From: Gekko japonicus | Lineage: Eukaryota | Direction: 5' to 3' | Assembly: GCF_001447785.1 (NCBI RefSeq) | Contig: NW_015160305.1 | Span: 111,258 to 175,257, forward strand | DNA: 64,000 nt | The notes under the pieces: generated by a model | Database searches by the model: none | Told to the model about the DNA's origin: nothing | The model's input: the letters and a program-made list of their open reading frames with translations, nothing else | Shown: positions 1 through 64,000 of the stretch, one piece after another | How the letters are laid out: each line of letters starts with the position of its first letter | Numbering within the stretch: the first letter of the stretch is position 1 | Program-made: the position numbers and the translations under genes

Positions 1-945
1 GGGGGGCCGGGAGGGTGGGAGGGGGGCAAGTCATTTCGCCGGGCCAGGACTGTGTGGGGGGGGCAACGCGAGTGCCCGAAGGCCGGAGCCGCCACTCGAC
101 GGTCCTGGAGTGTGTGAGGGGCAGTGAGGCGATCGCCTAAAGGCCGGTCGCCAGGCTGGGATTGCGGGTGGGGGGCAAGGCAGGGGAGCGGAGGCTGCCG
201 CCGTCACCCATGTCTGAGTGGGCGCTGGGGAAGGCAGCTCACCGAATCAGTAGTGCCCTCGTAATCCTCTTCATCGAGCAAAATGAAAATGGCGTCCAGT
301 GAAGTACACAGTCGCAGCAGTTGTGGGGTGGGCGGGATCCGGGCTTTGCCTTCTGATTGGTGGCGATATATGCTGAGGAGCAGTGCCATCAGCCATACAC
401 TAAGGGAGTGCATTTTAGAATTAGAACTTTGGCACCCACTACTCAAATATAATAAGGGAGAGATACCACCTGGAAGTTGGCAACCCTGTATTATCAGCAA
501 TGACAGTGCCAGCTCACCAGTCGCTTTCTGCAGCACTACCAGTTTGGGGAGAGAAGACAATGGGTGAGCTTTTTTCCATTGTGGCCTCACTGAGCTGAGA
601 AACCCTGAACTGATGGGGAGCATCTCATGGGGGCCACCCAACGGGCCTTGCTCCAGGGCCATTCTCCACGCCCAGTCCAATCCTGCTCCCAGTGAAGTGG
701 GCACTGGTGGACAGCTTGAGATCATGACCGAGTTTGAGAGCTGAGGTAGGTAAATTCCAGCCTGTGAAATTCCTGGAGATTTGGGGGTGCATGCCCAGGG
801 AGGGCAGGTTTTGGGGACCTCAACAGAGCATAATTCAATAGTCTACCCTCCTAAGCTGCTATTTCCTACAGGGGAACTGTTGCCTGAAGACTAGTGATAA
901 TTCCAGGAGACCCCCTAGGTCCCAGCTGGAGGCTGGCAACCCAGT

Positions 946-1621
946 GGTTTCGTTCAGACGCGGCGTTTCAGCTGGCATAAACTGTACCGGTTGGAACCGG
1001 TGCAGTTTATGCCAGCTGAAACACGATCACACTTACCTCCCTCACAGCAGAGCCCATCGTTGTATGCCCGCTCACACACTATGGGCGTAGGCGTTTTTTT
1101 TTTTTATAAACCTCAATTTGAGCATGCGCATAGGCAGCCATCCACAGAATGGCGATCTTTGCGCATGCTCAAAACACCCCGTATTACATTTAAACTTTAA
1201 AGGCGAGGACTTACCTTTAAAGTTTAAAGCCCAAACTGGCCTCCCTGCAGTCCCAGACTCCTCCGAAACAGTAAACTAAGGGCCTTTTTTTTTTTTAACA
1301 AACGTTCAGGGTGACCCTTTGCCCAAGCACATATCGCATACATTTTTTAAAAAATGGTGGGGGGAAATCGGAAGCCTCAGGCTTCCGAACGGAAGTGCCT
1401 GTACAATGTTGGAGAGCGTTCAGACGGGGGGGGGGGAACAGCGATTACAACCGTTGAACTCAGGATACCACCACTTGGGGACCTAGTGGCAGAGTACAAC
1501 GGTGTAAAGCTGTTTACAACGGTTAGGGAGGGAAGGCAGATGTTCGCCGTCTGAACGCCGGTAAGTACAACGGTTGCTACCAGCACAGATTCCGTTGTAA
1601 ATGCCGCGTCTGAACGCACCC
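946..1621. mobile_element. Non-autonomous TIR DNA transposon (MITE), Harbinger-like
   Basis: Imperfect ~23-bp TIRs (GGTTTCGTTCAGACGCGGCGTTT / AAATGCCGCGTCTGAACGCACCC) flanked by 3-bp AGT direct repeats at 943-945 and 1622-1624. Confidence 0.7.
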
Positions 1622-2124
1622 AGTCTGTGCTGAATCCAGAACCCAAGCTTGTAGATCTGCCTGGTGGACAGTCACAAACACACCCTTCTTTCACAGCGTC
1701 TGCTTGTCAAGCAAGCAGAGTGACCAGAAAACAAAAGCTAAACTGCTTGCCTTCATGTTTGCTTCCTTGTAAACCAGCTATTTGAGCAGCCAGAGCAGGG
1801 ATACATTCATGCAAACTGTCCTATATTGTGGACCATTTCCCTTTTTCTTCTTCCGTTTTATCGTTTCACATCGCACCTCTTGCAGTTTCCACAACCGGGT
1901 CTCAGCTGTCCCATTGTGGAAACAGCAGGAGTTGCTACGTAAAACTATAACACGGAAGAAAAAAGAAAAGAAAAAATGCACGACAAAACAGGACTGTTTG
2001 CATTAATGTACCTATTGGGAAGAATGTTTGTAAACAGAAACTTTTGTTGATGGTGAAAAGGTGAATCAGTTACACTAAGCTTTGATAACACAAAGATATA
2101 GTTACTAGATGTCCACAACTTAGT

Positions 2125-2550
2125 CCAGCCTTCGCACCGTAGAGCGTTTACATTAGCCCGTCTAAATGTTTTCCCTTCAAAAATGCTCTCAGGTCGGTTT
2201 AATAAAATCCCCCTACATGAAAGGTTATGTTCTCGTCCTTTAAAATCTGCGGATTCAATATATCACATTATTTTTGACTGTCAATTTCACTCAGCCATAC
2301 GCAAAGAATTGGTGTCATCTTTATTTCCTCCTAATTTTAGTTCTAATAGGGAAAAAGCTATTCAGTATCTACTAAAGGAGACTAATCCTAATATTACAAC
2401 TTTAGTGGCCACGTTTCTTGCCGAAGCAGGCAAAGTTAGATCTATTCTTGTAAAGGAATGATTCGTATTGTTTATTATGTTCCTAAATATACTGTTATTG
2501 TATATCTATGTATCTTATTGCTATGCCATTAAAGGTATTTTACTTTGACT
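2125..2550 (+). mobile_element. 3' fragment of a non-LTR retrotransposon (RTE-X-like, same type as 52642-54063)
   Basis: ORF 2183-2461 'GRFNKIPLHERLC...YHIIFDC...R' is a degenerate C-terminal CCHC region, followed by an ATTAAA signal and a short repeat tail. Confidence 0.6.
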
Positions 2551-2784
2551 TTAGTTACTATATCACAGTTGTATTTTGCTATATCACAGTTTGTATTTTA
2601 CTATATCACAGTTGTATTTTACCGCCTGGAGATTGGCACTGAAATTGAAGATCCTTCTGTTGTGGTGGCAGCTGCTGCCAAAGCAACCTTTTAAAAAATC
2701 TGTGCAACCAATCAAATCTCCAATGGCCAAAGAGAAGTCTTGCTGGGCAAAAGCCCACCTGACTTCACCCATTTTCTAAAAGAG

Positions 2785-3085
2785 GAGAAGAAGGAGGAGG
2801 AGGAGGAGGAGGAGGAGGAGGAGATTAGCTTTATACCCCACCCTTCATTACCAAAAGGAGTCTCAGAGCAGCTTACAATCTCCTTCCCCTTCCCCTCCCC
2901 ACAACAGACACCCTGTGAGGGAGGTGGGGCTGAGAGAGCTCTGACAGAAACAGCTCTTTTTCAAGAACAGCTGTGCCAGAACTATGGCTTGCCCAAGGTC
3001 ATCCAACAGGTGCAAGTGGAAGAATCAAACTCGGTTCTCCCAGATTAGAGTCCACACACTTAACCACTACACCAAACTGGCTCTC
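2785..3085 (-). mobile_element. tRNA-head gecko-type SINE with (TCC)n tail
   Basis: Reverse complement of GAGAGCCAGTTTGGTGTAGTGGTTAAG...CTAATCTGGGAGAACC; other copies at ~14152-14625, 18438-18825, 27013-27280, 34195-34310, 44807-45075 and 46677-46953. Confidence 0.75.
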
Positions 3086-3450
3086 ACACAAACTGGCAGG
3101 TGTTGGCAGGTGCTGTGACACCCAGGGATACCGCACTGGGGACCCCAGTACACCATAAAGTCTAGGATAAATAGAAGGCCTAGAGTGGTTGCAGACTGTG
3201 CATGCTCTAGGACGTCTGTTCGGGCCTTCTAGGACTTATTGGAGAAGGCCTTTAATTTTGGGCTAAGAACTAAGAGGCTCTTGTCTGCTTATGGCTCTGG
3301 CTGGCTTCTTTGGGGTACTGTGGTTTTAGGAATTCCATGTGACGTGACATAGATTGGAGGGAGTTAACCATGTGAACTGTTTTAGGCACCCTTTGGGCAG
3401 GAAAATGGTTAATAAACTAAACTAAATAATAAAAGCACAGCTGAATATGC

Positions 3451-3637
3451 AGTTTTCACTTTCGGAGCTGCAAACCAGGGGGATTCTGGTGTTTTCCAGA
3501 GCATCATTGCTACCCGAAAAAGTCTCCAAACAGCTGGATTGTTAGTGTGCAATCCCTGCCCCTTTCTTCCTGGAAGGGCCGACCAATAGAAGGGAGTGGA
3601 GCTGAAACTCTGAACAAACAAAGTTCCTTTCGCTTTT
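3451..3637 (+). promoter_or_regulatory. Interferon-responsive promoter of IRG gene 1 (ISRE/IRF-E, GAS, CCAAT)
   Basis: AGTTTTCACTTTC 3451-3463, GAS TTCCTGGAA 3567-3575, CCAAT 3583-3587, TTTCGCTTTT 3628-3637; conserved in the paralogous block at 17802-17934. Confidence 0.65.
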
Positions 3638-3729
3638 GCTGCCTGGCTGACATTAGCTGTTCTTTATCAGAAAAGGCAGCAAAGCCAGAGAGGCTTTTTA
3701 AAGGGAGGAAAGAGAGGCCTCCCCCTTCA

Positions 3730-3801
3730 GAACCAAGCCTCTTTTCACCCTGTGGATTCACAGCCTCTGCCGATTCTTCCAACCCTCCAAGATCAGGAAC
3801 G
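3730..3801 (+). other. Predicted 5' non-coding exon 1 of IRG gene 1 (start approximate)
   Basis: Donor CAGGAACG|GTAAGC at 3801/3802, identical in unit 2 (18100/18101), downstream of the IFN elements. Confidence 0.55.
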
Positions 3802-4542
3802 GTAAGCCAGGCTCTCTTTGCTATTCATCCTCCTCTCGGTCTCTCCTGTATTCCAGCAACTCTGCTTTAGTGGTCAGAACTGACATTGTTTCAAATAGAC
3901 CCTGGTGGTCAGCCGTTTTGGTCAAAAAAGCAACAGACCAAAGTTTGAGTCCAGTGGCACCTTTACGACCAACAAAGTTTTTTCAAGGTGTGAGATTTCG
4001 TGTGTATGCACACACCCTCACATAGATAGAAATGGAAATGTAGACAGAGGCTGAACAGCAAATGAGCATGATGAGGATGTTTTAAGACATAAACTTAGCT
4101 TGTTATTCTGGTTTTGTCCCCACATATCTTAAATTCTGAACGGTTATCTTCCATGTCGATGTATCTGAGGAAGTGTGCGTGCACACACAAAAAAACTCGA
4201 AACTTTGCTGGTCTTAAAAGTGCCACTGCACTCCAACTTTGTTCTATCATTTCAACTACTATGTTTTCTTTTCTTTTTTTTTTAATGTGGAAGGAAAGCA
4301 GGTTCCACCAAGGGCTGTGAGGACAGAGAAACCAGCAATGTCCCTGCCTTTTCTTCCTTTGAAATTATAAATCCAACTGCAGTTCAGCCTTGCAGGAAGG
4401 TTCACAGCTGGTCTGTCTGCTGTATCCAAAATTCCGTTTCAACAAAGCAGTGTCATTTAGGAGTGTTACTTACCGATAACAGTTATTAACTATCAACATG
4501 GGTCAAACAGGTTCCGTTTTAAAATTCAAAGGGCTTTGTGCC

Positions 4543-4625
4543 TTTGGTATGCACAGCTAGAAGTGCAGGTACATCTGCATGTTTTTTGGTATGCACAGCT
4601 AGAAGTGCAGGTACATCTGCATGTT
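4543..4625 (+). repeat. Two-copy tandem duplication of ~43 bp
   Basis: TTTGGTATGCACAGCTAGAAGTGCAGGTACATCTGCATGTTT occurs twice; single copy in unit 2. Confidence 0.8.
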
Positions 4626-5604
4626 TTTTAATGTTTTCCATGGTGTTCGTAACAGGAACAAGCAGGCAAAGCCTTTGCCTTCCCTTCATCTAGATCTGGC
4701 GTCCCCACTGTGGTGCTTGTGGATGCCACGTCACCTACCAATATCTTTCTTGGTGACTGGTGTTTTTAGAAAGTGGGTGGGGCCAGGTGGGACTTTTGCC
4801 TAGTGGAGCTTCTGATTGGCCATTGGAGGTTCAATGGGTTGTGAAGATTTTTTTTATTTTAAAAAACATTGTTTTGGCAGCAGCTGCCACCACGGCACAA
4901 TAATCTTCACTGGGTGACTGAAGGTAAGCCACGGCAGCCATTTTGTGACTGACTCTGCCTCCTGAGGCAGCTATTTCCTGGCAGCCATTTTGTGGCTGCA
5001 CTCGTCATACTGTGTCAGAATTCTGAAGGTGCCCAGAGTCTCAAAAAGGTTGGGGACTCCTGATCTGGACACTGGGTAAAAAAAAATAACATCCAGAATT
5101 TTTGCTTATCATGAAGAGAATATATCTTTGTTTTAGCACTTCCTCATCGCCCTACCATCTCCTTATTGTTGTTAAGCATATTTCAACCAATGCCCCCATT
5201 CTTGCACCATCCCAAAAGCATTCCCTTTCTTTGAGAGGGGAAATACTTGACGGATGTCCCCTTAGTTGTCGAAAAGTGCCAGAGCCCCACCAGAAAGAAA
5301 CTCGACAACTGTAAGAGGAGCTTCTCATCGTAGAACTTGGAAGTTGGTAAATGAAAGAATGAACATTTGAATGTCAGCAACCATCTGATGACTTAACACT
5401 GTATGTGTCTATGAAAAAAATAAATGTAATGTCTGAGGCTGCTGAATACAGATTCTGAATATTGTCCATCTAGCTCATTATTGTATTCTCCTGCCAGCGG
5501 CTGCTTTCCAGGGTCTCCACCAAAGAAAGATCTTTCCCAATGCCCCCTGCCTCTTCCTCTTGTCATGCGTTCCCCTTCAGTGGGGGTGTAACAGTCAGGA
5601 CTAA

Positions 5605-6552
5605 GGCTGTGGTGTCACATGCAGTTTCTGCTGATATCTTTGTGGTACCTTTGCGGATTTAAAGAGTATGATCAGACAGCAACATCTGCCTCCCATGCTC
5701 CAGTCGTTGCCACCCCATTCTGCCCCCCTTTGGAATAGGAGCAATGAGGCACTGGGGAAATTCTGGTGTTCACGGATATCAGCACTTTCACCCCACATTT
5801 CTGGATATCTGACCTACCCTGGTGCAAGCCCAACCCAGTTGGGAAGTCTGATCACTCTGTTCTGTTTTCACTTCTTGGTTTTTTTTAGTCAGTTAGCGAT
5901 ATGCACATAACTGCGTCTTCGTGCACACCACAAAGCTTTCAGTCCTTCTGACAGAGGTAGCATAATTACCAGCACTTCATACTCTTCATTATTGGTCATT
6001 AAATGTTCAAAAATGTTAAATTAGTTTTTACTGTTACATAATAGACTTTTGAGGCTACTTGATCCTTATATCTTGTTGTTGCTTGTTTAATGCTTTTGAT
6101 GTTAATTTTTGTTAATGATTATTTTAAAATGAATAAAAAAATTTTTTAAATGGGGGGGGGGTTGGAGGAAAGGCAAGCTGAGACGGTTTGTTGTTTTTCA
6201 AACTGGTTCCTCTGCCTATTACTTTGCAGCACAAAGGGTGGCAAAGGGGTTAGTAGAAAAGATGAGGGTTTTTTTTTCCCAGAGGGGGAGGCAGCCTCCT
6301 CCAGCTGTCAAAATGGAGCAGTGCTTTGAAGTGGTTATGCACATATGCAAAAGACACATTTAAAAAAGAAGCCACCCAACTACTCACTCTGTGGTTGCCC
6401 CGCAGCAATAATCTGAGTGGTCGACCATGGGGCAAGTGCGCAGTGAGGCTGCTTTAGGGTGTGCTATCTACTCACCCCTTCCTACAATGGTTGAAACCAC
6501 CACAAATAGAGGCACAGCCGGATCGTGCAAAGCCTCCAGTGTGTCCGCAGCC
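5605..6552. mobile_element. Harbinger/PIF-type non-autonomous element in intron 1 of gene 1
   Basis: TAA duplication at 5602-5604 and 6553-6555, termini GGCTGTGG/CCGCAGCC; units 2 and 3 show the empty site (GTCAGGACAAAGAGCCTGG). Confidence 0.65.
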
Positions 6553-7710
6553 TAAGAACCTGGAAGAAGCCAAAACACAGTTACCCGAACATACTGTGTA
6601 GGACTGGTTAGCCAGAAGGGGAGATACTCTTAGATGAGGACATTCTCCAATATATTTATCTGGGCTCAAGACAGCATGTTTTTCTGGAATGTATTATGTT
6701 GGAATGGCAGCATATAATTTACAAGCATGACAAAGCATCCCCCCCCCATAGTTCTCTCCTTTTCATAGTTCTCCCCATTAACAAAAGCACCCCTCTTTCC
6801 GTTCTTCATCAGAGAGTCCAAGTGGTCTTGATTTCTGATTCTCAGCATGGCAACTTAGAGCAATTATGAGCCATAATATAAATGTGTTTCCCCCCCCCAC
6901 TTCATTAAAATAATTCAAAACACACATGAAACTCAGAAAGTATAACACCATCTACCAGGCCGAGAAGGTTATCAGATGCCAAATGGCCGGGAAGATGGAT
7001 GCCTTATCCACAACACTCTTCTTTCTTGTGCATGTCTATAGAGGACCAAAACCAGACGACAGCCGGGAGCCCCCCGCTCTGGCAGAAGATCGACTTGGCA
7101 ACCCTATGCCTGGGTACCCTTGCCTTTAGAAATGAAACAAGTGGTGACCAAAGACAGGGCCTTTTTGGGCAATGGCACCTTATCTTTGGACAGTTGTCCC
7201 CAGAGTGTCTGCATTTGTTAGTGTTCATGCGCATTGTGGGGAGGAACTTATTTTCCTCTTGTCTGAGGGTGAACTGAGTTTAGCCATTTGTTTTGCTCTT
7301 GTTTTTCAATCTTCTACAGTACACCAATAAATGACATTGATTTGTCTTTCCAATAGGCTGTCTTCTAGAAAGATTCTGGTAAGTTGCTTTGGAAAAGTAG
7401 GGTATAAATACTTTTTCTGAATACAAATGGTAAAGACGTAATGCATCTGATGAGGGCAAGAGTCCAGTAGCACCTTAAAAGCTAACAAAATATATGGCAA
7501 GGTATGAGCTTTCCTGAGTCACTGCTCATTTCTTCAGATATCAGGTCTGATAAGGGCTTGTTCGTTTTTCTACCACGGGAGCTTTAAGTAAATTGACCCT
7601 CCACCGCCCACAGTTGAATCCAGATTACCAGAGTAAAATGTGATGAGAGGAGTTAACAATCACAAGATTTGTGTTTATTTTTCAGGTCAACTGAATCATC
7701 AAGAAGAGCC

Positions 7711-8393
7711 ATGGGTGGGAAAAGTTCGACACCAGTGGTAAGCAATAAACCCGAAGAGAAGTCTGCCAGGGAAGAAGAAAATCTTTCAGATCTGACTGTG
7801 TCAAGAAAAGCCACACTTGACATTGCCGTCACAGGACTGACAGGTGCTGGTAAATCGTCCCTTGTCAACGCCTTGCGGGGTCTATCAGATTTTGATGAGG
7901 AGGCAGCCAAAACTGACGTGATAGAAGGAACAACAGAACCAATGGGTTACGCGCACCCCACCTTTCCAGATGTCACAGTATGGGACCTACCAGGAATTGG
8001 GACACCTAATTTTAAAGCCGAGGAATACCTGGAAAGAGTAAATTACAGCCAATATGATTTCTTCATAATCGTCGCTTCTAATTCCTTCACTGTCAATGAC
8101 ATCCAGCTGTCCCAGGCAATTCAGAAAATGAAGAAGCGGTTCTACTACGTGTGGTCCAAAATGGACATTGCCATTAGTAGCGAAAAACTGAACCCAGACT
8201 TCAATGAGGAAGCAACCCTTCAGAAAGTCAGGGAATATTGCCTTGATAATTTGGTGGAGGCTGGTATTTCTTCTCCGGAGATTTTCCTGGTCTCCAATTG
8301 GTACCCGGAAAAGTATGACTTCCCCCTCCTGCAGAGAACTTTAGAGAATGAAATCGAGGCTCTGAGGAAACGTATCTTAAGACCAGCTGACAA
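7711..8393 (+). CDS. IRG gene 1, coding exon A: myristoylation motif plus G domain only
   Basis: Acceptor TTTTCAG| at 7685, ATG 7711 in GCCATGG context, MGGKSS; G1 GLTGAGKSS, G3 WDLPG, G4 WSKMD; phase-2 donor AA|GTATGT at 8393 (unspliced ORF stops at 8424). Confidence 0.9.
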
Positions 8394-9374
8394 GTATGTT
8401 GGGTTTAATCAGTTGTTGATTTGATTTTCTTTCTGTATGAACAAAAAGTGTGCCCAAAAATGCAGACCTGGTTCAGGAGTGATGGAGGGGGGCAACTACA
8501 TGGATTAGAGTTACCTATTTTTGTACCTTTACTCCAATTTTAAAAAGCTGCACAATACTTTTAAATATTAGTACAAGTATATTATGACGATCAAATATAT
8601 CGTATATATTCAGTATATACGGTATAAATTCACTAAATGAATGCAAATCCCACTCCATATGGCAAAATAAATGTACTATGCACTTTTCTTTTCCTTCACC
8701 AGGGTATAAAGCTTTTGAGAGATGTGATTTCTGATTGGTGAAATGACCACAGGTGGAGAGAACAGTTTTGACTGTCTTTCCCAGTGTGTGGTGGGGCTTT
8801 TTTTGGCGGGGTCAGAAAAAACTAGAGTTCCAGTCGCAAAATTGCCTCTCTTTTCAATGCAGAAAATTAATCAAAAAAACAGCTTTTACTGTTTGATGCA
8901 TTCCAGCATTACGCAAGACATGTCAACAACCACAGGATCTCTGGAGATCTGCCATAAATAAAACCTGTTCTGTTTTGAAGGGCACCTGGTGGTTGCATTG
9001 GATTTTTCCCCTGATAAGATCCATGGTGGCTTTTCTGTTTTATCTTGTTTTTATGTATTGGCATGCATGCCCTGATGTTAGCCGCCCTGAGCCCGTTTGC
9101 GGGGAGGGAGGCCTAGAAATTGAATGAATAAATAAATAAATAAAATAAACAACTGATGGTTGCTGCTATAGCTAGATTTATTGCTGTTTGTTACTATTGA
9201 CATCAGTCCTGCTGTGCTAATCTTACTTCTTGCAGTTTCCTGTTCTTAGGTTGTTAAGGATGGCATTCTCTTTCAGGTTTTAAAATCTTTCTCTGTAAGT
9301 AGCCTAGAGCACTCACTTAATAGACAGGCGAGGGTAGGAACTTCCTAAATAAATGTTTCTTTTTTGTTTCTTAG

Positions 9375-10593
9375 AACAACCAAACCATCCAAAGGAAGCG
9401 GAATCCATTTCATCCTGCTCCAAAAAATCTTAAAAATTGACCTTGCAAAGCTGAGAGACGATCTGATGTATAGAAGTCTTGAAGAGGTGACTGAGGACAT
9501 ACGTCAAGAATTGGATGAATTACAAAATGTCAAGCTTGACATTGCCATCACAGGAGTGTCGGGTGCTGGTAAATCATCCCTTGTCAATGCCCTGAGGGGC
9601 ATGGCCGATTATGAAGAAGGTGCAGCTAAAGTTGGAATAATTCAAACAACTATGGAGTGTCACGCCTATCCACATCCCTTATTTCCGAATGTAACCATAT
9701 GGGATCTACCAGGAATTGGTACACCTGAATTTAGACCAAAGGAATACCTAGAGAAGGTCAATTTTAGCCAGTATGATTTCTTCATGATTGTCACCTCAGA
9801 ACGTTTCACTGAGAATGATGCCCTCCTGGCCCAGGAAATCACGAAAATGAAGAAGACATTTTACTTTGTGCGCTCCAAAATGGATGTCAGTATGGCTGCT
9901 GAAATTAGGGACCCAAATTTCAATAAGGACAAATCAATTCAGAAGATACGAAGATATTGCTATGATAACCTGACTAAGGCAGGAGAATCTAATCCAAGGG
10001 TTTTCCTTGTCTCCAGGCAAAATTTGAGTATGTATGATTTCCCAGATCTGCAAGAAACCTTGGAAAATAATCTGGATGATCTCAAGAGACATGCCTTAAT
10101 TCTGGCTATGCCCCTTTTCTCCAGAACAATCCTCAAAAAGAAAAAGGCTGCTATGGAGGCCCTTATATGGAAACTCGCTATTGTATCCTGTGCTATCGGG
10201 GCGCTTCCTGTCCCAGGACTTTCTTTGGTTTGTGATCTTGGCATCTTGGTAGGAGCATTGCTGCATTTCTATAAAGTCTTTGGCTTAGATGAAGCGTCCC
10301 TCCGCAGAGTTGCAAAAGTCTTTGGCAAAGATTACCAAGTTCTGAAATCTGCTATCAAAAAGTCTCCGATGTCCAGTGAGATTACACCCAAATTTGTAGC
10401 TGGCCTCTTGGCCCGGTCATTGCTCTGGGCAACTGTGAGTGTAATAGAACTGGTCTTGGATATTGTACCGGTATTGGGCTCTCTGTTTGGAGGAGTTAGT
10501 TCCTTCGTCACCACATTCTTCATGCTGAGGAGCTTCTTGAAGGACATCGTGGAAGATGCGGAGAACGTTCGGGCAAAAGCTACTGAGCCTTGA
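9375..10593 (+). CDS. IRG gene 1, coding exon B: complete p47/IRG GTPase (interferon-inducible GTPase 5-like)
   Basis: No ATG at ORF start; polypyrimidine acceptor TTTCTTAG| at 9374 in phase 2; GVSGAGKSS, WDLPGIG, RSKMD and C-terminal helical domain (PVPGLS); AATAAA at 11100-11105. Confidence 0.92.
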
Positions 10594-11656
10594 CCATCAC
10601 GATATCCCGTCACAAAGACCCAAGGCACCAATTGGGGAAGAGAGTCCCAGGTACAAACTGTGTGAAATCCTGTGCAGGACTAGAACTCGAGTATGAGTGA
10701 AAAAGGAAATTGGATTCGGATTTCAGATCAGAAGCTTATTTTTCTGTTAACCGACCCCCAACATAATTGAACTTTCCAGTATGAAATAACAAAAGAAATC
10801 TGTCTAGATGGTCCCAGTTTTGAAGCCTCCTTTCCCCATCCCTGCTTGTCCAAAGAGCTCTTCAGGGCCTCTGAAGAACCACAGGCACGGCACAATTCAA
10901 ATCAGAATTTTCTTTCATAAAAAATGCACACTAGCTAATAGTATGTTCTTGTGACCTACTTTGATTGCTTTGCACTGCAGCCCTTAGTCTGTGACAAGCC
11001 TTTTACCATAGATCATCTGCAGCCAGCATGGCCATGGGAAATTTAACAAATTTCGGTCTTTTATTCCTTTGATTTCTGTACCAGTTTTTGCATTACATGA
11101 ATAAATCTAACTTCTTATTCAAGTAAAGTGAGTGTTCTTCTGATTTCAAAGGAGGGGGTTCAACTTAGGGCCCTCTCATGCCCTACATTAACACCTAGAT
11201 TCTATCAGCCAAGAAGAGCTTTCAGGCCCTTTAGGGAAGGGGGTGGTTGAAGACTCAAATTTCACAGAGGGGCTTCTCACCTGGATCTCTCCCCAGTCAT
11301 CTATGCCAGTCAGGCTGTTCTGTAGCTCACTAGGGGGACTAGTAAACCGGAAAACAGGCTGACAGCGCTTAGGATGAAATGAAATACAATTTCTCCACTG
11401 TAATTAACAATGTTATTTTATAATAGCCAATAACACATCCACACTGTTACATATTCTGTCTTTCATATGCACACCCAAAATACAGGGGGAAAGTGGGTTC
11501 AAAAGTACAGGGAAAAAGTGGGTTGACGAAACTCCCCGGAGTTGATTTTCATTTCGTTCACAACTTCATCCAAACATACTGAAGCACCATGGTAGTCTCT
11601 CTTGAAAATCTACTGTTCATAGTGTCTTCGTATGATATTCCATGCCATGATTTCAA

Positions 11657-11798
11657 ATACTAGAATGTATCCTCATCCATTTTACTGGAGAATCTTATCC
11701 TGGGCATACAAACAGATCAATTTGCCCGGGCGTACAAACAGATCAATATGCCCCGGATAAGATTCTCCAGTAAAATGGATGAGGATACATTCTAGTAT
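11657..11798. repeat. Long inverted repeat (hairpin) with internal direct repeat
   Basis: 44-bp perfect arms 11657-11700 and 11755-11798 plus GGGCATA/TATGCCC; the loop carries TACAAACAGATCAAT twice. Confidence 0.9.
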
Positions 11799-13731
11799 CC
11801 TCGTCATAGTCAAGCAAGCAGAGTGAGCAGAAAACAAAAGCTAAGCACAATAGCACTACAGTTAAGATTAGAATCCACATGCAAAAGAACCTCCTCAGGA
11901 AAGCTCTTCCGTTAGCATGTTCACAGCTTGGGGAACTCCTACAAGAGAATGACTCAGCCCTACCCCACTTTCCTGAGTAGATATAAATGACCTGCCTACC
12001 ATTTTTCTTCTCACCTTGACACAGAGAGTACTCCATCTTTCTGTGTTATACCTCTGAGGATGCCAGTCACAGCTACTGGCGAAACGTCAGGTCCTACAGT
12101 GCCAAGACCATGGCCATACAACCCGGAAAATCTACAACAGCTAATAAAAAAGCAAAACTGCTCGGTTTCGTTTTTACTTCCTTGTAAACCAGCTATTTGA
12201 GCAGCCAGAGCAGGGAGGAGGGTAAACTCCTGGAGGGAAAGAATAACCAGCATGTAACAGTTCAGCTCAACTTCCTTTTGCAAAAATAACTTGGCTTGGC
12301 AGCCGCAGATAAGCCACGGCAGGGCCATTATTTCCAAGTGCCCCCTTGTTTTGGGGATACTCCTCCCCAACATCTAGGAACACCCCATTTTGAATGCTGA
12401 TCCCGTGCTGACACCAGTTTGAATTCTGTTTCAGGTCCAGAGCATCATCTCACACAACACACTTTTATTTTATAGCTGGTCACTTTTTAAGTGCTGGTTT
12501 CGGTATCTTGAGGTACATACATGCCAACAAGCAAGCAATGTAAGGGGGGAAAATCCTTGCTGGTCAGAGCCAAATTTCGCATGCGCTGCCTTCCTGGAGT
12601 TTAAAATCTGTCTCCCCTAAAAGTGTCTTTCTCTGCTCACTGACTGCCTGCGTCCTCTCCTTTCACCCCATCTCCCCGAGATAGCCCATCATATGCCTTC
12701 ATTGCTCTCCCTTCCAAAGCAATTTTTCCCCGAGGAGTTTGCTGTGATCCCCCCTGGGGAAGAGGGAGCCTGAAACAAAACTCTTCACCTAGAAGATGCC
12801 AACTCTGCCCTCAGATCCACCCAACAGGCCCGGGACCCAGCAAAATCGGCCAGACGTCCACCTGCACCGGAGATATAGGCTATCAAGGGCCTGTTTTCCA
12901 TTTGCATTGGCCAAACCGAACATTCAAAATGGAAATGCCTAGAAAACAGCAGGGAAGCCTTTTGGCTTCTCTGGACATTCATTCAGTGGCCTTAAACTAG
13001 AAGAACTCTGCATAAGATTGTGCTGATAATTTTTCGACTGGGTCTTGCTTCTCACCTGTGTTTTCCGGTGTAAGTCCAGGTGTGCCAACCTCAAGGCCGG
13101 GGCCTGGGGTTCTCCTGGAATGACTGTCGATCTGCAGACTGTAGATATCAATGGCCTGTAGGAAATGGCAGCTTCAGAGGGCAGTCTCCATGGCATGCCA
13201 CAGTGGTCCCCACCTTTCTGAGCCCGTGGGCACTTCCTAGGGTTGCCAAGTGTGATTTTCGCCGCAGCAGGGGACTCCCGGCTGGCGGCTGAACTGTGCG
13301 CGCGCAAAGCACGTGCGCGAAGCATGTGCGTGCCGCATCCACGTCACTCGGAAGTGACGTGACCACGCCGGGCACGCTGGGGGCAGGGCCACGACCATCC
13401 GAGGGAAAACCATAGAGTCACTTCTGGGTGATGTGCACGTCGGGGTGGGGTTCCCCCCGGGGCCCGATCCACCAGCGGCAGGGAACGGGCCTCTGGGGCG
13501 GGGTTTTCCCCGCCCCCTGGGGGGACTTGGCGAGCCTAGCACTTCCAGAATTCTGACACAGTGTGGTGGGCACAGCCAATGGGTGCCATAAGAGGTAGAG
13601 CTAGCCACAAAATGGCTGCCTCACTTTACCTTCAGTCACTCAGTTAGCGTTGCCAGCTCTGGGTTAGCAAATACCTGGAGATTTTGGGGATAGTGTTGCT
13701 GCCAGAGGTGCTTACTCCAAGAGCTTACAGT

Positions 13732-13937
13732 CAGTGTTCCCTCTAAGCTGAGTTAGTGTGAGCTAGCTCACAGTTTTTTAGCCTCCGGCTCACACATTTT
13801 TGCCTTAGCTCAGGAAAGATGGCTCCGGAGCAAACTGATTTATGCAGCAGCCAAATTGCTTGCTCACGACGTTCATGCCAGTAGCTCACCAAGTAGAATT
13901 TTTTCTCACAAGACTCCACAGCTTAGAGGGAACATTG
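13732..13937 (+). mobile_element. ~205-bp hAT MITE, copy 1 of 9
   Basis: TIR CAGTGTTCCCTCTAAGCT...AGCTTAGAGGGAACATTG, 8-bp TSD CTTACAGT. Confidence 0.9.
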
Positions 13938-14304
13938 CTTACAGTAGCCCCTGTAAGAAGAGCTCTGTAAGCTCTTGGAGGATTGGCTACATTAGGGGGT
14001 GTGTTGCCTAATACGCAAAGGAGTTCCTGCTACAAAAAGAGCCCTGGATAACTATATCTTTGTATTATCAAAGCTTAATGTAACTCCTTCACCTTTTCAC
14101 AATCAACAAAAGTTTCTGTTTACAAACATTACACCATACATTTAAGATGTTGAGAGCCAGTTTCGTGGAGTGGTTAAGAGCACGGACTTTAATCTGGGAG
14201 AACCAGGTTTGACTCCCCACTCCTCCACATGCAGCTGCTGGTGTGACCTTGGGTCAGTTAAAAGTTCTTTCAGAGCTGTTCTCTCACCCTACCTACCTCA
14301 CAGG

Positions 14305-14511
14305 CATTGCTCCCTCTAAGCTATGGAGGCTTGTGAGCAAAAATTCTACTTTGTGAGCTACTGGCATTAAAGTTGTGAGTGAGCGATTTGGCTACTGCAC
14401 AAATTAGTTTGCTCTGGAGCCATCCTTCCTGAGCTAAGACAAAAATCTGTGAGCTGGGGGCTAAAAAAACTATGAGCTAGCTCACACTAACTCAGCTTAG
14501 AGTGAACACTG
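14305..14511 (-). mobile_element. hAT MITE copy 2, nested in a tRNA-head SINE
   Basis: Same TIRs, TSD CTCACAGG. Confidence 0.9.
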
Positions 14512-15278
14512 CTCACAGGGTGTCTGTTGTGAGGAGGAGAAGGGAAAGGAGATTGTAAGCTGCTCTGAGACCCCTCTGGGTAGTGAATGGTGGGGTATAA
14601 ATGCAATCTCCTCCTCCTCCTCCCCCTCCTGAATACATGCTAAAAGACACATTAATGCAAATAGTCCGATTTTCTGGCCAGTTTTTCTTTTCTTTTTTCT
14701 TCCATGTTATAGTTTTACATAGCACCTCCTGCAGTTTCCACAATGGGGGTCCAAGCCATCCCATTGTGGAAATTGCAGGAGGTGCTATGTAAAACAATAA
14801 CATGGAAGAAAAAAGAAAAGAAAAACAGACCACTATATCAGACCCAGACCTGGCAATGCTAACTGTTTGCATTAATGTATCTATTGGCATGTATCCATCC
14901 TTAGAAGTTTGGTGGAATGTTTGAAAATAGGAACTTTTGTTGATTGGGCAAAGGTGAAGGAGTTACACTAACCTTTGATAATACAAAGATACAGTTACCA
15001 TATCAGGGATGTATTTTGTTGTTTACCACCTGGAGATTGGCAGACCCAGTGTGGTGGCAGCTGCTGCCAAAGTAACTTTTTAAAAAATCAAATCTTCAAT
15101 GGCCAAAGAGAAGTCTTGCTGGGCAAAAGCCCGCCTGGCTTTACCCATTTTCTTTAAAATATAAACTTGACAGGTGCCAGCAAAGGTGTTGGCAGGTGCC
15201 ATGCCACCCATGAGCACCACATTGAGGACCACAGTATACCATAAAGTCTAGGAGAAATGGAAGAGCTAGATTGGTTGC

Positions 15279-15702
15279 TGTTGGGTTTGCAAGTTAAAAC
15301 ACTTCAGCAATAATAGAGATAAGTTTTGACTGTGTTTCATTAACAGAAAGTCACATGTTTTGTTATACCCAATATGTTTACTAAGTAGAAAAGCCCGGGA
15401 ATTTTGTGGGAGGTCTTACTGTAATGACTTGAAGTTTAGCCCTGTGATTGGAGATCAATGTATTGGCTATTTAGCATGTTGGAGTTTATGTTTCCTGCCT
15501 TGTCTCTTGAAGAAGAAGACAACGCCTTTTTCTTTCGCTAAAGATGTAGGGATTTAGTCCTTTCTTATATTGCATCCTGTTTACCTTTTCCATGTTAGAT
15601 TTCTAGTAAACTTTTATATTTTACAAACATACACATGACTCAGTCACTCTATTTTTTGCTCTGCTGATTTTTATATCTGCTTAACTATATAGAATCCCAA
15701 CA
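15279..15702. mobile_element. Solo LTR (424 bp)
   Basis: TGTTGGG...CCCAACA termini, 5-bp TSD GTTGC; empty site in unit 1 near 3188. Confidence 0.8.
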
Positions 15703-16139
15703 GTTGCAAACAGTGGATGCTCTAGGAAACAGGTGTCAAAGTCCTTTGTTATGAGGGCTGGATATGACATAAATGTCACTTTGTTGGGCCAGGACATGTA
15801 TGCCATAATATGTAACACACGGTATTGGAGATAAAACTTTTTAAAGATTATTTCAGATGCTGAATGGCAATAGCAGGTGTGATTGAATTAGGTGTGATCT
15901 GCAGAGGGGTGGAGAGAGCAGCATTGGTGTGATATACAGAGGCGTGGAGATATCAGCATTGGTAATGAGATGGGAAACCTAGATCTCAGTTTGGTACAGG
16001 AGGATTCAGTCCAGAAGGATGCAAAGAATAAATGGAAATAAGTCTGAAGAAATGAGCAGTGACTCACAAAAGCACATACCCTGCCACAATTTTGTCTGTC
16101 TTTAAAGGTGCTACTGGACTCTTACTCTTTCTACCACTA

Positions 16140-16520
16140 TTAGAAACCACAACATTCAAAAACCAGTGGGGGAACATTTTAACCTTCCAGGGCATTCAGT
16201 TGCTGACCTAACAGTAGCAGTTCTCTTACAATGGAATTTCAAAGGGAGATTAGAAAGAGAGACTGATGAATTGCAATTGATCATGAAGCTCAAGACAACA
16301 CAGACTCCTGGACTGAACTGAGACCTAGGTTTCTTCTCTCATCACCAATGCCTGCTATTGTCTTTCGGCATCTGAAATCACCTCACTCTCTAAGGTATAA
16401 GGACAGATGGACTCACATTCCAGCTGTATCTGAAGAAGCGAGCAGTGATTCATGAAAGCTCATGCTCTGCCACAAACTTTGTTAGTCATTAAAGTGCTGC
16501 TGCACTCTTGCTCCCTTTCA
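16140..16520 (+). mobile_element. Penelope-like element fragment (GIY-YIG C-terminus and 3' tail)
   Basis: Translates to 'QKPVGEHFNLPGHSVADL...RETDELQLIMKLKT', typical of the Penelope endonuclease end. Confidence 0.65.
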
Positions 16521-16619
16521 CTAATAGGGAATGCAAGCTATGCTGTTAGGTCACCCCCACACCTGTTAGAAATGGAAAGGGCGATCTCTCCAAGAGCCAT
16601 GGTATGGGCTCTCTCTCTT

Positions 16620-16905
16620 TCTCATACCAGAAATAAAAGGTTTTTTGGTCTTAAACACAGGAATCCCCGCCATACCTGGAAGAAAACATTTTTGCATCTT
16701 AAACACAGGACTCCCCCCCCCCCCATACCTGGAATAAAAGATTTTTGTATCTTAAACACAGGACTCCCCCACCATACCTGGAATAAAATGTTTTTGGGTC
16801 TTAAACAAAGGGATCTTCCTCCCCATACCTGGAATAAAAACATTTTTGGGTCTTAAACAAAGGACTCTCCTCCTCCATACCTGGAAAAAAATGTTAAACA
16901 AAGGG
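16620..16905 (+). repeat. Minisatellite, ~45-50 bp unit, about 6 copies
   Basis: Repeats of CCATACCTGGAATAAAA..TTTTTGGGTCTTAAACACAGGACTC. Confidence 0.8.
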
Positions 16906-17216
16906 CTCTCTCACTTTCTGGTGTGCTCCCTTTGGCTCACTCCCTTCCTCTGAAGGAAAAGTGTGCTTCTACCTGGAATAAAATGCTGCTGGTCTTCTTA
17001 GAAGTCCCATGAGATGCTACCCCCCCAGCTCTTTCCCACCTCCTCCCTCCCCAGAGGGGGAGGGGGGAAGAGCCTTCAGCCAATGAAGGGAAGGCTTTAT
17101 TTCTCTCCTATGAAGCAGAAGCTAGGAGAGAATGGCCGGAAGGAGCTGTGATGGTAGATACAGGAAGCAGCATAGTCAGCTGTTCTTGGGCTGGATTGAC
17201 ACCCCATGCTCTAGGA

Positions 17217-17538
17217 CAGTGATGGCGAACCTTTTAGAGACCGAGTGCCCAAACTGCGACCCAAAACCCACTTATTTATCGCAAAGTGCCAACACGGCAA
17301 TTTAACCTGAATACTGAGGTTTTACTTTAGAAAAAAAACAACTCATACATTAACTTAAGATGATCCAAACAAAGTAAGGAAAGCAATCCCAAATGCTTTC
17401 ATTTACTTAAAATTATTTGGCAGAGAATTAGACACTTTAATGATGGTCTGGGCCTGGCTGGGGTGATGGCACGCGTGCCCACAGAGAGGGGCTCTGAGTG
17501 CCACCTCTGGCACCCGTGCCATAGGTTCGCCACCACTG
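17217..17538. mobile_element. hAT MITE (322 bp)
   Basis: TIR CAGTGATGGCGAACC / GGTTCGCCACCACTG, 8-bp TSD CTCTAGGA. Confidence 0.88.
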
Positions 17539-17801
17539 CTCTAGGACATCTGTTCAGGCCTTTTGGAACTTATTGTTGCAGAAGGACTTTAATTTTGGAC
17601 TAAGAACAGAGAGGGTCTTGTCTGCTTACAGCTCTGTCTGAATATTTTTTTTGGATACCACGGTTTTAGGAATGTCATGTGATGGGACATAGATGGGGGG
17701 GAGTTAACATGTAAACTGCTTTCTTTAAGTACACTTTGGGCAGGAAAGTGGTTAATAATTATACTAAGCTCAATAAATAATAAAAGGACAACTGAATATG
17801 C

Positions 17802-18100
17802 AGTTTTCACTTCAATTGCTGCTACCTGAGAAAGACTCCAACCAGCTGCATTGTTAGTGTAAAATCCCTTCCCCTTTCTTCCTGGAAGGGCCGACCAAAA
17901 CAAGGGAGTGGAGCTGAAACTTGCTTTCGCTTTTGTTGCCTGGCTGACTTTGGCTCTTCCTTTATCAGAAAAGGCAGCAAAGACCAGAGAAGCTTTTTGA
18001 ATGGACAAAGGAGAGGCCTCCCCCTCCGGAACCAAGCCTCTGTCCACCCTGTGAGTTTACAACCTCTACAGATACTTCAACCCCGCCAAGATCAGGAACG
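17802..18100 (+). promoter_or_regulatory. Interferon-responsive promoter and non-coding exon 1 of IRG gene 2
   Basis: AGTTTTCACTTC 17802-17813, GAS TTCCTGGAA 17879-17887, TTTCGCTTTT 17925-17934, donor G|GTAAGC at 18100. Confidence 0.6.
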
Positions 18101-19769
18101 GTAAGCCAGACTCTCTCTGCTATCCGTCCACCACTCAGCCTCTCCTGCATTTCAGCAACTCTGCTTTAGTGATCAGAACCGACATTGTTTCAAAATACCA
18201 GGTTTTAAAAAAATGTGGGCGCAGAGCAGATTTAACTGAGGGCTGCAAGGAGAAAGAAGCCAGCAGTGTCCCTGCTTTTTCTTCCTTTGAAGCCATAAAT
18301 CCAGCTGCAGTTCAGCCCTGCAGGAAGATTCACAGCTGGTCTGTCTCTGTCTGCTCTATCCCAGATTCCATTTCAACAAAGCAGTGTAATTTAAGAGCGT
18401 TTCTTACTGTTACTGGTTACAGTACAGTGAGTACCGTGAGAGCCAGTTTGGTGTCGTGGTTAAGGGAGAATCGGGTTTGATTCCCCACTCCTCCACTTGC
18501 ACCTGGCTGGATGACCCTGGGCAAGCCATAGCTCTGATAAGAGCTGTTCTTGAAAAAGAGCCGTTTCTGTCAAGAGCTCTCTCAGCCCCACCTGCCTCAC
18601 AGGGTGTCTGTTGTGGGGAGGGGGAGGGAAAGGAGTTTGTAAGCTGCTCTGAGACTCCATTGGGTAGTGAAGGGTGGGGTATAAATCCAATCTCCTCCTC
18701 TTCTTCTATTTTTACCTCACAGGGTGTCTGTTGTGGGGAGGGGAAGGGAAAGGAGTTTGTAAGCCGCTCTGAGACACATTTGGGTAGTGAAGGGCGGGGT
18801 ATAAATCCAATCTCTTCTTCTTCTTCTACTTGTTACTATCAATATCAAACAGGTGCTCTTTTAAAATACAAAAGGGCTTTGTGTCTTTGGCATGCACAGC
18901 TAGGACAGCAGGCACATTTACTTGCTTTATGATGTTTTCCACGGAGTACATAACAGGAAGAAGCAGGTGAAGTGTTTGCCTTCCCTTCAAGTAGATCAGG
19001 GGTCTTCAATGTGGTGCCCATGAGTGTCCACGAATACATTTTCTGGAGCCCACCCAGTGTCTTTAGAAAGTGGATGAGGCTTTTGCCCGGCAAGCCTTCT
19101 GATTGGCCATTGGAGGTTTGATTGGCTGTGCAGATTTTTTTGATATTAATAAAGGGGTTGTGCAATATCTTTTGTGATATTTTAAGAGACGATACTTAGA
19201 TGTTTTCATACATGATGTATTATGGCTTATATGATAAATAATATATGGTGAATAAATTGTAAAAATATAAAACAAAAAATATACAAAAATTATTTGAGAT
19301 ATTCGTCTGTAGCACAGTATTTGCTGATTGACGGTAAGCTGTGGCAGCCATTTTGTGACTGGCTCTGCCTCCTGAGGCAGCTATTTCCTGGCAGCCATTT
19401 TGTGGCTGCACCCATGATACTGTGTCAGAATTCTGAAGGTGCCTCCAAGCTCCTGATCTGGACACTGGGTAAAAAAAATCACATCCATATTTTTTGCTTA
19501 TTGTGCCATGAATATATCTTAGTTTCTTCATCATCCTCATGTTCCCTCTGTTGTTGTTAGCTATATTTCAACTGATGTCCCCTTCCTGTACCATCCCTAA
19601 ATATTCCTCCCTTCAAGAGGGAATATACTTGGCGGCTGACCCTTTAGCTGTCGAAAGGTGCCAGAGCCCTGCCAGAAAGAAAATTGGCAACCCTAAGAGG
19701 ACCTTCTCATCACAGAACTTGAAAGTTAATAAATGAAAGAATGAAAATTTGAGTGTCACTATTCAACTT

Positions 19770-20055
19770 AACATAAGAACATAAGAGAAGCCAATGTTGG
19801 ATCAGGTCGATGTTCCATCTAGTCCAGCACTCTGTCACAGGGTGACAGAGTGCTGGACTAGGTGCCATCAGGAGGTCTATCAGTGGGGCCAGGTGCCATC
19901 AGGAGGTCTATCAGTGGGGCCAGGACACCAGAAGCCCTCCCACTGTTGCCCCCGCCCAAAGCACCAAAAATACAGAGCATCCCTTGCCCAAGCCTGTGAG
20001 TTCCTATCTATACCTCGTGGCTAATAGCCACTGATGGACTTCTGCTCCATATGCA
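19770..20055 (-). mobile_element. CR1 LINE 3' end fragment
   Basis: ACATAAGAACATAAGA tail (reverse of the CR1 8-bp repeat tail) followed by CR1-like 3' UTR. Confidence 0.6.
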
Positions 20056-20799
20056 GGCCCGTAGCCAGGATTTTTTTAGTTGGGTGTCTGGACCAAGGAC
20101 AACCCCTCTCCCATTCTCAGGCGCTGAACTCACAGCCACCTGGGGCCCTCGGGGAACTCACCGGGTCCTGGTCCTTTGTTAAGGCTCTTTAGCATCTGGG
20201 TTCCCTTTGAGGATGTACGTAGATGTTCAGCAAGTACTCCTGGCACAGCAAATTTTTAAAAAGTCTCTCTGCATTTATTCAAATTGTTCAAATAATGAAG
20301 AGTGTTTGCTGGGCAGAAACCACTCACAAATCACAACATTGGCAAAACAACAACAACACTATACTCGTGCTGGGCAGAGGCCTAGTCTCTGAATCACTAA
20401 ATACTTGGAGGCTTCCCTTTGTGGGGGTGATCTTAGAACTCGACTGTCTCACTCAAAGGCTTAAGAAAGAGAATCTGTTCTGATAGGAACGGTCCTTGGT
20501 ATTCTGCTTGAAGCTTTGATTCAAGTCTTCTCCGATAGCGCTGCCGTCCCGATAGCTAACCTGCTGAGGCTGTCCGGCATCTCCCTTTTGTCAGCCCCCA
20601 TGACCCCTGTTAGTCAATCAGGGCATAGTTGACTAATCCCCATTGCTAGCCGGGAACCAGATAAAAGCATCTCATGCCAGCTGGTCAAGGCCCCCAGGTG
20701 CTTTTAATTAATGCTTGGCCCCAACAGGCTGCAACTAACCTGTAAGAGCTTACAACTTGATCGCACTTAATGAAAGCCTCAAAATCTACAAGTCCTGAT

Positions 20800-21005
20800 C
20801 AATGTTCCCCCTAAGCGGAGTTAGTGTGAGCTAGCTCACAGTTTTTTAGCCTCTGGCTCACACATTTTTGTCTTAGCTCAGGAAAGATGGCTCCAGAGCA
20901 AACTAATTTCTACAGCAGCCAAATCACTCACTCACAACTTTAATGTTAGTAGCTCACAAAGTAGAATTTCTGCTCACAAGACTCCACAGCTTAGAGGGAG
21001 CATTG
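20800..21005 (+). mobile_element. hAT MITE copy 3
   Basis: Same TIRs, TSD GTCCTGAT. Confidence 0.9.
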
Positions 21006-21195
21006 GTCCTGATCCTTACAATGGGGAACATTTAAATTTCTTAGGGGGCATTGCTTAATCAAATTAAAGGAATACCCGGCTCCTTCCCTGCACCAACCAC
21101 TTCTTGGGGGCCCTGGGCTGGATGGCAAGTCGTGGGGCATTGCCAGTAAGTCGGGGGGGGGGACTACCCCCAAGATGCCCACCTTTTATACTGTT

Positions 21196-21310
21196 TTGTT
21201 GTTGTTCAGTCGCACAGTCGAGTCCAACTCTTTGCGACCCCATGGACAAGATCTCGCCAGGCCCTCCTGTTTTCCGCTGTCCTCTGAAGTTTGCTCAATT
21301 TCATGTAGTT
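21196..21310 (-). mobile_element. BovB/RTE LINE 3' end fragment
   Basis: Reverse complement GTCCATGGGGTCGCAAAGAGTTGGACTCGACTG...(CAA)n. Confidence 0.65.
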
Positions 21311-21954
21311 GTCCCTCAAAAGAATAAATCTAATACACAAGGCTGCTGAATACAGATTCTGAATATTGTCCACCTAGCTCATTATGGTATTCTCCTGCTG
21401 GCAACTACTTTCTGGGGTCTCCAATGGAGAAAGACCTTTCTCAGGGCCCCCTGCCTCTTCCTCTTGTCACATGTTGCTCTTCAGTGGGGAGTATAACAGT
21501 CAGGACAAAGAGCCTGGAAGAAGCCAAAGCTCAGTTACCTGAATTTACTGTTGTAGGCCTGGCCAGCCAAAAGGGGAGCTACTCACTCTTAGATGAGTAC
21601 ATTCTCCAATATAGTTAACTGGGCTAAGGAAGGCATGTTTTTCTAACACGCAGAGGAGTGGGTTATATCACATCATGAACCTCACAAATTGAGCTGGTTT
21701 CTTTAGACCCTAAACATTTATGATGGCTTGTGGTTCATGAAATGAACTGAACCACATTCTCCCAGTTTGTGCACACCCCTAAGCATGTCTGGGTACCTTT
21801 GACCTTACAAATGAAGCAAGTGAACTGATGACCAAAGCCAGGGCCTTTTTGGTGGTGGCACCATGTCTCTGGACAGTTGTTCCCAGGGTATCTGGCTTTG
21901 TTAGTGTTGATCCACACTAGGGTGAGGAACTTCCTCTTTTTTGGAGGTGAATTG

Positions 21955-24900
21955 TGTTAGATCGCGCTAACAAAGGACTCGTAGAGTGATTCAGCAAGTG
22001 ATTCAGCTTTATTAGAAGTAACGAACAAGCACTAACTCAGTAAGAAACCAGAACAGAAAACAGTGGGAGCTTATGCTCCTTTTAAACATAACCGGGCTAA
22101 TGTAGCCACGCCTATTTACAAATAACAACCAATGAGATTGCTTGGATAAGGGCCAATGGGAGTCTTTCCCTCCTAGGGAATGGTATCGTTCTGATTGGTC
22201 GCTGTTACGAAGCGACCAATAGGAAGTTCGCTCAGAGGAGCCCTGGTCTGGCTCGAAGCTTAACATAGGAGTCCTATGAGGTGATTCATGTAATCAGTTC
22301 AATACATTACAATTCCTCCCCCCTAAGTTAAGCCATCATCCCAATTGTTTTATTATTTACATACATTCAAGTCATGCTGTTGTACATCAACTGTTCCAAA
22401 ATACTTTATTACACTCGTAGTCTTTTAGATAAGTCGGCATCTGCCGCGTACGCTGAGACCTGCGAAGCGGTGCAGGCTCTATAGACACACAAGGTTGTGA
22501 GTCACTGTGGGGTTCACTACAGCCTGGTTCAGGCACAAACTCTACTGGGATTTCAGCCCCGCACACAGGGTTCTGCCCTGACTCGGGGACAGTACCGGGC
22601 CTTTCGGTACTCACCGCCTGCTCTGGGGGTCTCCACTCAACATCAGGGGAATCAGCCGTCGGAGAGTCAGCGCTGTCCCTAGCCCAACGTCTCCTTAACG
22701 GATCTATGTGGCGCCGCCATATTCGACCGTCAGCTAACTGCACCACATACATTCGAGTACCCACAGAGTCGGATATAACCCCAGGAAGCCACAAGTGCCC
22801 GTTTGCATAATTTCGTGCGAAAACCTTGTCCCCTTTTTCAAACATGCGCACCTTCGGTTGCGCCGTGGTACGCTCGGATTGCTCTTCAGTGAGGTCTGGG
22901 TGCATTCGGTTCAAACGGGTCGTGAGTCTCCGCCCCATTAACAATTCGGCCGGACTACGGCCTGTAGCACTACAGGGGGTGGTGTGCTGCAGCAAAAGAA
23001 AGGAGCCCAGCCTCTGGCTCCAGTCCCCTTCGTCCATTTTACCCAGGGCCTCTTTGGCCGTCCTGACCATCCGTTCGGCTTGGCCATTAGATGCCGGATG
23101 GAAAGGGGCCGAAGTCATTTGGCGTATGCCATTACTCGTGAGGAAGAGCCTAAATTCCTCAGACACAAATTGAGGCCCGTTGTCACTGACGATGACGTCA
23201 GGCAACCCGTGGGTGGCAAAAAGTCGGCGGAGCGCATGGATCACAGCAAGTGATGTGGTCGATTTCATATGCACGACCTCCAGCCATTTGGACATAGCGT
23301 CCACCACAATTAGGAACATTTGCCCTTGGAGAGGGCCAGCAAAATCTATATGCAATCTGGCCCAGGGTTTACCAGATGACTCCCAGCCTTGGGGTGTAGC
23401 TTGTGGGGGATCGGGTCTGACTTGCTGGCATTTGGGACACCCTCGTACCCATTCTTCGATCTCTTTGTCCAGCCCCGGCCACCAGACATACCCTCTGGCC
23501 AACGCTTTGGTGTGTACCATACCGGGGTGACCCTCGTGCAGCGACTCTAACACTCTCGTCCTGAGTTTGTCAGGAACCACCACCCTGTTCCCCCATAATA
23601 CACAGCCCTTAGAAATGGATAGTTCATTTTGACGGCTTTTGTAAGGGCCGAACTCCGGTTCAACGCTTCCAACCGGCCACCCCCTCCAAACCCAGTTTAA
23701 TACTCGGGACAGCACGCTATCCTTGGCCGTGTGTGCTGCAATGTCCCTGGATGATACCGGGGGTCGAGGAAGCTCCTCAATTGCCAAGACCTCACAGGCG
23801 GGGGCAGGGTCTGCGCCAATGTCCGGCACCGGGCACCGGCTGAGGGCATCCGCATGCCCAATCGCTTTCCCAGGCCGGTGCTCTAAGTCAAAATCATAAG
23901 CCTGCAAAAATATCGCCCATCTAAGCATGCGTGGGGACATGATGTTTGGCAATTGCTTATCGGGCGCAAAAATCCCCAGTAGCGGCTTGTGGTCAGTGAC
24001 CAGCAAAAATCGTCTGCCAAAAATAAAATCATGGAACTTTTTGACAGCCGCTACCAACGCCAGACCCTCCTTGTCTATCTGGGCATAGTTCCGCTCTGCC
24101 GCAGATAGTGATCTAGAATAAAAAGCGATAGGCGCTTCGCTCCCATCAGGCATCAGATGGCTTAAAACTGCGCCTACTCCAAACGGTGAAGCGTCAGCAG
24201 CTAACACCAGGAGCTTGTGTTCATCATAATGCGTGAGTACGGCATTAGATGTCAGCAGCTCCTTGACTCCCACAAAAGCCTTTTCCTCGGCCTGCCCCCA
24301 CTTCCATTTTGCCTCCTTGTGCAAAAGCGCGTGCAAAGGGGCCGCCACTGATGCCTTATGCGGTAAAAACGCATGATAAAAATTCAGGAGTCCTAAAAAG
24401 GATTGGAGCTCCTTCTTACTCACCGGCCTGGGGGCGTTTTGGATTGCAGATACCTTCTCATCCGTGGGGTGGACTCCCTCTGCGTCAATGCGAAACCCCA
24501 GGAAGTCCACACTTTCCACCCCGAGCGTGCATTTTGAGCGCTTAACTCTGAGGCCGGCATTTTGAAAACGCCTGAGGACCTCTTTAACCCGGTCCAGTAG
24601 TTCCTGTTCAGACCCGCCCGCAATCAGCACGTCGTCAAAATAGGGCACTGTGCCAGGTACCCCCCTTAGTAGACGTTCCATGAGGCCCTGAAAAATCCCA
24701 GGTGCTACGTTGACCCCGAATTGCAGCCTGTTCACTTTAAAAGCCCCTTGGTGGGTTACAATTGTTTGGGCCTCGGCAGCCTCCGGGGTGACAGGCAACT
24801 GCTGGTATGCCTGGGCCAGGTCAAATTTGGCGAAAATCTTGCCACCCCCCAGGGAAGCCAAAATGTGGCTTATTACCGGGACCGGGTACGAATGTTGCTG

Positions 24901-26928
24901 CAGCGCCTTGTTAATCGTACATTTGTAATCGGCGCATAGTCGTATGGACCCATCTGATTTGACAGGGGTTACGATCGGGGTCTCCCATTTGCTGTATGGT
25001 ACTGGCTCTAAAACCCCTTGCTCAACTAGTTTGTCAATCTCTTTTTCCACCTTATGTTTGAGAGACACAGGTACTTTCCGATACTTCAACCTAATAGGTT
25101 TGACTGACGGATCTAAGTCAAACGCAACCGGGGGGCCCTTGTACCTTCCCAACCCTTCGGCAAATACATCAGGGAACAGGTCGTACAGCATGCCCCATTT
25201 ATTTTCAGACATCCTGTTAATCCCAGAAATACCGATGCCCAATGGCTCAAACCAATCTAACCCTAGCAGGTTAACCCGGTCTCCCTCTGCAATCAGGAAT
25301 GACAGTTTAACACATTTCCCCTTATACTCAACAGTAACAGAGTCCCGTCCGGCCAAGGGAATTCGGTTGCCCTGGAAGTCGGACACTCTGGTTCCCGCAG
25401 GCTGGAGCCGCCGCCGGCTTCGGTTCGGGAACAACTGGCGCCAGGACGCGGCAGAAATCACCGTCACGGACGATCCTGAGTCCACCTCCATTGTACAGGG
25501 TCGGCCGTCGAGGAGTGGAGTCACGGTGATCTTGCCCTGGCTGCTGGTGCGATTTACGGCCGATGCGCTCGACAAGGTCGCCGTCAACTGGCAGCTTGCT
25601 TCCGATGCTGAGGAACGGGTCTTGCCTTGGGTGCTGACTGGAGTGCCCCTCTGCGCTGACCGGTTGTTAGTTGAGGGATCCTTCTTCGCTGATCTGCAGA
25701 CTCTGGCCAGATGACCACGCCGCCCACACGCTCTGCAGTCGACATCACGAGCCCAACAGGAGCCGCGCTGGTGCTTCCCGCCACAACCGGAGCAAGGCTT
25801 GACGTTGGTAGTCTTCGCTGGGGTCCGCTTGCCTCGAACCGCGTTGACGTCATCATCCGCGTCTTCGCCCTCGCTGTCTCGTTGAGCGTGTATACTGGGC
25901 TCTGCCACCCGCTGGCGGACCTCCTTCGTGGACTTCTCCGCTGCTTCCGCGGCCACGGCCTCTTCGTAGGCCACTGCCCAGGTCAGGGTGGTGCGGGCGA
26001 ACAGCCTCTGTTGCAGCCTTTCATCTTTGAGACCGCAGACGAGACGGTCTCTGAGGGCTTCCTCCACGTTGTGGAAATTACATGGCCGTGCGGCTTTGCG
26101 AAGGGCCGCCACGAAATCTGCGATGGTCTCGCCTCCGGCCTGGTTCCGCTTGTAAAAAGCGTGCCGGCAGGCGATCTCCGACGGTTGTGGAGAATAGTGA
26201 GCCTTAAGCTTCTCCGTGATGTCAGCGTAGGTGACAGTCTTTATATCAGTTGGGGCCACCAACGACCTGGCTATGTCGAAGGTCCCCTTCCCGCAGGAAC
26301 TCAGGAGGCATGCTCGTTTCTTCGCCTCATCGGTGATGTCGTGGGTCTCCAGATGGAACTCGAACCTGGACAGGTAGGAGTCCCAGTCTTCTGAGGAGGG
26401 TTCGAAGCACTCGAACTTCTGGCTTCCAGCCATCGGGGGAGACTTGGGCACCGGAGCTGGTGGCGCCTCCGCCGGATCGGCTGCTGTGCTCTGCTCGCTT
26501 TCTTCCGAGTCCGAAGTGTGGATGTCCGCAGGGCTGCCTACCTGCTCTAACATCCCACCTTCGTCGCCAATTGTTAGATCGCGCTAACAAAGGACTCTTA
26601 GAGTGATTCAGCAAGTGATTCAGCTTTATTGGAAGTAACGAGCAAGCACTAACTCAGTAAGAAACCAGAACAGAAAACAGTGGGAGCTTATGCTCCTTTT
26701 AAACATAACCGGGCTAATGTAGCCACGCCTATTTACAAATAACAACCAATGAGATTGCTTGGATAAGGGCCAATGGGAGTCTTTCCCTCCTAGGGAATGG
26801 TATCGTTCTGATTGGTCGCTGTTACGAAGCGACCAATAGGAAGTTCGCTCAGAGGAGCCCTGGTCTGGCTCGAAGCTTAACATGGGAGTCCTATGAGGTG
26901 ATTCATGTAATCATTTCAATACATTACA
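21955..26928 (-). mobile_element. Full-length Ty3/Gypsy (Mag-like) LTR retrotransposon in intron 1 of IRG gene 2
   Basis: 357-bp LTRs at 21955-22311 and 26572-26928 (TG..CA, 5 mismatches), TSD AATTG, tRNA-Ser-type PBS at 26552-26569, PPT at 22312-22326. Confidence 0.97.
22387..26553 (-). CDS. Gypsy Gag-Pol polyprotein, 1388 aa, single uninterrupted ORF
   Basis: Two zinc knuckles (CSGCGGKH..C, CRACGRRGH..C), protease VDSGS, RT YFDD, RNase H (DAS..TDHKPL), integrase HHCC and D,D-E (IDFAG, SDNG, AER). Confidence 0.95.
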   Translation of the reverse strand: MLEQVGSPADIHTSDSEESEQSTAADPAEAPPAPVPKSPPMAGSQKFECFEPSSEDWDSYLSRFEFHLETHDITDEAKKRACLLSSCGKGTFDIARSLVAPTDIKTVTYADITEKLKAHYSPQPSEIACRHAFYKRNQAGGETIADFVAALRKAARPCNFHNVEEALRDRLVCGLKDERLQQRLFARTTLTWAVAYEEAVAAEAAEKSTKEVRQRVAEPSIHAQRDSEGEDADDDVNAVRGKRTPAKTTNVKPCSGCGGKHQRGSCWARDVDCRACGRRGHLARVCRSAKKDPSTNNRSAQRGTPVSTQGKTRSSASEASCQLTATLSSASAVNRTSSQGKITVTPLLDGRPCTMEVDSGSSVTVISAASWRQLFPNRSRRRLQPAGTRVSDFQGNRIPLAGRDSVTVEYKGKCVKLSFLIAEGDRVNLLGLDWFEPLGIGISGINRMSENKWGMLYDLFPDVFAEGLGRYKGPPVAFDLDPSVKPIRLKYRKVPVSLKHKVEKEIDKLVEQGVLEPVPYSKWETPIVTPVKSDGSIRLCADYKCTINKALQQHSYPVPVISHILASLGGGKIFAKFDLAQAYQQLPVTPEAAEAQTIVTHQGAFKVNRLQFGVNVAPGIFQGLMERLLRGVPGTVPYFDDVLIAGGSEQELLDRVKEVLRRFQNAGLRVKRSKCTLGVESVDFLGFRIDAEGVHPTDEKVSAIQNAPRPVSKKELQSFLGLLNFYHAFLPHKASVAAPLHALLHKEAKWKWGQAEEKAFVGVKELLTSNAVLTHYDEHKLLVLAADASPFGVGAVLSHLMPDGSEAPIAFYSRSLSAAERNYAQIDKEGLALVAAVKKFHDFIFGRRFLLVTDHKPLLGIFAPDKQLPNIMSPRMLRWAIFLQAYDFDLEHRPGKAIGHADALSRCPVPDIGADPAPACEVLAIEELPRPPVSSRDIAAHTAKDSVLSRVLNWVWRGWPVGSVEPEFGPYKSRQNELSISKGCVLWGNRVVVPDKLRTRVLESLHEGHPGMVHTKALARGYVWWPGLDKEIEEWVRGCPKCQQVRPDPPQATPQGWESSGKPWARLHIDFAGPLQGQMFLIVVDAMSKWLEVVHMKSTTSLAVIHALRRLFATHGLPDVIVSDNGPQFVSEEFRLFLTSNGIRQMTSAPFHPASNGQAERMVRTAKEALGKMDEGDWSQRLGSFLLLQHTTPCSATGRSPAELLMGRRLTTRLNRMHPDLTEEQSERTTAQPKVRMFEKGDKVFARNYANGHLWLPGVISDSVGTRMYVVQLADGRIWRRHIDPLRRRWARDSADSPTADSPDVEWRPPEQAVSTERPGTVPESGQNPVCGAEIPVEFVPEPGCSEPHSDSQPCVSIEPAPLRRSQRTRQMPTYLKDYECNKVFWNS

Positions 26929-27597
26929 AATTGTGTTTAGCAGGGTTTTTTTTGCTCCGATTTGTTTTGCAACCAGCTACAATATACCAACAAATCACTT
27001 TTTGGTGATACATCAGTTTGGTATAGTGGTTAAGACCACGGACTCTAATCTGGGAGAACCGGGTTTGATTCCCCACTCCTCCACATCCAGCTGCTGGTGT
27101 GACTTTGGGTCAGTCACAAGTTATTTCAGAACTGTTTTCGAAAGAGCAGTACTCTCAAAAGAGGTCTCTCAGCCCCACCTACCTCCCAGGGTGTCATGGG
27201 GAGGGGAAGGGAAGGGGATTGAAAGGGGAGACTCCTTTGGGTAGTGAAGGGCAGGGTATAAATCCAATCTCCTCTCCCCTCTCCAATGTCCTTATTGTTT
27301 TGTCCTTCCAATAGGCTGTCTTCTAGTGAGATTGTCTTCTGGTAAGCTGCTTTGGATGCAAGATTCTTTTTGAAAAGTAGGGTATAAATACATTTATGAA
27401 TAACAATGGGAAAGACTTAACGCATCTGTTAAGGATTTGTTTTTCTACCCAAGCAGTCTAAAGTAAATTGTCCCTCCCATACAAACACACAACGGAATCC
27501 AGATTGTCAGAGTAAAATGTGATGGGAGCATTGTACGGAGGAGTTAACACAGTATTTTTATTTATTTTTCAGGCCAACTGAATCTTCAAGAAGAGCC

Positions 27598-28256
27598 ATG
27601 GGTGGGAGAAGTTCGACACAAGTAAGCAGTGAAGCTGAAGAGAAGTCTGCCAAGGAACAAGGAAACTTCTCAGATCTAACTGCATCAGGAAAAGCCACAC
27701 TTGACATTGCCATCACGGGACTGACAGGTGCTGGTAAATCGTCCCTTGTCAATGCCTTGCGGGGTCTATCAGATTTTGAAGATGAGGCAGCCCATATTGA
27801 TGTGATAGAAGGAACAACAGAGCCAATAGGTTACCTGCACCCCACCATTCCAGATGTCACAATATGGGACCTACCAGGAATTGGGACACCTGATTTTAAA
27901 GCTAAGGAATACCTGGAAAGAGTAAATTACAGCCAGTATGATTTCTTCATAATCGTTGCTTCAAATCGCTTCACCGTCTACGACATCCAGCTGTCCCAGG
28001 CAATTCAGAAAATGAAGAAGCAGTTCTGCTACGTGTGGTCCAAAATGGACATCAGCATTAAGAATGCCAAACTGCATCCAGACTTCAATGAGGAAGCAAC
28101 CCTTCAAAAAGTCAGGAAATATTGCCTGGATAATTTGGTGAAGGCTGGTATTTCTTCTCCGGAGATTTTCCTAATTTCCAGTTGGTTTCAGGAAAAGTAC
28201 GATTTCCCCCTCCTGCAAAGGACTCTGAGGAGACATATCTTGAGACCAGCTGACAA
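27598..28256 (+). CDS. IRG gene 2, coding exon A: myristoylation motif plus G domain only
   Basis: Acceptor TTTTCAG| at 27572, MGGRSS, GLTGAGKSS, WDLPG, WSKMD; phase-2 donor AA|GTATGT at 28256 (unspliced stop at 28287). Confidence 0.9.
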
Positions 28257-29975
28257 GTATGTTGGGTTTAATCAATTCTTGATTTGATTTTCTTTGTGTA
28301 TGATTAAAAGTGTGCCTAAAAAAATGCAGACCTGGTTTGAGGGTGAAGGAGGGGGCAACTGCATGGATTAGAATTCACTATTTTTTGTACCTTTACCCCA
28401 GTTTAGAAGGCTGCACAATACTTTTAAGCATAGGTATAAGCAGGGCTATATTTGGGCAGGAACGCACGGGAACGGAGTTCCGGCTGGCTTCAGAGTTGGC
28501 CACGGCCAATACAGCCAAAACGTCTGTGCATGCATGGGTACAGAGGGAAGGCCTGGAGAGTGACCCCCCTGGCGACTCCAAGGTGGGCAGGCCAGCCCCC
28601 CCCCGGAAGGATCAGGGAGGCATTTAAATGCCTCCCCATGCCTTCCCCAGCCTGTCCAAGGGCCGGCTTGCCCGGATGCCCCACAACCACGGGGCGCCCA
28701 GGCAAGCCAAGGAAAGACATGGGGTGTGGCCTAATATGCTAATGAGCTGTGTGTCAGGGTGTGGCCTAATATGCTAATACGTTTCTGCTGTTGGCTGTGG
28801 CCTACTATGCTAATGAGTTTCTGCTGGGCTTTTTCTACCAAAAAAGCCCTGGGTATAAGTATATTATGACAATCAAATATATTCTATATATTTAGTACGT
28901 ATAAATACACTAAATGAATTTAAGTCCCACTCTCATATGGCAAAATCAATGCACCTTTCTTTTCCCTCACCAGGTTTTGTGACTGCGGATTGGTGAAATG
29001 ACCACGGGTGGAAAGAACAGTTATGACTCTCTTTCCCAGGGAGTGGCTCTAATCCCTCTGGGGCTGCATTTTAGGGTCAGAAAGAATTTAGGACTAGGGT
29101 TCCAACCACAGAATCACATCTCTTTTTGATGCAGAAAACTGATGAACAGAGTTCCAACTTTATCTTTGGATGCATTTCAGCATTATGCAGAAGGCTGCAA
29201 CAATTGCAGGATCTCTGTAGACCTACTGTGAATCTCTAAAACCGATTCTATTTTGAAGGGCACCTGGTGGTTGCATTGGATTTTTCTCCCGATAAGATCC
29301 CTGTTCTGGTGGCTTTTCTGATAACTGTTGATGGTTGTTGTTATTGCTAGATTCAGAGGTCATTTCCAGCAGGAGCACACAGGAGCGGAGTTCCGGCAGT
29401 AAAGAGCCCAGGGGGCGGGCACATGCAACAAGCCCCACCCCCTGCTCCCAGCAGCCCTCAGTCAGAGCAAGAAGCAGCCAAGTAAGCTGCAGAGCCCCCC
29501 CCCAGCCCCCCAGTCCAAAACAGGCCAGTGGCACCTTTAAGACCAAGTTTTATTCAGGTACAAGCTCTCCCTCCTCTGTGAGGACAGATCTGCACATCCC
29601 CCCCCAATAGCTAGCAATCCAAAACAGTCCAGTGGAGCCTGAGCGGTGGGTGTTGCCTTCTGACACACTTCCGGTGATGTCAGAGGATGTGACATATGCA
29701 AAAAAGTTATGCTAATGAGCTCCTGCACCTTTTTTTCCCTACGAAATGACCCCTGGCTAGATTTATTGCTGTTTGTTACTACTGACATCTCTCCTGCTGG
29801 GCTGCTGCTACCTCTGGTGGTTTCCTGTTCTTAGGTTTTTAAGGATGGCAGTCTCTTTCAGGTTTTTAAAACTTTTATCTGTAAGCAGCTTCAAGTACTT
29901 GTTTAATAGACAGGTGAGGGTAGGAACTTCCTAAAACTTCCTAAAGAGAGTACATATTTCTTTTTTGTTTCTTAG

Positions 29976-31194
29976 ATCAACCAAACCATCCAAAGAAAGT
30001 GGAATCCGTTTTATCTTCCTCCAAAAAATCTTAAAAATCGACCTTTCAAAGCTGAGGGATAAACTGATGAACAGAAATCTTGAGGAGGTGGCTGAGGAAA
30101 TTCGTCAAGAATTGGAGGAATTACAAAATGCCAAGCTTGACATTGCCATCACAGGAGTCTCGGGTGCTGGCAAATCATCCCTTGTCAATGCCCTGAGGGG
30201 CATGACAGATTGGGAAGAAGATGCATCTGAGGTTGGAATAACGCAAACAACTATGGAGTGTCAAGCCTATCCACATCCCTTATTTCCAAACGTAACCATA
30301 TGGGATCTACCAGGGATTGGGACCCCTGAATTTAGACCAAAGGATTACCTAGAGAAGGTCCATTTTAGCCAGTATGATTTCTTCATGATTGTCGGCTCAG
30401 AACGTTTCACTGAGAATGACGTCCTCCTGGCCCAGGAAATTAAGAAAATGAAGAAGAAATTTTACTTTGTGCGCTCCAAAATGGATGACAGTATGGCTGC
30501 CGAAAGTAGGAATCCAAACTTCGATATGGACACATCCATTCAGAAGATACGAAAACATTGTTATCATGAACTGACAAAGGCAGGAGAATCTAATCCAAGG
30601 GTTTTCCTCATCTCCAGGCGAGATTTGAGTATGTATGATTTCCCAGATCTGCAAGAAACCTTGGAAAATGACCTGGATGATCTCAAGAGACATGCCTTAA
30701 TTCTGGCTATGCCCCTTTTCTCCAGAAAAATCCTGGAAAAGAAAAAGGCTGCTATGCATGCCCTTATATGGAAACTTGCTATTGTATCCAGTGTTATCGG
30801 GGCGATTCCTGTCCCAGGACTTTCTTTGGCTTGTGATCTTGGCATCTTGGTAGCAGCGCTGCTCCGTTTCTACAAAGTCTTTGGCTTGGATGAAGAGTCC
30901 CTCCGCAGAGTTGCAAAAGTGTTTGGCAAAGATTACCAAGTGCTAAAATCTGCTATCAAAAAGTCTCCCATGTCTAGTGAGATTACGCGCAAATTTGTAG
31001 CTGGCCTTTTGGCCCGGTCATTGCTTTGGGCCAGTGTGAGAGTAATAGAACTGGTCTTGGATTTTGTACCAGTGTTGGGGTCTCTGGTTGGAGGAGTTAG
31101 TTCCTTCGTCACCACATTCTTCATGCTGAGGAGTTTCCTGAAAAATATTGTAGAGGATGCAGAGAATGTTCGGGCAAAAGCTACTGAGCCTTGA
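29976..31194 (+). CDS. IRG gene 2, coding exon B: complete IRG GTPase
   Basis: Phase-2 acceptor TTTCTTAG| at 29975, no ATG at ORF start, all G motifs and C-terminal helical domain present; AATAAA at 31705-31710. Confidence 0.92.
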
Positions 31195-33298
31195 CCATCA
31201 TGATGTTCCGTCACAAAAACCCAAGACACCAATTGGGAAAGGAATCTCAGGTGTAAAATGTGTTGAATTATTCACAGGACCAGAACTCAAGAATGAACGA
31301 ATAAGGAAACTGGATTTGAATATCAGATGAGAAGGTTACTTTTTTTTAATTGACCCCCAATATAATTGAACGTTTTAGTATGAAATAACAAAAAAAATAT
31401 TCTGTCTAGATGGTTCCAGATCTGAAGCCTCCTTTCCCCCTCCCTGCTGGTCCAAAGAGCCATTCAGGGCCTCTGAAGAATTGCAGGCACAGCACAATTC
31501 AAATCAGAATTTTCTCTTTTAAAAAGATACACGCTAGCTAATAGTATGTTTTTGTGACCTTCCTTTGCCTGCTTTGCACAGCAGCCCTTAGTCTGTGACA
31601 AGCTTTTTACCATAAATCATCTGTAGCCAGCATGGCCATGGCAAATATAACACATTTTTGAACTTTTACTCCTTTGATTTCAGTACCAGTCTTTGCATTT
31701 CATTAATAAATCTAACTTCTCATTCAAGTAAAGTGTGTGGTCTTCTGATTCAAGGGGGGGGGGGGTTCGGCTTAAGACTCTCTCCTGCCACACATTAACT
31801 CCTGGGTTCTCTCAGTCAAATTCAGGTTTTCAGGGCATTTAGGGAAGTGGGTGATTGAAGACTCGAATCTCACAGAGTGGCTTCTCACTTGGATCTGTCC
31901 CCAGTAATCTATGCCAGTCTGGCTGTTCCATAGCTCTCTAGGTGGAAGCAGGCTTTGGTTTGGGTGCATTCAGGGCCAGAGGTAAAGCTGAAGTCCTTAG
32001 ATACCCATCAAATCCCATTTCACAAATTAATCCATGGCGTGCTGGGGAGAGGGGTAAAGATTCTTTGAAGAACCCCAGGGGCACGACAAATGTTCCCACT
32101 AATTTAACTGGGGCAGACAGTAGTTCATCTGGCCGATGATGCTCTTGGATTACTCTTAGCTTGCTCTTTAGCAACAGTTATTATTCTTATTAGTATTTGT
32201 ATCATCAGCACCACCCTCATTTATAGCCTTCCTCTCTCACTGGGGCTCAAGGCAGATTACAAAATTCGATCAAAGAGCACATATCTCTAATTGAAGCAAA
32301 ATACCAGTGCAGTGGGCTAGGACTGAAGAGCTGCAAAAAGATGCAGAAAAACCCACAAACAAAAAATGCAGTAGATTTCGGCAAAGGACTACTGAAGGCG
32401 ACACAACTAAGGGTGCCGTCTGTAGGATACCTGTGACAAGAGCCAGGTCAGGAGTCAGGGGTTGCCAGGACCCCGCTGACCACTGATGGGGGATGGGGAG
32501 GTAGGATCCAGATTGGGAAACGAGGGCAATTAGAGTGGGCGAAGGTGGCCCCAAGGCCAAGCGCTTGCCTCTCCCCCCCCCCGCGCCCACAGGAGCCAAA
32601 GGCAAGGCTGCTCTCAGATCCAAGCCCCTGTTTAGCCTTGCCTCCCCCCCCACCTGCCCAAGCCACCAGGAGTGCCAAAGGCAAGGCTGCAGCTCCACCC
32701 TCAAAAACCCTGCTTCCCCCAGGCACTGTCCCCAGTCCTCCAGGAAATTCCCAAGCCAGAATTGGCAACCTTGCCGTATTAGAACCAGACATGGAACTAA
32801 AGGAGAAAGCCTCCCTTCGTGGGGAGGGGGGGGAGTTGATTTGGGATGGTTCCGAGCATTGTTTGGGTCCTGAGATATGTGAAGTCTGGCTCAGAATTCA
32901 GGCTGTTCATGCATTTCTCTGATGCTTATCAGCCTGGAAGGCGGACACTCCCCCTCCCTGCTGCTCACAGCCTTTTCTTGTCAGGGCAGCCGCTGAGAGG
33001 AAAACGAAAGCTAAAGGCCGCTCTTGGCCTAGGCAGCTTCTATTTCTTGTAAATCAGCTGACTGAGCAGCCAAAGTACAGGGAGGAGGAGTAAACAAGGC
33101 GGCATTCATGAGGGAGTGAACAAACAGTTTAGCTGGATTTCCTCGTCCAGTACACAGCAACAGTTACAGAGATGGCGACATAACCCAACCATATTTTAAC
33201 TATATCAAGTATAAAGTAATTATATTAGCATACATACCTAATGCTTAAGAGTATATTATTGGACTGATTTTGGCCCCAGTCTTGTCTTTTGTATATAA

Positions 33299-33645
33299 GG
33301 TAAAGGTTTCCCTCGCTCGAAAGCCAGTCGAATCCGACTCTAGGATTGCGGTGCTCATCTCCGTTTCAAAGCCGAAGAGCCAGCGCTGTCCAAAGACATT
33401 TCCGTGGTCATGTGGCCGGCATGACTAAACACCGAGGCGCACGGAACGCTGTTCCCTTCCCACCGAAGCGGTCCCAATTTATCTACCTGCAATGTCTTGC
33501 TTTCGAACTGCTAGGTTGGCAGGAGCTGGAACTAGAGACGGGAGCTCACTCCGTCATGTGGCAGACTCGGGTCTCGAACGGCTGAACTACAGACCTTCCA
33601 CAGCCTGCAGTTCAGCGTCTTAACCACTTGAGCCACCGCAGCTCC
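33299..33645 (-). mobile_element. Sauria-type SINE (second copy at ~37302-37620)
   Basis: GGTAAAGGT...GTGGTCATGTGGCCGGCATGACTAA...TTCCCACCGAAGCGGTCCC, recognisable Sauria SINE body in reverse. Confidence 0.7.
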
Positions 33646-34964
33646 TGGTTTGTATATTGGGGAAGGCCAGTTCAGAGTTGCCCCTGGGCAGCCCTCAGAT
33701 GGAATCTGTGCCCTCCCGATTCCTGGCACCCCTTTGCTATCTGTTTCGGAGGCTTTGGAAGGGCCTTAGCAACACCAGGCGCAACATTTTGACTGATGAT
33801 GAAATGAGTTTGTTCCTCGGAGCCCTTTGCAATGCAAACTGAGGCCTGGCTCATGAAAACATTGGCTGGGATACATTTTGCCAGCCTTTGAATTGCCCTT
33901 GGACTCCTGTTTGCTAGAGGCCGGAGAGGCAGCCGGCAGGGATGCCAGCCTCCAGGTGGGACCTGGGGATCCCCCAGAATTACAGCTCGTCTCCAGACTG
34001 CAGAGAACAGTTTCCATGGAGAAAATGGTGCTTTGGAGGGTGAACTGTAGGGCACTGCACCCCAATGAAATCTCTGTCTTCCCCAGGCTCGACCCCAAAA
34101 TCTCTAGAAATTTCCCAACCTGGATCTGGCAACCCTATCCTCCTTGGTGGCCAGGGAGGAGCTGGCAACACTATGTGAATGGCCTCAGTCGAACACTCCC
34201 CCCCCACACATGCAGCTGCTGGTGTGACCTTGGGTCAGTCACAAGTTCTCTCAAAGCTGTTGTTGCAAGTGAAGGGCGGGGTATAAATCCAATCTCTTCT
34301 TCTTCTTCTACCTTTTTCTCCAGGGAAACTGACCCCTGTTGTCTGGAGAGGTGAAGTGTCATTCCGAGAGAGCCCCAGGCCCCACCTGGAGGCTGGCAAC
34401 CCTAATTAGTCCATCCAGCCCAATAGCCATTTCGCAGTGGGGAACTTTCTGGTTTCCCATTCATTCACTCCAAAACTCCCCCTGGAAATGGGGCAACCCC
34501 ACCTCACAAAGATAGGCTGACAACACGAGCACTGATTCCTATTTATTCATTAGTGATGCCATGTCAACCTCCAGGTGGCGGCTGGGGATCTCCCAGCATT
34601 TTAACGGGACTTCAGGTTTCAGGGATCAGTTCTCCTGGAGCAAATGGCTACTGTGGAAGGTGGACGCTTGTCTATGGCATATGTACCATATGGAAGTCCC
34701 TCCCCGGGTTCTCCCCTCCCCATCTCCATGAATTTCCCAACCCAGACCTGGCAATCCGACTTCATATGCACCTCTGCCCATTCCCATGTGTAGAAAGGGT
34801 GCTCAGAGGGACTGGGAGAGGCAAGCAACACCCTCTTATCCCCCCCCACACACACACGTGTCTCAGCCTTGATAATTCCTTCTATCAGAAGCTGACCAAG
34901 TTAAAAATGAGAACACCTTGAGGAAAAAGGGGGAGGCAGAGTTTTGTTTGCCTTTACCCACGTG

Positions 34965-35165
34965 CAGTGCTCCCTCTAAGCTGTGGAGTCCTGTGAGCAA
35001 AAATTCCACTTCCTAAACTACCGAAATTAAAGTTGTGAACAGGTGATTTGGCTACTGGAGTTGGCTCTGGAGCCATCCTCCCGGAGCTAAGACAAAAATG
35101 GGTGAGCTGGAGGCTAAAAAACCGTGAGCTAAAACTCACACTAACTCAGTTTAGAGGGAACACTA
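34965..35165 (-). mobile_element. hAT MITE copy 4
   Basis: Same TIRs, imperfect TSD CCCACGTG/CCCACACG. Confidence 0.85.
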
Positions 35166-35849
35166 CCCACACGCTTCTTTTCCTGGATTACAAAGCCCCC
35201 CTCCGTTTGTCCTGTCAATTAATTTGCACATGAAGAAATACTCCCGGAATAAACACCTGCCGTCGCCTCCCTCTTTGTAAACCCGTGTATTCATTTTGTT
35301 TCTCTTGGGCCTGGCTGTATTTTTATCCCCCTTTCCAGCTCTGATTTCCGACTGGATTCAAGCGGGAAAGGTAGATCCAAAATGATCTTCCGAAGCAGGA
35401 ACGGGTGGGGGCTCCTCAGGAGCAACCAGAAACCCCCCCCCCCGACTTAAGGCAAAGGCGGCGCCCCCAAGTGCTGCTGCTGCAGCTCACCCCCCACCTC
35501 TCCTTTAAAGTCTTCCTTATCTCCAGGCCCTGACTGGAGGTTGGCAACCCCATAATTGGTGGGCGGGGGGGGGGCAGAAGGCAGCCTCGCCTAGTATACA
35601 AAAAAACCTGGAGCCGGCCCTGCTTCCCCACTGATTCTTTGGACCCTTGACCGACAATGAATACGATGTTTCCTTTTTGGGATATCCCCCCCCCCCAAAA
35701 AAAAATAATCATCAAGAACGGCACTTGAGGAAGCCTCCTGTGAACAGAATGGCTGTTCTCTCTCTCTCTCATCTCCTTTCCCCCCCACGGGGTCCCAACC
35801 CTGACGTTGTCCTCATTTCCCCGTTTTACCCTCAACAACAACCCTGCGG

Positions 35850-36300
35850 GGAAGGCTCGGCTACCAGCTCAAGGTTACGCAGAGAGCTTCCACGGCAGGC
35901 GCGAAGCCTGGAGTCCAGCCCACAGTTAGGCGCTCGGACCCCTTCGCCACGCCGCCGACCTCCCTAACTTCCATCCTCCCGGGCGCGACGCGAGAACGGA
36001 GATACTTTCGCTTTCGCTCTCCGCCTACCCCGGGCTTTTACGGCTACCAAGAAGCGCAGGGAAGGCAAGAGGGGCTTCGGCAAGTGGGGAGGGAGAAGGA
36101 GAGGAGAGCGCCCACCGCCAAACCCACCGCCCACCCCTTGAATTCGCGGCCCCCCCCCCAGATCCTCCTGGCAAATTGGGCTGGTAAGCAGACTTCGCTC
36201 GCTCGCTCTTCTTCGCCTTTCTCTGCGTTTCCGCGGCCGCCGCCGCCTCCTCTTGCGCGCTCAGCCTTCGCCCAGGAACGGTTTCAAGTTGAGCCCGAGG
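35850..36300 (+). promoter_or_regulatory. CpG-island candidate promoter and exon 1 of IRG gene 3 with ISRE/IRF-E
   Basis: CpG-rich; ACTTTCGCTTTC at 36004-36015; donor CTG|GTAAGC at 36183/36184; CAGGAACG|GT at 36280 resembles the unit 1 and 2 exon end. Confidence 0.5.
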
Positions 36301-37869
36301 ATTCTCCCCAGTGGGAATCGGCTCCCCGGGCTTGGAAGGGCTGTCGGGGGAAGCCGGTTCAGCTTGGAACAAGCAGTGCCTTGTACCTCGTTGTCTCGGG
36401 AGGGTTAGGAAAGGAGCGGAAGGGTGAACGTCTCTTCTTGATGCCCGGCTTAAAAATAATAAAAATAACGAAGCCACGAGCGAGCTTTTGAATTTCCCCA
36501 GAGCTTTTCAATAAGATATTTAGGAAAAACCGAGAGGTGTGTTTGTGGGGGTGTCTTTCAGGATCTGACTGAAGAAGAGGCCCCACACACTGCAGTTTGC
36601 ATTGCAACCGCGTTTAAGATGGAAAACAGGAAGTCAATAGTGTTTAAAGTGTGTATAGATAGTGTATAAAGACATCATGGCTGCGGGGGGGGGGGGGGTC
36701 TTCGCTTTGACGGTCTAAAACCCAGCCATCAATCGGATCCAGCTCTGAACGGGGTACCGTTTCAGGGGTAGGAGGCAGGGAGATCGCACTTAAAGGCCCA
36801 CGGTCTAATATAGCTAAAAATAAGCTTTTTAAAAAAACATAGTATATTGTTAGAGTTGCTGACCTCCAGTTGGTGGCTGGTGATCTCCTGGGATTACAGT
36901 TGATCTCCAAGTGACAGAGATCAGTTCACCTGGAGAAAATGGCTGCTCTGGAAGGTGGACTCTATGGCACTGTACCATGCTGAGGCCCCTCCCCTCCCCA
37001 AATCCTCCCCCCTCCCCAATCTCGGGGTATTTCCTCACTTGGAGCCGGCAACCCTATGTATTGTTAAGGGCATTTCTTAGTGTTATAAGGCTTTAAGAGA
37101 CCACAGAGTTCATTCTCCAGAGCCTCCTTATTCTCCAGGGGAACTGATCTCTGTAGTCTGGAGATGAGCTGTAATTCTGGAAGATCCAGATCCACCTGGA
37201 GGCTGGCATCCTATAAACCATGATAATAATGTGTACTTTAAAGGAAAAGTACAATATGAGCTTTCAGCGAGCTCATTTCACCCTTTCCCACTACCTGCAT
37301 AGGTAAAAAGGTAAAGGTTCCCTTGCTCGAAAGCCAGTCGAGTCTTTCAAAGCTGAAGAGCCAGCGCTGTCCGAAGATGTTTCCATGGTCATGTGGCCAG
37401 CATGACTAAACACCAAGGCGCACGGAACGCTGTGACCTTCCCACCGAAGTGGTACCTATTTATTTACTTGCAATTTCTTGCTTTCAAACTGCTAGGTTGG
37501 CAGGAGCTGGAACTAGAGATGGGAGCTCACTCCATCATGTGGCAACCCAGGTCTCAAACTGCTGAACTACTGACCTTTCACAGCCTGCAGTTTAGCATCT
37601 TAAGCACTTGAGCCACCACATAGGTACATCCAGACTATGTGTATATTCACTTACTAGAAGGAAGTCCATTTGTGCTCAGTCCGGCTTGCTACTGATAGAT
37701 CTTTCTACCTATAGCCAGCTTTTGGGGGGAGGTGGCTTGCTGAGCCCGTGAGCCACATCCCTAGACTCCCATGATGCCCTGTTGTTTAAAGGGTGAGCAT
37801 CTGAATGACAAATACCCATTTTGATTGTTTCAGGCCGGTAGCTATGTTGATCTGCAATAGAAAGAGCAG

Positions 37870-38345
37870 GAATCATAGAGTTGGAAGGGACCTCCAGGGT
37901 CATCTAGTCCAGCCCTCTGCACAATTCAGGAAATTCACAAATACCTCCCCCCCACGCCCCCAGTGACCCTTGTTCCACATCCAGAAGATGACAAAAAATC
38001 CTCCAGGCTCTCCAGCCAAACTGGCCTGGAGAAAAATTGCTTCCTGACCCCAAAGTGGCAATCAGCATTTCCCTGGGGGTGTATGAAAGGGGCCACAAGA
38101 ACTAAGCACTGAGGCAACCCTCCCTGCCCTCCCCTCATGATCTGCAAAAGTTCACAGGATCGGCATTGCTGTCAGATGGTCATCTAGCCTCTGCTTGAAA
38201 ACCTCCAAAAAAAGAGAGCCTGCCACCTCCCGAGGAAGCCTGTTTAACTGAGGAACCCATAACCTTCAGGAACTTCTTTCTAATGTTTAGTCAAAAACTC
38301 TCCTGATTTAATTTCAACCAGTTGGCCTGGGTCTGACCTTCTGGA
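37870..38345 (-). mobile_element. CR1 LINE 3' fragment
   Basis: GAATCATAGAGTTGGAAGGGACC start (reverse CR1 tail) and CR1-like 3' region. Confidence 0.65.
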
Positions 38346-38557
38346 TTTAAGTAGCCCCTTAGAGACCAATGAGATTTTCAGGGTTAGGCGAGTCAGAGAG
38401 CGTTTTGGCTCTCAAAAGCTTGTACTCTGTAAATCTTATTGGTCTCTAAGATTGTACTGGACTCAAACAGCCATTTGCACTGTGTGTTCACCTGCAAAAT
38501 CCAGTGTAATCTTTGAACCTGCCTTATGCGGACTCACACTTTTGGTTCAACTGCCTT

Positions 38558-39079
38558 GGGCTGCGGTCACACGGAACATTAGCCACGCAAGAGAGACGGA
38601 AGACAGGCGGATTTTCCGGGCGCGATCTCACCAGCACATCTGGGAAGCATAGCGCTTCCGTGGCACAACCGAGGCTTCCCGGCGAAAAGGCGCAGCAAAA
38701 AACTAGTACCTCGGAGGTACTAGTTTCTTGAAACCGCGGGGCAAGGGCGGGCGTCTGATCACGTTTCCGGTGGCATCCAGCGCCCGCCCATGTCCCCGTG
38801 CACAAAAGGTCCCCCCCCAAGTCTCTGTGGATGCGCACACGCACCCAACGGAGCATGCGCATTTGTCGTGTACACAAAAAAAGAAAACCAGTTTGCCGCA
38901 CCGCGCGCTTCTTTGTTGCACGCAGGCTTGTCCTGTGATCGGCACCTCTCCCTACCCACAGAACCTCCACAGGACCTCCACAGGAGGTCTGATTGCTTAA
39001 CCGCGCGTTAGTTTGCCCCGGGGCAAACAGCAACGCTTCCCCCCCCCCCGACTTTTCCCTGCCCGTGTGACCGGAGCCC
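38558..39079. mobile_element. Harbinger-like MITE
   Basis: TIR GGGCTGCGGTCACACGG / CCGTGTGACCGGAGCCC; a near-identical terminus occurs at 60720-60736. Confidence 0.75.
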
Positions 39080-39338
39080 CTGTGTTGTTAATATTGGTAA
39101 CAGTTCTTCAGGGTGATGGAGGAGGTTGCCAGGAACTATACCTGGGACCTTCTGCATGCAAAATAGGTGTGTTGCCGTGGAGATACTGCCCTCCCCCCTT
39201 CAATAGTTCTGGGCCATCCTTTATCCTTGCTGACATACAGTGGATCAAATCTAGAGGGCCAAAAAGAGTCAGGACCGGGTCAGGATCCCTGCATGCAAAA
39301 TTTCACCCAGGGGATGAAATTCTTCTCCCTGCCATGAG

Positions 39339-39544
39339 CAGTGTTCCCTCTAAGCTGAGTTAGTGTGAGCTAGCTCACAGTTTTTTAGCCTCCAGCTCAC
39401 ACATTTTTGTCTTAGCTCAGGAAAGATGGCCCCAGAGCAAACTAATTTATGCAGTAGCCAGATTGCTCACTCACAACTATAATGCCAGCAGCTCACAAAG
39501 TAGGATTTTTGCTCACAGGACTCCACACCTTAGAGGGAGCTTTG
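39339..39544 (+). mobile_element. hAT MITE copy 5
   Basis: Same internal sequence and TIRs. Confidence 0.85.
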
Positions 39545-39996
39545 AGTTCTTTCACATCAGGAGGGTATCAAGGAAAAAAAATCAGAGGAGCAATAAAGTG
39601 ATAACCTTTTAAGGACAATGTATGGTGGAACCAGCTTTCAAAACACAGAAAGTCCATCTTCAAAGGGAAAAATTCATTTTGGGGGGGGGAAGTGTGATGG
39701 TGTGACACAAACCCCCTTTATACTGTCAGTTCTGTGACAGTCTGTGTGTCAGGACCTAGTCAGAGTTAGATTTTATTTTTCCTGACCAGTGCTCTACACC
39801 CAATGTATAATATTCTCTTAAGGGTTTGTATATTTCAGGCTGTCTTCTTTGAGGACTACTGCCCAGTATATAGCTCCCCAGAAGGTCAGGCACCAATAGT
39901 TATAACATTCCAAACCGGCACAGTTATTTTATTGTTGCACAGAAAACACAACAGGAGGATGGGATATATATTTACACGGGATGCTCAGATACTTAG

Positions 39997-42906
39997 TTTG
40001 TTTTTGGTAAACATTTTATTTTTAGGATACATTCAACAAAGTTCAACACTTGTATTACAATTCTTATCCCTTTATATCCTACCCTCCTCCCTTCCCCCCC
40101 CCCCATGTATGGCTTCCCACAGTGCTACAACCTCCTGCATAATCCTTAGGTTACTCTTAAGTACTCCTCTTTATCTCTACACATTCAACAGGTAACTTGT
40201 TTTTTCACAATTCTCTATGCTCAATAGTTATCAAAGCAAAATAAATTGTCTCTCACATCCCAATATTTTTCCAAGTATTCTTTTAAGTCTTTCCAGTCTT
40301 CAAAAAAGTCTTCTGCTGCCATATTATTCAGTTTCCTTGTCATCTTATCCATTTCAACCATAAAAAGTAGTTTTTTTGATCCTTTTAATCCATTCTCCAA
40401 TTCCAGGAACTTCCTCCTGTTTCCAACTTTGCGCATATGTCATTCTGGCAGTCACAATCGTATACCACATAAGCGTCCTTTTCGCCACATTGACCTGTTC
40501 CATTTTAAGTCCCAAAAGTAATATTTCTGGTTCCTTTTTAAATGTGCAGTTAACTATTTTTTCCATCTCTGCATGAATCTCAACCCAAAACTTCTTAGCT
40601 TTTCCACATGTCCACCACATATGGTAAAGCGAGCCTTCTACTTTTTTACATTTCCAACATTTACTCGACATATTTGTATTCATATTTGCAATCTTTTTTG
40701 AAGTCATATACCGTCTATACATCATTTTATAACAGTTCTCTTTTAAATTATTACATGTCGATATTTTCAAGGCACTCTTCCATAAATATTCCCAAGATGA
40801 CATAGGAATTTCCTTATTCATATTTATTGCCCATTTTACCATTTGCTCTTTAACTACCTCGTCCTCAGTGTACCATTTTAACAATATTTTGTACATTTTT
40901 GAGATAAGTTTCTAACCTCCCTCCAACCACAAATTCTCTATATCCTTATATTTCCCTCTAAAGCCAAAGGTCTTTTTGTCTTTTTTAAACAAATCATTAA
41001 TTTGTCTATATTGGAACCAACCATATTTAAATGCTAGATCTTCTTCCATTTTCATTTCATATGTCTTTCCCACAGGCTTCAACATGTCTTTATATTATAC
41101 CCAATCTTCTCCTTTATATATCAAAAAAGGCTTTATCACCTCTGTCGGTACAATCCAAAGAGGTCTCTGATCAGAAAAAAACCTTCTGTATTTAATCCAT
41201 GTATCAAAAAGTACTCTCCTGATGTAATGATGCTTAAAAAGACCATCCATTTTCACCTTCTCGTACCATAAATATGCATGCCATCCAAATTTGCAGTCAT
41301 GACCTTCTAATGCCAACAATTTCTTATTGCTTAAAGTGGCCCACTGCTGCAACCAAGTTAAACACACTGCTTCATGGTACAACCTCAAATTTGGCAGCTG
41401 GAATCNNNNNNNNNNNNNNNNNNNNNNNNNNNNNNNNNNNNNNNNNNNNNNNNNNNNNNNNNNNNNNNNNNNNNNNNNNNNNNNNNNNNNNNNNNNNNNN
41501 NNNNNNNNNNNNNNNNNNNNNNNNNNNNNNNNNNNNNNNNNNNNNNNNNNNNNNNNNNNNNNNNNNNNNNNNNNNNNNNNNNNNNNNNNNNNNNNNNNNN
41601 NNNNNNNNNNNNNNNNNNNNNNNNNNNNNNNNNNNNNNNNNNNNNNNNNNNNNNNNNNNNNNNNNNNNNNNNNNNNNNNNNNNNNNNNNNNNNNNNNNNN
41701 NNNNNNNNNNNNNNNNNNNNNNNNNNNNNNNNNNNNNNNNNNNNNNNNNNNNNNNNNNNNNNNNNNNNNNNNNNNNNNNNNNNNNNNNNNNNNNNNNNNN
41801 NNNNNNNNTAGGGCTTATTTTTGGGGTAGGTATTATTATTATTTAGTCTTTTTCACAAGGCCTTCTATTGTCTTGTCTTCCTTAATCTGCTTCAGTAATA
41901 CTTCTAAAATCCATATAAATAATAATGGGGACAAAGGACATCCTTGCCTCGTCCCCTTCTGCACTTTAAAGTATTCCATCACATCTAAATTTATAACCAA
42001 TGCTGCTTTTTGTTCTGTATATATTGCTTCAATTATATTTCGGAATTGCTCTCCTATGTCAATCTTATCCACTACACTATTATACATAAAGTCCCAGTTC
42101 AAATTATCAAAAGCTTTCTCCGCATCTGCAAAAAAGAAACCAATCTCCTTCTCAACATGCTTATCATAATATTCAATTGCATCAATCACTATTCTCATGT
42201 TGTCCTTTATCTGTCTGTTGGGCAAAAAACCTGCTTGCTCTTCTTCTATAACCTCTTTTAAATATATCTTGAGTCTCTTCGAGATAATCTTGGCTAACAA
42301 TTTATAGTCAGTATTCAAAAGGGAAATTGGTCTATAATTTTTCACATTTGTTAAATCCTGAGATTCCTTGGGGATAAGCGAAATCGTGGCCTCTTTCCAT
42401 GATTCTGGTATCTTCTTCGTTTCTCGTATATCATTCATCAAAAGTTCAAAGATTGGGATTAGCTTCTCTTTAGTTTTTTTATAAAATTTTGCTGTGAAGC
42501 TGTCTGGTCCTGGAGCCTTTCCCAACTTTGCTTCCTGAATTGCCATATCTATTTCTTCCTTCTTTATTGGGCCATTCAACATCTTTTTAAATTCTTCCGA
42601 AACTTTTTCCAAATTTATTTTATCCAAATAGGTTATTATCTTATTTTTATCTATTGTTTTTCTTGCAAAAAGATTTGCATAGTATTTTTTAAAAAACTCT
42701 TTTGATTCCGTTCATATCCACAATTTCTTTTCCCCCATCTATTAATTTGTTTATAATTTTATTCTCCCGTCTCTTTTTCAGTTGTCAAGCCAAAAATTTT
42801 CCTGGTTTATTTGCCCCCTCAAACGACTTCTGTTGGAGTCTCTTCAAATTCCAATATATTTCCTGATTTAATAAGGCATTTAATTGCTCCTGTAAAATTT
42901 GAATTT
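39997..42906 (-). mobile_element. 5'-truncated, degenerate L1-clade LINE (ORF2 RT and C-terminus), spanning an assembly gap
   Basis: KAPGPD, NYRPISLLNTDYK, DAEKAFD, GTRQGCPLSPLLF and CWKC..H..W.C motifs; stops and frameshifts; A-rich tail near 40000. Confidence 0.9.
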
Positions 42907-43587
42907 CGGTGTGTAATGGTTCTGCACGGCTGAGACGATCTCTTTGAAGGTGCAGTCTTTGAACGACTTGGGGGAGAGGAGGTACTGGGCCAGCTCCACG
43001 ATGGCGGGTCCGCATGACCCCAGTAGGTAGCCTTTCTTCCTGGCCTCATCCGTCACCTGGTAGAAGACTAATACTTGCTTCAGGCCTGTGATCCAGGCTC
43101 CCCATTGCTGTGGACGGGCTGTATCGAATGGCGGTACTAGCCCTGATCCCGGAGCAACTGCCATTGTGCTGTTCGTTTGCTGAGGGAAGCGGCTTGTTTA
43201 CCCTCGGTGCTCATCGATCGGACGAGCACAGGTCGCTATGCGTTGTCTTCCCCTTCCGAGCCCGATAGCCCGGCTTGCTTGCTCAGTGGAATCCCATCCT
43301 CGTCGCCATTGAAGTGCAGTGGGTTAGACGCATGAAGTAAGCATGGAGACTGATGTAGTGATCAGTATACTTTACTGGTACACAACAAAGACATTAAACA
43401 ATGGCCGGGTGGCCAACTATATACATCCCTGGGGACACACCCCTAGGTCCCATTGGCGGGTTTGAATCTCCTGCCACGGTCCCATTGGTCCCCCAGTGGA
43501 GAGACCAGGATCCTAGTCCCCATTGTTATTTCATCCTCAAGCTCCGAAGTGTGCGCTGGCATCTGGTGGCGGCCAGCGGACACAACA
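42907..43587 (-). mobile_element. Truncated second Gypsy (Mag-like) element: 5' LTR, PBS and start of gag
   Basis: LTR ~43310-43587, PBS complementary to tRNA-Ser (ATCCCATCCTCGTCGCCA 43291-43308), ORF 42880-43164 similar to the Gag N-terminus of the intact element (TDEARKKGYLLGSCG vs TDEAKKRACLLSSCG). Confidence 0.8.
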
Positions 43588-44017
43588 CCCATCCAGCTCA
43601 TTATGGTATTCTCCTGCTGGCAACTACGTTCCGGTGTCTCCAACAGAGAAAGACCTTTCCCAGGGCCCCCTGCCTCTTCCTCTCATCACATATTGCTCTT
43701 CAGTGGGGGGTGTGACAGTCAGGACAAAGAGCCTGGAAGAAGCCAAAGCTCAGTTACCTGAATTTGCTGTTGTAGGCCTGGCCAGCCAAAAGGGGAGATA
43801 CACTTAAATGACTACATTCTCCAATAAGGTTAACTGGGCTCAGGAAAGCATGTTTTTCTAAAATGTATTTTATTGGAATGGCAGCATATAATTTACAAGC
43901 ATGACAAAATATCCCCCCCCCACTTCCATAGTTCTCTCCTCCTCATAGTAAGGCAACCGGCAGGGGGTGGGGGGACTTACGAGGAGCAACAGCAAGGCCC
44001 AGCTTTTGTATCGTGAC

Positions 44018-44225
44018 CAGTGTTCCCTCTAAGCTGATTTAGTGTGAGCTAGCTCACAGTTTTTAGCCTCCAGCTCACAGATTTTTGTCTTAGATCAGGG
44101 AGGATGGCAGTCCAGAGCAAACTAATTTATGCAGGAGCCAAATCGCTCGCTCACAACTTTAATGCCAGTAGCTCACAAAGTAGAATTTTTTGCTCACAAG
44201 ACTCCACAGCTTAGAGGGAGCATTG
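44018..44225 (+). mobile_element. hAT MITE copy 6
   Basis: Same TIRs, TSD ATCGTGAC/ATAGTGAC. Confidence 0.88.
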
Positions 44226-45384
44226 ATAGTGACATGTCTACATCACTGCCTACGTGACCCAGAAGTGACGTCATCACTTCTGGGATGTTGGGATGACACT
44301 CTGGTATCTGGGCAACAATTCTATTGTAAATTTGTCTTGGATGGCAGGTAGAGGAGAGTCCATTGGAGATCCCCTGTGAGTTTGGTGTCTCTAGCACACC
44401 GAAGGGGGGATTATATTGCATCATGAACCTCACAAACTGAACTGGTTTCTTTAGCCCCCTAAACATTCATTATGGTTTGCGGTTCATGAACTGGACACAC
44501 CATGAACCACGAACTGAACTGAACCACATTCTCCTAGTTCATGCACACCCCTAACCATGACTAAGTACCCTTGACCTTAGAAATGAAGCAAGTGAACTGA
44601 TGACCAAAGCCAGGGCCTTTGCAGTGGGGGCACCATCTCTCTGGATAGTTGTTCCCAGGGTGTCTGGCTTTGTTAGTGTTCATCCACACTAGGGGGTGGA
44701 ACTTGTTCCCTCTTTTTGGAGATGAACTAAGTTTAGTCATTTGTTTTGCTCCAATTTGTTTTGCAACTAGGTACAATATACCAGCAAATCACTTTTTGGT
44801 GATACACTAGTTTGGTGTAGTGGTTAAGAGCATGGGCTCTAATCTGGGAGGACCGGGTTTTATTCCGCACTCCTCCACATGGTGTGACCTTGGGTCAGTC
44901 ATAAGTTCCTTAAGAGCTGTTCTCTCAAGGGCAGTTCCTGAGAGAGCTCTCTCAGCCCCACCTACCTCACAGGGTGTCTGCTGTGGGTATGGGAAGGGAA
45001 AAGGATTGTAAACCACTCTGAGACTCCTTTGGGTAGTGAAGGGTGGGGTATAAATCCAATCTCCTCTCACCTCTCCAATCTCCTTATTGTTTTGTCCTTC
45101 CAATAGGCTGTCTTCTAGTAAAATTGTCTTCTGGTAAGCTGCTCTGGATGCAAGGTTCTTTTTGAAAAGTAGGGTATAAATACATTTATGAATAAAAATG
45201 GGGAAGACTTCACCCATCTGTTAAGGATTTGTTTTTCTATCCGAGCAGAATTAAGTAAATTGTCCCTTCCACACACACACAATTGAATGTCAGAGTAAAA
45301 TGTGACGGGAGCATTATACGGAGGAGTTAATAATCGCAATATTTGTAGTTAGTTTTCAGGTCAACTGAATCTTCAAGAAGAGCC

Positions 45385-46061
45385 ATGGGTGGGGGAAGTT
45401 CAACACCAGTCAGCAGTGAACCTGAAGAGAAGTCTGCCAAGGAAGGAGGAATCCTCTCAGGAAAAACCATGCTTGACATTGCCATCACAGGGGTATCAGG
45501 TACTGGCAAATCATCCCTTGTCAATGCCCTGAGGGGCCTATCAGATTTTGATGAAGGTGCAGCTGAAATTGGTGTGAAGGAAACAACAACAGAGCCAACT
45601 GGTTACCCCCACCCCACCTTTCCAGATGTCACAATATGGGACCTACCAGGAATTGGGACACGTAATTTTAAACCCAGGGAATACGCAAAAAAGGTAAATT
45701 TTAGCCAATATGATTTCTTCATAATCGTCACCTCTGTTTGCTTCACTGTCAATGACATCCTGCTATCCCGGGAAATTCAGAAAATGAAGAAGCGGTTCTA
45801 CATTGTGAGGTCCAAAGTGGACTTCCGCATTGAGAATGAAAAACGGCGTCCAGACTTCAGTGAGGAAACAACCCTTCAAAAAGTCAGGAAACATTGTTTT
45901 GATAATTTTGGGGAGGCTGGTATTTCTTCTCCAGAGATTTTCCTCGTCTCCATTTTCTATCTGGAAAAGTACGACTTCCCCCTCCTGCAAAGAAGCTTGG
46001 AGAATGAAATTGAAGACCTCAAGATACGTGCCTTAATAGCAGGAAAGAAGAAATACGCGAG
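45385..46061 (+). CDS. IRG gene 3, coding exon A: myristoylation motif plus G domain only
   Basis: Acceptor TTTTCAG| at 45359, MGGGSS, GVSGTGKSS, WDLPG, RSKVD; phase-2 donor AG|GTATGT at 46061 (unspliced stop at 46080). Confidence 0.9.
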
Positions 46062-46124
46062 GTATGTTGGGTCTAGCTAAGGCACAATAATATTTTCTTG
46101 GTTAATGTGTAATTTGGTTGAGAA

Positions 46125-46610
46125 CCCTGACCTGGATGGCCCAGGCTAGTTCCATCTCATCATATCTCAGAAGCTAAGCAGGGCTGGCCTTGGATGTTTT
46201 CTGCAGTGTCAAGTTTCTCTGCACCTGCTCTTGTATACCTCCGCTGCTTTCCCTCATTTCCGCTGATGTTTTTGCAGTCCCGGGCACAAAAACGCAGTTT
46301 TGTTCCCTGTTTCCCCACAGCATCGGACTTCCCTGTTTCCGGGAGTTCCCATGCTGCGCCGCAAGAGGGTGCAAACTGCATTTTTGCTCCTGGGAGGGAG
46401 AAATCATCTGTGAAAATGAGGGAAAGCCGTGGATGAATAGAAGAGCAGGCAGGGGGAAACTTGACACTGCGGAAAACATCCTGGTTAGTACTTGGATGGG
46501 AGACTACCAAGGAAGTCCAGGGTCGCTACACAGAGGCAGGCAGTGGCAAACTATCTCTGAACATCTCTTGCCTTGAAAACCCTACGGGATCGCTATAAAT
46601 CGGTTGCCAG
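46125..46610 (+). mobile_element. 5S rRNA-derived SINE interrupted by a ~290-bp TIR MITE (46192-46481)
   Basis: 5S-like ATCTCAGAAGCTAAGCAGGG...CCTGGTTAGTACTTGGATGGGAGAC split by an element with 26-bp TIR GGATGTTTTC(T/C)GCAGTGTCAAGTTTC. Confidence 0.7.
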
Positions 46611-47451
46611 TTTCATTGAAAACCCAGTCTAGTTAGCCTTTCTTTCCCCTGCTCAGTACGGCCTTTTGTGCTCCCTCAGTTTGGTGTAGTGGTTAAGTGC
46701 ACGGACTCTAATCTGGGAGAACCGGGTTTGGTTCCCCACTCCTCCACTTGCACCTGCTGATGTGACCTTGGGTCAGTCACAAGCTCTGGCAAAGCTGTCC
46801 TTGAAAAAGGGCAGTTTGTGTCAGAGTTCTCTCAGCCCCACCCACCTCACAGGGTGTCTGTTGTGGGGAGGGGAAGGGAAAGGAGTTTTTAAGCCGCTCT
46901 GAGACTCCAAGTGAAGGGCGGGGTATAAATCCAATCTCTTCTTCTTCTTCTTCAGTGATACTTTGCAGACTGTGTCTCTCTGTCTGCCTCCTGCTTGCAC
47001 ATAAACCCACCCCTGCTCCAGCTACAGAGGAGCAATGCACCCAGTTGGTTATCACTAGCTGTACACCTTAGTAGTGTTGTGTGAAAAGTCGAGCATCATC
47101 ACCCTGTTTGAGCCAATAAGCTGTAGGATGGGAGATCCAGGCAAATCTTGGGGAGCCTGGCAGTTCTTGGAGTCTTATCTCCTTCCAAAGTGAAGGTTTA
47201 GTCTTTAATTTATTGGGCTTTAGAATTCCTGTTCCAAGTAGAAAAAAGGGATCCCGCAAGTAGTCTTGTGAACTTTTGCTTCACTGATGAGGCTCGCGCC
47301 TGAGTCGGGAGGGACAGGCATAACAGAAGGGGAAACCAAGCCAGGCCTTTTGGGCACACAAGAGAGTTGTCCAGGGAAGTAAAATCATGAAATCTCTCCT
47401 CCCCCATTCATGTTTACTGCATTTTTATCTCCAAGAAGTTCGGGTCACTGT

Positions 47452-47691
47452 CAGTATTCCCTCTAAGCTGAGTTAGTGTGAGCTAACTCACAGTTTTTTA
47501 GCCTCCAGCTCACACAATTTTGTCTTAGCTCAGGAAGGATGACGCCAGAGCAAACTGATATATGCAATAGCCAAATCGCTCACTCACAATTTTAATGCCG
47601 GTAGCTCACAAAGCAGAATTTTTGCTCCCAAGTCTCCACAGCTTAGAGCAAGTAGTCTTATGAACTTTTGCTCCACTGGTGAGGCTCACTG
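47452..47691 (+). mobile_element. hAT MITE copy 7, with a foreign 40-bp insert in its right TIR
   Basis: TSD GTCACTGT at 47444-47451 and 47692-47699. Confidence 0.85.
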
Positions 47692-48227
47692 GTCACTGTA
47701 CATGGTTGAGCCCTCTCCCTGCTATTCTGTGAAGGACATTGTAATGTTATCATGTGCTACATTAAGCCAAGAGAGAGTGATTGGCCCATAGTCACTCAGG
47801 TTGAGTCTTGGCTGAGTTGCTACTGTGTGTAGATAGGGAGACATGTTCCTTAGATACCTTTGCATATGGATGTTGTCCGCTTTCCAATTCAAGGCCGAAT
47901 CCACACTAAGCCACTTGATGTAACAGAAGAAACTATTCCTTCCATCACCTCTCATTCCTTTGCTGAAAATGCTATTGGTTTAGGTTCTATACCCAGTTTA
48001 AGGAATGCTCTGGTATGAATGATAAAGGATGTTTTTACAGAGGATGAGGAGGAGAAGGATAATGATGAAATTTATATCCCGCCCTACCCACGAGCTGGCT
48101 CAGGGCGGGTTACAGGCCACATGCTGTGACAACAAAATATCATAAATGACAAAATTAGACATTAAAATTTAAAAATCAGAATAATAAAATAAGAACCTTT
48201 GTAGCGATGCTATATGGTACTTGTGAG

Positions 48228-48435
48228 CAATGCTCCCTCTAAGCTGTGGAGTCCTGTGATGCAAAAATCCAACTTTTGTGAGCTCCTGGCATTAAAGTTG
48301 TGAGTGAGCGATTTCGCTACTGCATAAATGAGTTTGCTCTGGAGCCATCCTTCCCAAGCTAAGACAAAAACGTGCGAGCCAGAGGCTAAAAAACTGTGAG
48401 CTAGCTCACACTAACTCAGCTTAGAGGGAACACTG
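48228..48435 (-). mobile_element. hAT MITE copy 8
   Basis: Same TIRs, imperfect TSD CTTGTGAG/CTCATGAG. Confidence 0.85.
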
Positions 48436-49118
48436 CTCATGAGTGGTGCCGGTGATTTTGGCCACTGGGCACAAAGCCAAAACTGCCGTTAGGGGAGGCC
48501 AGAAGACGGAAGAATGTGAATGCCCACCACCTCAACAGGGTGGTAATCTGGTTGTACTAGCTGGGAAGGAATATTGATTTTATTTATTTGTGAAAACATT
48601 CATATACTGCCTTTGTGAAAACATTCATATACCGCCTTTCCTTAGAGTTCAAGGCAGCTTACAATAATAATTAAATAATAATTAATAATTTACAGCAACT
48701 AATAATTAAAAACATTTGCTTTTTAAGACTAGTAGCCAACCCCAATAATGATACTATGGGTGGAGTGATACCAGGTGTGAAGAAATGCATTTTTTCCTGG
48801 GAGGTTTGAAATGAGCCAAACCTTCACTTTGCATTTGAAAAGCCCCCCCCCTGCAGACAACACACAGGAAGGGGGGGGATTAGAGCCCTTGCTTTCCAGT
48901 CAGCCCACTAATGATAGCTTCTTGACAAATTACTTAGTTTCTCTACTATCTTCCAAGAACAAAGGCCATATTGGCTTTCAAATGATTGGAGGACTGGTTC
49001 TCACAGAGCAAATTCAAGGAGCATACAACAAATAAAGAAAAGCCTATAACCATGAGTGCTGTTACAGTTACAAATGTGGGGTAGGAGTGTCTGAATAAAT
49101 CTTTGTTTTCCTTACTAG

Positions 49119-50337
49119 GTCAACTGCAGCATGGGGAATGACTGGAATTGGTGCTTTCTTCTCAAAACATGTCTTAGGAATTGACCTTGCAGAGTTGAGG
49201 GATGCTACAGCACAAAGAAGTCTCAAAGAGGTGGCAGACGAAGCTCGTCAAGAATGGGGTGCACTGAAAAATGCCAAGCTCAACATTGCAATCACAGGTG
49301 CATCAGGTGTTGGTAAATCATCCCTTGTCAACGCGATGAGGGGCATGACTGATTATGAAGAAGGTGCAGCCCAGACTGGAGTGGTGCAGACAACTATGGA
49401 TGTCCATGGGTATCCTCATCCCTCATTTCCCAATGTAACTTTGTGGGACATACCGGGAATCAGGACCCCTACATTTAGACCAGAGGATTACCTAAAGAGG
49501 GTCAACTTTAGCCAATATGATTTCTTCATCATTGTTGCCTCAGAACGGTTCCGTGAGAATGACGTCCTCCTGGCCCAAGAAATTAAGAAAATGCAGAAGA
49601 AGTACTATTATGTGTTTTCCAAGGTGGATGTCTGTATGGATTCCGAGAGAAGGAGACCCAACTTCAGTGAGGACAAAACCCTTGAGAAGATAAAGAACTA
49701 TTGCTGTGAGAATCTGAGAGAGGCAGGAGAGCCTTCTCCAAGGGTTTTCCTCGTTTCCAGGTGGCACTTGAATATGTACGATTTCCCTCTCTTGCAAGAG
49801 ACCTTGGAAATGGAACTAGACGGTCTCAAGAGGCATGCATTCATTCTGGCTTTGCCAGTTTTCTCAAGAGAAATCCTGGAAAAGAAGAAGGCTGCTATGG
49901 AGGCCCATATATGGAAAGTAGCCCTTGTGTCTTGTGCTATTGGGGTAGTTCCTGTCCCAGGACTTTCTTTTGCCTGTGATCTTAGCATCTTGGTAGGAGC
50001 GCTGCTCATTTTCTACAAGGTCTTTGGGTTGACTGAAGAGTCCCTCCGCAGAGTTGCAAAACAGGTTGGCAAAGATTATGAAGTGTTGAAATCTGCTGTC
50101 AAGAAGTCTCCAATGTCTAGTGAGATCACTCCGGAATTTGTAGTGGGTCTCTTGGCCAGGTCATTGCTGTGTGGGTCCCTGATGACATTAGAACTGGTCT
50201 TTGATTTTGTACCAGTGTTGGGCTCTCTGGTTGGAGGGGCTAGTTCCTTTGTCACCACATTCTACATGCTGAGGAGCTTCCTGAAGGACATTGTGGAAGA
50301 TGCTGAGAACGTTCGGGCAAAAGCTGCTGAGCCTTGA
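49119..50337 (+). CDS. IRG gene 3, coding exon B: complete IRG GTPase
   Basis: Phase-2 acceptor CTTACTAG| at 49118, in frame with ATG 49138; GASGVGKSS, WDIPG, FSKVD and C-terminal helical domain. Confidence 0.92.
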
Positions 50338-52416
50338 GCCTTCTGAAACCAGCACCTGAGGATCCAAGACCCTCATTCGGGAAAATGAGTCCCAGGAATG
50401 AAATGTGTGAATGAGGGCACAGGATCAGAGCTTGAGCATGAAAAAGATTTGCATTTCTGTTTGGTTGCTTATTATTTTTCTTTTAACCGACACCCAAAGA
50501 GAACTATAGAACCCTTGTGTGGAATGAAAATGTCCATTCAAGTGTTTCAAGAAGACTTTTTCAAGTGTGCCAGTTCAGTGTATCTGACATCTGGAAGCCA
50601 TTTGAAGCATCTTTGCTAGTCCAGATGGCAGATCTGAGGCTATGAAGAACGGCACGAGCGACAAAGTTCTGAAGAGAGTGTTCTCGAATGACTGCGTGCT
50701 TGCCGATAGCTCATTCTTGTGATACTGTTTCCATCTAGGGTTGGCAGGTATGGGCTGGTGTATGGCGGGAAATGGGAGGAGGTGGGAACTTACTGGGAGT
50801 GGGGGTTGGGAACATCACTCCCATGCAATGATGCAGCTTCTGGCAGGACTTCTGGTGTCACCCAGAAGTGGTGGTGGTGCGCCAGGACAGTGGTCTAGCA
50901 CTCACCCCCAAACTCTATAGCTTCCATGGAGTTTCAGGCCAAGCGTTAGAGTGTTGCCTGTGGTGCAACACCACCATTTCTGGTTTGACCTGGAAGTTAC
51001 ATCATCACATGGGGGTGATGACTTCAAACCCCCCCCCCAATGTTTGGCTGGCCTGGTTCCACCTGCCAACCAGCTGGGCATCAGTGGGCAACCGGAGCTG
51101 TCCCTGGAGGACTCTCACCATAAGTGGGCAAATGGTAGGCCTATTTCCATCATATAACACAACTGCCCTCAACATGCAGAGTGGGCTTGGGTGCTTGAAA
51201 TGGTGTTCTATTTGTTTTAGTGAGCATCTTAGATCCACTGGGTCTCCCAAGAGCTGGTCCCAGCCTTTAATGAGGAACTCAACATGTTTATTTGCATATT
51301 ACACACCTTAGACTTACAGGCCCTAACGGTATCCTCTCAAGATCTTTCAACATCAACTCCTGGTTCTTTCAGACACTGCTAGTTGACAGATTTTCTCTGC
51401 TCTAAACATTCACTCTTCGTTAACTGTATTTTTAATGTTATTTTTTATGTAAAACAGAAAAATGGTATAGCTTTTTTTTTAAAAAAACACGTGCTTGTAC
51501 ACAAAGCTTATAGCCAGAATTAAACTTCGTTGGTCTTAAAGGTGCCACTAGACTCAAACTTTGCTCTTTTGCTACAGATCAACACGGCTACCCACCTGAA
51601 TCTATCTACCAGGTATAATCAGCAGTCTTAAAAGGTGCCATTGTGTTTTGGGCAACTGTTCTGTATTATAACCTTACTAGAAATAAGGCCCGTTGTGGAA
51701 ATAAATACAACGGGATCTAGAAAGAGGCTCTGGGAGAGTGCTCCGGCTTTGGGCAAACAGTGTCAGTTTGCTGTGGCAACCTCAGCAGGGTATAATGACA
51801 GAGTCCACTGTTTTCTCCAGAGGGACTGATCTGTGCTACCCGAAGAGCAGTTGTAATTTTGAGTGATCTGTAGCCCTCACCTGGAGAGTGGCAACAATTG
51901 TTACCCAGGCTCCACCCCTCAAATCTCCAGGAATTTCCATACCTAAAGCTGGCAATGCACCAAACAATTACTAAAGATTTTCCAAAACACTACTCTGTCG
52001 ATACATTGCAACACTTTGAATTAGCACCTGAGCTTTAAGAGCTCTCTAGCTGTCACCTGGAGACTGGCAACAGCTTGTTTGGAGGGTGGGGAGTATGGCA
52101 TTGTATCTGTCTGAGGTCCCCCTCTTCCTCCTCCTCCTCAGACCCCACCCACAGCAGGCTGCATCCCTAAAATATCCTGGAAGTTTCCAACCTGGAGTTG
52201 GCAACCCTATGTCCTTTCCAGGCAACCATCAGCCTACCTTTATCTGCCTGTCTGTCTTCAGGTTTACATCCCCCCCCAGCCTCTGCCTAGGGAAAGGGCA
52301 GTCTTTCCCTGCAGTGGGAACCAAAGCAGCTGACATCATTATCCTCTCCCCCGTATGATCCGCACAACTACCCTATGAGGTATATTAAAGTTGAAAGTGT
52401 GTGAATGGTCCATAAT

Positions 52417-52641
52417 CCCCCAGGCAGCTTTTAAAACATGAACCTGGGACCTGCACACCATCCTCTGAAGCGCTCTCTGTGGCAGTAATGGGGTGACTGC
52501 TGGCACCTTTTCCTATCATTTTTTGCCTTGAGGTATTCTGCTTGTGGTGTGATCTGTCTTACCCCCAGGCAGCTTTTAAAACATGAACCTGGGGCCTGCA
52601 CACCATCCTCTGAAACGCTCTCTGTGGCAGTAATGGGGTGA
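52417..52641 (+). repeat. ~145-bp tandem duplication whose second copy is split by a LINE
   Basis: CCCCAGGCAGCTTTTAAAACATGAACCTGGG starts at ~52417 and ~52563; the second copy resumes at 54078. Confidence 0.8.
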
Positions 52642-54063
52642 GGTTTAGGCAGGGTAGGTCAACAATGGACCACTGCCTTCTTCTTCAGCATCTCATTGAC
52701 AAATACTCTGGCAAAGGCCCCTCGTCACTTTATGCTGCGTTTATTGATCTTAAAGCGGCCTTCGACTCCATTTCTAGATCTATATTATGGAGAAAACTTG
52801 AAGCCTCTACAATAGACAGGAGACTTTTAGCGCTCATTCATGCCCTTCATGAACAAACATCTTTGAGGGTTAGATATACCAGGTTGGGGCATTTGACTGA
52901 TAAAATTCCCACTTTAAAGGGAGTTAGGCAAGGATGTATGCTAGCGCCTGCGCTTTTTAACTTTTACCTCAACGATGTTGCTGGATGTCTCAATATTATG
53001 GCCTTTGGCAGGAGACCCAAATTAAGAAAGTGGAGTGTAAATGACCAGAATCTTGAACAGGTAGCTAGCTTTCGCTACCTAGGCATGATCATCCAAGCCT
53101 CTGGATCTAAGACTGCCCATAGCCAGGCAGCAGCATGCTCGGGNNNNNNNNNNNNNNNNNNNNNNNNNNNNNNNNNNNNNNNNNNNNNNNNNNNNNNNNN
53201 NNNNNNNNNNNNNNNNNNNNNNNNNNNNNNNNNNNNNNNNNNNNNNNNNNNNNNNNNNNNNNNNNNNNNNNNNNNNNNNNNNNNNNNNNNNNNNNNNNNN
53301 NNNNNNNNNNNNNNNNNNNNNNNNNNNNNNNNNNNNNNNNNNNNNNNNNNNNNNNNNNNNNNNNNNNNNNNNNNNNNNNNNNNNNNNNNNNNNNNNNNNN
53401 NNNNNNNNNNNNNNNNNNNNNNNNNNNNNNNNNNNNNNNNNNNNNGCACCAACTAGTAATAAATACATTGTTGCGCAGGCCCCATATTTAGATGTTCTGG
53501 AGTCCCGCAAACTCAGAAGGGCTTACACTTTGGCTAGATGCTCTGCCTTACCTTCTGCAGTTCTTGAGGGCAAATTTTAAAAATTACCCCGAACAGAGAG
53601 GTTATGTATGTGCGCGTTGGGGGAGATCGAATCTCAGGAGCATGTATTCTTAAGGTGCCCGTTATTTGAAGAGGCGCGCACAAAACTCATTGAGCCTTTT
53701 TTGGCAGGCACTTCTGATCAGGATAAGATGGAAAACTTGTTTTTTAACCTTGAACATACAGCGCTCCATCAGATTGCGAAATTTTGCTCCTTGGTTATAA
53801 AAGCTCATCAGTGCCCTGGTTGTCACTCGGGTTAGGACTGTTTGATTGTAACTTTTACTGTTTCCAAGTCATCTTAGTTCTTTCCTTTTATTGTGTTTTA
53901 TTGTAATCTTAAGTCTGGTTTTAGCTACCAAAATGATTGTATAATGTTATTTTTTAGTACCTAGTTGCACTTTGGAAATTTTACTATTAGGCCATTGTAG
54001 TTTATTTGTATTTCTATGGTTTTATATTGCTGGCTAGGTGCCGTAACAATAAAATTCAAAATT
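52642..54063 (+). mobile_element. 5'-truncated, internally deleted non-LTR retrotransposon (RTE-X-like)
   Basis: RT motifs FIDLKAAFD and GVRQGCMLAP without YADD, C-terminal ERLC..H..C region, AATAAAATTCAAAATT tail, 14-bp TSD CAGTAATGGGGTGA. Confidence 0.85.
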
Positions 54064-56299
54064 CAGTAATGGGGTGACTGCTGGCACCTTTTCCTATTAT
54101 TTTTTTTTGCCTTGTGGTATTCTGCTTGTGGTGTGATCTGTCTTCTTTGTGATGTGGCATGATTGTGTTATTGGGTTTGTTTCTTTTGAAGGGGAAGTGA
54201 TGTGAGTGAGGACATATTTTACATCAGAATACAGTAGGTTCCATATGCAACTGACAGTTCTAACTGTCTCGGGGGGGGGCGTTTGAGGTGTGGAATGAAG
54301 TCCAATCAGCTTCCATATGCAAAAGACCTTGAAACGCTGGGCGGGACTGCACAAAGCAGCCAGTCAACCAAGCCAGCGTCTTCTGACTGACAGTTTTTGC
54401 GGCCAAACACTAAAGGTGTGCATTTGGAATGTTGGAGCCCACTACGGCTTTATATATAAGGGAGAGATAGTGTAGGTAGGGCTTGACATCTGGATCAGAA
54501 CCTGAAACCAAATACTTCCACTCCCCCACCATTTGCTGCACTATAAACTGGGTTTGGCTTCTGAGGGAAGAGACATTTGGGAGTCAGTGTTTTCTGATAG
54601 GCAATAGTCAGAAAAGTACTTCTACAGAGAGAAGAATAGAAACCCCATTATCTTAGATATATTAAAATTGCTTTGAGGGAGAACTTTAGATTCTCAGGAA
54701 AGCTACAGAACAACCTTATACAGACAAAGGATACTGGAGAAGGATTTGGCAGAAGGTCTGGGTAGTCAGCGTGAACTCCCATAAAGCCAAATAGTAAAAG
54801 GAGTTATTGCTTCTTAGGGACAAGGAGAATAACTTCCTGCCAATGAAAGGGGTTGGGAAGAGAGCCCTGGTCTGTGATAAACGGGAGATGCTTAGACACC
54901 TCAGGAGTGAATGAAAAACTGTATTATCAAAAGGAAAACCTGTAATATCTGAAGGAAGCAATCTAGAAACATAAATAAGAACTGTGTTGTGCTGAAATAT
55001 ACTAATCAAAGTACCTGTCAAAGAAAAATAGAAAGCCTTGAAACAAAACTACAAATACAGTCCCTTGAATGTTCTAAGAATTCAGCTATGTATATAGTAG
55101 AAAGTCTTTTACCTCTTTAATCTCAAAACCTTGGCTGTTCCATTTATACATATATTCCCTGCCTGTCTAATAAAATCTTTATTCTATTTTTGAAAGTTAA
55201 TTTGCCTCATGCCATTTCTCAAGGGTTTACAAAACTGGACAGCTTCTGTATTTTCAGTAGAGTTCCTGAACTGAGAAAAAGCCTAAACTACAAATCTCAA
55301 ACATAGGCCCAATCTGCATCTAGCATTTGCTCTTTTGTTGTACCAAGCCCACACTGGAACAGAAAAAGATGCGGCTCCAAACCACATTCAAATACCCCTG
55401 GCCAATGCCGTACTGACTGTAGAGTCACCCTTGAAGGGCCATAAAATGGCCATAAATCTATGCAGACAGCCACCATAAAAACCAAGATATCAAACGATGT
55501 GAAAGCGGCATGAAGTCTGGATGCTGCCATAAAATTCAACAATCAATCAAAGTGAAAGTGGCATGCAATGTAGATGGGAATTTCTGTTCCAGTGTGGGTT
55601 TGGTAAGACAGCGGAGCAAATGCTAGATGCAGATTCAGCCATTGGGTGGGACACTCAAGTCTTTTATGACAAAGAATATATCCACACTACTGTAGGGCAA
55701 CTCAGTCTACTGAGGGGAACTGAAGATCTGGCAGGAAAAATCTGCTAGACAGTTGAAGAGATACAGGGGTTCGTAATAAGCCCGATATTTGGGTTCTCAA
55801 GGGAACTCGTAATCTGTGATGAGAAGGGGCAGGGGTCTTTTCGTAGAAAAAGAGCTGCAGGAGCTCATTAGCACACAATATGCTAATGAGCTACTAGGCT
55901 ATTAGCATAATAGCTCATTAGCATATGCAACGCCCCCTGACATCACCTTCAAAAGCCTCCCCTTCCCTTCCCCAGCCGGGGGGGAGGGAGCGAAGAGAGA
56001 AGGGGTTTAAAGTTTAAACCCCTTCTCACTAGAGTTGGGCCGCAGAAGGAGGAAAGAGGGAAGGACAGAGAGAGAGTGTGTAGAGAGAAGGAAAGAGTNN
56101 NNNNNNNNNNNNNNNNNNNNNNNNNNNNNNNNNNNNNNNNNNNNNNNNNNNNNNNNNNNNNNNNNNNNNNNNNNNNNNNNNNNNNNNNNNNNNNNNNNNN
56201 NNNNNNNNNNNNNNNNNNNNNNNNNNNNNNNNNNNNNNNNNNNNNNNNNNNGGGAAAGAGAAAAGGAGGGAAAGGGGAAGGAAAGGAGGGAAAGAAAGA

Positions 56300-59200
56300 G
56301 GGCAAAGAGATGGGGGGAGGCTTTCCCACCTCCCCACTCCCCCAATCAAGACTCCACCCCCCCTCGCAGATCCCTCACCCTGGGAGGCAGCGGGGGGCCC
56401 CTCTTCTGCCCTCCCACGGGCTGCAGTGCTCCGTCGCTGGCCGTGGGAGGCGGCGAGCACTTGGCCGCCCGTGGATATTGACGCTCGGTGGTACAGGGCC
56501 GAGCCAAGTTTAAATGGGAGAAGGCCATCTTTTATGATGCTCTAGAGGACTGGGAGGGCATCCCGCCACAGGGGGAGCACCCTCCTTGGTTCCACCTCCT
56601 AAGGGCCCTATGGGAGCAGGGCAGCTGGCCGGGATGGCGTTTCTGGGCCACAAACAGTGAGTATCCCCTGCCCTGGCCACATCTACCCATCCTGTCACTG
56701 ACTGCCACCTTATCCGCTGTTTCCCCACCCACAGGGCGACCCCATGCGAAGCGACTGAGGGAGCCCTCCCCCACCGTTGAGGAGGAGCCTGAACCCCTCC
56801 TTGACCAGGGCCTGGACCAGCAGGAGCAAGATGTGCTTGCCACAGTGGCATGCAATGTCTCATGTGGGTGTGTGTATCTGGAGACCCTGGCCATGTGTCT
56901 GCCACTCACATGGTGGCAGTGGTTGGCCACTATCCTAATGGTGTTGGCAGGTGGCTCACTCGCCAGGCCACCATGGATGGTTGCCAGTGTTGCCAGCCAG
57001 ACACCTGTGCCACCAGGTGTGTGACATGCATGGGGCATGTAATTCACTGGCCTCAGGTGTGGCTGCTTTCCTCCCCCCATAGAGCCAGTGGTGGTGAGCT
57101 CCTTGCAGGAGTCTCCCAGCCATGCAGGAGGGTCTGAGGCAGGTGTCGCAGCTGTTGGGTGGCCCACTGTGTGCTGGTGGACCGTGTGGTGGCCTCCCGG
57201 GGATGAGGGGGTCTGAGGGGCTAGGAAAGCGCCCTTGGCAGGACCTGGTGGTCTTGGCCGCCAGGGTGTCACCTGCCGTGTGCTGGTGTTGGCCTCCGCC
57301 CTTCACATATGTGGTCTGGCGATGGGTCAGATAGCCAGCTAGGTCGCATGGGTGCTGGCGGGAGTGCCCTCGGGGCCCACCACGACCCCCAGGGGATGGG
57401 CCCTGTGTGGTACGCAAGCCATACCAGTGCCTGCCAGTGTGGTTCCCATCAGGGGCCTGCGGTGGCATGGTGGCCTCTTATGGACGGCCAGACCCCATCA
57501 CACCCTCCTTGCAGATGGCAGCAGGAAAGACCCGGAGTGTCCTTGGTGAAGGAAGCATCCCGTCACTGTTCGGCTCCTCTGGACACTCACCCAGGCCAAC
57601 TGCTGTGTGCCCCCCCCCCCAGAGCGAAACCACAATTGCATCAACCATGACCCAACCAACACCAGCATTGGCCATTGCACCTGTGTCCCACCCCACGACC
57701 CTCGGCCTAACATATTTTGGGCATGCTGTGTACGGCAGTATGCCCACGGACTGCTAGGGAGGGGAGGCCTGTGGCATGGAGCAAGGGGAGGAATGGGGCC
57801 GATGCCCACTGCAGCCGGTACCTGGCAACTGTGCCCTCTAGTCTGGAGGGGTGTAGGGCTGCGGCTTCTTCCATTTCCTTGGTGGCTTCCCGCTGTCACC
57901 AGATGCCTGGGTGACTGCACTGGTGGGGTCTGGCTGCCCGGGCTCGGGCAATGGAGCCCCTGTGGCCGCAGTGCTGGTGCCTGGCTTCACGGGGTCGGGC
58001 AATGGGGCACCTGTGGCTGCAGTGCTGGCGCCCGGCTGCACGGGCTTGGGCAATGGAGCATGGGCTTGGAAGGTCTCAACCGACAAGGTGACTGCACGTG
58101 TCAGGTCAGCGATGCCATTGGTGGATGTGTCCATAGACTGATGCATCGCTGCCCGATCCTCTCGGTCCTCTGCACGGCCAGCCCTCAGCTCTGCAAGGAC
58201 CTCCTCGTGCTGCCTCCGCTACCTCCCTCCTGGCCTCTCTACTCTCCTCCCTGGCTTGGGCTGCAAGGTGTTCCCCGACGCGCTGAAGGGCGGAGACCTG
58301 CTTCTTCCTGGCCGTGATGAGAGATGCTGTTTTGGCAGCCGTCCGATCTCCCACATCGACGTCTGGTGGCAGACCTGAGGAGTCATGGCAAGATGGGAAT
58401 CACCGCTGTGGCTCAGCCGCTGTGAGCCTTCCCGAGTGCCATGTGGTCCCTCCTCCCAGGCCCGCCCCACGCTGCCACTCACGTTCCGGATCTCGTTGGC
58501 CAGCCTCCCCTGGCTCTGCATCCTCCTCATCAGCATCCTGTGATTCTTGTGGTGTCCCTGGGGGAGAGAAGGACGGATGTCGTGATGGGCCACTGAGCTC
58601 TGGTGGCCAGCCCAACATCACTTGGGCCGCCTCATGGCCAGGGATGGGATGCCATCGTGGTGGCCTACAAAGGTGCCCATCATACCCTTGTGACTTACCC
58701 TGGTCGGCTGGAGGTGCCATTGCGACATCACCACCATCACTGTCCTCCACGTCACTGCTGAGTTGCTGGGTTGCACAATGGGAGTCTGAACCTAAAGGGA
58801 AGGGGACTGGAGTCTTCAGGATTGTTCCTGGCTTCTGTTCCTGTGCTGGATGTTTGGGACGTATCCTCTCTGCCTTGGATCCCTGTAACAGCGCTTTGTG
58901 GCACCGCTGACTGTGAGGTCATGTGGACTGTAGCATGGCCCCTGTGGTCTCCCCTTGGGGTGCAGCCACAGTCTCATCCATCTGTGTGGGGGGGGAGCGG
59001 GGTTAGCCGGCGAACGGAAGTCCAGCTCGCAAGATGGGAAAGCCTAGAGAGATCTCCTCGGCACAAAGAAAGCCTGTAATGGGCCGTTCCGACCAGGTGG
59101 TGGCAGTGCAGCGCTACAACTCAAAGGAGTCTGGAGAAAGCTGACGCCATCAAACCAGGCCAAGGAAAAATGCCGTCCGGATCACGTCTCATCTTCAACT

Positions 59201-60736
59201 GAACGAAACCCTCGTCGGCTGTGAATGTGTGTGAATTAAGATGTATATATGTTGTCCTCCCCTACCCCACAAATCATTGTTAGTCCCTCGTCATAATGAG
59301 TAACTGTAAATCACTCAGAGCCAGCAAGCTCTGCAGGATTGAGCAATCAATAAATTGAAAGATTATTATTATTATTATTATTATCTCTTCCCCCCTGCCA
59401 TGTGGTGTGGTATGATGTTTAGGGACGTTGTGCCCATCAACTTCCGTGGGGTGCCTTGGTGGTCTTTGTGGTGTCTGTCACTGCTGGTGGGGGCTTGCAG
59501 GGTGTCACTGTGGCATCACATTTAGGGTGCGAGCCCATGAGGGCAGTGTTCTCAGTGCACCCCATGTCGGGTGTCCAATAAGGGGACCCATGCACATAGG
59601 ATGGGATGCTTCCAGGGACTGGTGGGCTGGATTAGGCTGGGTGCAGGTGCTGTGGGAACTGGCTCCAGGCAGTATGCTGCCTGATGTGTGTCCCTCGGTG
59701 GACCTGGAATGGTGACGGCCACTGACCCGGGACCTGTGGCCAGCTGCTGTCACACCTACCTGGCTGGCTGCTGCTGGATGCCCGTGGCTCCCATGTGTCC
59801 TGCGAGTCCTTAGTGAAGAGCTCCAGTGATACCTGCTGAGAGGAGGTGGACGGGCCCTGGGGGGCATCTTGGGCAGGAACCCAGTCAAAGCTCTGGAGCA
59901 GCTCTTCTGCCCATATCTCTTTCTCCGTGTGGAGGAATCTATCCAGCTCCTCATAATAGGGGCATGTGGCTCTGCCACTACCAGATTTTGCATTCAATCT
60001 CACGGCTTTTTTGTATTTTAGGTGCAAGTCCTTGGCTTTTGAGCGGCACTCTTCAGCGGTCCTCGGGCAACCATACCTGTGGCCACCTCTTCAAATAACT
60101 CCAGGTTTCTGTGGGACTGTCTCAGGGCGGTCTGGATCGTCCCGTCTCCCCACAAATCTAAGAGGTCCAGGGTCTCCGGTCGCTTCCATGAGGGGCCACG
60201 CACCCTACCTCTTCCACAGGTGGGAGGGGGATTGGCTGCTGGTNNNNNNNNNNNNCGTGTAGGGGCCGACGCAGTCCCTGCTTGCTGTGGGCACTTGCCA
60301 CATTGCATTTTGCCGCTTCACTTCATGGCGAGTTGGTGCAACAGGTCATGTTTGTGCGCATGCACAGGTCTATGGAGCAGCACGGCTTTAGGTTTTATGT
60401 TTGTACACATGCGCAATCTGTGCACATGCGCAGTTCGGAGTTTGTGCACATCCTATGGCGGCTTACAAAAAACATCCGGTTTGTGACAGGACGTGGACGG
60501 GCACCGGATGCCACGGGATACTAGCGCTCCTGTGATCATACACCTGCCTGTGCCCTGCGTTTTCCGGATACTAGTGCGCTTTCCCAGGTACTTTTTAACT
60601 CTGCATCTTTGGCAGGATGCCATGGGTTAGCCACGGGTGCACTACGCTTCCCAGATGTTGCGGTGTGATCGCACCCCAAAAATCCGCCCAGCGTTCGTGC
60701 CTTTCGCGTGGCAAATTCTCCGTGTGACCGGGGCCT
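56300..60736 (-). mobile_element. Degenerate Harbinger/PIF-like DNA transposon encoding a Myb/SANT-like (trihelix) protein; left end uncertain
   Basis: 'RGPSWKRPETLDLLDLWG..RNLELFEEVATGM' and 'LKYKKAV..SGSGRATCPYYEELDRFL' (59930-60200, frameshifted); terminus CCGTGTGACCGGGGCCT followed by TTA, matching the MITE at 38558. Confidence 0.7.
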
Positions 60737-61802
60737 TTATAATTATTCTTTAAACAATCATCTGGTTCTTGTGTACACTTACCCTGAGAACTCAAAGGGT
60801 TGAACTTGTGTTTTCCTGAGAGCTTCCAAGGAAGCTGATGGGCAGTAGCTTTGTGATGGACAAAACAAAATACTACTTTACAAAGAAAGTGGTTAAAATG
60901 TGGGATTTGAGGCCAAAAGATGTAGTGATGGCCACCAGAATAAACAGCTTTCAAAGGGGATTAGATAGATTCATGGAGGGAAGGACTGCTTCCGGTCGTC
61001 GACAAGAGCAGACACGAGCTACCTAGCAGCTCGTCTTTGCTTATTATTCCACATCGTCTTTAAGGGTCTTTCCAACGCCCTTCAAGGGTTCTTTCGGAGG
61101 AAGAGCTCTAGCAAAAAGCTTTCTTCAACTAACAAGCTGGAGTAGCTATTTAGGGTATCTTTCAAAAAATTGCTCTGGAAATATCACATTGATATAGAGT
61201 GCAGTCTGTAATGTCCTATCATTTCACTTAGTGAAGTGTGGAGTCTGTTGCCAAGAGAAAAGCCTCTTCCTCCAGCCCAAGCAGCATTTCTCTTGGGAAA
61301 AGACACTTTGGATACTTATCCACAACACCCAAAACGTGGCTTTCTCTTAGTGCATGGCAACCCATGGGTGCTTCTTTTATGAAATGTTTTTAGAAAATTT
61401 TAAAAGAATAACCCCCTGGACGAGAAATACAGGCTGCTTAACAAACTCCAGTTCATTGAGAAATGATGACTCGGTCTCCTTGCCACACCTTGAGGATGGA
61501 TCCAACGAGGGTGTTGCCTGTAATGTTCTGAAAAGCAGATCTGCTCTCTTCTCTTCTTGTTATTATTAGACGGGCTCTGGAAACACAGGAAAGGTGAGAG
61601 AGGAAAAGCCCAACAGCCATTTGTCCAGGTATTTGGTTCTGCTGCTTCTCCGGAGCTTCAAGGCAACCACCACTCACAAACGGTGAGTCCATTTCTAATC
61701 AGATCAGCTCCCCTGACTTGCTCCCCTGTACCCCAGTGGCTTTGTGTTTTGCACTGAAAATATTTTTCAGTTGAACACATGTGAAACTGCCTTATACTGA
61801 AT

Positions 61803-62672
61803 CTGACCCTTGCTATTCGTAAAGCCTCATCAGACAGCCACTTTGCTTTCTTGTATTTCTTTTTCTTTGGGATGGTGGTGATTGCTGCCTCCTGTACAAT
61901 GTCACGAACCTCCGTCCATAGTTCTTCGGGCACTCTATCTATCAAATCTAGACCCCTGAATCTATTCTTCACCTCTACTGTATATTCATCAGGGATGTGA
62001 TCTAGGTCAAACCTGAATGGCCTCGTGGTTTTCCCAACTTTCTTCAGTTTAAGTCTGAATTTTGCAATGAGTAGTCATGATCTGAGTCACAGTCAGCTCC
62101 AGGTCTTGTTTTAACTGACTGGATAGAGCTTCTCCATCTTTGTCTGCAAATTATATAGTCAATCTGATTTCGGTGTTGCCCATCTGGTGATGTCATTGGG
62201 AAGAGTCGCCTCTTAGGTTGTTGGAAAAGGGTGTTCGCTATGACCAGTGTGTTCTCTTGACAAAACTCTGTTAACCTTTGCCCTGCTTTATTTTGCTTTC
62301 CAAGGCCAAACTTGTCTGTTAATCCGGTTACCTTTTGACTTCCTACCTTAGCATTCCAGTCCCCTATGATGATGAGGACATCATTTTTTGGTGTTAGTTC
62401 TAGGAGGTGTTGTAGGTCTTCATAGAACCGGCCCATTTCAGCCTCTTCTGCATCAGTGGTTGGGGCATAGACTTGGATTACTGTGATGTCGAATGGTGTG
62501 CCTTGGAATCGGACTGAAATCATTCTGTCATTTTTGAGATTGTATCCCAGTACTGACTTTTGCACTCTCTTGTTGGCTATAAAGGCCACACCATTTTTTC
62601 TACCAAGTGTGATCCACTGGAGAAGGAAATGGCAACCCACTCCAGTATCTTTGCCAAGAAAACCCCATGGAC
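61803..62672 (-). mobile_element. BovB (RTE) LINE fragment, endonuclease region, with a short inverted piece
   Basis: 'RKNGVAFIANKRVQKSVLGYNLKNDRMISVRFQGTPFDITVIQVYAPT..GDWNAKVG..NQIDYI..CDSDH'; a + strand BovB-like GGAGAAGGAAATGGCAACCCACTCCAGT lies at 62611-62672. Confidence 0.85.
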
Positions 62673-63027
62673 AGGAGACCAGCCTAGCCTCCTTTTTTTT
62701 TTTTTTGCCCACCAGTCTCAAAATGCAGGAGGAGGATCCTGCTAGGGATGGTTTTGCATTTCTTCTTCCTTCTGTTTTAGCCCCCAAATCCCCAATTTTG
62801 ATTTGGACAAATTAATGTATGATTTTCTGGTCCTGTACCATTTCCCTTGCATCTTCCGTGTATAATGTATACATTTCTCAATCTGGGGGTGGGAATTGAT
62901 ATATGACATTGAATTTAGATTTTAATTTTTGAAAGAAGGTTACTTCAGAGGGAGAGGCGGGTTTGGGGGAGAGCCTGGAAAGTGACATCACAGGAAGAGG
63001 TGGGGTTTTGGTACAGTGTACTGGAAG

Positions 63028-63233
63028 CAGTGTTCCCTCTAAGCTGAGGTAGTATGAGCTAGCTCACAGTTTTTTAGCCTCTGGCTCACACATTTTTGTC
63101 TCAACTCAGGAAGGATGGCTCCAGTACAAACTAATTTATGCAGTAGCCAAATCACCTGCTCACGACTTTAATGCCAGTAGCTCACAAAGTAGAATTTTTG
63201 CTCACAGGACTCCACAGCTTAGAGGGAACATTG
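63028..63233 (+). mobile_element. hAT MITE copy 9
   Basis: Same TIRs, TSD ACTGGAAG. Confidence 0.9.
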
Positions 63234-64000
63234 ACTGGAAGTGACATCATTGAAAGAGGAAGTGACATCACTTGCCATTTGACCCAGTAGTGACATCACA
63301 GGAAGTGATGTCTCAAAAGTCTCCTGGCTCCACCACCAAAGTCTCCTGGCTCCACCCCCCAAAGTCCTCAGATATTTCCGAATTTGGACTTGGCAACCCT
63401 AGTTCCGGCACCTCTTTTTTTTTTTCCTTAAAGGGCAGGTGGAGCCCTGATCTCTACCCATAATATGAGTAACGCTTGCTCTTTTTGTAGGGTTGCACAT
63501 GAAAAACAGCATCTGGCCATGGGTCCTGCCATGTTGCCATGTGTGTGTGTGTTACGTGCTGCCAAGTTGCATCCAACATATGGTGGTGACCCCATCAGGT
63601 TTTCAGGGCAAGAGACAAACAAAGATGGTTCTTTATTGTCCGCCTCTGCATAGCAACGCTAGACTTCCTTGGCCGTCTCCCATCCAAGTCCTAACCAGGG
63701 CTGACCCTGCTTAGCTTCCAAAATATGAGGAGACTGGTGCCAGCCTGGACCATCAAGCTCAGGGCAAAGGTGCCCTTAGCTAATGGAGACTGAAACACAA
63801 TGTGCAATGTGGGGACAGACAAAGACCCTCCGGTCTTTTTGCTTGTGTTCTTCTTACAATTATACAGGCATGATTCTGAGTGTATAAGCAAATGGCCTCC
63901 AGCAGGACCAACCCCATTGATGTCCCTTTCCTGTGCTGCACCAGTGTAGTTCCAGAAGCAACATAATCGCCCTGGACCCACACTGTTAAATACTGGGTTC

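Follow-up and report, generated by a model that had tools for sequence, protein, structure and literature searches.

Three probable tandem IRG genes in Gekko japonicus join a helix-less G domain to a near full-length IRG

The window analysed here is a stretch of 64,000 nucleotides of Gekko japonicus (contig NW_015160305.1, positions 111,258 to 175,257), and it holds three similar units, each with a short exon (exon A) and a long exon (exon B) that code for IRG (p47 GTPase) sequence. We refer to the product of exon A as the N unit of the protein and to that of exon B as the C unit. When the splice sites are read directly, units 1, 2 and 3 each have a phase-2 GT..AG donor and acceptor pair: the last base of exon A leaves a codon split after two bases and is followed by GTATGT, and the first base of exon B, preceded by a polypyrimidine-AG, supplies the third (Table 1). 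The joins are in frame, with junction peptides K-TTKPS, K-STKPS and R-STAAW in units 1, 2 and 3, and the frames run free of stops through proteins of 633 aa (227+1+405), 625 aa (219+1+405) and 631 aa (225+1+405). A sequence-only reading had proposed these donors, acceptors, in-frame joins and protein lengths, as well as the 405 codons that follow each junction, and all of its coordinates hold. The long frames of units 1 and 2 do lack an ATG at their start, as it had also observed, the first Met of exon B coming not before residue 31; in unit 3 there is a Met at residue 7, and the ancestral MGxxISK start is still visible as IGAFFSK. In an alignment with stand-alone gecko IRGs, the place of their MG start corresponds to the ancestral start of the C unit, where Met has been lost. 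The 3'UTR of unit 1 extends to about the AATAAA at 11100.

Table 1. Positions of the features of the three units in the window (+, forward strand)
Feature	Start	End	Strand	Remarks
Unit 1 promoter block	3564	3651	+	GAS and ISRE-like elements
Unit 1 5'UTR exon, 3' end	3771	3801	+	donor GT 3802-3803
Unit 1 exon A	7686	8393	+	CDS from ATG 7711; acceptor AG 7684-7685; MGGKSS tail and G domain only
Unit 1 A-B intron	8394	9374	+	981 nt, GT..AG; absent from contigs of X1 and X4
Unit 1 exon B, coding part	9375	10593	+	near full-length IRG, 405 codons and stop
Unit 2 promoter block and inferred 5'UTR exon 3' end	17876	18100	+	homology to unit 1
Unit 2 exon A	27573	28256	+	CDS from 27598; 219 aa
Unit 2 exon B	29976	31194	+	405 codons and stop
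Assembly gap (N)	41406	41808	.	between unit 2 3' end and unit 3 exon A
Unit 3 exon A	45360	46061	+	CDS from 45385; 225 aa; start of P0021
Unit 3 exon B	49119	50337	+	405 codons and stop

Public transcript and protein data bear out the proposal that these are spliced, asymmetric tandem genes, with RNA contigs and a RefSeq model behind unit 1, a RefSeq model behind unit 3, and homology as the sole basis for unit 2. The joint 8393>9375 (GT..AG, 981 skipped), which the sequence-only reading had singled out for a junction check, occurs in contigs of two runs, each from a different study, where the runs consulted (X1, X4, X6 and X19) are presumed, not certain, to be RNA. The X1 contig covers the joint with 135+148 letters and 0 mismatches, and the X4 contig has six differences from unit 1, which makes it the product of an allele or of another closely similar copy. 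The joint was found neither in raw run X19 (very low depth) nor in contig run X6 (low depth), and because of that depth these nulls carry no weight. In contigs of three runs (X1, X4 and X6) exon A is preceded by a spliced 5'UTR exon, and the loose ends of these contigs before exon A match 3778-3800 exactly. A search with exon B returned a public RefSeq model of Gekko japonicus, P0001, of 633 aa and 100% identical, which equals exon A + K + exon B of unit 1; a further model, P0021, equals exon A + R + exon B of unit 3. RefSeq names both "interferon-inducible GTPase 5-like". No public model of unit 2 was among the matches.

With the joint in frame, of GT..AG type and present in two studies, we consider it very improbable that exon A yields a truncated IRG fragment and exon B an ordinary IRG as two distinct products, and that the joint and the tandem models are read-through or annotation artefacts. 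Such a reading could account for the weak contig cover over the first 300 nt of the unit 1 A-B intron in one run, and for the early Met in exon B of unit 3, but it fits poorly with an A-B intron that contains no promoter or 5' exon, with the lost ancestral initiator and late first Met of units 1 and 2, with the frame and phase kept by three paralogs, and with the co-divergence of the gecko N and C clades described below.

Upstream of unit 1, the promoter block contains a palindromic GAS, TTCCTGGAA, at 3567-3575 and an ISRE-like element, TTTCGCTTTT, within 3627-3651. Unit 2 carries both blocks with zero mismatches. The motifs suggest a putative role of this promoter in an interferon response. 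A perfect ISRE, GAAANNGAAAC, is absent across the whole window, and GAS elements are no more numerous there than chance would give. A third TTCCNGGAA, at 40401, was considered as a promoter homolog and rejected; it sits in an AT-rich repeat. Neither a promoter nor a 5'UTR exon was found for unit 3, in which homology to unit 1 begins only at 43589. The assembly gap falls where colinearity with unit 1 predicts both, and they may lie inside it. None of the claimed exons or frames crosses this gap, and the open reading frames that span it in the program-made list are artefacts of N.

The units are colinear across promoter, introns and exons, which points to duplication. We regard it as likely that they are three paralogous genes that arose when an entire unit, made up of promoter, 5'UTR exon and the two coding exons, was copied by segmental duplication. 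That unit 2 alone has become a silent or decaying copy despite its two open frames is plausible, if doubtful: no public model represents it among the matches, the last helix of its N unit is 7 aa shorter than in unit 1 through a deletion, and its intron 1 houses a retrotransposon whose pol ORF, about 4.2 kb long, is intact, yet exons A and B are open, their splice sites are undamaged, the promoter blocks match those of unit 1 exactly, and dN/dS against unit 1 is 0.41 in exon A and 0.28 in exon B.

In regard to domain content, each of the six exons, searched one by one, matches the Pfam IIGP profile (PF05049, length 375) at 219-308 bits against a curated cut-off of 24 bits, which gives the two matches per protein that had been expected. 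The short exons cover about positions 31-225 of the 375 in the profile and the long exons positions 6-371. Exon A aligns to Irga6 67-252 and Irgb10 61-257, that is, to the G domain alone with both helical domains missing, and the A-B introns hold no remnant of a helical domain. Exon B aligns to Irgb10 40-400 as a near full-length IRG with N- and C-terminal helical domains, so that the helical domains that flank the G domain in the Irga6 fold are found in the C unit only. An AF2 prediction for the public protein of unit 1 (P0001; pLDDT 75.9, pTM 0.71) is disordered at residues 1-32 and 221-254 and resembles Irga6, Irgb10, Irgb6 and GM4951, with Foldseek TM of about 0.7 to the first three for the C unit.

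The canonical G1 (GxxxxGKS), G3 (DxxG) and G4 ((S/T)KxD) motifs occur in all six exons, and both the N and the C unit are of GKS type. The GMS form of G1, GxxxxGMS, with Met for Lys, is present in neither unit and in none of the 120 nearest relatives; the N unit had been likened to a truncated IRGM-like G domain, a description that is right about the bare G domain and wrong about the likeness to IRGM. The proteins start with MGGKSS (unit 1), MGGRSS (unit 2) and MGGGSS (unit 3), all with Met-Gly and Ser at position 6, so the N unit retains both GKS and the myristoylation motif (MGxxxS) read earlier. A start of the form MG...[S/T]6 recurs in 29 of 30 squamate tandems, and N-myristoylation is predicted on these motifs. 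At the position of Irga6 E106 the N unit has Glu and the C unit Gln. We rejected a catalytically dead C unit as a rule because Gln is also common there in stand-alone squamate IRGs and in the N units of other gecko clades. On this evidence, the gene structure and the family placement as tandem IRG genes are highly probable. Each gene would encode a protein of about 630 aa that consists, in order, of a disordered MGGxSS tail of about 30 aa, a helix-less G domain, a linker of about 34 aa that is also disordered, and a near full-length IRG whose initiator is no longer present.

The family is squamate-wide. Tandem models of the short-plus-full layout are kept across squamates, with N units and C units in separate clades. 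The full tree (106 rows) places the gecko N units in one clade (support 99) and the gecko C units in another (support 91), and the two co-diverge across geckos; an AU test on a 53-row subset does not reject a single clade for the N units of all squamates (p-AU 0.75). P-loops lie 244-255 residues apart in most squamates and 252-278 apart in Chrysemys, Pangshura and cichlid models, a spacing that reveals a short N unit in these "interferon-inducible GTPase 5-like" models of squamates, turtles and teleosts. Models from outside squamates, and the skink ones, differ from the rest in that both G domains of one protein are mutual nearest relatives, which implies separate origins or homogenisation.

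Pairwise comparison of the three codon sequences gives dN/dS of 0.41-0.53 in exon A and of 0.28-0.39 in exon B, indicating purifying selection on both. These values bear on the idea, also raised by the sequence-only reading, of a decoy or sensor domain; in the form considered here, the N unit would serve this purpose against pathogen effectors directed at the switch regions of IRGs. The mouse tandem Irgb2-b1 sets a precedent as a decoy or sensor for Toxoplasma ROP5/ROP18 (PMC6420625, PMC3810784), the gecko genes are multi-copy, and exon A has a somewhat higher dN/dS than exon B. Nonetheless, we found no specific support for a decoy and consider it improbable, with dN/dS far below 1 in every pair and N-unit clades that are old and conserved across squamates.

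To examine G-domain pairing, we predicted a complex of the N unit with the C unit in the presence of GTP and Mg, together with controls. The pair reached an ipSAE of 0.86 (best control, 0.02), with at least 96% contact agreement over three runs and a partner pLDDT of at least 82; among solved complexes 51 of 78 attain the mark used in this test, and among mismatched pairs 2 of 108 do. The predicted interface is the catalytic G interface, formed by the P-loop, switches I and II, the trans-stabilising loop and the G4 helix, the same elements that build the G dimer of Irga6 (IIGP1; PMC4774019; PDB 5FPH), a protein that shares its N-terminal MGxxxS with the gecko tandems. Because IRG G dimers have already been solved, the score may reflect only likeness or memory, and the prediction supports, but does not show, head-to-head pairing of the Irga6 type. 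In Irga6 the dimer is concentration-dependent and made of two copies of one chain, whereas the gecko partners, as predicted, are tethered in one chain and one of them lacks helical domains. Thus, of the covalently pre-paired effector first envisaged, the pairing has gained support, while the prediction does not separate pairing within a chain from pairing between chains; we put intramolecular pairing somewhat short of an even chance.

Mouse GMS (IRGM) regulators restrain GKS IRGs in trans, and the N unit may be a built-in counterpart, a brake that caps the G interface of the effector in cis and keeps it inactive until a target membrane is reached. The catalytic location of the predicted interface is consistent with such a cap, as are the want of helical domains that effectors need, the lack of a GMS-type P-loop among the 120 nearest relatives (weak evidence in itself) and the regulatory role proposed for one half of zebrafish irgg-irgq1 (Bekpen 2005, PMC1297648). 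We nevertheless judge a brake unlikely: the N unit retains every GTP-binding motif as well as Glu at the E106 position and therefore resembles an active partner, and stand-alone gecko IRGs occur without any cap. In the mechanism that we favor, interferon would switch the genes on by way of their promoter with its GAS and ISRE-like elements, the protein would be brought to membranes by its lipid tail, and both G domains of one chain would pair through their nucleotide faces in the manner of the Irga6 dimer, so that pairing in cis could activate or restrain the effector GTPase independently of a second molecule. A bolder and rather unlikely extension is that the tandems are a squamate cis solution to IRG self-activation, in which a lipid-anchored helix-less G domain occupies the effector's G interface and replaces the mammalian GMS/IRGM regulators, with a layout that predates the gecko-iguanian split.

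IRG biology is based almost wholly on mouse. A conserved reptile tether of a bare G domain to a full IRG, probably lipid-anchored, is therefore a natural experiment on the control of G-domain pairing, and because the heterodimer ratio is fixed at 1:1, the gecko tandem is also a tractable construct for biochemistry. Whether the arrangement was undescribed had been left open; the gene models are already public, and annotations throughout squamates show this architecture, while a literature search for reptile or lizard IRG tandems returned no match, and we conclude that the models are known and the squamate-wide family is uncharacterised. The architecture is not a new class, because a truncated upstream unit has been described before: zebrafish irgg, a C-terminally truncated canonical IRG, is transcribed in tandem with irgq1 (Bekpen 2005, PMC1297648), which also contradicts the assumption that known tandem IRGs join near full-length units. 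As in the gecko, the truncated canonical upstream IRG is transcribed in frame with an adjoining downstream IRG-type unit, but downstream the zebrafish has a truncated quasi-GTPase whose GTP-binding motifs are altered, whereas the gecko C unit is near full length and keeps canonical GKS, DxxG and SKxD.

Tandem IRGs are widespread in vertebrates and have arisen or been reshaped several times, those of mouse and gecko having independent origins. Mouse Irgb2-b1 and Irgb5-b4 resemble the gecko genes in that an upstream IRG exon is spliced in frame to a downstream exon that has no autonomous transcript, and in that the unlike halves form a heterodimer-like pair. The mouse proteins comprise two full-length units (about 94 kDa), in contrast to the G domain alone in the first unit of the gecko proteins (about 72 kDa in total). 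Consistent with this, the P-loops lie 246 residues apart in the gecko protein and about 413 apart in a full-length tandem of Latimeria (P0053), a spacing that sets the gecko proteins apart from tandems of two full-length units.

The three double-GTPase genes proposed in the sequence-only reading are real, and units 1 and 3 are already annotated: each of the six frames that it claimed, and each of the six splice sites, was reproduced in coordinates, phase and joins (see table). In each gene unit a stop-free short exon (exon A; 227, 219 and 225 aa in units 1, 2 and 3) meets a stop-free long exon (exon B; 405 aa in each of the three) at K-TTKPS, K-STKPS and R-STAAW, respectively, giving proteins of 633, 625 and 631 aa, and in units 1 and 2 the first 30 residues of exon B include no Met. 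The assembly gap between units 2 and 3 is crossed by no coding exon or frame. ORFs that run across it are artefacts of N, as are those spanning three more gaps downstream of unit 3, and the ORFs of a GC-rich stretch at 56-60 kb lack Pfam matches.

Features of the tandem IRG locus (window positions)
Feature	Position	Strand	Remark
Exon A ends (units 1, 2, 3)	8393, 28256, 46061	+	each two bases into a codon, then GTATGT
Exon B starts (units 1, 2, 3)	9375, 29976, 49119	+	after a pyrimidine run and AG; supplies the codon's third base
Assembly gap (N run)	41406-41808		between unit 2 3' end and unit 3 exon A
Further N gaps	53144-53445, 56099-56251, 60244-60255		downstream of unit 3
Palindromic GAS TTCCTGGAA			one of two identical upstream blocks, units 1 and 2
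ISRE-like TTTCGCTTTT			other identical upstream block, units 1 and 2
~85-nt repeat	7458-7540, 16043-16123, 16427-16511		probably SINE-like
Second repeat	~9075-9236		in A-B intron
1388-aa ORF	22387-26553	-	within unit 2 intron 1
Endonuclease/exonuclease/phosphatase ORF	62044-62787	-	LINE ORF2 kind

Protein searches were run exon by exon. Exon B of unit 1 retrieved the public protein model P0001 (633 aa) at 100% identity, which consists of exon A of unit 1 at its start, a single K and exon B of unit 1 at its end; likewise, P0021 (631 aa) is exon A of unit 3, R and exon B. Thus, gene models for units 1 and 3 are already public, while unit 2 had no match among the proteins returned. For transcript support, we compared four runs with window positions 5100-11000. 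The sequence-only reading had called for a check of the unit 1 junction, and the joint 8393>9375 (GT..AG, 981 skipped) is present in contigs of two studies: in run X1 it is matched by 135+148 letters with 0 mismatches, and it recurs in run X4, from a different study. The X4 contig appears to come from an allele or another close copy, because it carries unit-2-like bases at four places yet not unit 2's 21-nt deletion. Since the loose letters on X1, X4 and X6 contigs that stop at exon A match 3778-3800 exactly, a 5'UTR exon lies in this region, spliced 3801>7686 with GT..AG ends and one ambiguous base. Contig coverage of the A-B intron is close to none, and the raw-read run X19 gave 0 junction reads, at a depth so low that this counts neither for nor against the joint. 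The runs' RNA label is a guess; that they are RNA is argued from their spliced forms, and at least unit 1 is expressed. An ~85-nt repeat reaches very high contig depth in the RNA-type runs with loose ends on both sides, and is probably a SINE-like element with many expressed loci. A second repeat, in the A-B intron, behaves in the same way.

Both exons of every unit match Pfam IIGP (375 positions), as anticipated, the short exons over ~31-225 and the long exons over ~6-371. Exon A aligns to Irga6 67-252 and Irgb10 61-257, that is, a G domain without either helical domain, whereas exon B aligns to Irgb10 residues 40-400; GKS, DxxG and SKxD occur in both. Residues 1-30 of exon A, which prediction shows as disordered, begin MGG(K/R/G)SS, and an MG...[S/T]6 start is found in 29 of 30 squamate tandems. 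Among the paralogs, dN/dS is 0.41-0.53 in exon A and 0.28-0.39 in exon B, which marks the two as coding sequence under constraint.

The contrast drawn earlier, that known tandems join only near full-length units, does not hold. Mouse Irgb2-b1 and Irgb5-b4 comprise two full-length units and a Fugu tandem pair is also described, but zebrafish irgg is a truncated canonical IRG in a tandem transcript with the quasi-GTPase irgq1 (Bekpen et al. 2005, PMC1297648), and therefore a truncated first unit has precedent. The gecko layout departs from what is described there on three counts: the second unit is canonical and full, the first unit is a G domain alone with its own lipid motif, and the layout is conserved across squamates. 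Our literature searches brought up no publication on tandem IRGs of reptiles.

Sequence comparison shows that the layout was derived from a pair of ordinary coding exons of IRGs, with loss of the helical domains in the first and of the initiator in the second: exon B opens with sequence that aligns to the MGxxISK start of stand-alone gecko IRGs but has lost the Met, and the acceptor sequences of exons A and B are related. Where the initiator used to be, unit 3 has IGAFFSK and unit 1 has IHFILLQK; the introns retain no trace of the lost helical domain.

The sequence-only reading had suggested seeking the two-exon arrangement in other squamates; at the level of protein models, the layout is widespread. 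Two-P-loop proteins of ~600-680 aa occur in many geckos, Anolis, Sceloporus, Pogona, Elgaria, Rhineura, Podarcis, Tiliqua, turtles and teleosts, with a P-loop spacing of 182-278 (244-255 in most squamates) that indicates a short first unit; spacings of 413 in Latimeria and 378 in a goby indicate two nearly full units. A G-domain tree groups 18 gecko first units in one clade (support 99) and the gecko second units in another (91), while iguanian, anguimorph, lacertoid and one amphisbaenian first units make up a further clade (99). Constraining all these squamate first units together was not rejected (p-AU 0.75), and the constrained tree was even better. In turtles, coelacanth, teleosts and a skink, both G domains of one protein are each other's nearest relatives, which indicates separate origins or homogenisation. 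The public Paroedura picta model P0015 (706 aa) has three P-loops, two first-unit-type G domains followed by a full unit, and represents a triple tandem or else a merge made in annotation.

At the switch I position of the catalytic Glu (Irga6 E106), the three genes and their gecko clade carry Glu in the first unit but Gln in the second. This split is not a general rule and does not show an inactive second unit, because stand-alone squamate IRGs often have Gln there too, as do first units from other clades. Squamate IRGs, stand-alone genes among them, thus vary between Glu and Gln at this position (window 9619-9660 and the equivalent sites in the five other exons), and the Irga6 Glu77 position is Val, Leu, Ile or Met in most squamate units.

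A tethered G-G pair, in which the first-unit G domain would pair with that of the second unit and thereby activate or restrain the effector, is the most likely working model, although we hold it tentatively and somewhat short of even confidence. The structure prediction suggested earlier for a G-G interface passed: with two GTP and two Mg, the first and second units gave an ipSAE of 0.86 in three runs (contact agreement at least 96%, partner pLDDT at least 82, best control 0.02), a result blind to whether pairing is within or between chains. In a calibration without ligands, 51 of 78 solved complexes attained this mark, as did 2 of 108 mismatched pairs. Each side contributes the same elements to the predicted contacts (P-loop, switch I, switch II, G4 helix and the loop that follows strand 4), and these elements also build the parallel G dimer of Irga6 that triggers GTP hydrolysis (PMC4774019). 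Because that dimer is already solved, the pass may reflect likeness only. AF2 prediction of P0001 (30 homologs in the alignment; pLDDT 75.9, pTM 0.71) places a 34-residue disordered linker between the units, long enough in the model for the intramolecular pairing of a tethered pair.

Colinearity between units 1 and 2 extends from the promoter to the 3'UTR (3203-11338 vs 17537-31946, 72-87% identity). Unit 3 is colinear with unit 1 from mid-intron 1 on, its homology starting only at 43589; by colinearity, its missing promoter and 5'UTR exon would fall at ~41.9 kb, the gap edge. Two blocks upstream of the 5'UTR exon are identical between units 1 and 2, and as a motif reading only, these GAS and ISRE-like blocks are compatible with interferon control; the 64-kb window holds no perfect ISRE, and its GAS count is not above chance. 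Most of the extra length of unit 2 intron 1 is an open 1388-aa ORF whose reverse transcriptase, RNase H, integrase zinc-binding and integrase core domains mark it as a Ty3/gypsy-type LTR retrotransposon pol. A LINE ORF2-like frame lies near the window's end.

What the first reader, a model, noticed from the sequence alone, without database searches (positions are those of the whole stretch)
9619..9660. Switch I split between domains: Glu kept in all N-terminal domains, Gln in all C-terminal domains
Aligned by eye to mouse Irga6 switch I (GAAKTGVVEVT, recalled from memory), the Glu106-equivalent proposed to be needed for GTP hydrolysis is E in all three exon-A domains (VIEGT, VIEGT, VKETT). It is Q in all three exon-B domains (IIQTT, ITQTT, VVQTT). 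The pattern holds even in the divergent gene 3. Inference: division of labour, with the small domain catalytic and the full-length domain slower or activated in trans.
Basis: partly seen in the sequence, partly recalled or inferred. Interest (0 to 1): 0.7.

Follow-up and report, generated by a model that had tools for sequence, protein, structure and literature searches.

The report
Lizard immune GTPases swap catalytic residue
Three gecko immune genes each join a small GTPase domain carrying the usual catalytic glutamate to a full-size one carrying glutamine, but glutamine is just as common in the lizards' single-domain relatives, so it is likely a family-wide, probably slower-cycling variant rather than a special split of labour between the two halves.

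Summary
At the position that aligns without gaps to Irga6 Glu106, all three exon-A domains have Glu and all three exon-B domains have Gln. Gene 1's A-to-B splice is seen in RNA, so these are true tandems: a G-domain-only unit followed by a full IRG.

The six domains are copies of one ancestral contrast, about a 1-in-4 outcome. Gln occurs in 13 of 24 single-domain paralogues of this genome and 21 of 41 gecko database singles, and also in N-terminal domains. Nine of 14 non-gecko squamate tandems have no Glu in either half.

The larger finding: in the expanded squamate IRG clade this site is Glu or Gln in 173 of 181 domains and has switched at least 27 times. Elsewhere Gln is nearly absent (1 of 135 domains; 0 of 20 mouse IRGs). 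Gln genes keep every G motif and stay under purifying selection. Mouse E106Q oligomerises but does not hydrolyse, so Gln likely marks slower-cycling IRGs in a remodelled interface. No activity was measured.

The parts
7711..8393 (+). Gene 1 exon A coding part: Met-Gly start, short leader, G-domain-only IRG unit (Asp at Gly103, Glu at Glu106, Ser at Arg159)
   Evidence: matches residues 1-228 of P0001; donor at 8393 seen in RNA
7924..7926 (+). Glu106-equivalent of A1 (GAA, Glu); Gly103-equivalent is GAC Asp at 7915
8394..9374 (+). 981-nt phase-2 GT..AG intron joining exon A to exon B in frame
   Evidence: 2 raw reads in X21 and one contig in X1
9375..10593 (+). Gene 1 exon B: full-length GKS-type IRG unit
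   Evidence: last 405 residues of P0001
9619..9660 (+). Switch I of B1 (the finding); Gln codon CAA at 9643-9645 = Irga6 Glu106
27598..28256 (+). Gene 2 exon A coding part (Asp103 at 27799, Glu106 at 27808); donor predicted
   Evidence: splice not tested in RNA
29976..31194 (+). Gene 2 exon B, full IRG unit (Gln106 at 30244); acceptor predicted, in frame
45385..46061 (+). Gene 3 exon A coding part (Gly103 kept, Glu106 at 45580, Cys at Arg159); donor predicted
   Evidence: start of database protein P0021
49119..50337 (+). Gene 3 exon B, full IRG unit (Gln106 CAG at 49387); has its own in-frame ATG at 49138
   Evidence: end of P0021; splice not seen (low depth, repeat noise)

Best explanation
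These are tandem immunity-related GTPases whose Glu/Gln contrast at the Irga6-Glu106 position is real but was likely inherited once from one ancestral gecko tandem, and Gln is an equally common, likely selected state across the whole expanded lizard family, where it is predicted to give domains that bind GTP and oligomerise but hydrolyse slowly. Shown: the residues, the splice of gene 1, the distribution of Glu and Gln, intact G motifs and purifying selection. Inferred: the squamate clade remodelled its G interface (Glu77 mostly hydrophobic, Lys161 mostly Thr), which made Gln tolerable; Glu or Gln then sets how long each paralogue stays GTP-bound. Predicted: in these tandems the tethered G-only unit docks head-to-head on the full IRG unit. 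Where it keeps Glu it would be the faster site, but the protein does not depend on that, since Q/Q tandems persist.
For: Single-domain genes: Gln in 13 of 24 in this genome and 21 of 41 gecko database entries, or 18 of 38 after removing three that fall in the tandem-C clade. N domains with Gln: 3 of 12 in this genome, 7 of 39 gecko and 8 of 14 other-squamate. Other-squamate tandems: Q/Q 7 and K/Q 2 of 14. Site 106 is E or Q in 173 of 181 clade domains, with at least 27 E/Q switches out of 34 changes, so it toggles rather than drifts; both CAA and CAG are used. Gln singles keep G3, Thr108, Arg159, Asp164 and Gly103 in 21 of 21, and have dN/dS 0.36 against 0.34 for Glu singles. Gln is 1 of 135 domains outside and 0 of 20 mouse IRGs. 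Glu77 is kept in 9 of 181 clade domains against 115 of 122 in the outside set; Lys161 is Thr in 165 of 181 against 7 of 122. Irga6 E106Q oligomerises but cannot activate hydrolysis (PMC3042988).
Against: No activity was measured; 'slow' rests on one mouse mutant in a different interface background. Gecko tandems do hold E/Q in 24 of 34, and C-terminal Glu is commoner where the N domain lost it (3 of 9 against 1 of 25, Fisher p=0.048), a hint of compensation; independent pairs gave no signal and had too few pairs to reach significance. All 8 exon-B domains read in this genome have Gln. The link between Gln and loss of Glu77 is confounded with ancestry. Both homologue searches list only the best 120 hits, so mammals are barely sampled outside mouse. 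Trees are FastTree or quick IQ-TREE, and many deep forks are open.
Confidence: 0.5

Rival explanations
1. Gln is fully catalytic in squamate IRGs: the remodelled site uses the amide to place the water, as Ras Gln61 does (recalled), so Glu and Gln are near-equivalent and the window's pattern is an accident of descent.
For: At least 27 E/Q switches; equal constraint on Gln and Glu singles; Gln in 77 of 156 domains that lost Glu77 against 6 of 130 that kept it; close paralogues differ only in this state, such as L021 E among Q sisters.
Against: No Glu106 substitution, Gln included, activated hydrolysis in Irga6. The tandem-C clade has held Gln in 32 of 38 geckos, more stable than free exchange suggests.
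Confidence: 0.22
2. One reading: tandem-specific division of labour, in which the small N domain is the catalytic timer and the full-length membrane-binding domain stays GTP-bound.
For: E/Q in 24 of 34 gecko tandems and the weak compensation signal. The N domain keeps G1 (32 of 34), G3 (33 of 34) and the G4 Asp (34 of 34), with dN/dS 0.46. Predicted N-C docking: score 0.85, best control 0.00, runs agree in at least 97% of contacts, partner pLDDT at least 88; the mark was reached by 51 of 78 solved and 2 of 108 mismatched pairs, and a like dimer (5FPH) is solved, so the pass may be from memory.
Against: Six of 34 gecko and 9 of 14 other-squamate tandems lack Glu in both halves; Pogona and three gecko tandems are reversed. 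Gln is equally common in singles. The N domain mostly has Asp at Gly103, and two of the three window A domains lack Arg159; both residues are needed in Irga6.
Confidence: 0.16
3. The N domain is a non-catalytic cap or decoy: it shields the C domain's G interface or baits parasite effectors, as mouse Irgb2 does, and its Glu is incidental; Asp103 is its real signature.
For: Asp103 in 30 of 39 gecko and 12 of 14 other-squamate N domains, Gly in 38 of 38 gecko C domains. Mouse N halves Irgb2, b5 and b9 have His at 106 while the C halves keep Glu, and Irgb2 binds ROP5 (PMC6420625). N is somewhat more variable than C (identity 0.71 against 0.75; dN/dS 0.46 against 0.32).
Against: No pairwise dN/dS above 1. 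Gly103 contacts the partner ribose through its main-chain nitrogen (PMC4774019), so Asp may be tolerated. Gene 3's N domain keeps Gly. This reading does not explain Gln in singles.
Confidence: 0.12

Closest known systems
Mouse Irga6 (IIGP1) and the GKS-type IRG family, Pfam PF05049
   Same: Fold (Foldseek E about 1e-25 to 5FPH and GM4951), G1 GKS, G3, G4 Asp, Thr108; switch I aligns without gaps.
   Different: Gln at Glu106 in the full-length unit; Glu77 and Lys161 replaced clade-wide; an extra G-only unit at the N-terminus.
Mouse tandem IRGs Irgb2-b1 and Irgb5-b4
   Same: Two coding units spliced into one frame (PMC1297648, PMC3810784); the halves differ at position 106.
   Different: Mouse halves are both full-length (94 kDa), with His in N and Glu in C, the opposite polarity. 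The gecko N unit lacks the helical domains, and gecko N and C units sit inside the squamate clade, so the fusion is likely independent.
Zebrafish irgg-irgq1 tandem and mammalian IRGQ
   Same: A canonical truncated IRG joined to a modified downstream unit, with a regulatory role proposed in 2005 (PMC1297648).
   Different: Quasi-GTPases have broken G motifs; the gecko C unit keeps all of them and is full-length.
GMS regulators Irgm1-3
   Same: A natural non-Glu residue at 106 (Arg), proposed to suit a regulatory role.
   Different: The GMS P-loop and the Asp164His and Arg159Gln changes are absent here; E106R blocks oligomerisation whereas E106Q does not.

Membership tests
IRG (p47) GTPases, GKS type | IIGP domain PF05049 above cut-off | tested here: met
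   All six units score 220-308 bits against a cut-off of 24
IRG (p47) GTPases, GKS type | G1 GxxxxGKS, G3 DxPG and G4 KxD intact | tested here: met
   All six window units
IRG (p47) GTPases, GKS type | IRG fold with N- and C-terminal helical domains | tested here: met
   Met by the exon-B unit; the exon-A unit is G-domain only
IRG (p47) GTPases, GKS type | Interferon inducibility | not testable with these tools
   Only an ISRE-like string at 7129; no induction data
Irga6-type catalytic mechanism | Glu106 in switch I | tested here: not met
   Gln in B1-B3; Glu in A1-A3
Irga6-type catalytic mechanism | Interface residues Glu77, Gly103, Arg159, Lys161 | tested here: not met
   Glu77 replaced in all six and Lys161 in all six (Thr in five, Arg in B3); Gly103 is Asp in A1 and A2; Arg159 lost in A1 and A3
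Irga6-type catalytic mechanism | Cooperative GTP hydrolysis on G-domain dimerisation | not testable with these tools
   Docking predicted only
Tandem IRG, Irgb2-b1 type | Two coding units spliced into one frame | tested here: met
   Gene 1 in RNA; genes 2 and 3 predicted from in-frame splice sites
Tandem IRG, Irgb2-b1 type | Both units full-length | tested here: not met
   The N unit is 228 residues with no helical domains
GMS regulatory IRGs | GxxxxGMS P-loop | tested here: not met
   GKS in all six
IRGQ quasi-GTPases | Disrupted nucleotide-binding motifs | tested here: not met
   Motifs intact in 30-34 of 34 gecko tandems in both halves

The most novel reading that the evidence does not exclude
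Squamates evolved a large class of Gln-switch IRGs on a rewired G interface: natural long-lived GTP-state membrane effectors (or a second hydrolysis chemistry), toggled to and from Glu dozens of times as a one-base rate dial, with the gecko tandems carrying a tethered G-only timer docked on the Gln unit.
Probability: 0.25. Interest if true: 0.7.

Novelty: new variant of a known kind. Interest (0 to 1): 0.45.

Why it matters
Glu106 is the proposed catalytic residue of IRG GTPases, resting on one mouse protein and no transition-state structure in the passages I read. About half of a large lizard IRG family carries the substitution that stops activated hydrolysis in mouse, and keeps it under selection. 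Either hydrolysis is dispensable or tunable for IRG effector function, or the catalytic model is incomplete. Close Glu/Gln paralogue pairs and a covalently tethered heterodimer make that directly testable. The narrower claim of a tandem-specific split is an inherited coincidence as far as sequence can tell.

Tried and rejected
Alignment slip: rejected, the alignment is gap-free. Gln domains as decaying pseudogenes: rejected by motif retention and dN/dS. Compensation between halves: nominal Fisher p=0.048, no signal by independent pairs, which were too few to reach significance. One origin for gecko and other-squamate N domains: not recovered as one clade in either tree, deep forks open, AU test not run. 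No indexed holder was on record as RNA, which is no evidence either way; the raw RNA runs came in by species label. Literature searches for reptile IRG work and natural Gln106 found nothing on point; subscription papers are mostly outside the library. Passages of PMC10495984, PMC8605323 and bioRxiv 10.64898/2026.05.27.728090 added nothing on this residue. Earlier scan notes: none returned.

Full report
Observation. Six IRG G domains lie on the + strand in three A+B pairs. The finding's coordinates cover switch I of B1. phmmer aligns this region to Irga6 without gaps from residue 70 to 151, placing the Gln at 9643 on Glu106. A1-A3 have Glu (GAA) and B1-B3 have Gln (CAA, CAA, CAG).

Anatomy. Laying four runs on 6600-11000 gave one spliced joint, 8393>9375 GT..AG, in 2 reads of RNA run X21 and one contig of X1. 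Exon A (683 coding nt) and exon B account for all 633 residues of database protein P0001, labelled Gekko japonicus by its source. Genes 2 and 3 have matching phase-2 sites; gene 3 matches P0021; its junction was not seen. The AlphaFold model (pLDDT 79, pTM 0.77) shows a G-only unit at about 33-221, a low-confidence linker at 222-252 and a full IRG unit; its best fold matches are mouse IRGs. Both halves keep their G motifs in 30-34 of 34 gecko tandems and are under purifying selection, dN/dS 0.46 for N and 0.32 for C (Nei-Gojobori on 10 and 7 paralogues of this genome).

What is known of the residue. In Irga6, E106Q, D, A and N oligomerise while E106K and R do not, and no substitution activates hydrolysis; Glu106 is proposed to act in cis (PMC3042988: passages, section 5, and part 1 of 2 of supplement S2). 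In the 5FPH dimer it turns toward the Mg ion, and Gly103 contacts the partner's ribose through its main chain (PMC4774019, passages). E106A behaves as GTP-locked in cells (PMC2581590, passages). Among 20 mouse IRGs the site is Glu 13, Asp 1, His 3, Arg 3 and never Gln; the His three are Irgb2, b5 and b9, the N halves of the known or proposed tandems. An asymmetric tandem thus has a precedent, with opposite polarity, and distinct roles for tandem halves were proposed in 2005 (PMC1297648, passages).

Is it more than chance? No. On a 212-row G-domain tree built without columns 103-106, gecko N domains form one clade and gecko tandem C domains another (rows left out: database entries of this species that duplicate genome loci, P0110, gappy or broken rows, the degenerate L050 and two duplicates). 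The three genes repeat one contrast, about a 1-in-4 outcome at the clade's frequencies.

Is it tandem-specific? No. The genome search gave 74 matches; I read 56 and left 18 weaker or partial ones. Of these, N units have Glu 8, Gln 3, His 1; C units Gln 8 of 8 (one frameshifted); expanded-clade singles Gln 13, Glu 9, Lys 1, Arg 1, with identical duplicates counted once. In the 120 best database hits: gecko N units Glu 30 and Gln 7 of 39; gecko C units Gln 32 and Glu 5 of 38; gecko singles Gln 21 and Glu 19 of 41; other-squamate tandems Q/Q 7, K/Q 2, E/Q 1, Q/E 1 of 14; other-squamate singles Glu 8 of 9; non-lepidosaur tandems E/E 9 of 13. One single-domain gecko subfamily holds Gln in 13 of 14 rows.

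The real pattern. In 181 expanded-clade rows (one is a tuatara row that groups outside the squamates), site 106 is Gln 97, Glu 76 and other 8, with at least 27 E/Q switches among 34 changes; shuffled labels need 57 on average. A dead site should drift to other residues; this one toggles between two. A second search seeded with a conserved paralogue supplied the outside set: Gln is 1 of 30 in turtles, 0 of 44 in fish, 0 of 9 in amphibians, 0 of 2 in a bat and 0 of 50 in the conserved lepidosaur genes; 12 unnamed rows were set aside, as were domains lacking the G3 Asp. The clade has also replaced Glu77 and Lys161, both part of the Irga6 catalytic interface. Gln singles are as constrained as Glu singles.

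E/Q is the state of 24 of 34 gecko tandems (P0015, P0024 and P0038 left out as triple or separately derived; partial entries P0115 and P0110 also left out), and C-terminal Glu is nominally commoner where N lost it (p=0.048), though independent pairs show nothing. The two halves are predicted to dock through the canonical G interface, with C Thr344 (Ser132) near N Thr127 (Lys161) and both switch I segments in contact: score 0.85, best control 0.00, contact agreement at least 97%, partner pLDDT at least 88; the mark was reached by 51 of 78 solved and 2 of 108 mismatched pairs in a microbial calibration without ligands. A like dimer is solved, so this shows likeness, not binding.

Mechanism. Most likely (0.5): Gln is a family-wide, selected, slower-hydrolysing state, and the window's split is inherited. 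The slowness is inferred from the mouse mutant. The Ras Gln61 analogy is recalled, not from a call.

Novelty. My searches found no paper on squamate IRGs or natural Gln106 (listings only, except the papers named). The sequence supplements of PMC1297648 are old .doc files by the paper's own list; I did not open them, and they may hold non-mouse IRGs with Gln. Verdict: a new variant of a known kind, interest 0.45.

Noticed in passing
window 22387-26583 (-): An intact 1398-codon LTR-retrotransposon gag-pol-like frame (RT, RNase H and integrase domains) sits between IRG genes 1 and 2, likely a recent Gypsy-type insertion.
   Followed up: partly
G000:C1857:37304-46075 (L037, L028, L046) and G000:C595:62379-71426 (L034, L006): Arrays of two or three G-only exons in front of one full IRG exon; Paroedura P0015 is annotated with three G domains. 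Multi-G-domain IRGs may exist; the C1857 exon B is frameshifted.
   Followed up: partly
P0174, P0176, P0179, P0180, P0184, P0189, P0198, P0201-P0203, P0209, P0218 and others: A second, conserved tandem of about 598 residues in lizards, snakes, tuatara and turtles: a degenerate N G-domain with no G3 Asp, followed by a canonical IRG that nearly always has Glu106. This looks like a true pseudo-GTPase plus GTPase pair.
   Followed up: partly
L050 (G000:C4507:130527-133964): Two adjacent degenerate IRG-like frames, one with a broken P-loop; possibly IRGQ-like.
   Followed up: no
window 7915, 27799 and relatives: Asp at the Gly103 position marks N units in geckos (30 of 39) and other squamates (12 of 14) although the two N groups did not join on the trees; a wider N/C marker than Glu/Gln.
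   Followed up: partly
window 49138; 8394-8424: Exon B3 has its own in-frame ATG, and each exon A runs into a stop a few codons past its donor, so B-only or A-only products are possible; an X1 contig covers 8442-8701 inside the intron.
   Followed up: no
window 7129-7138: An ISRE-like string about 580 nt upstream of gene 1's start codon; one of 7 loose matches, no control run.
   Followed up: no
window 40354-42711, 52614-53456, 61658-62811: LINE-like reverse transcriptase and endonuclease fragments, judged by eye from the translations.
   Followed up: no
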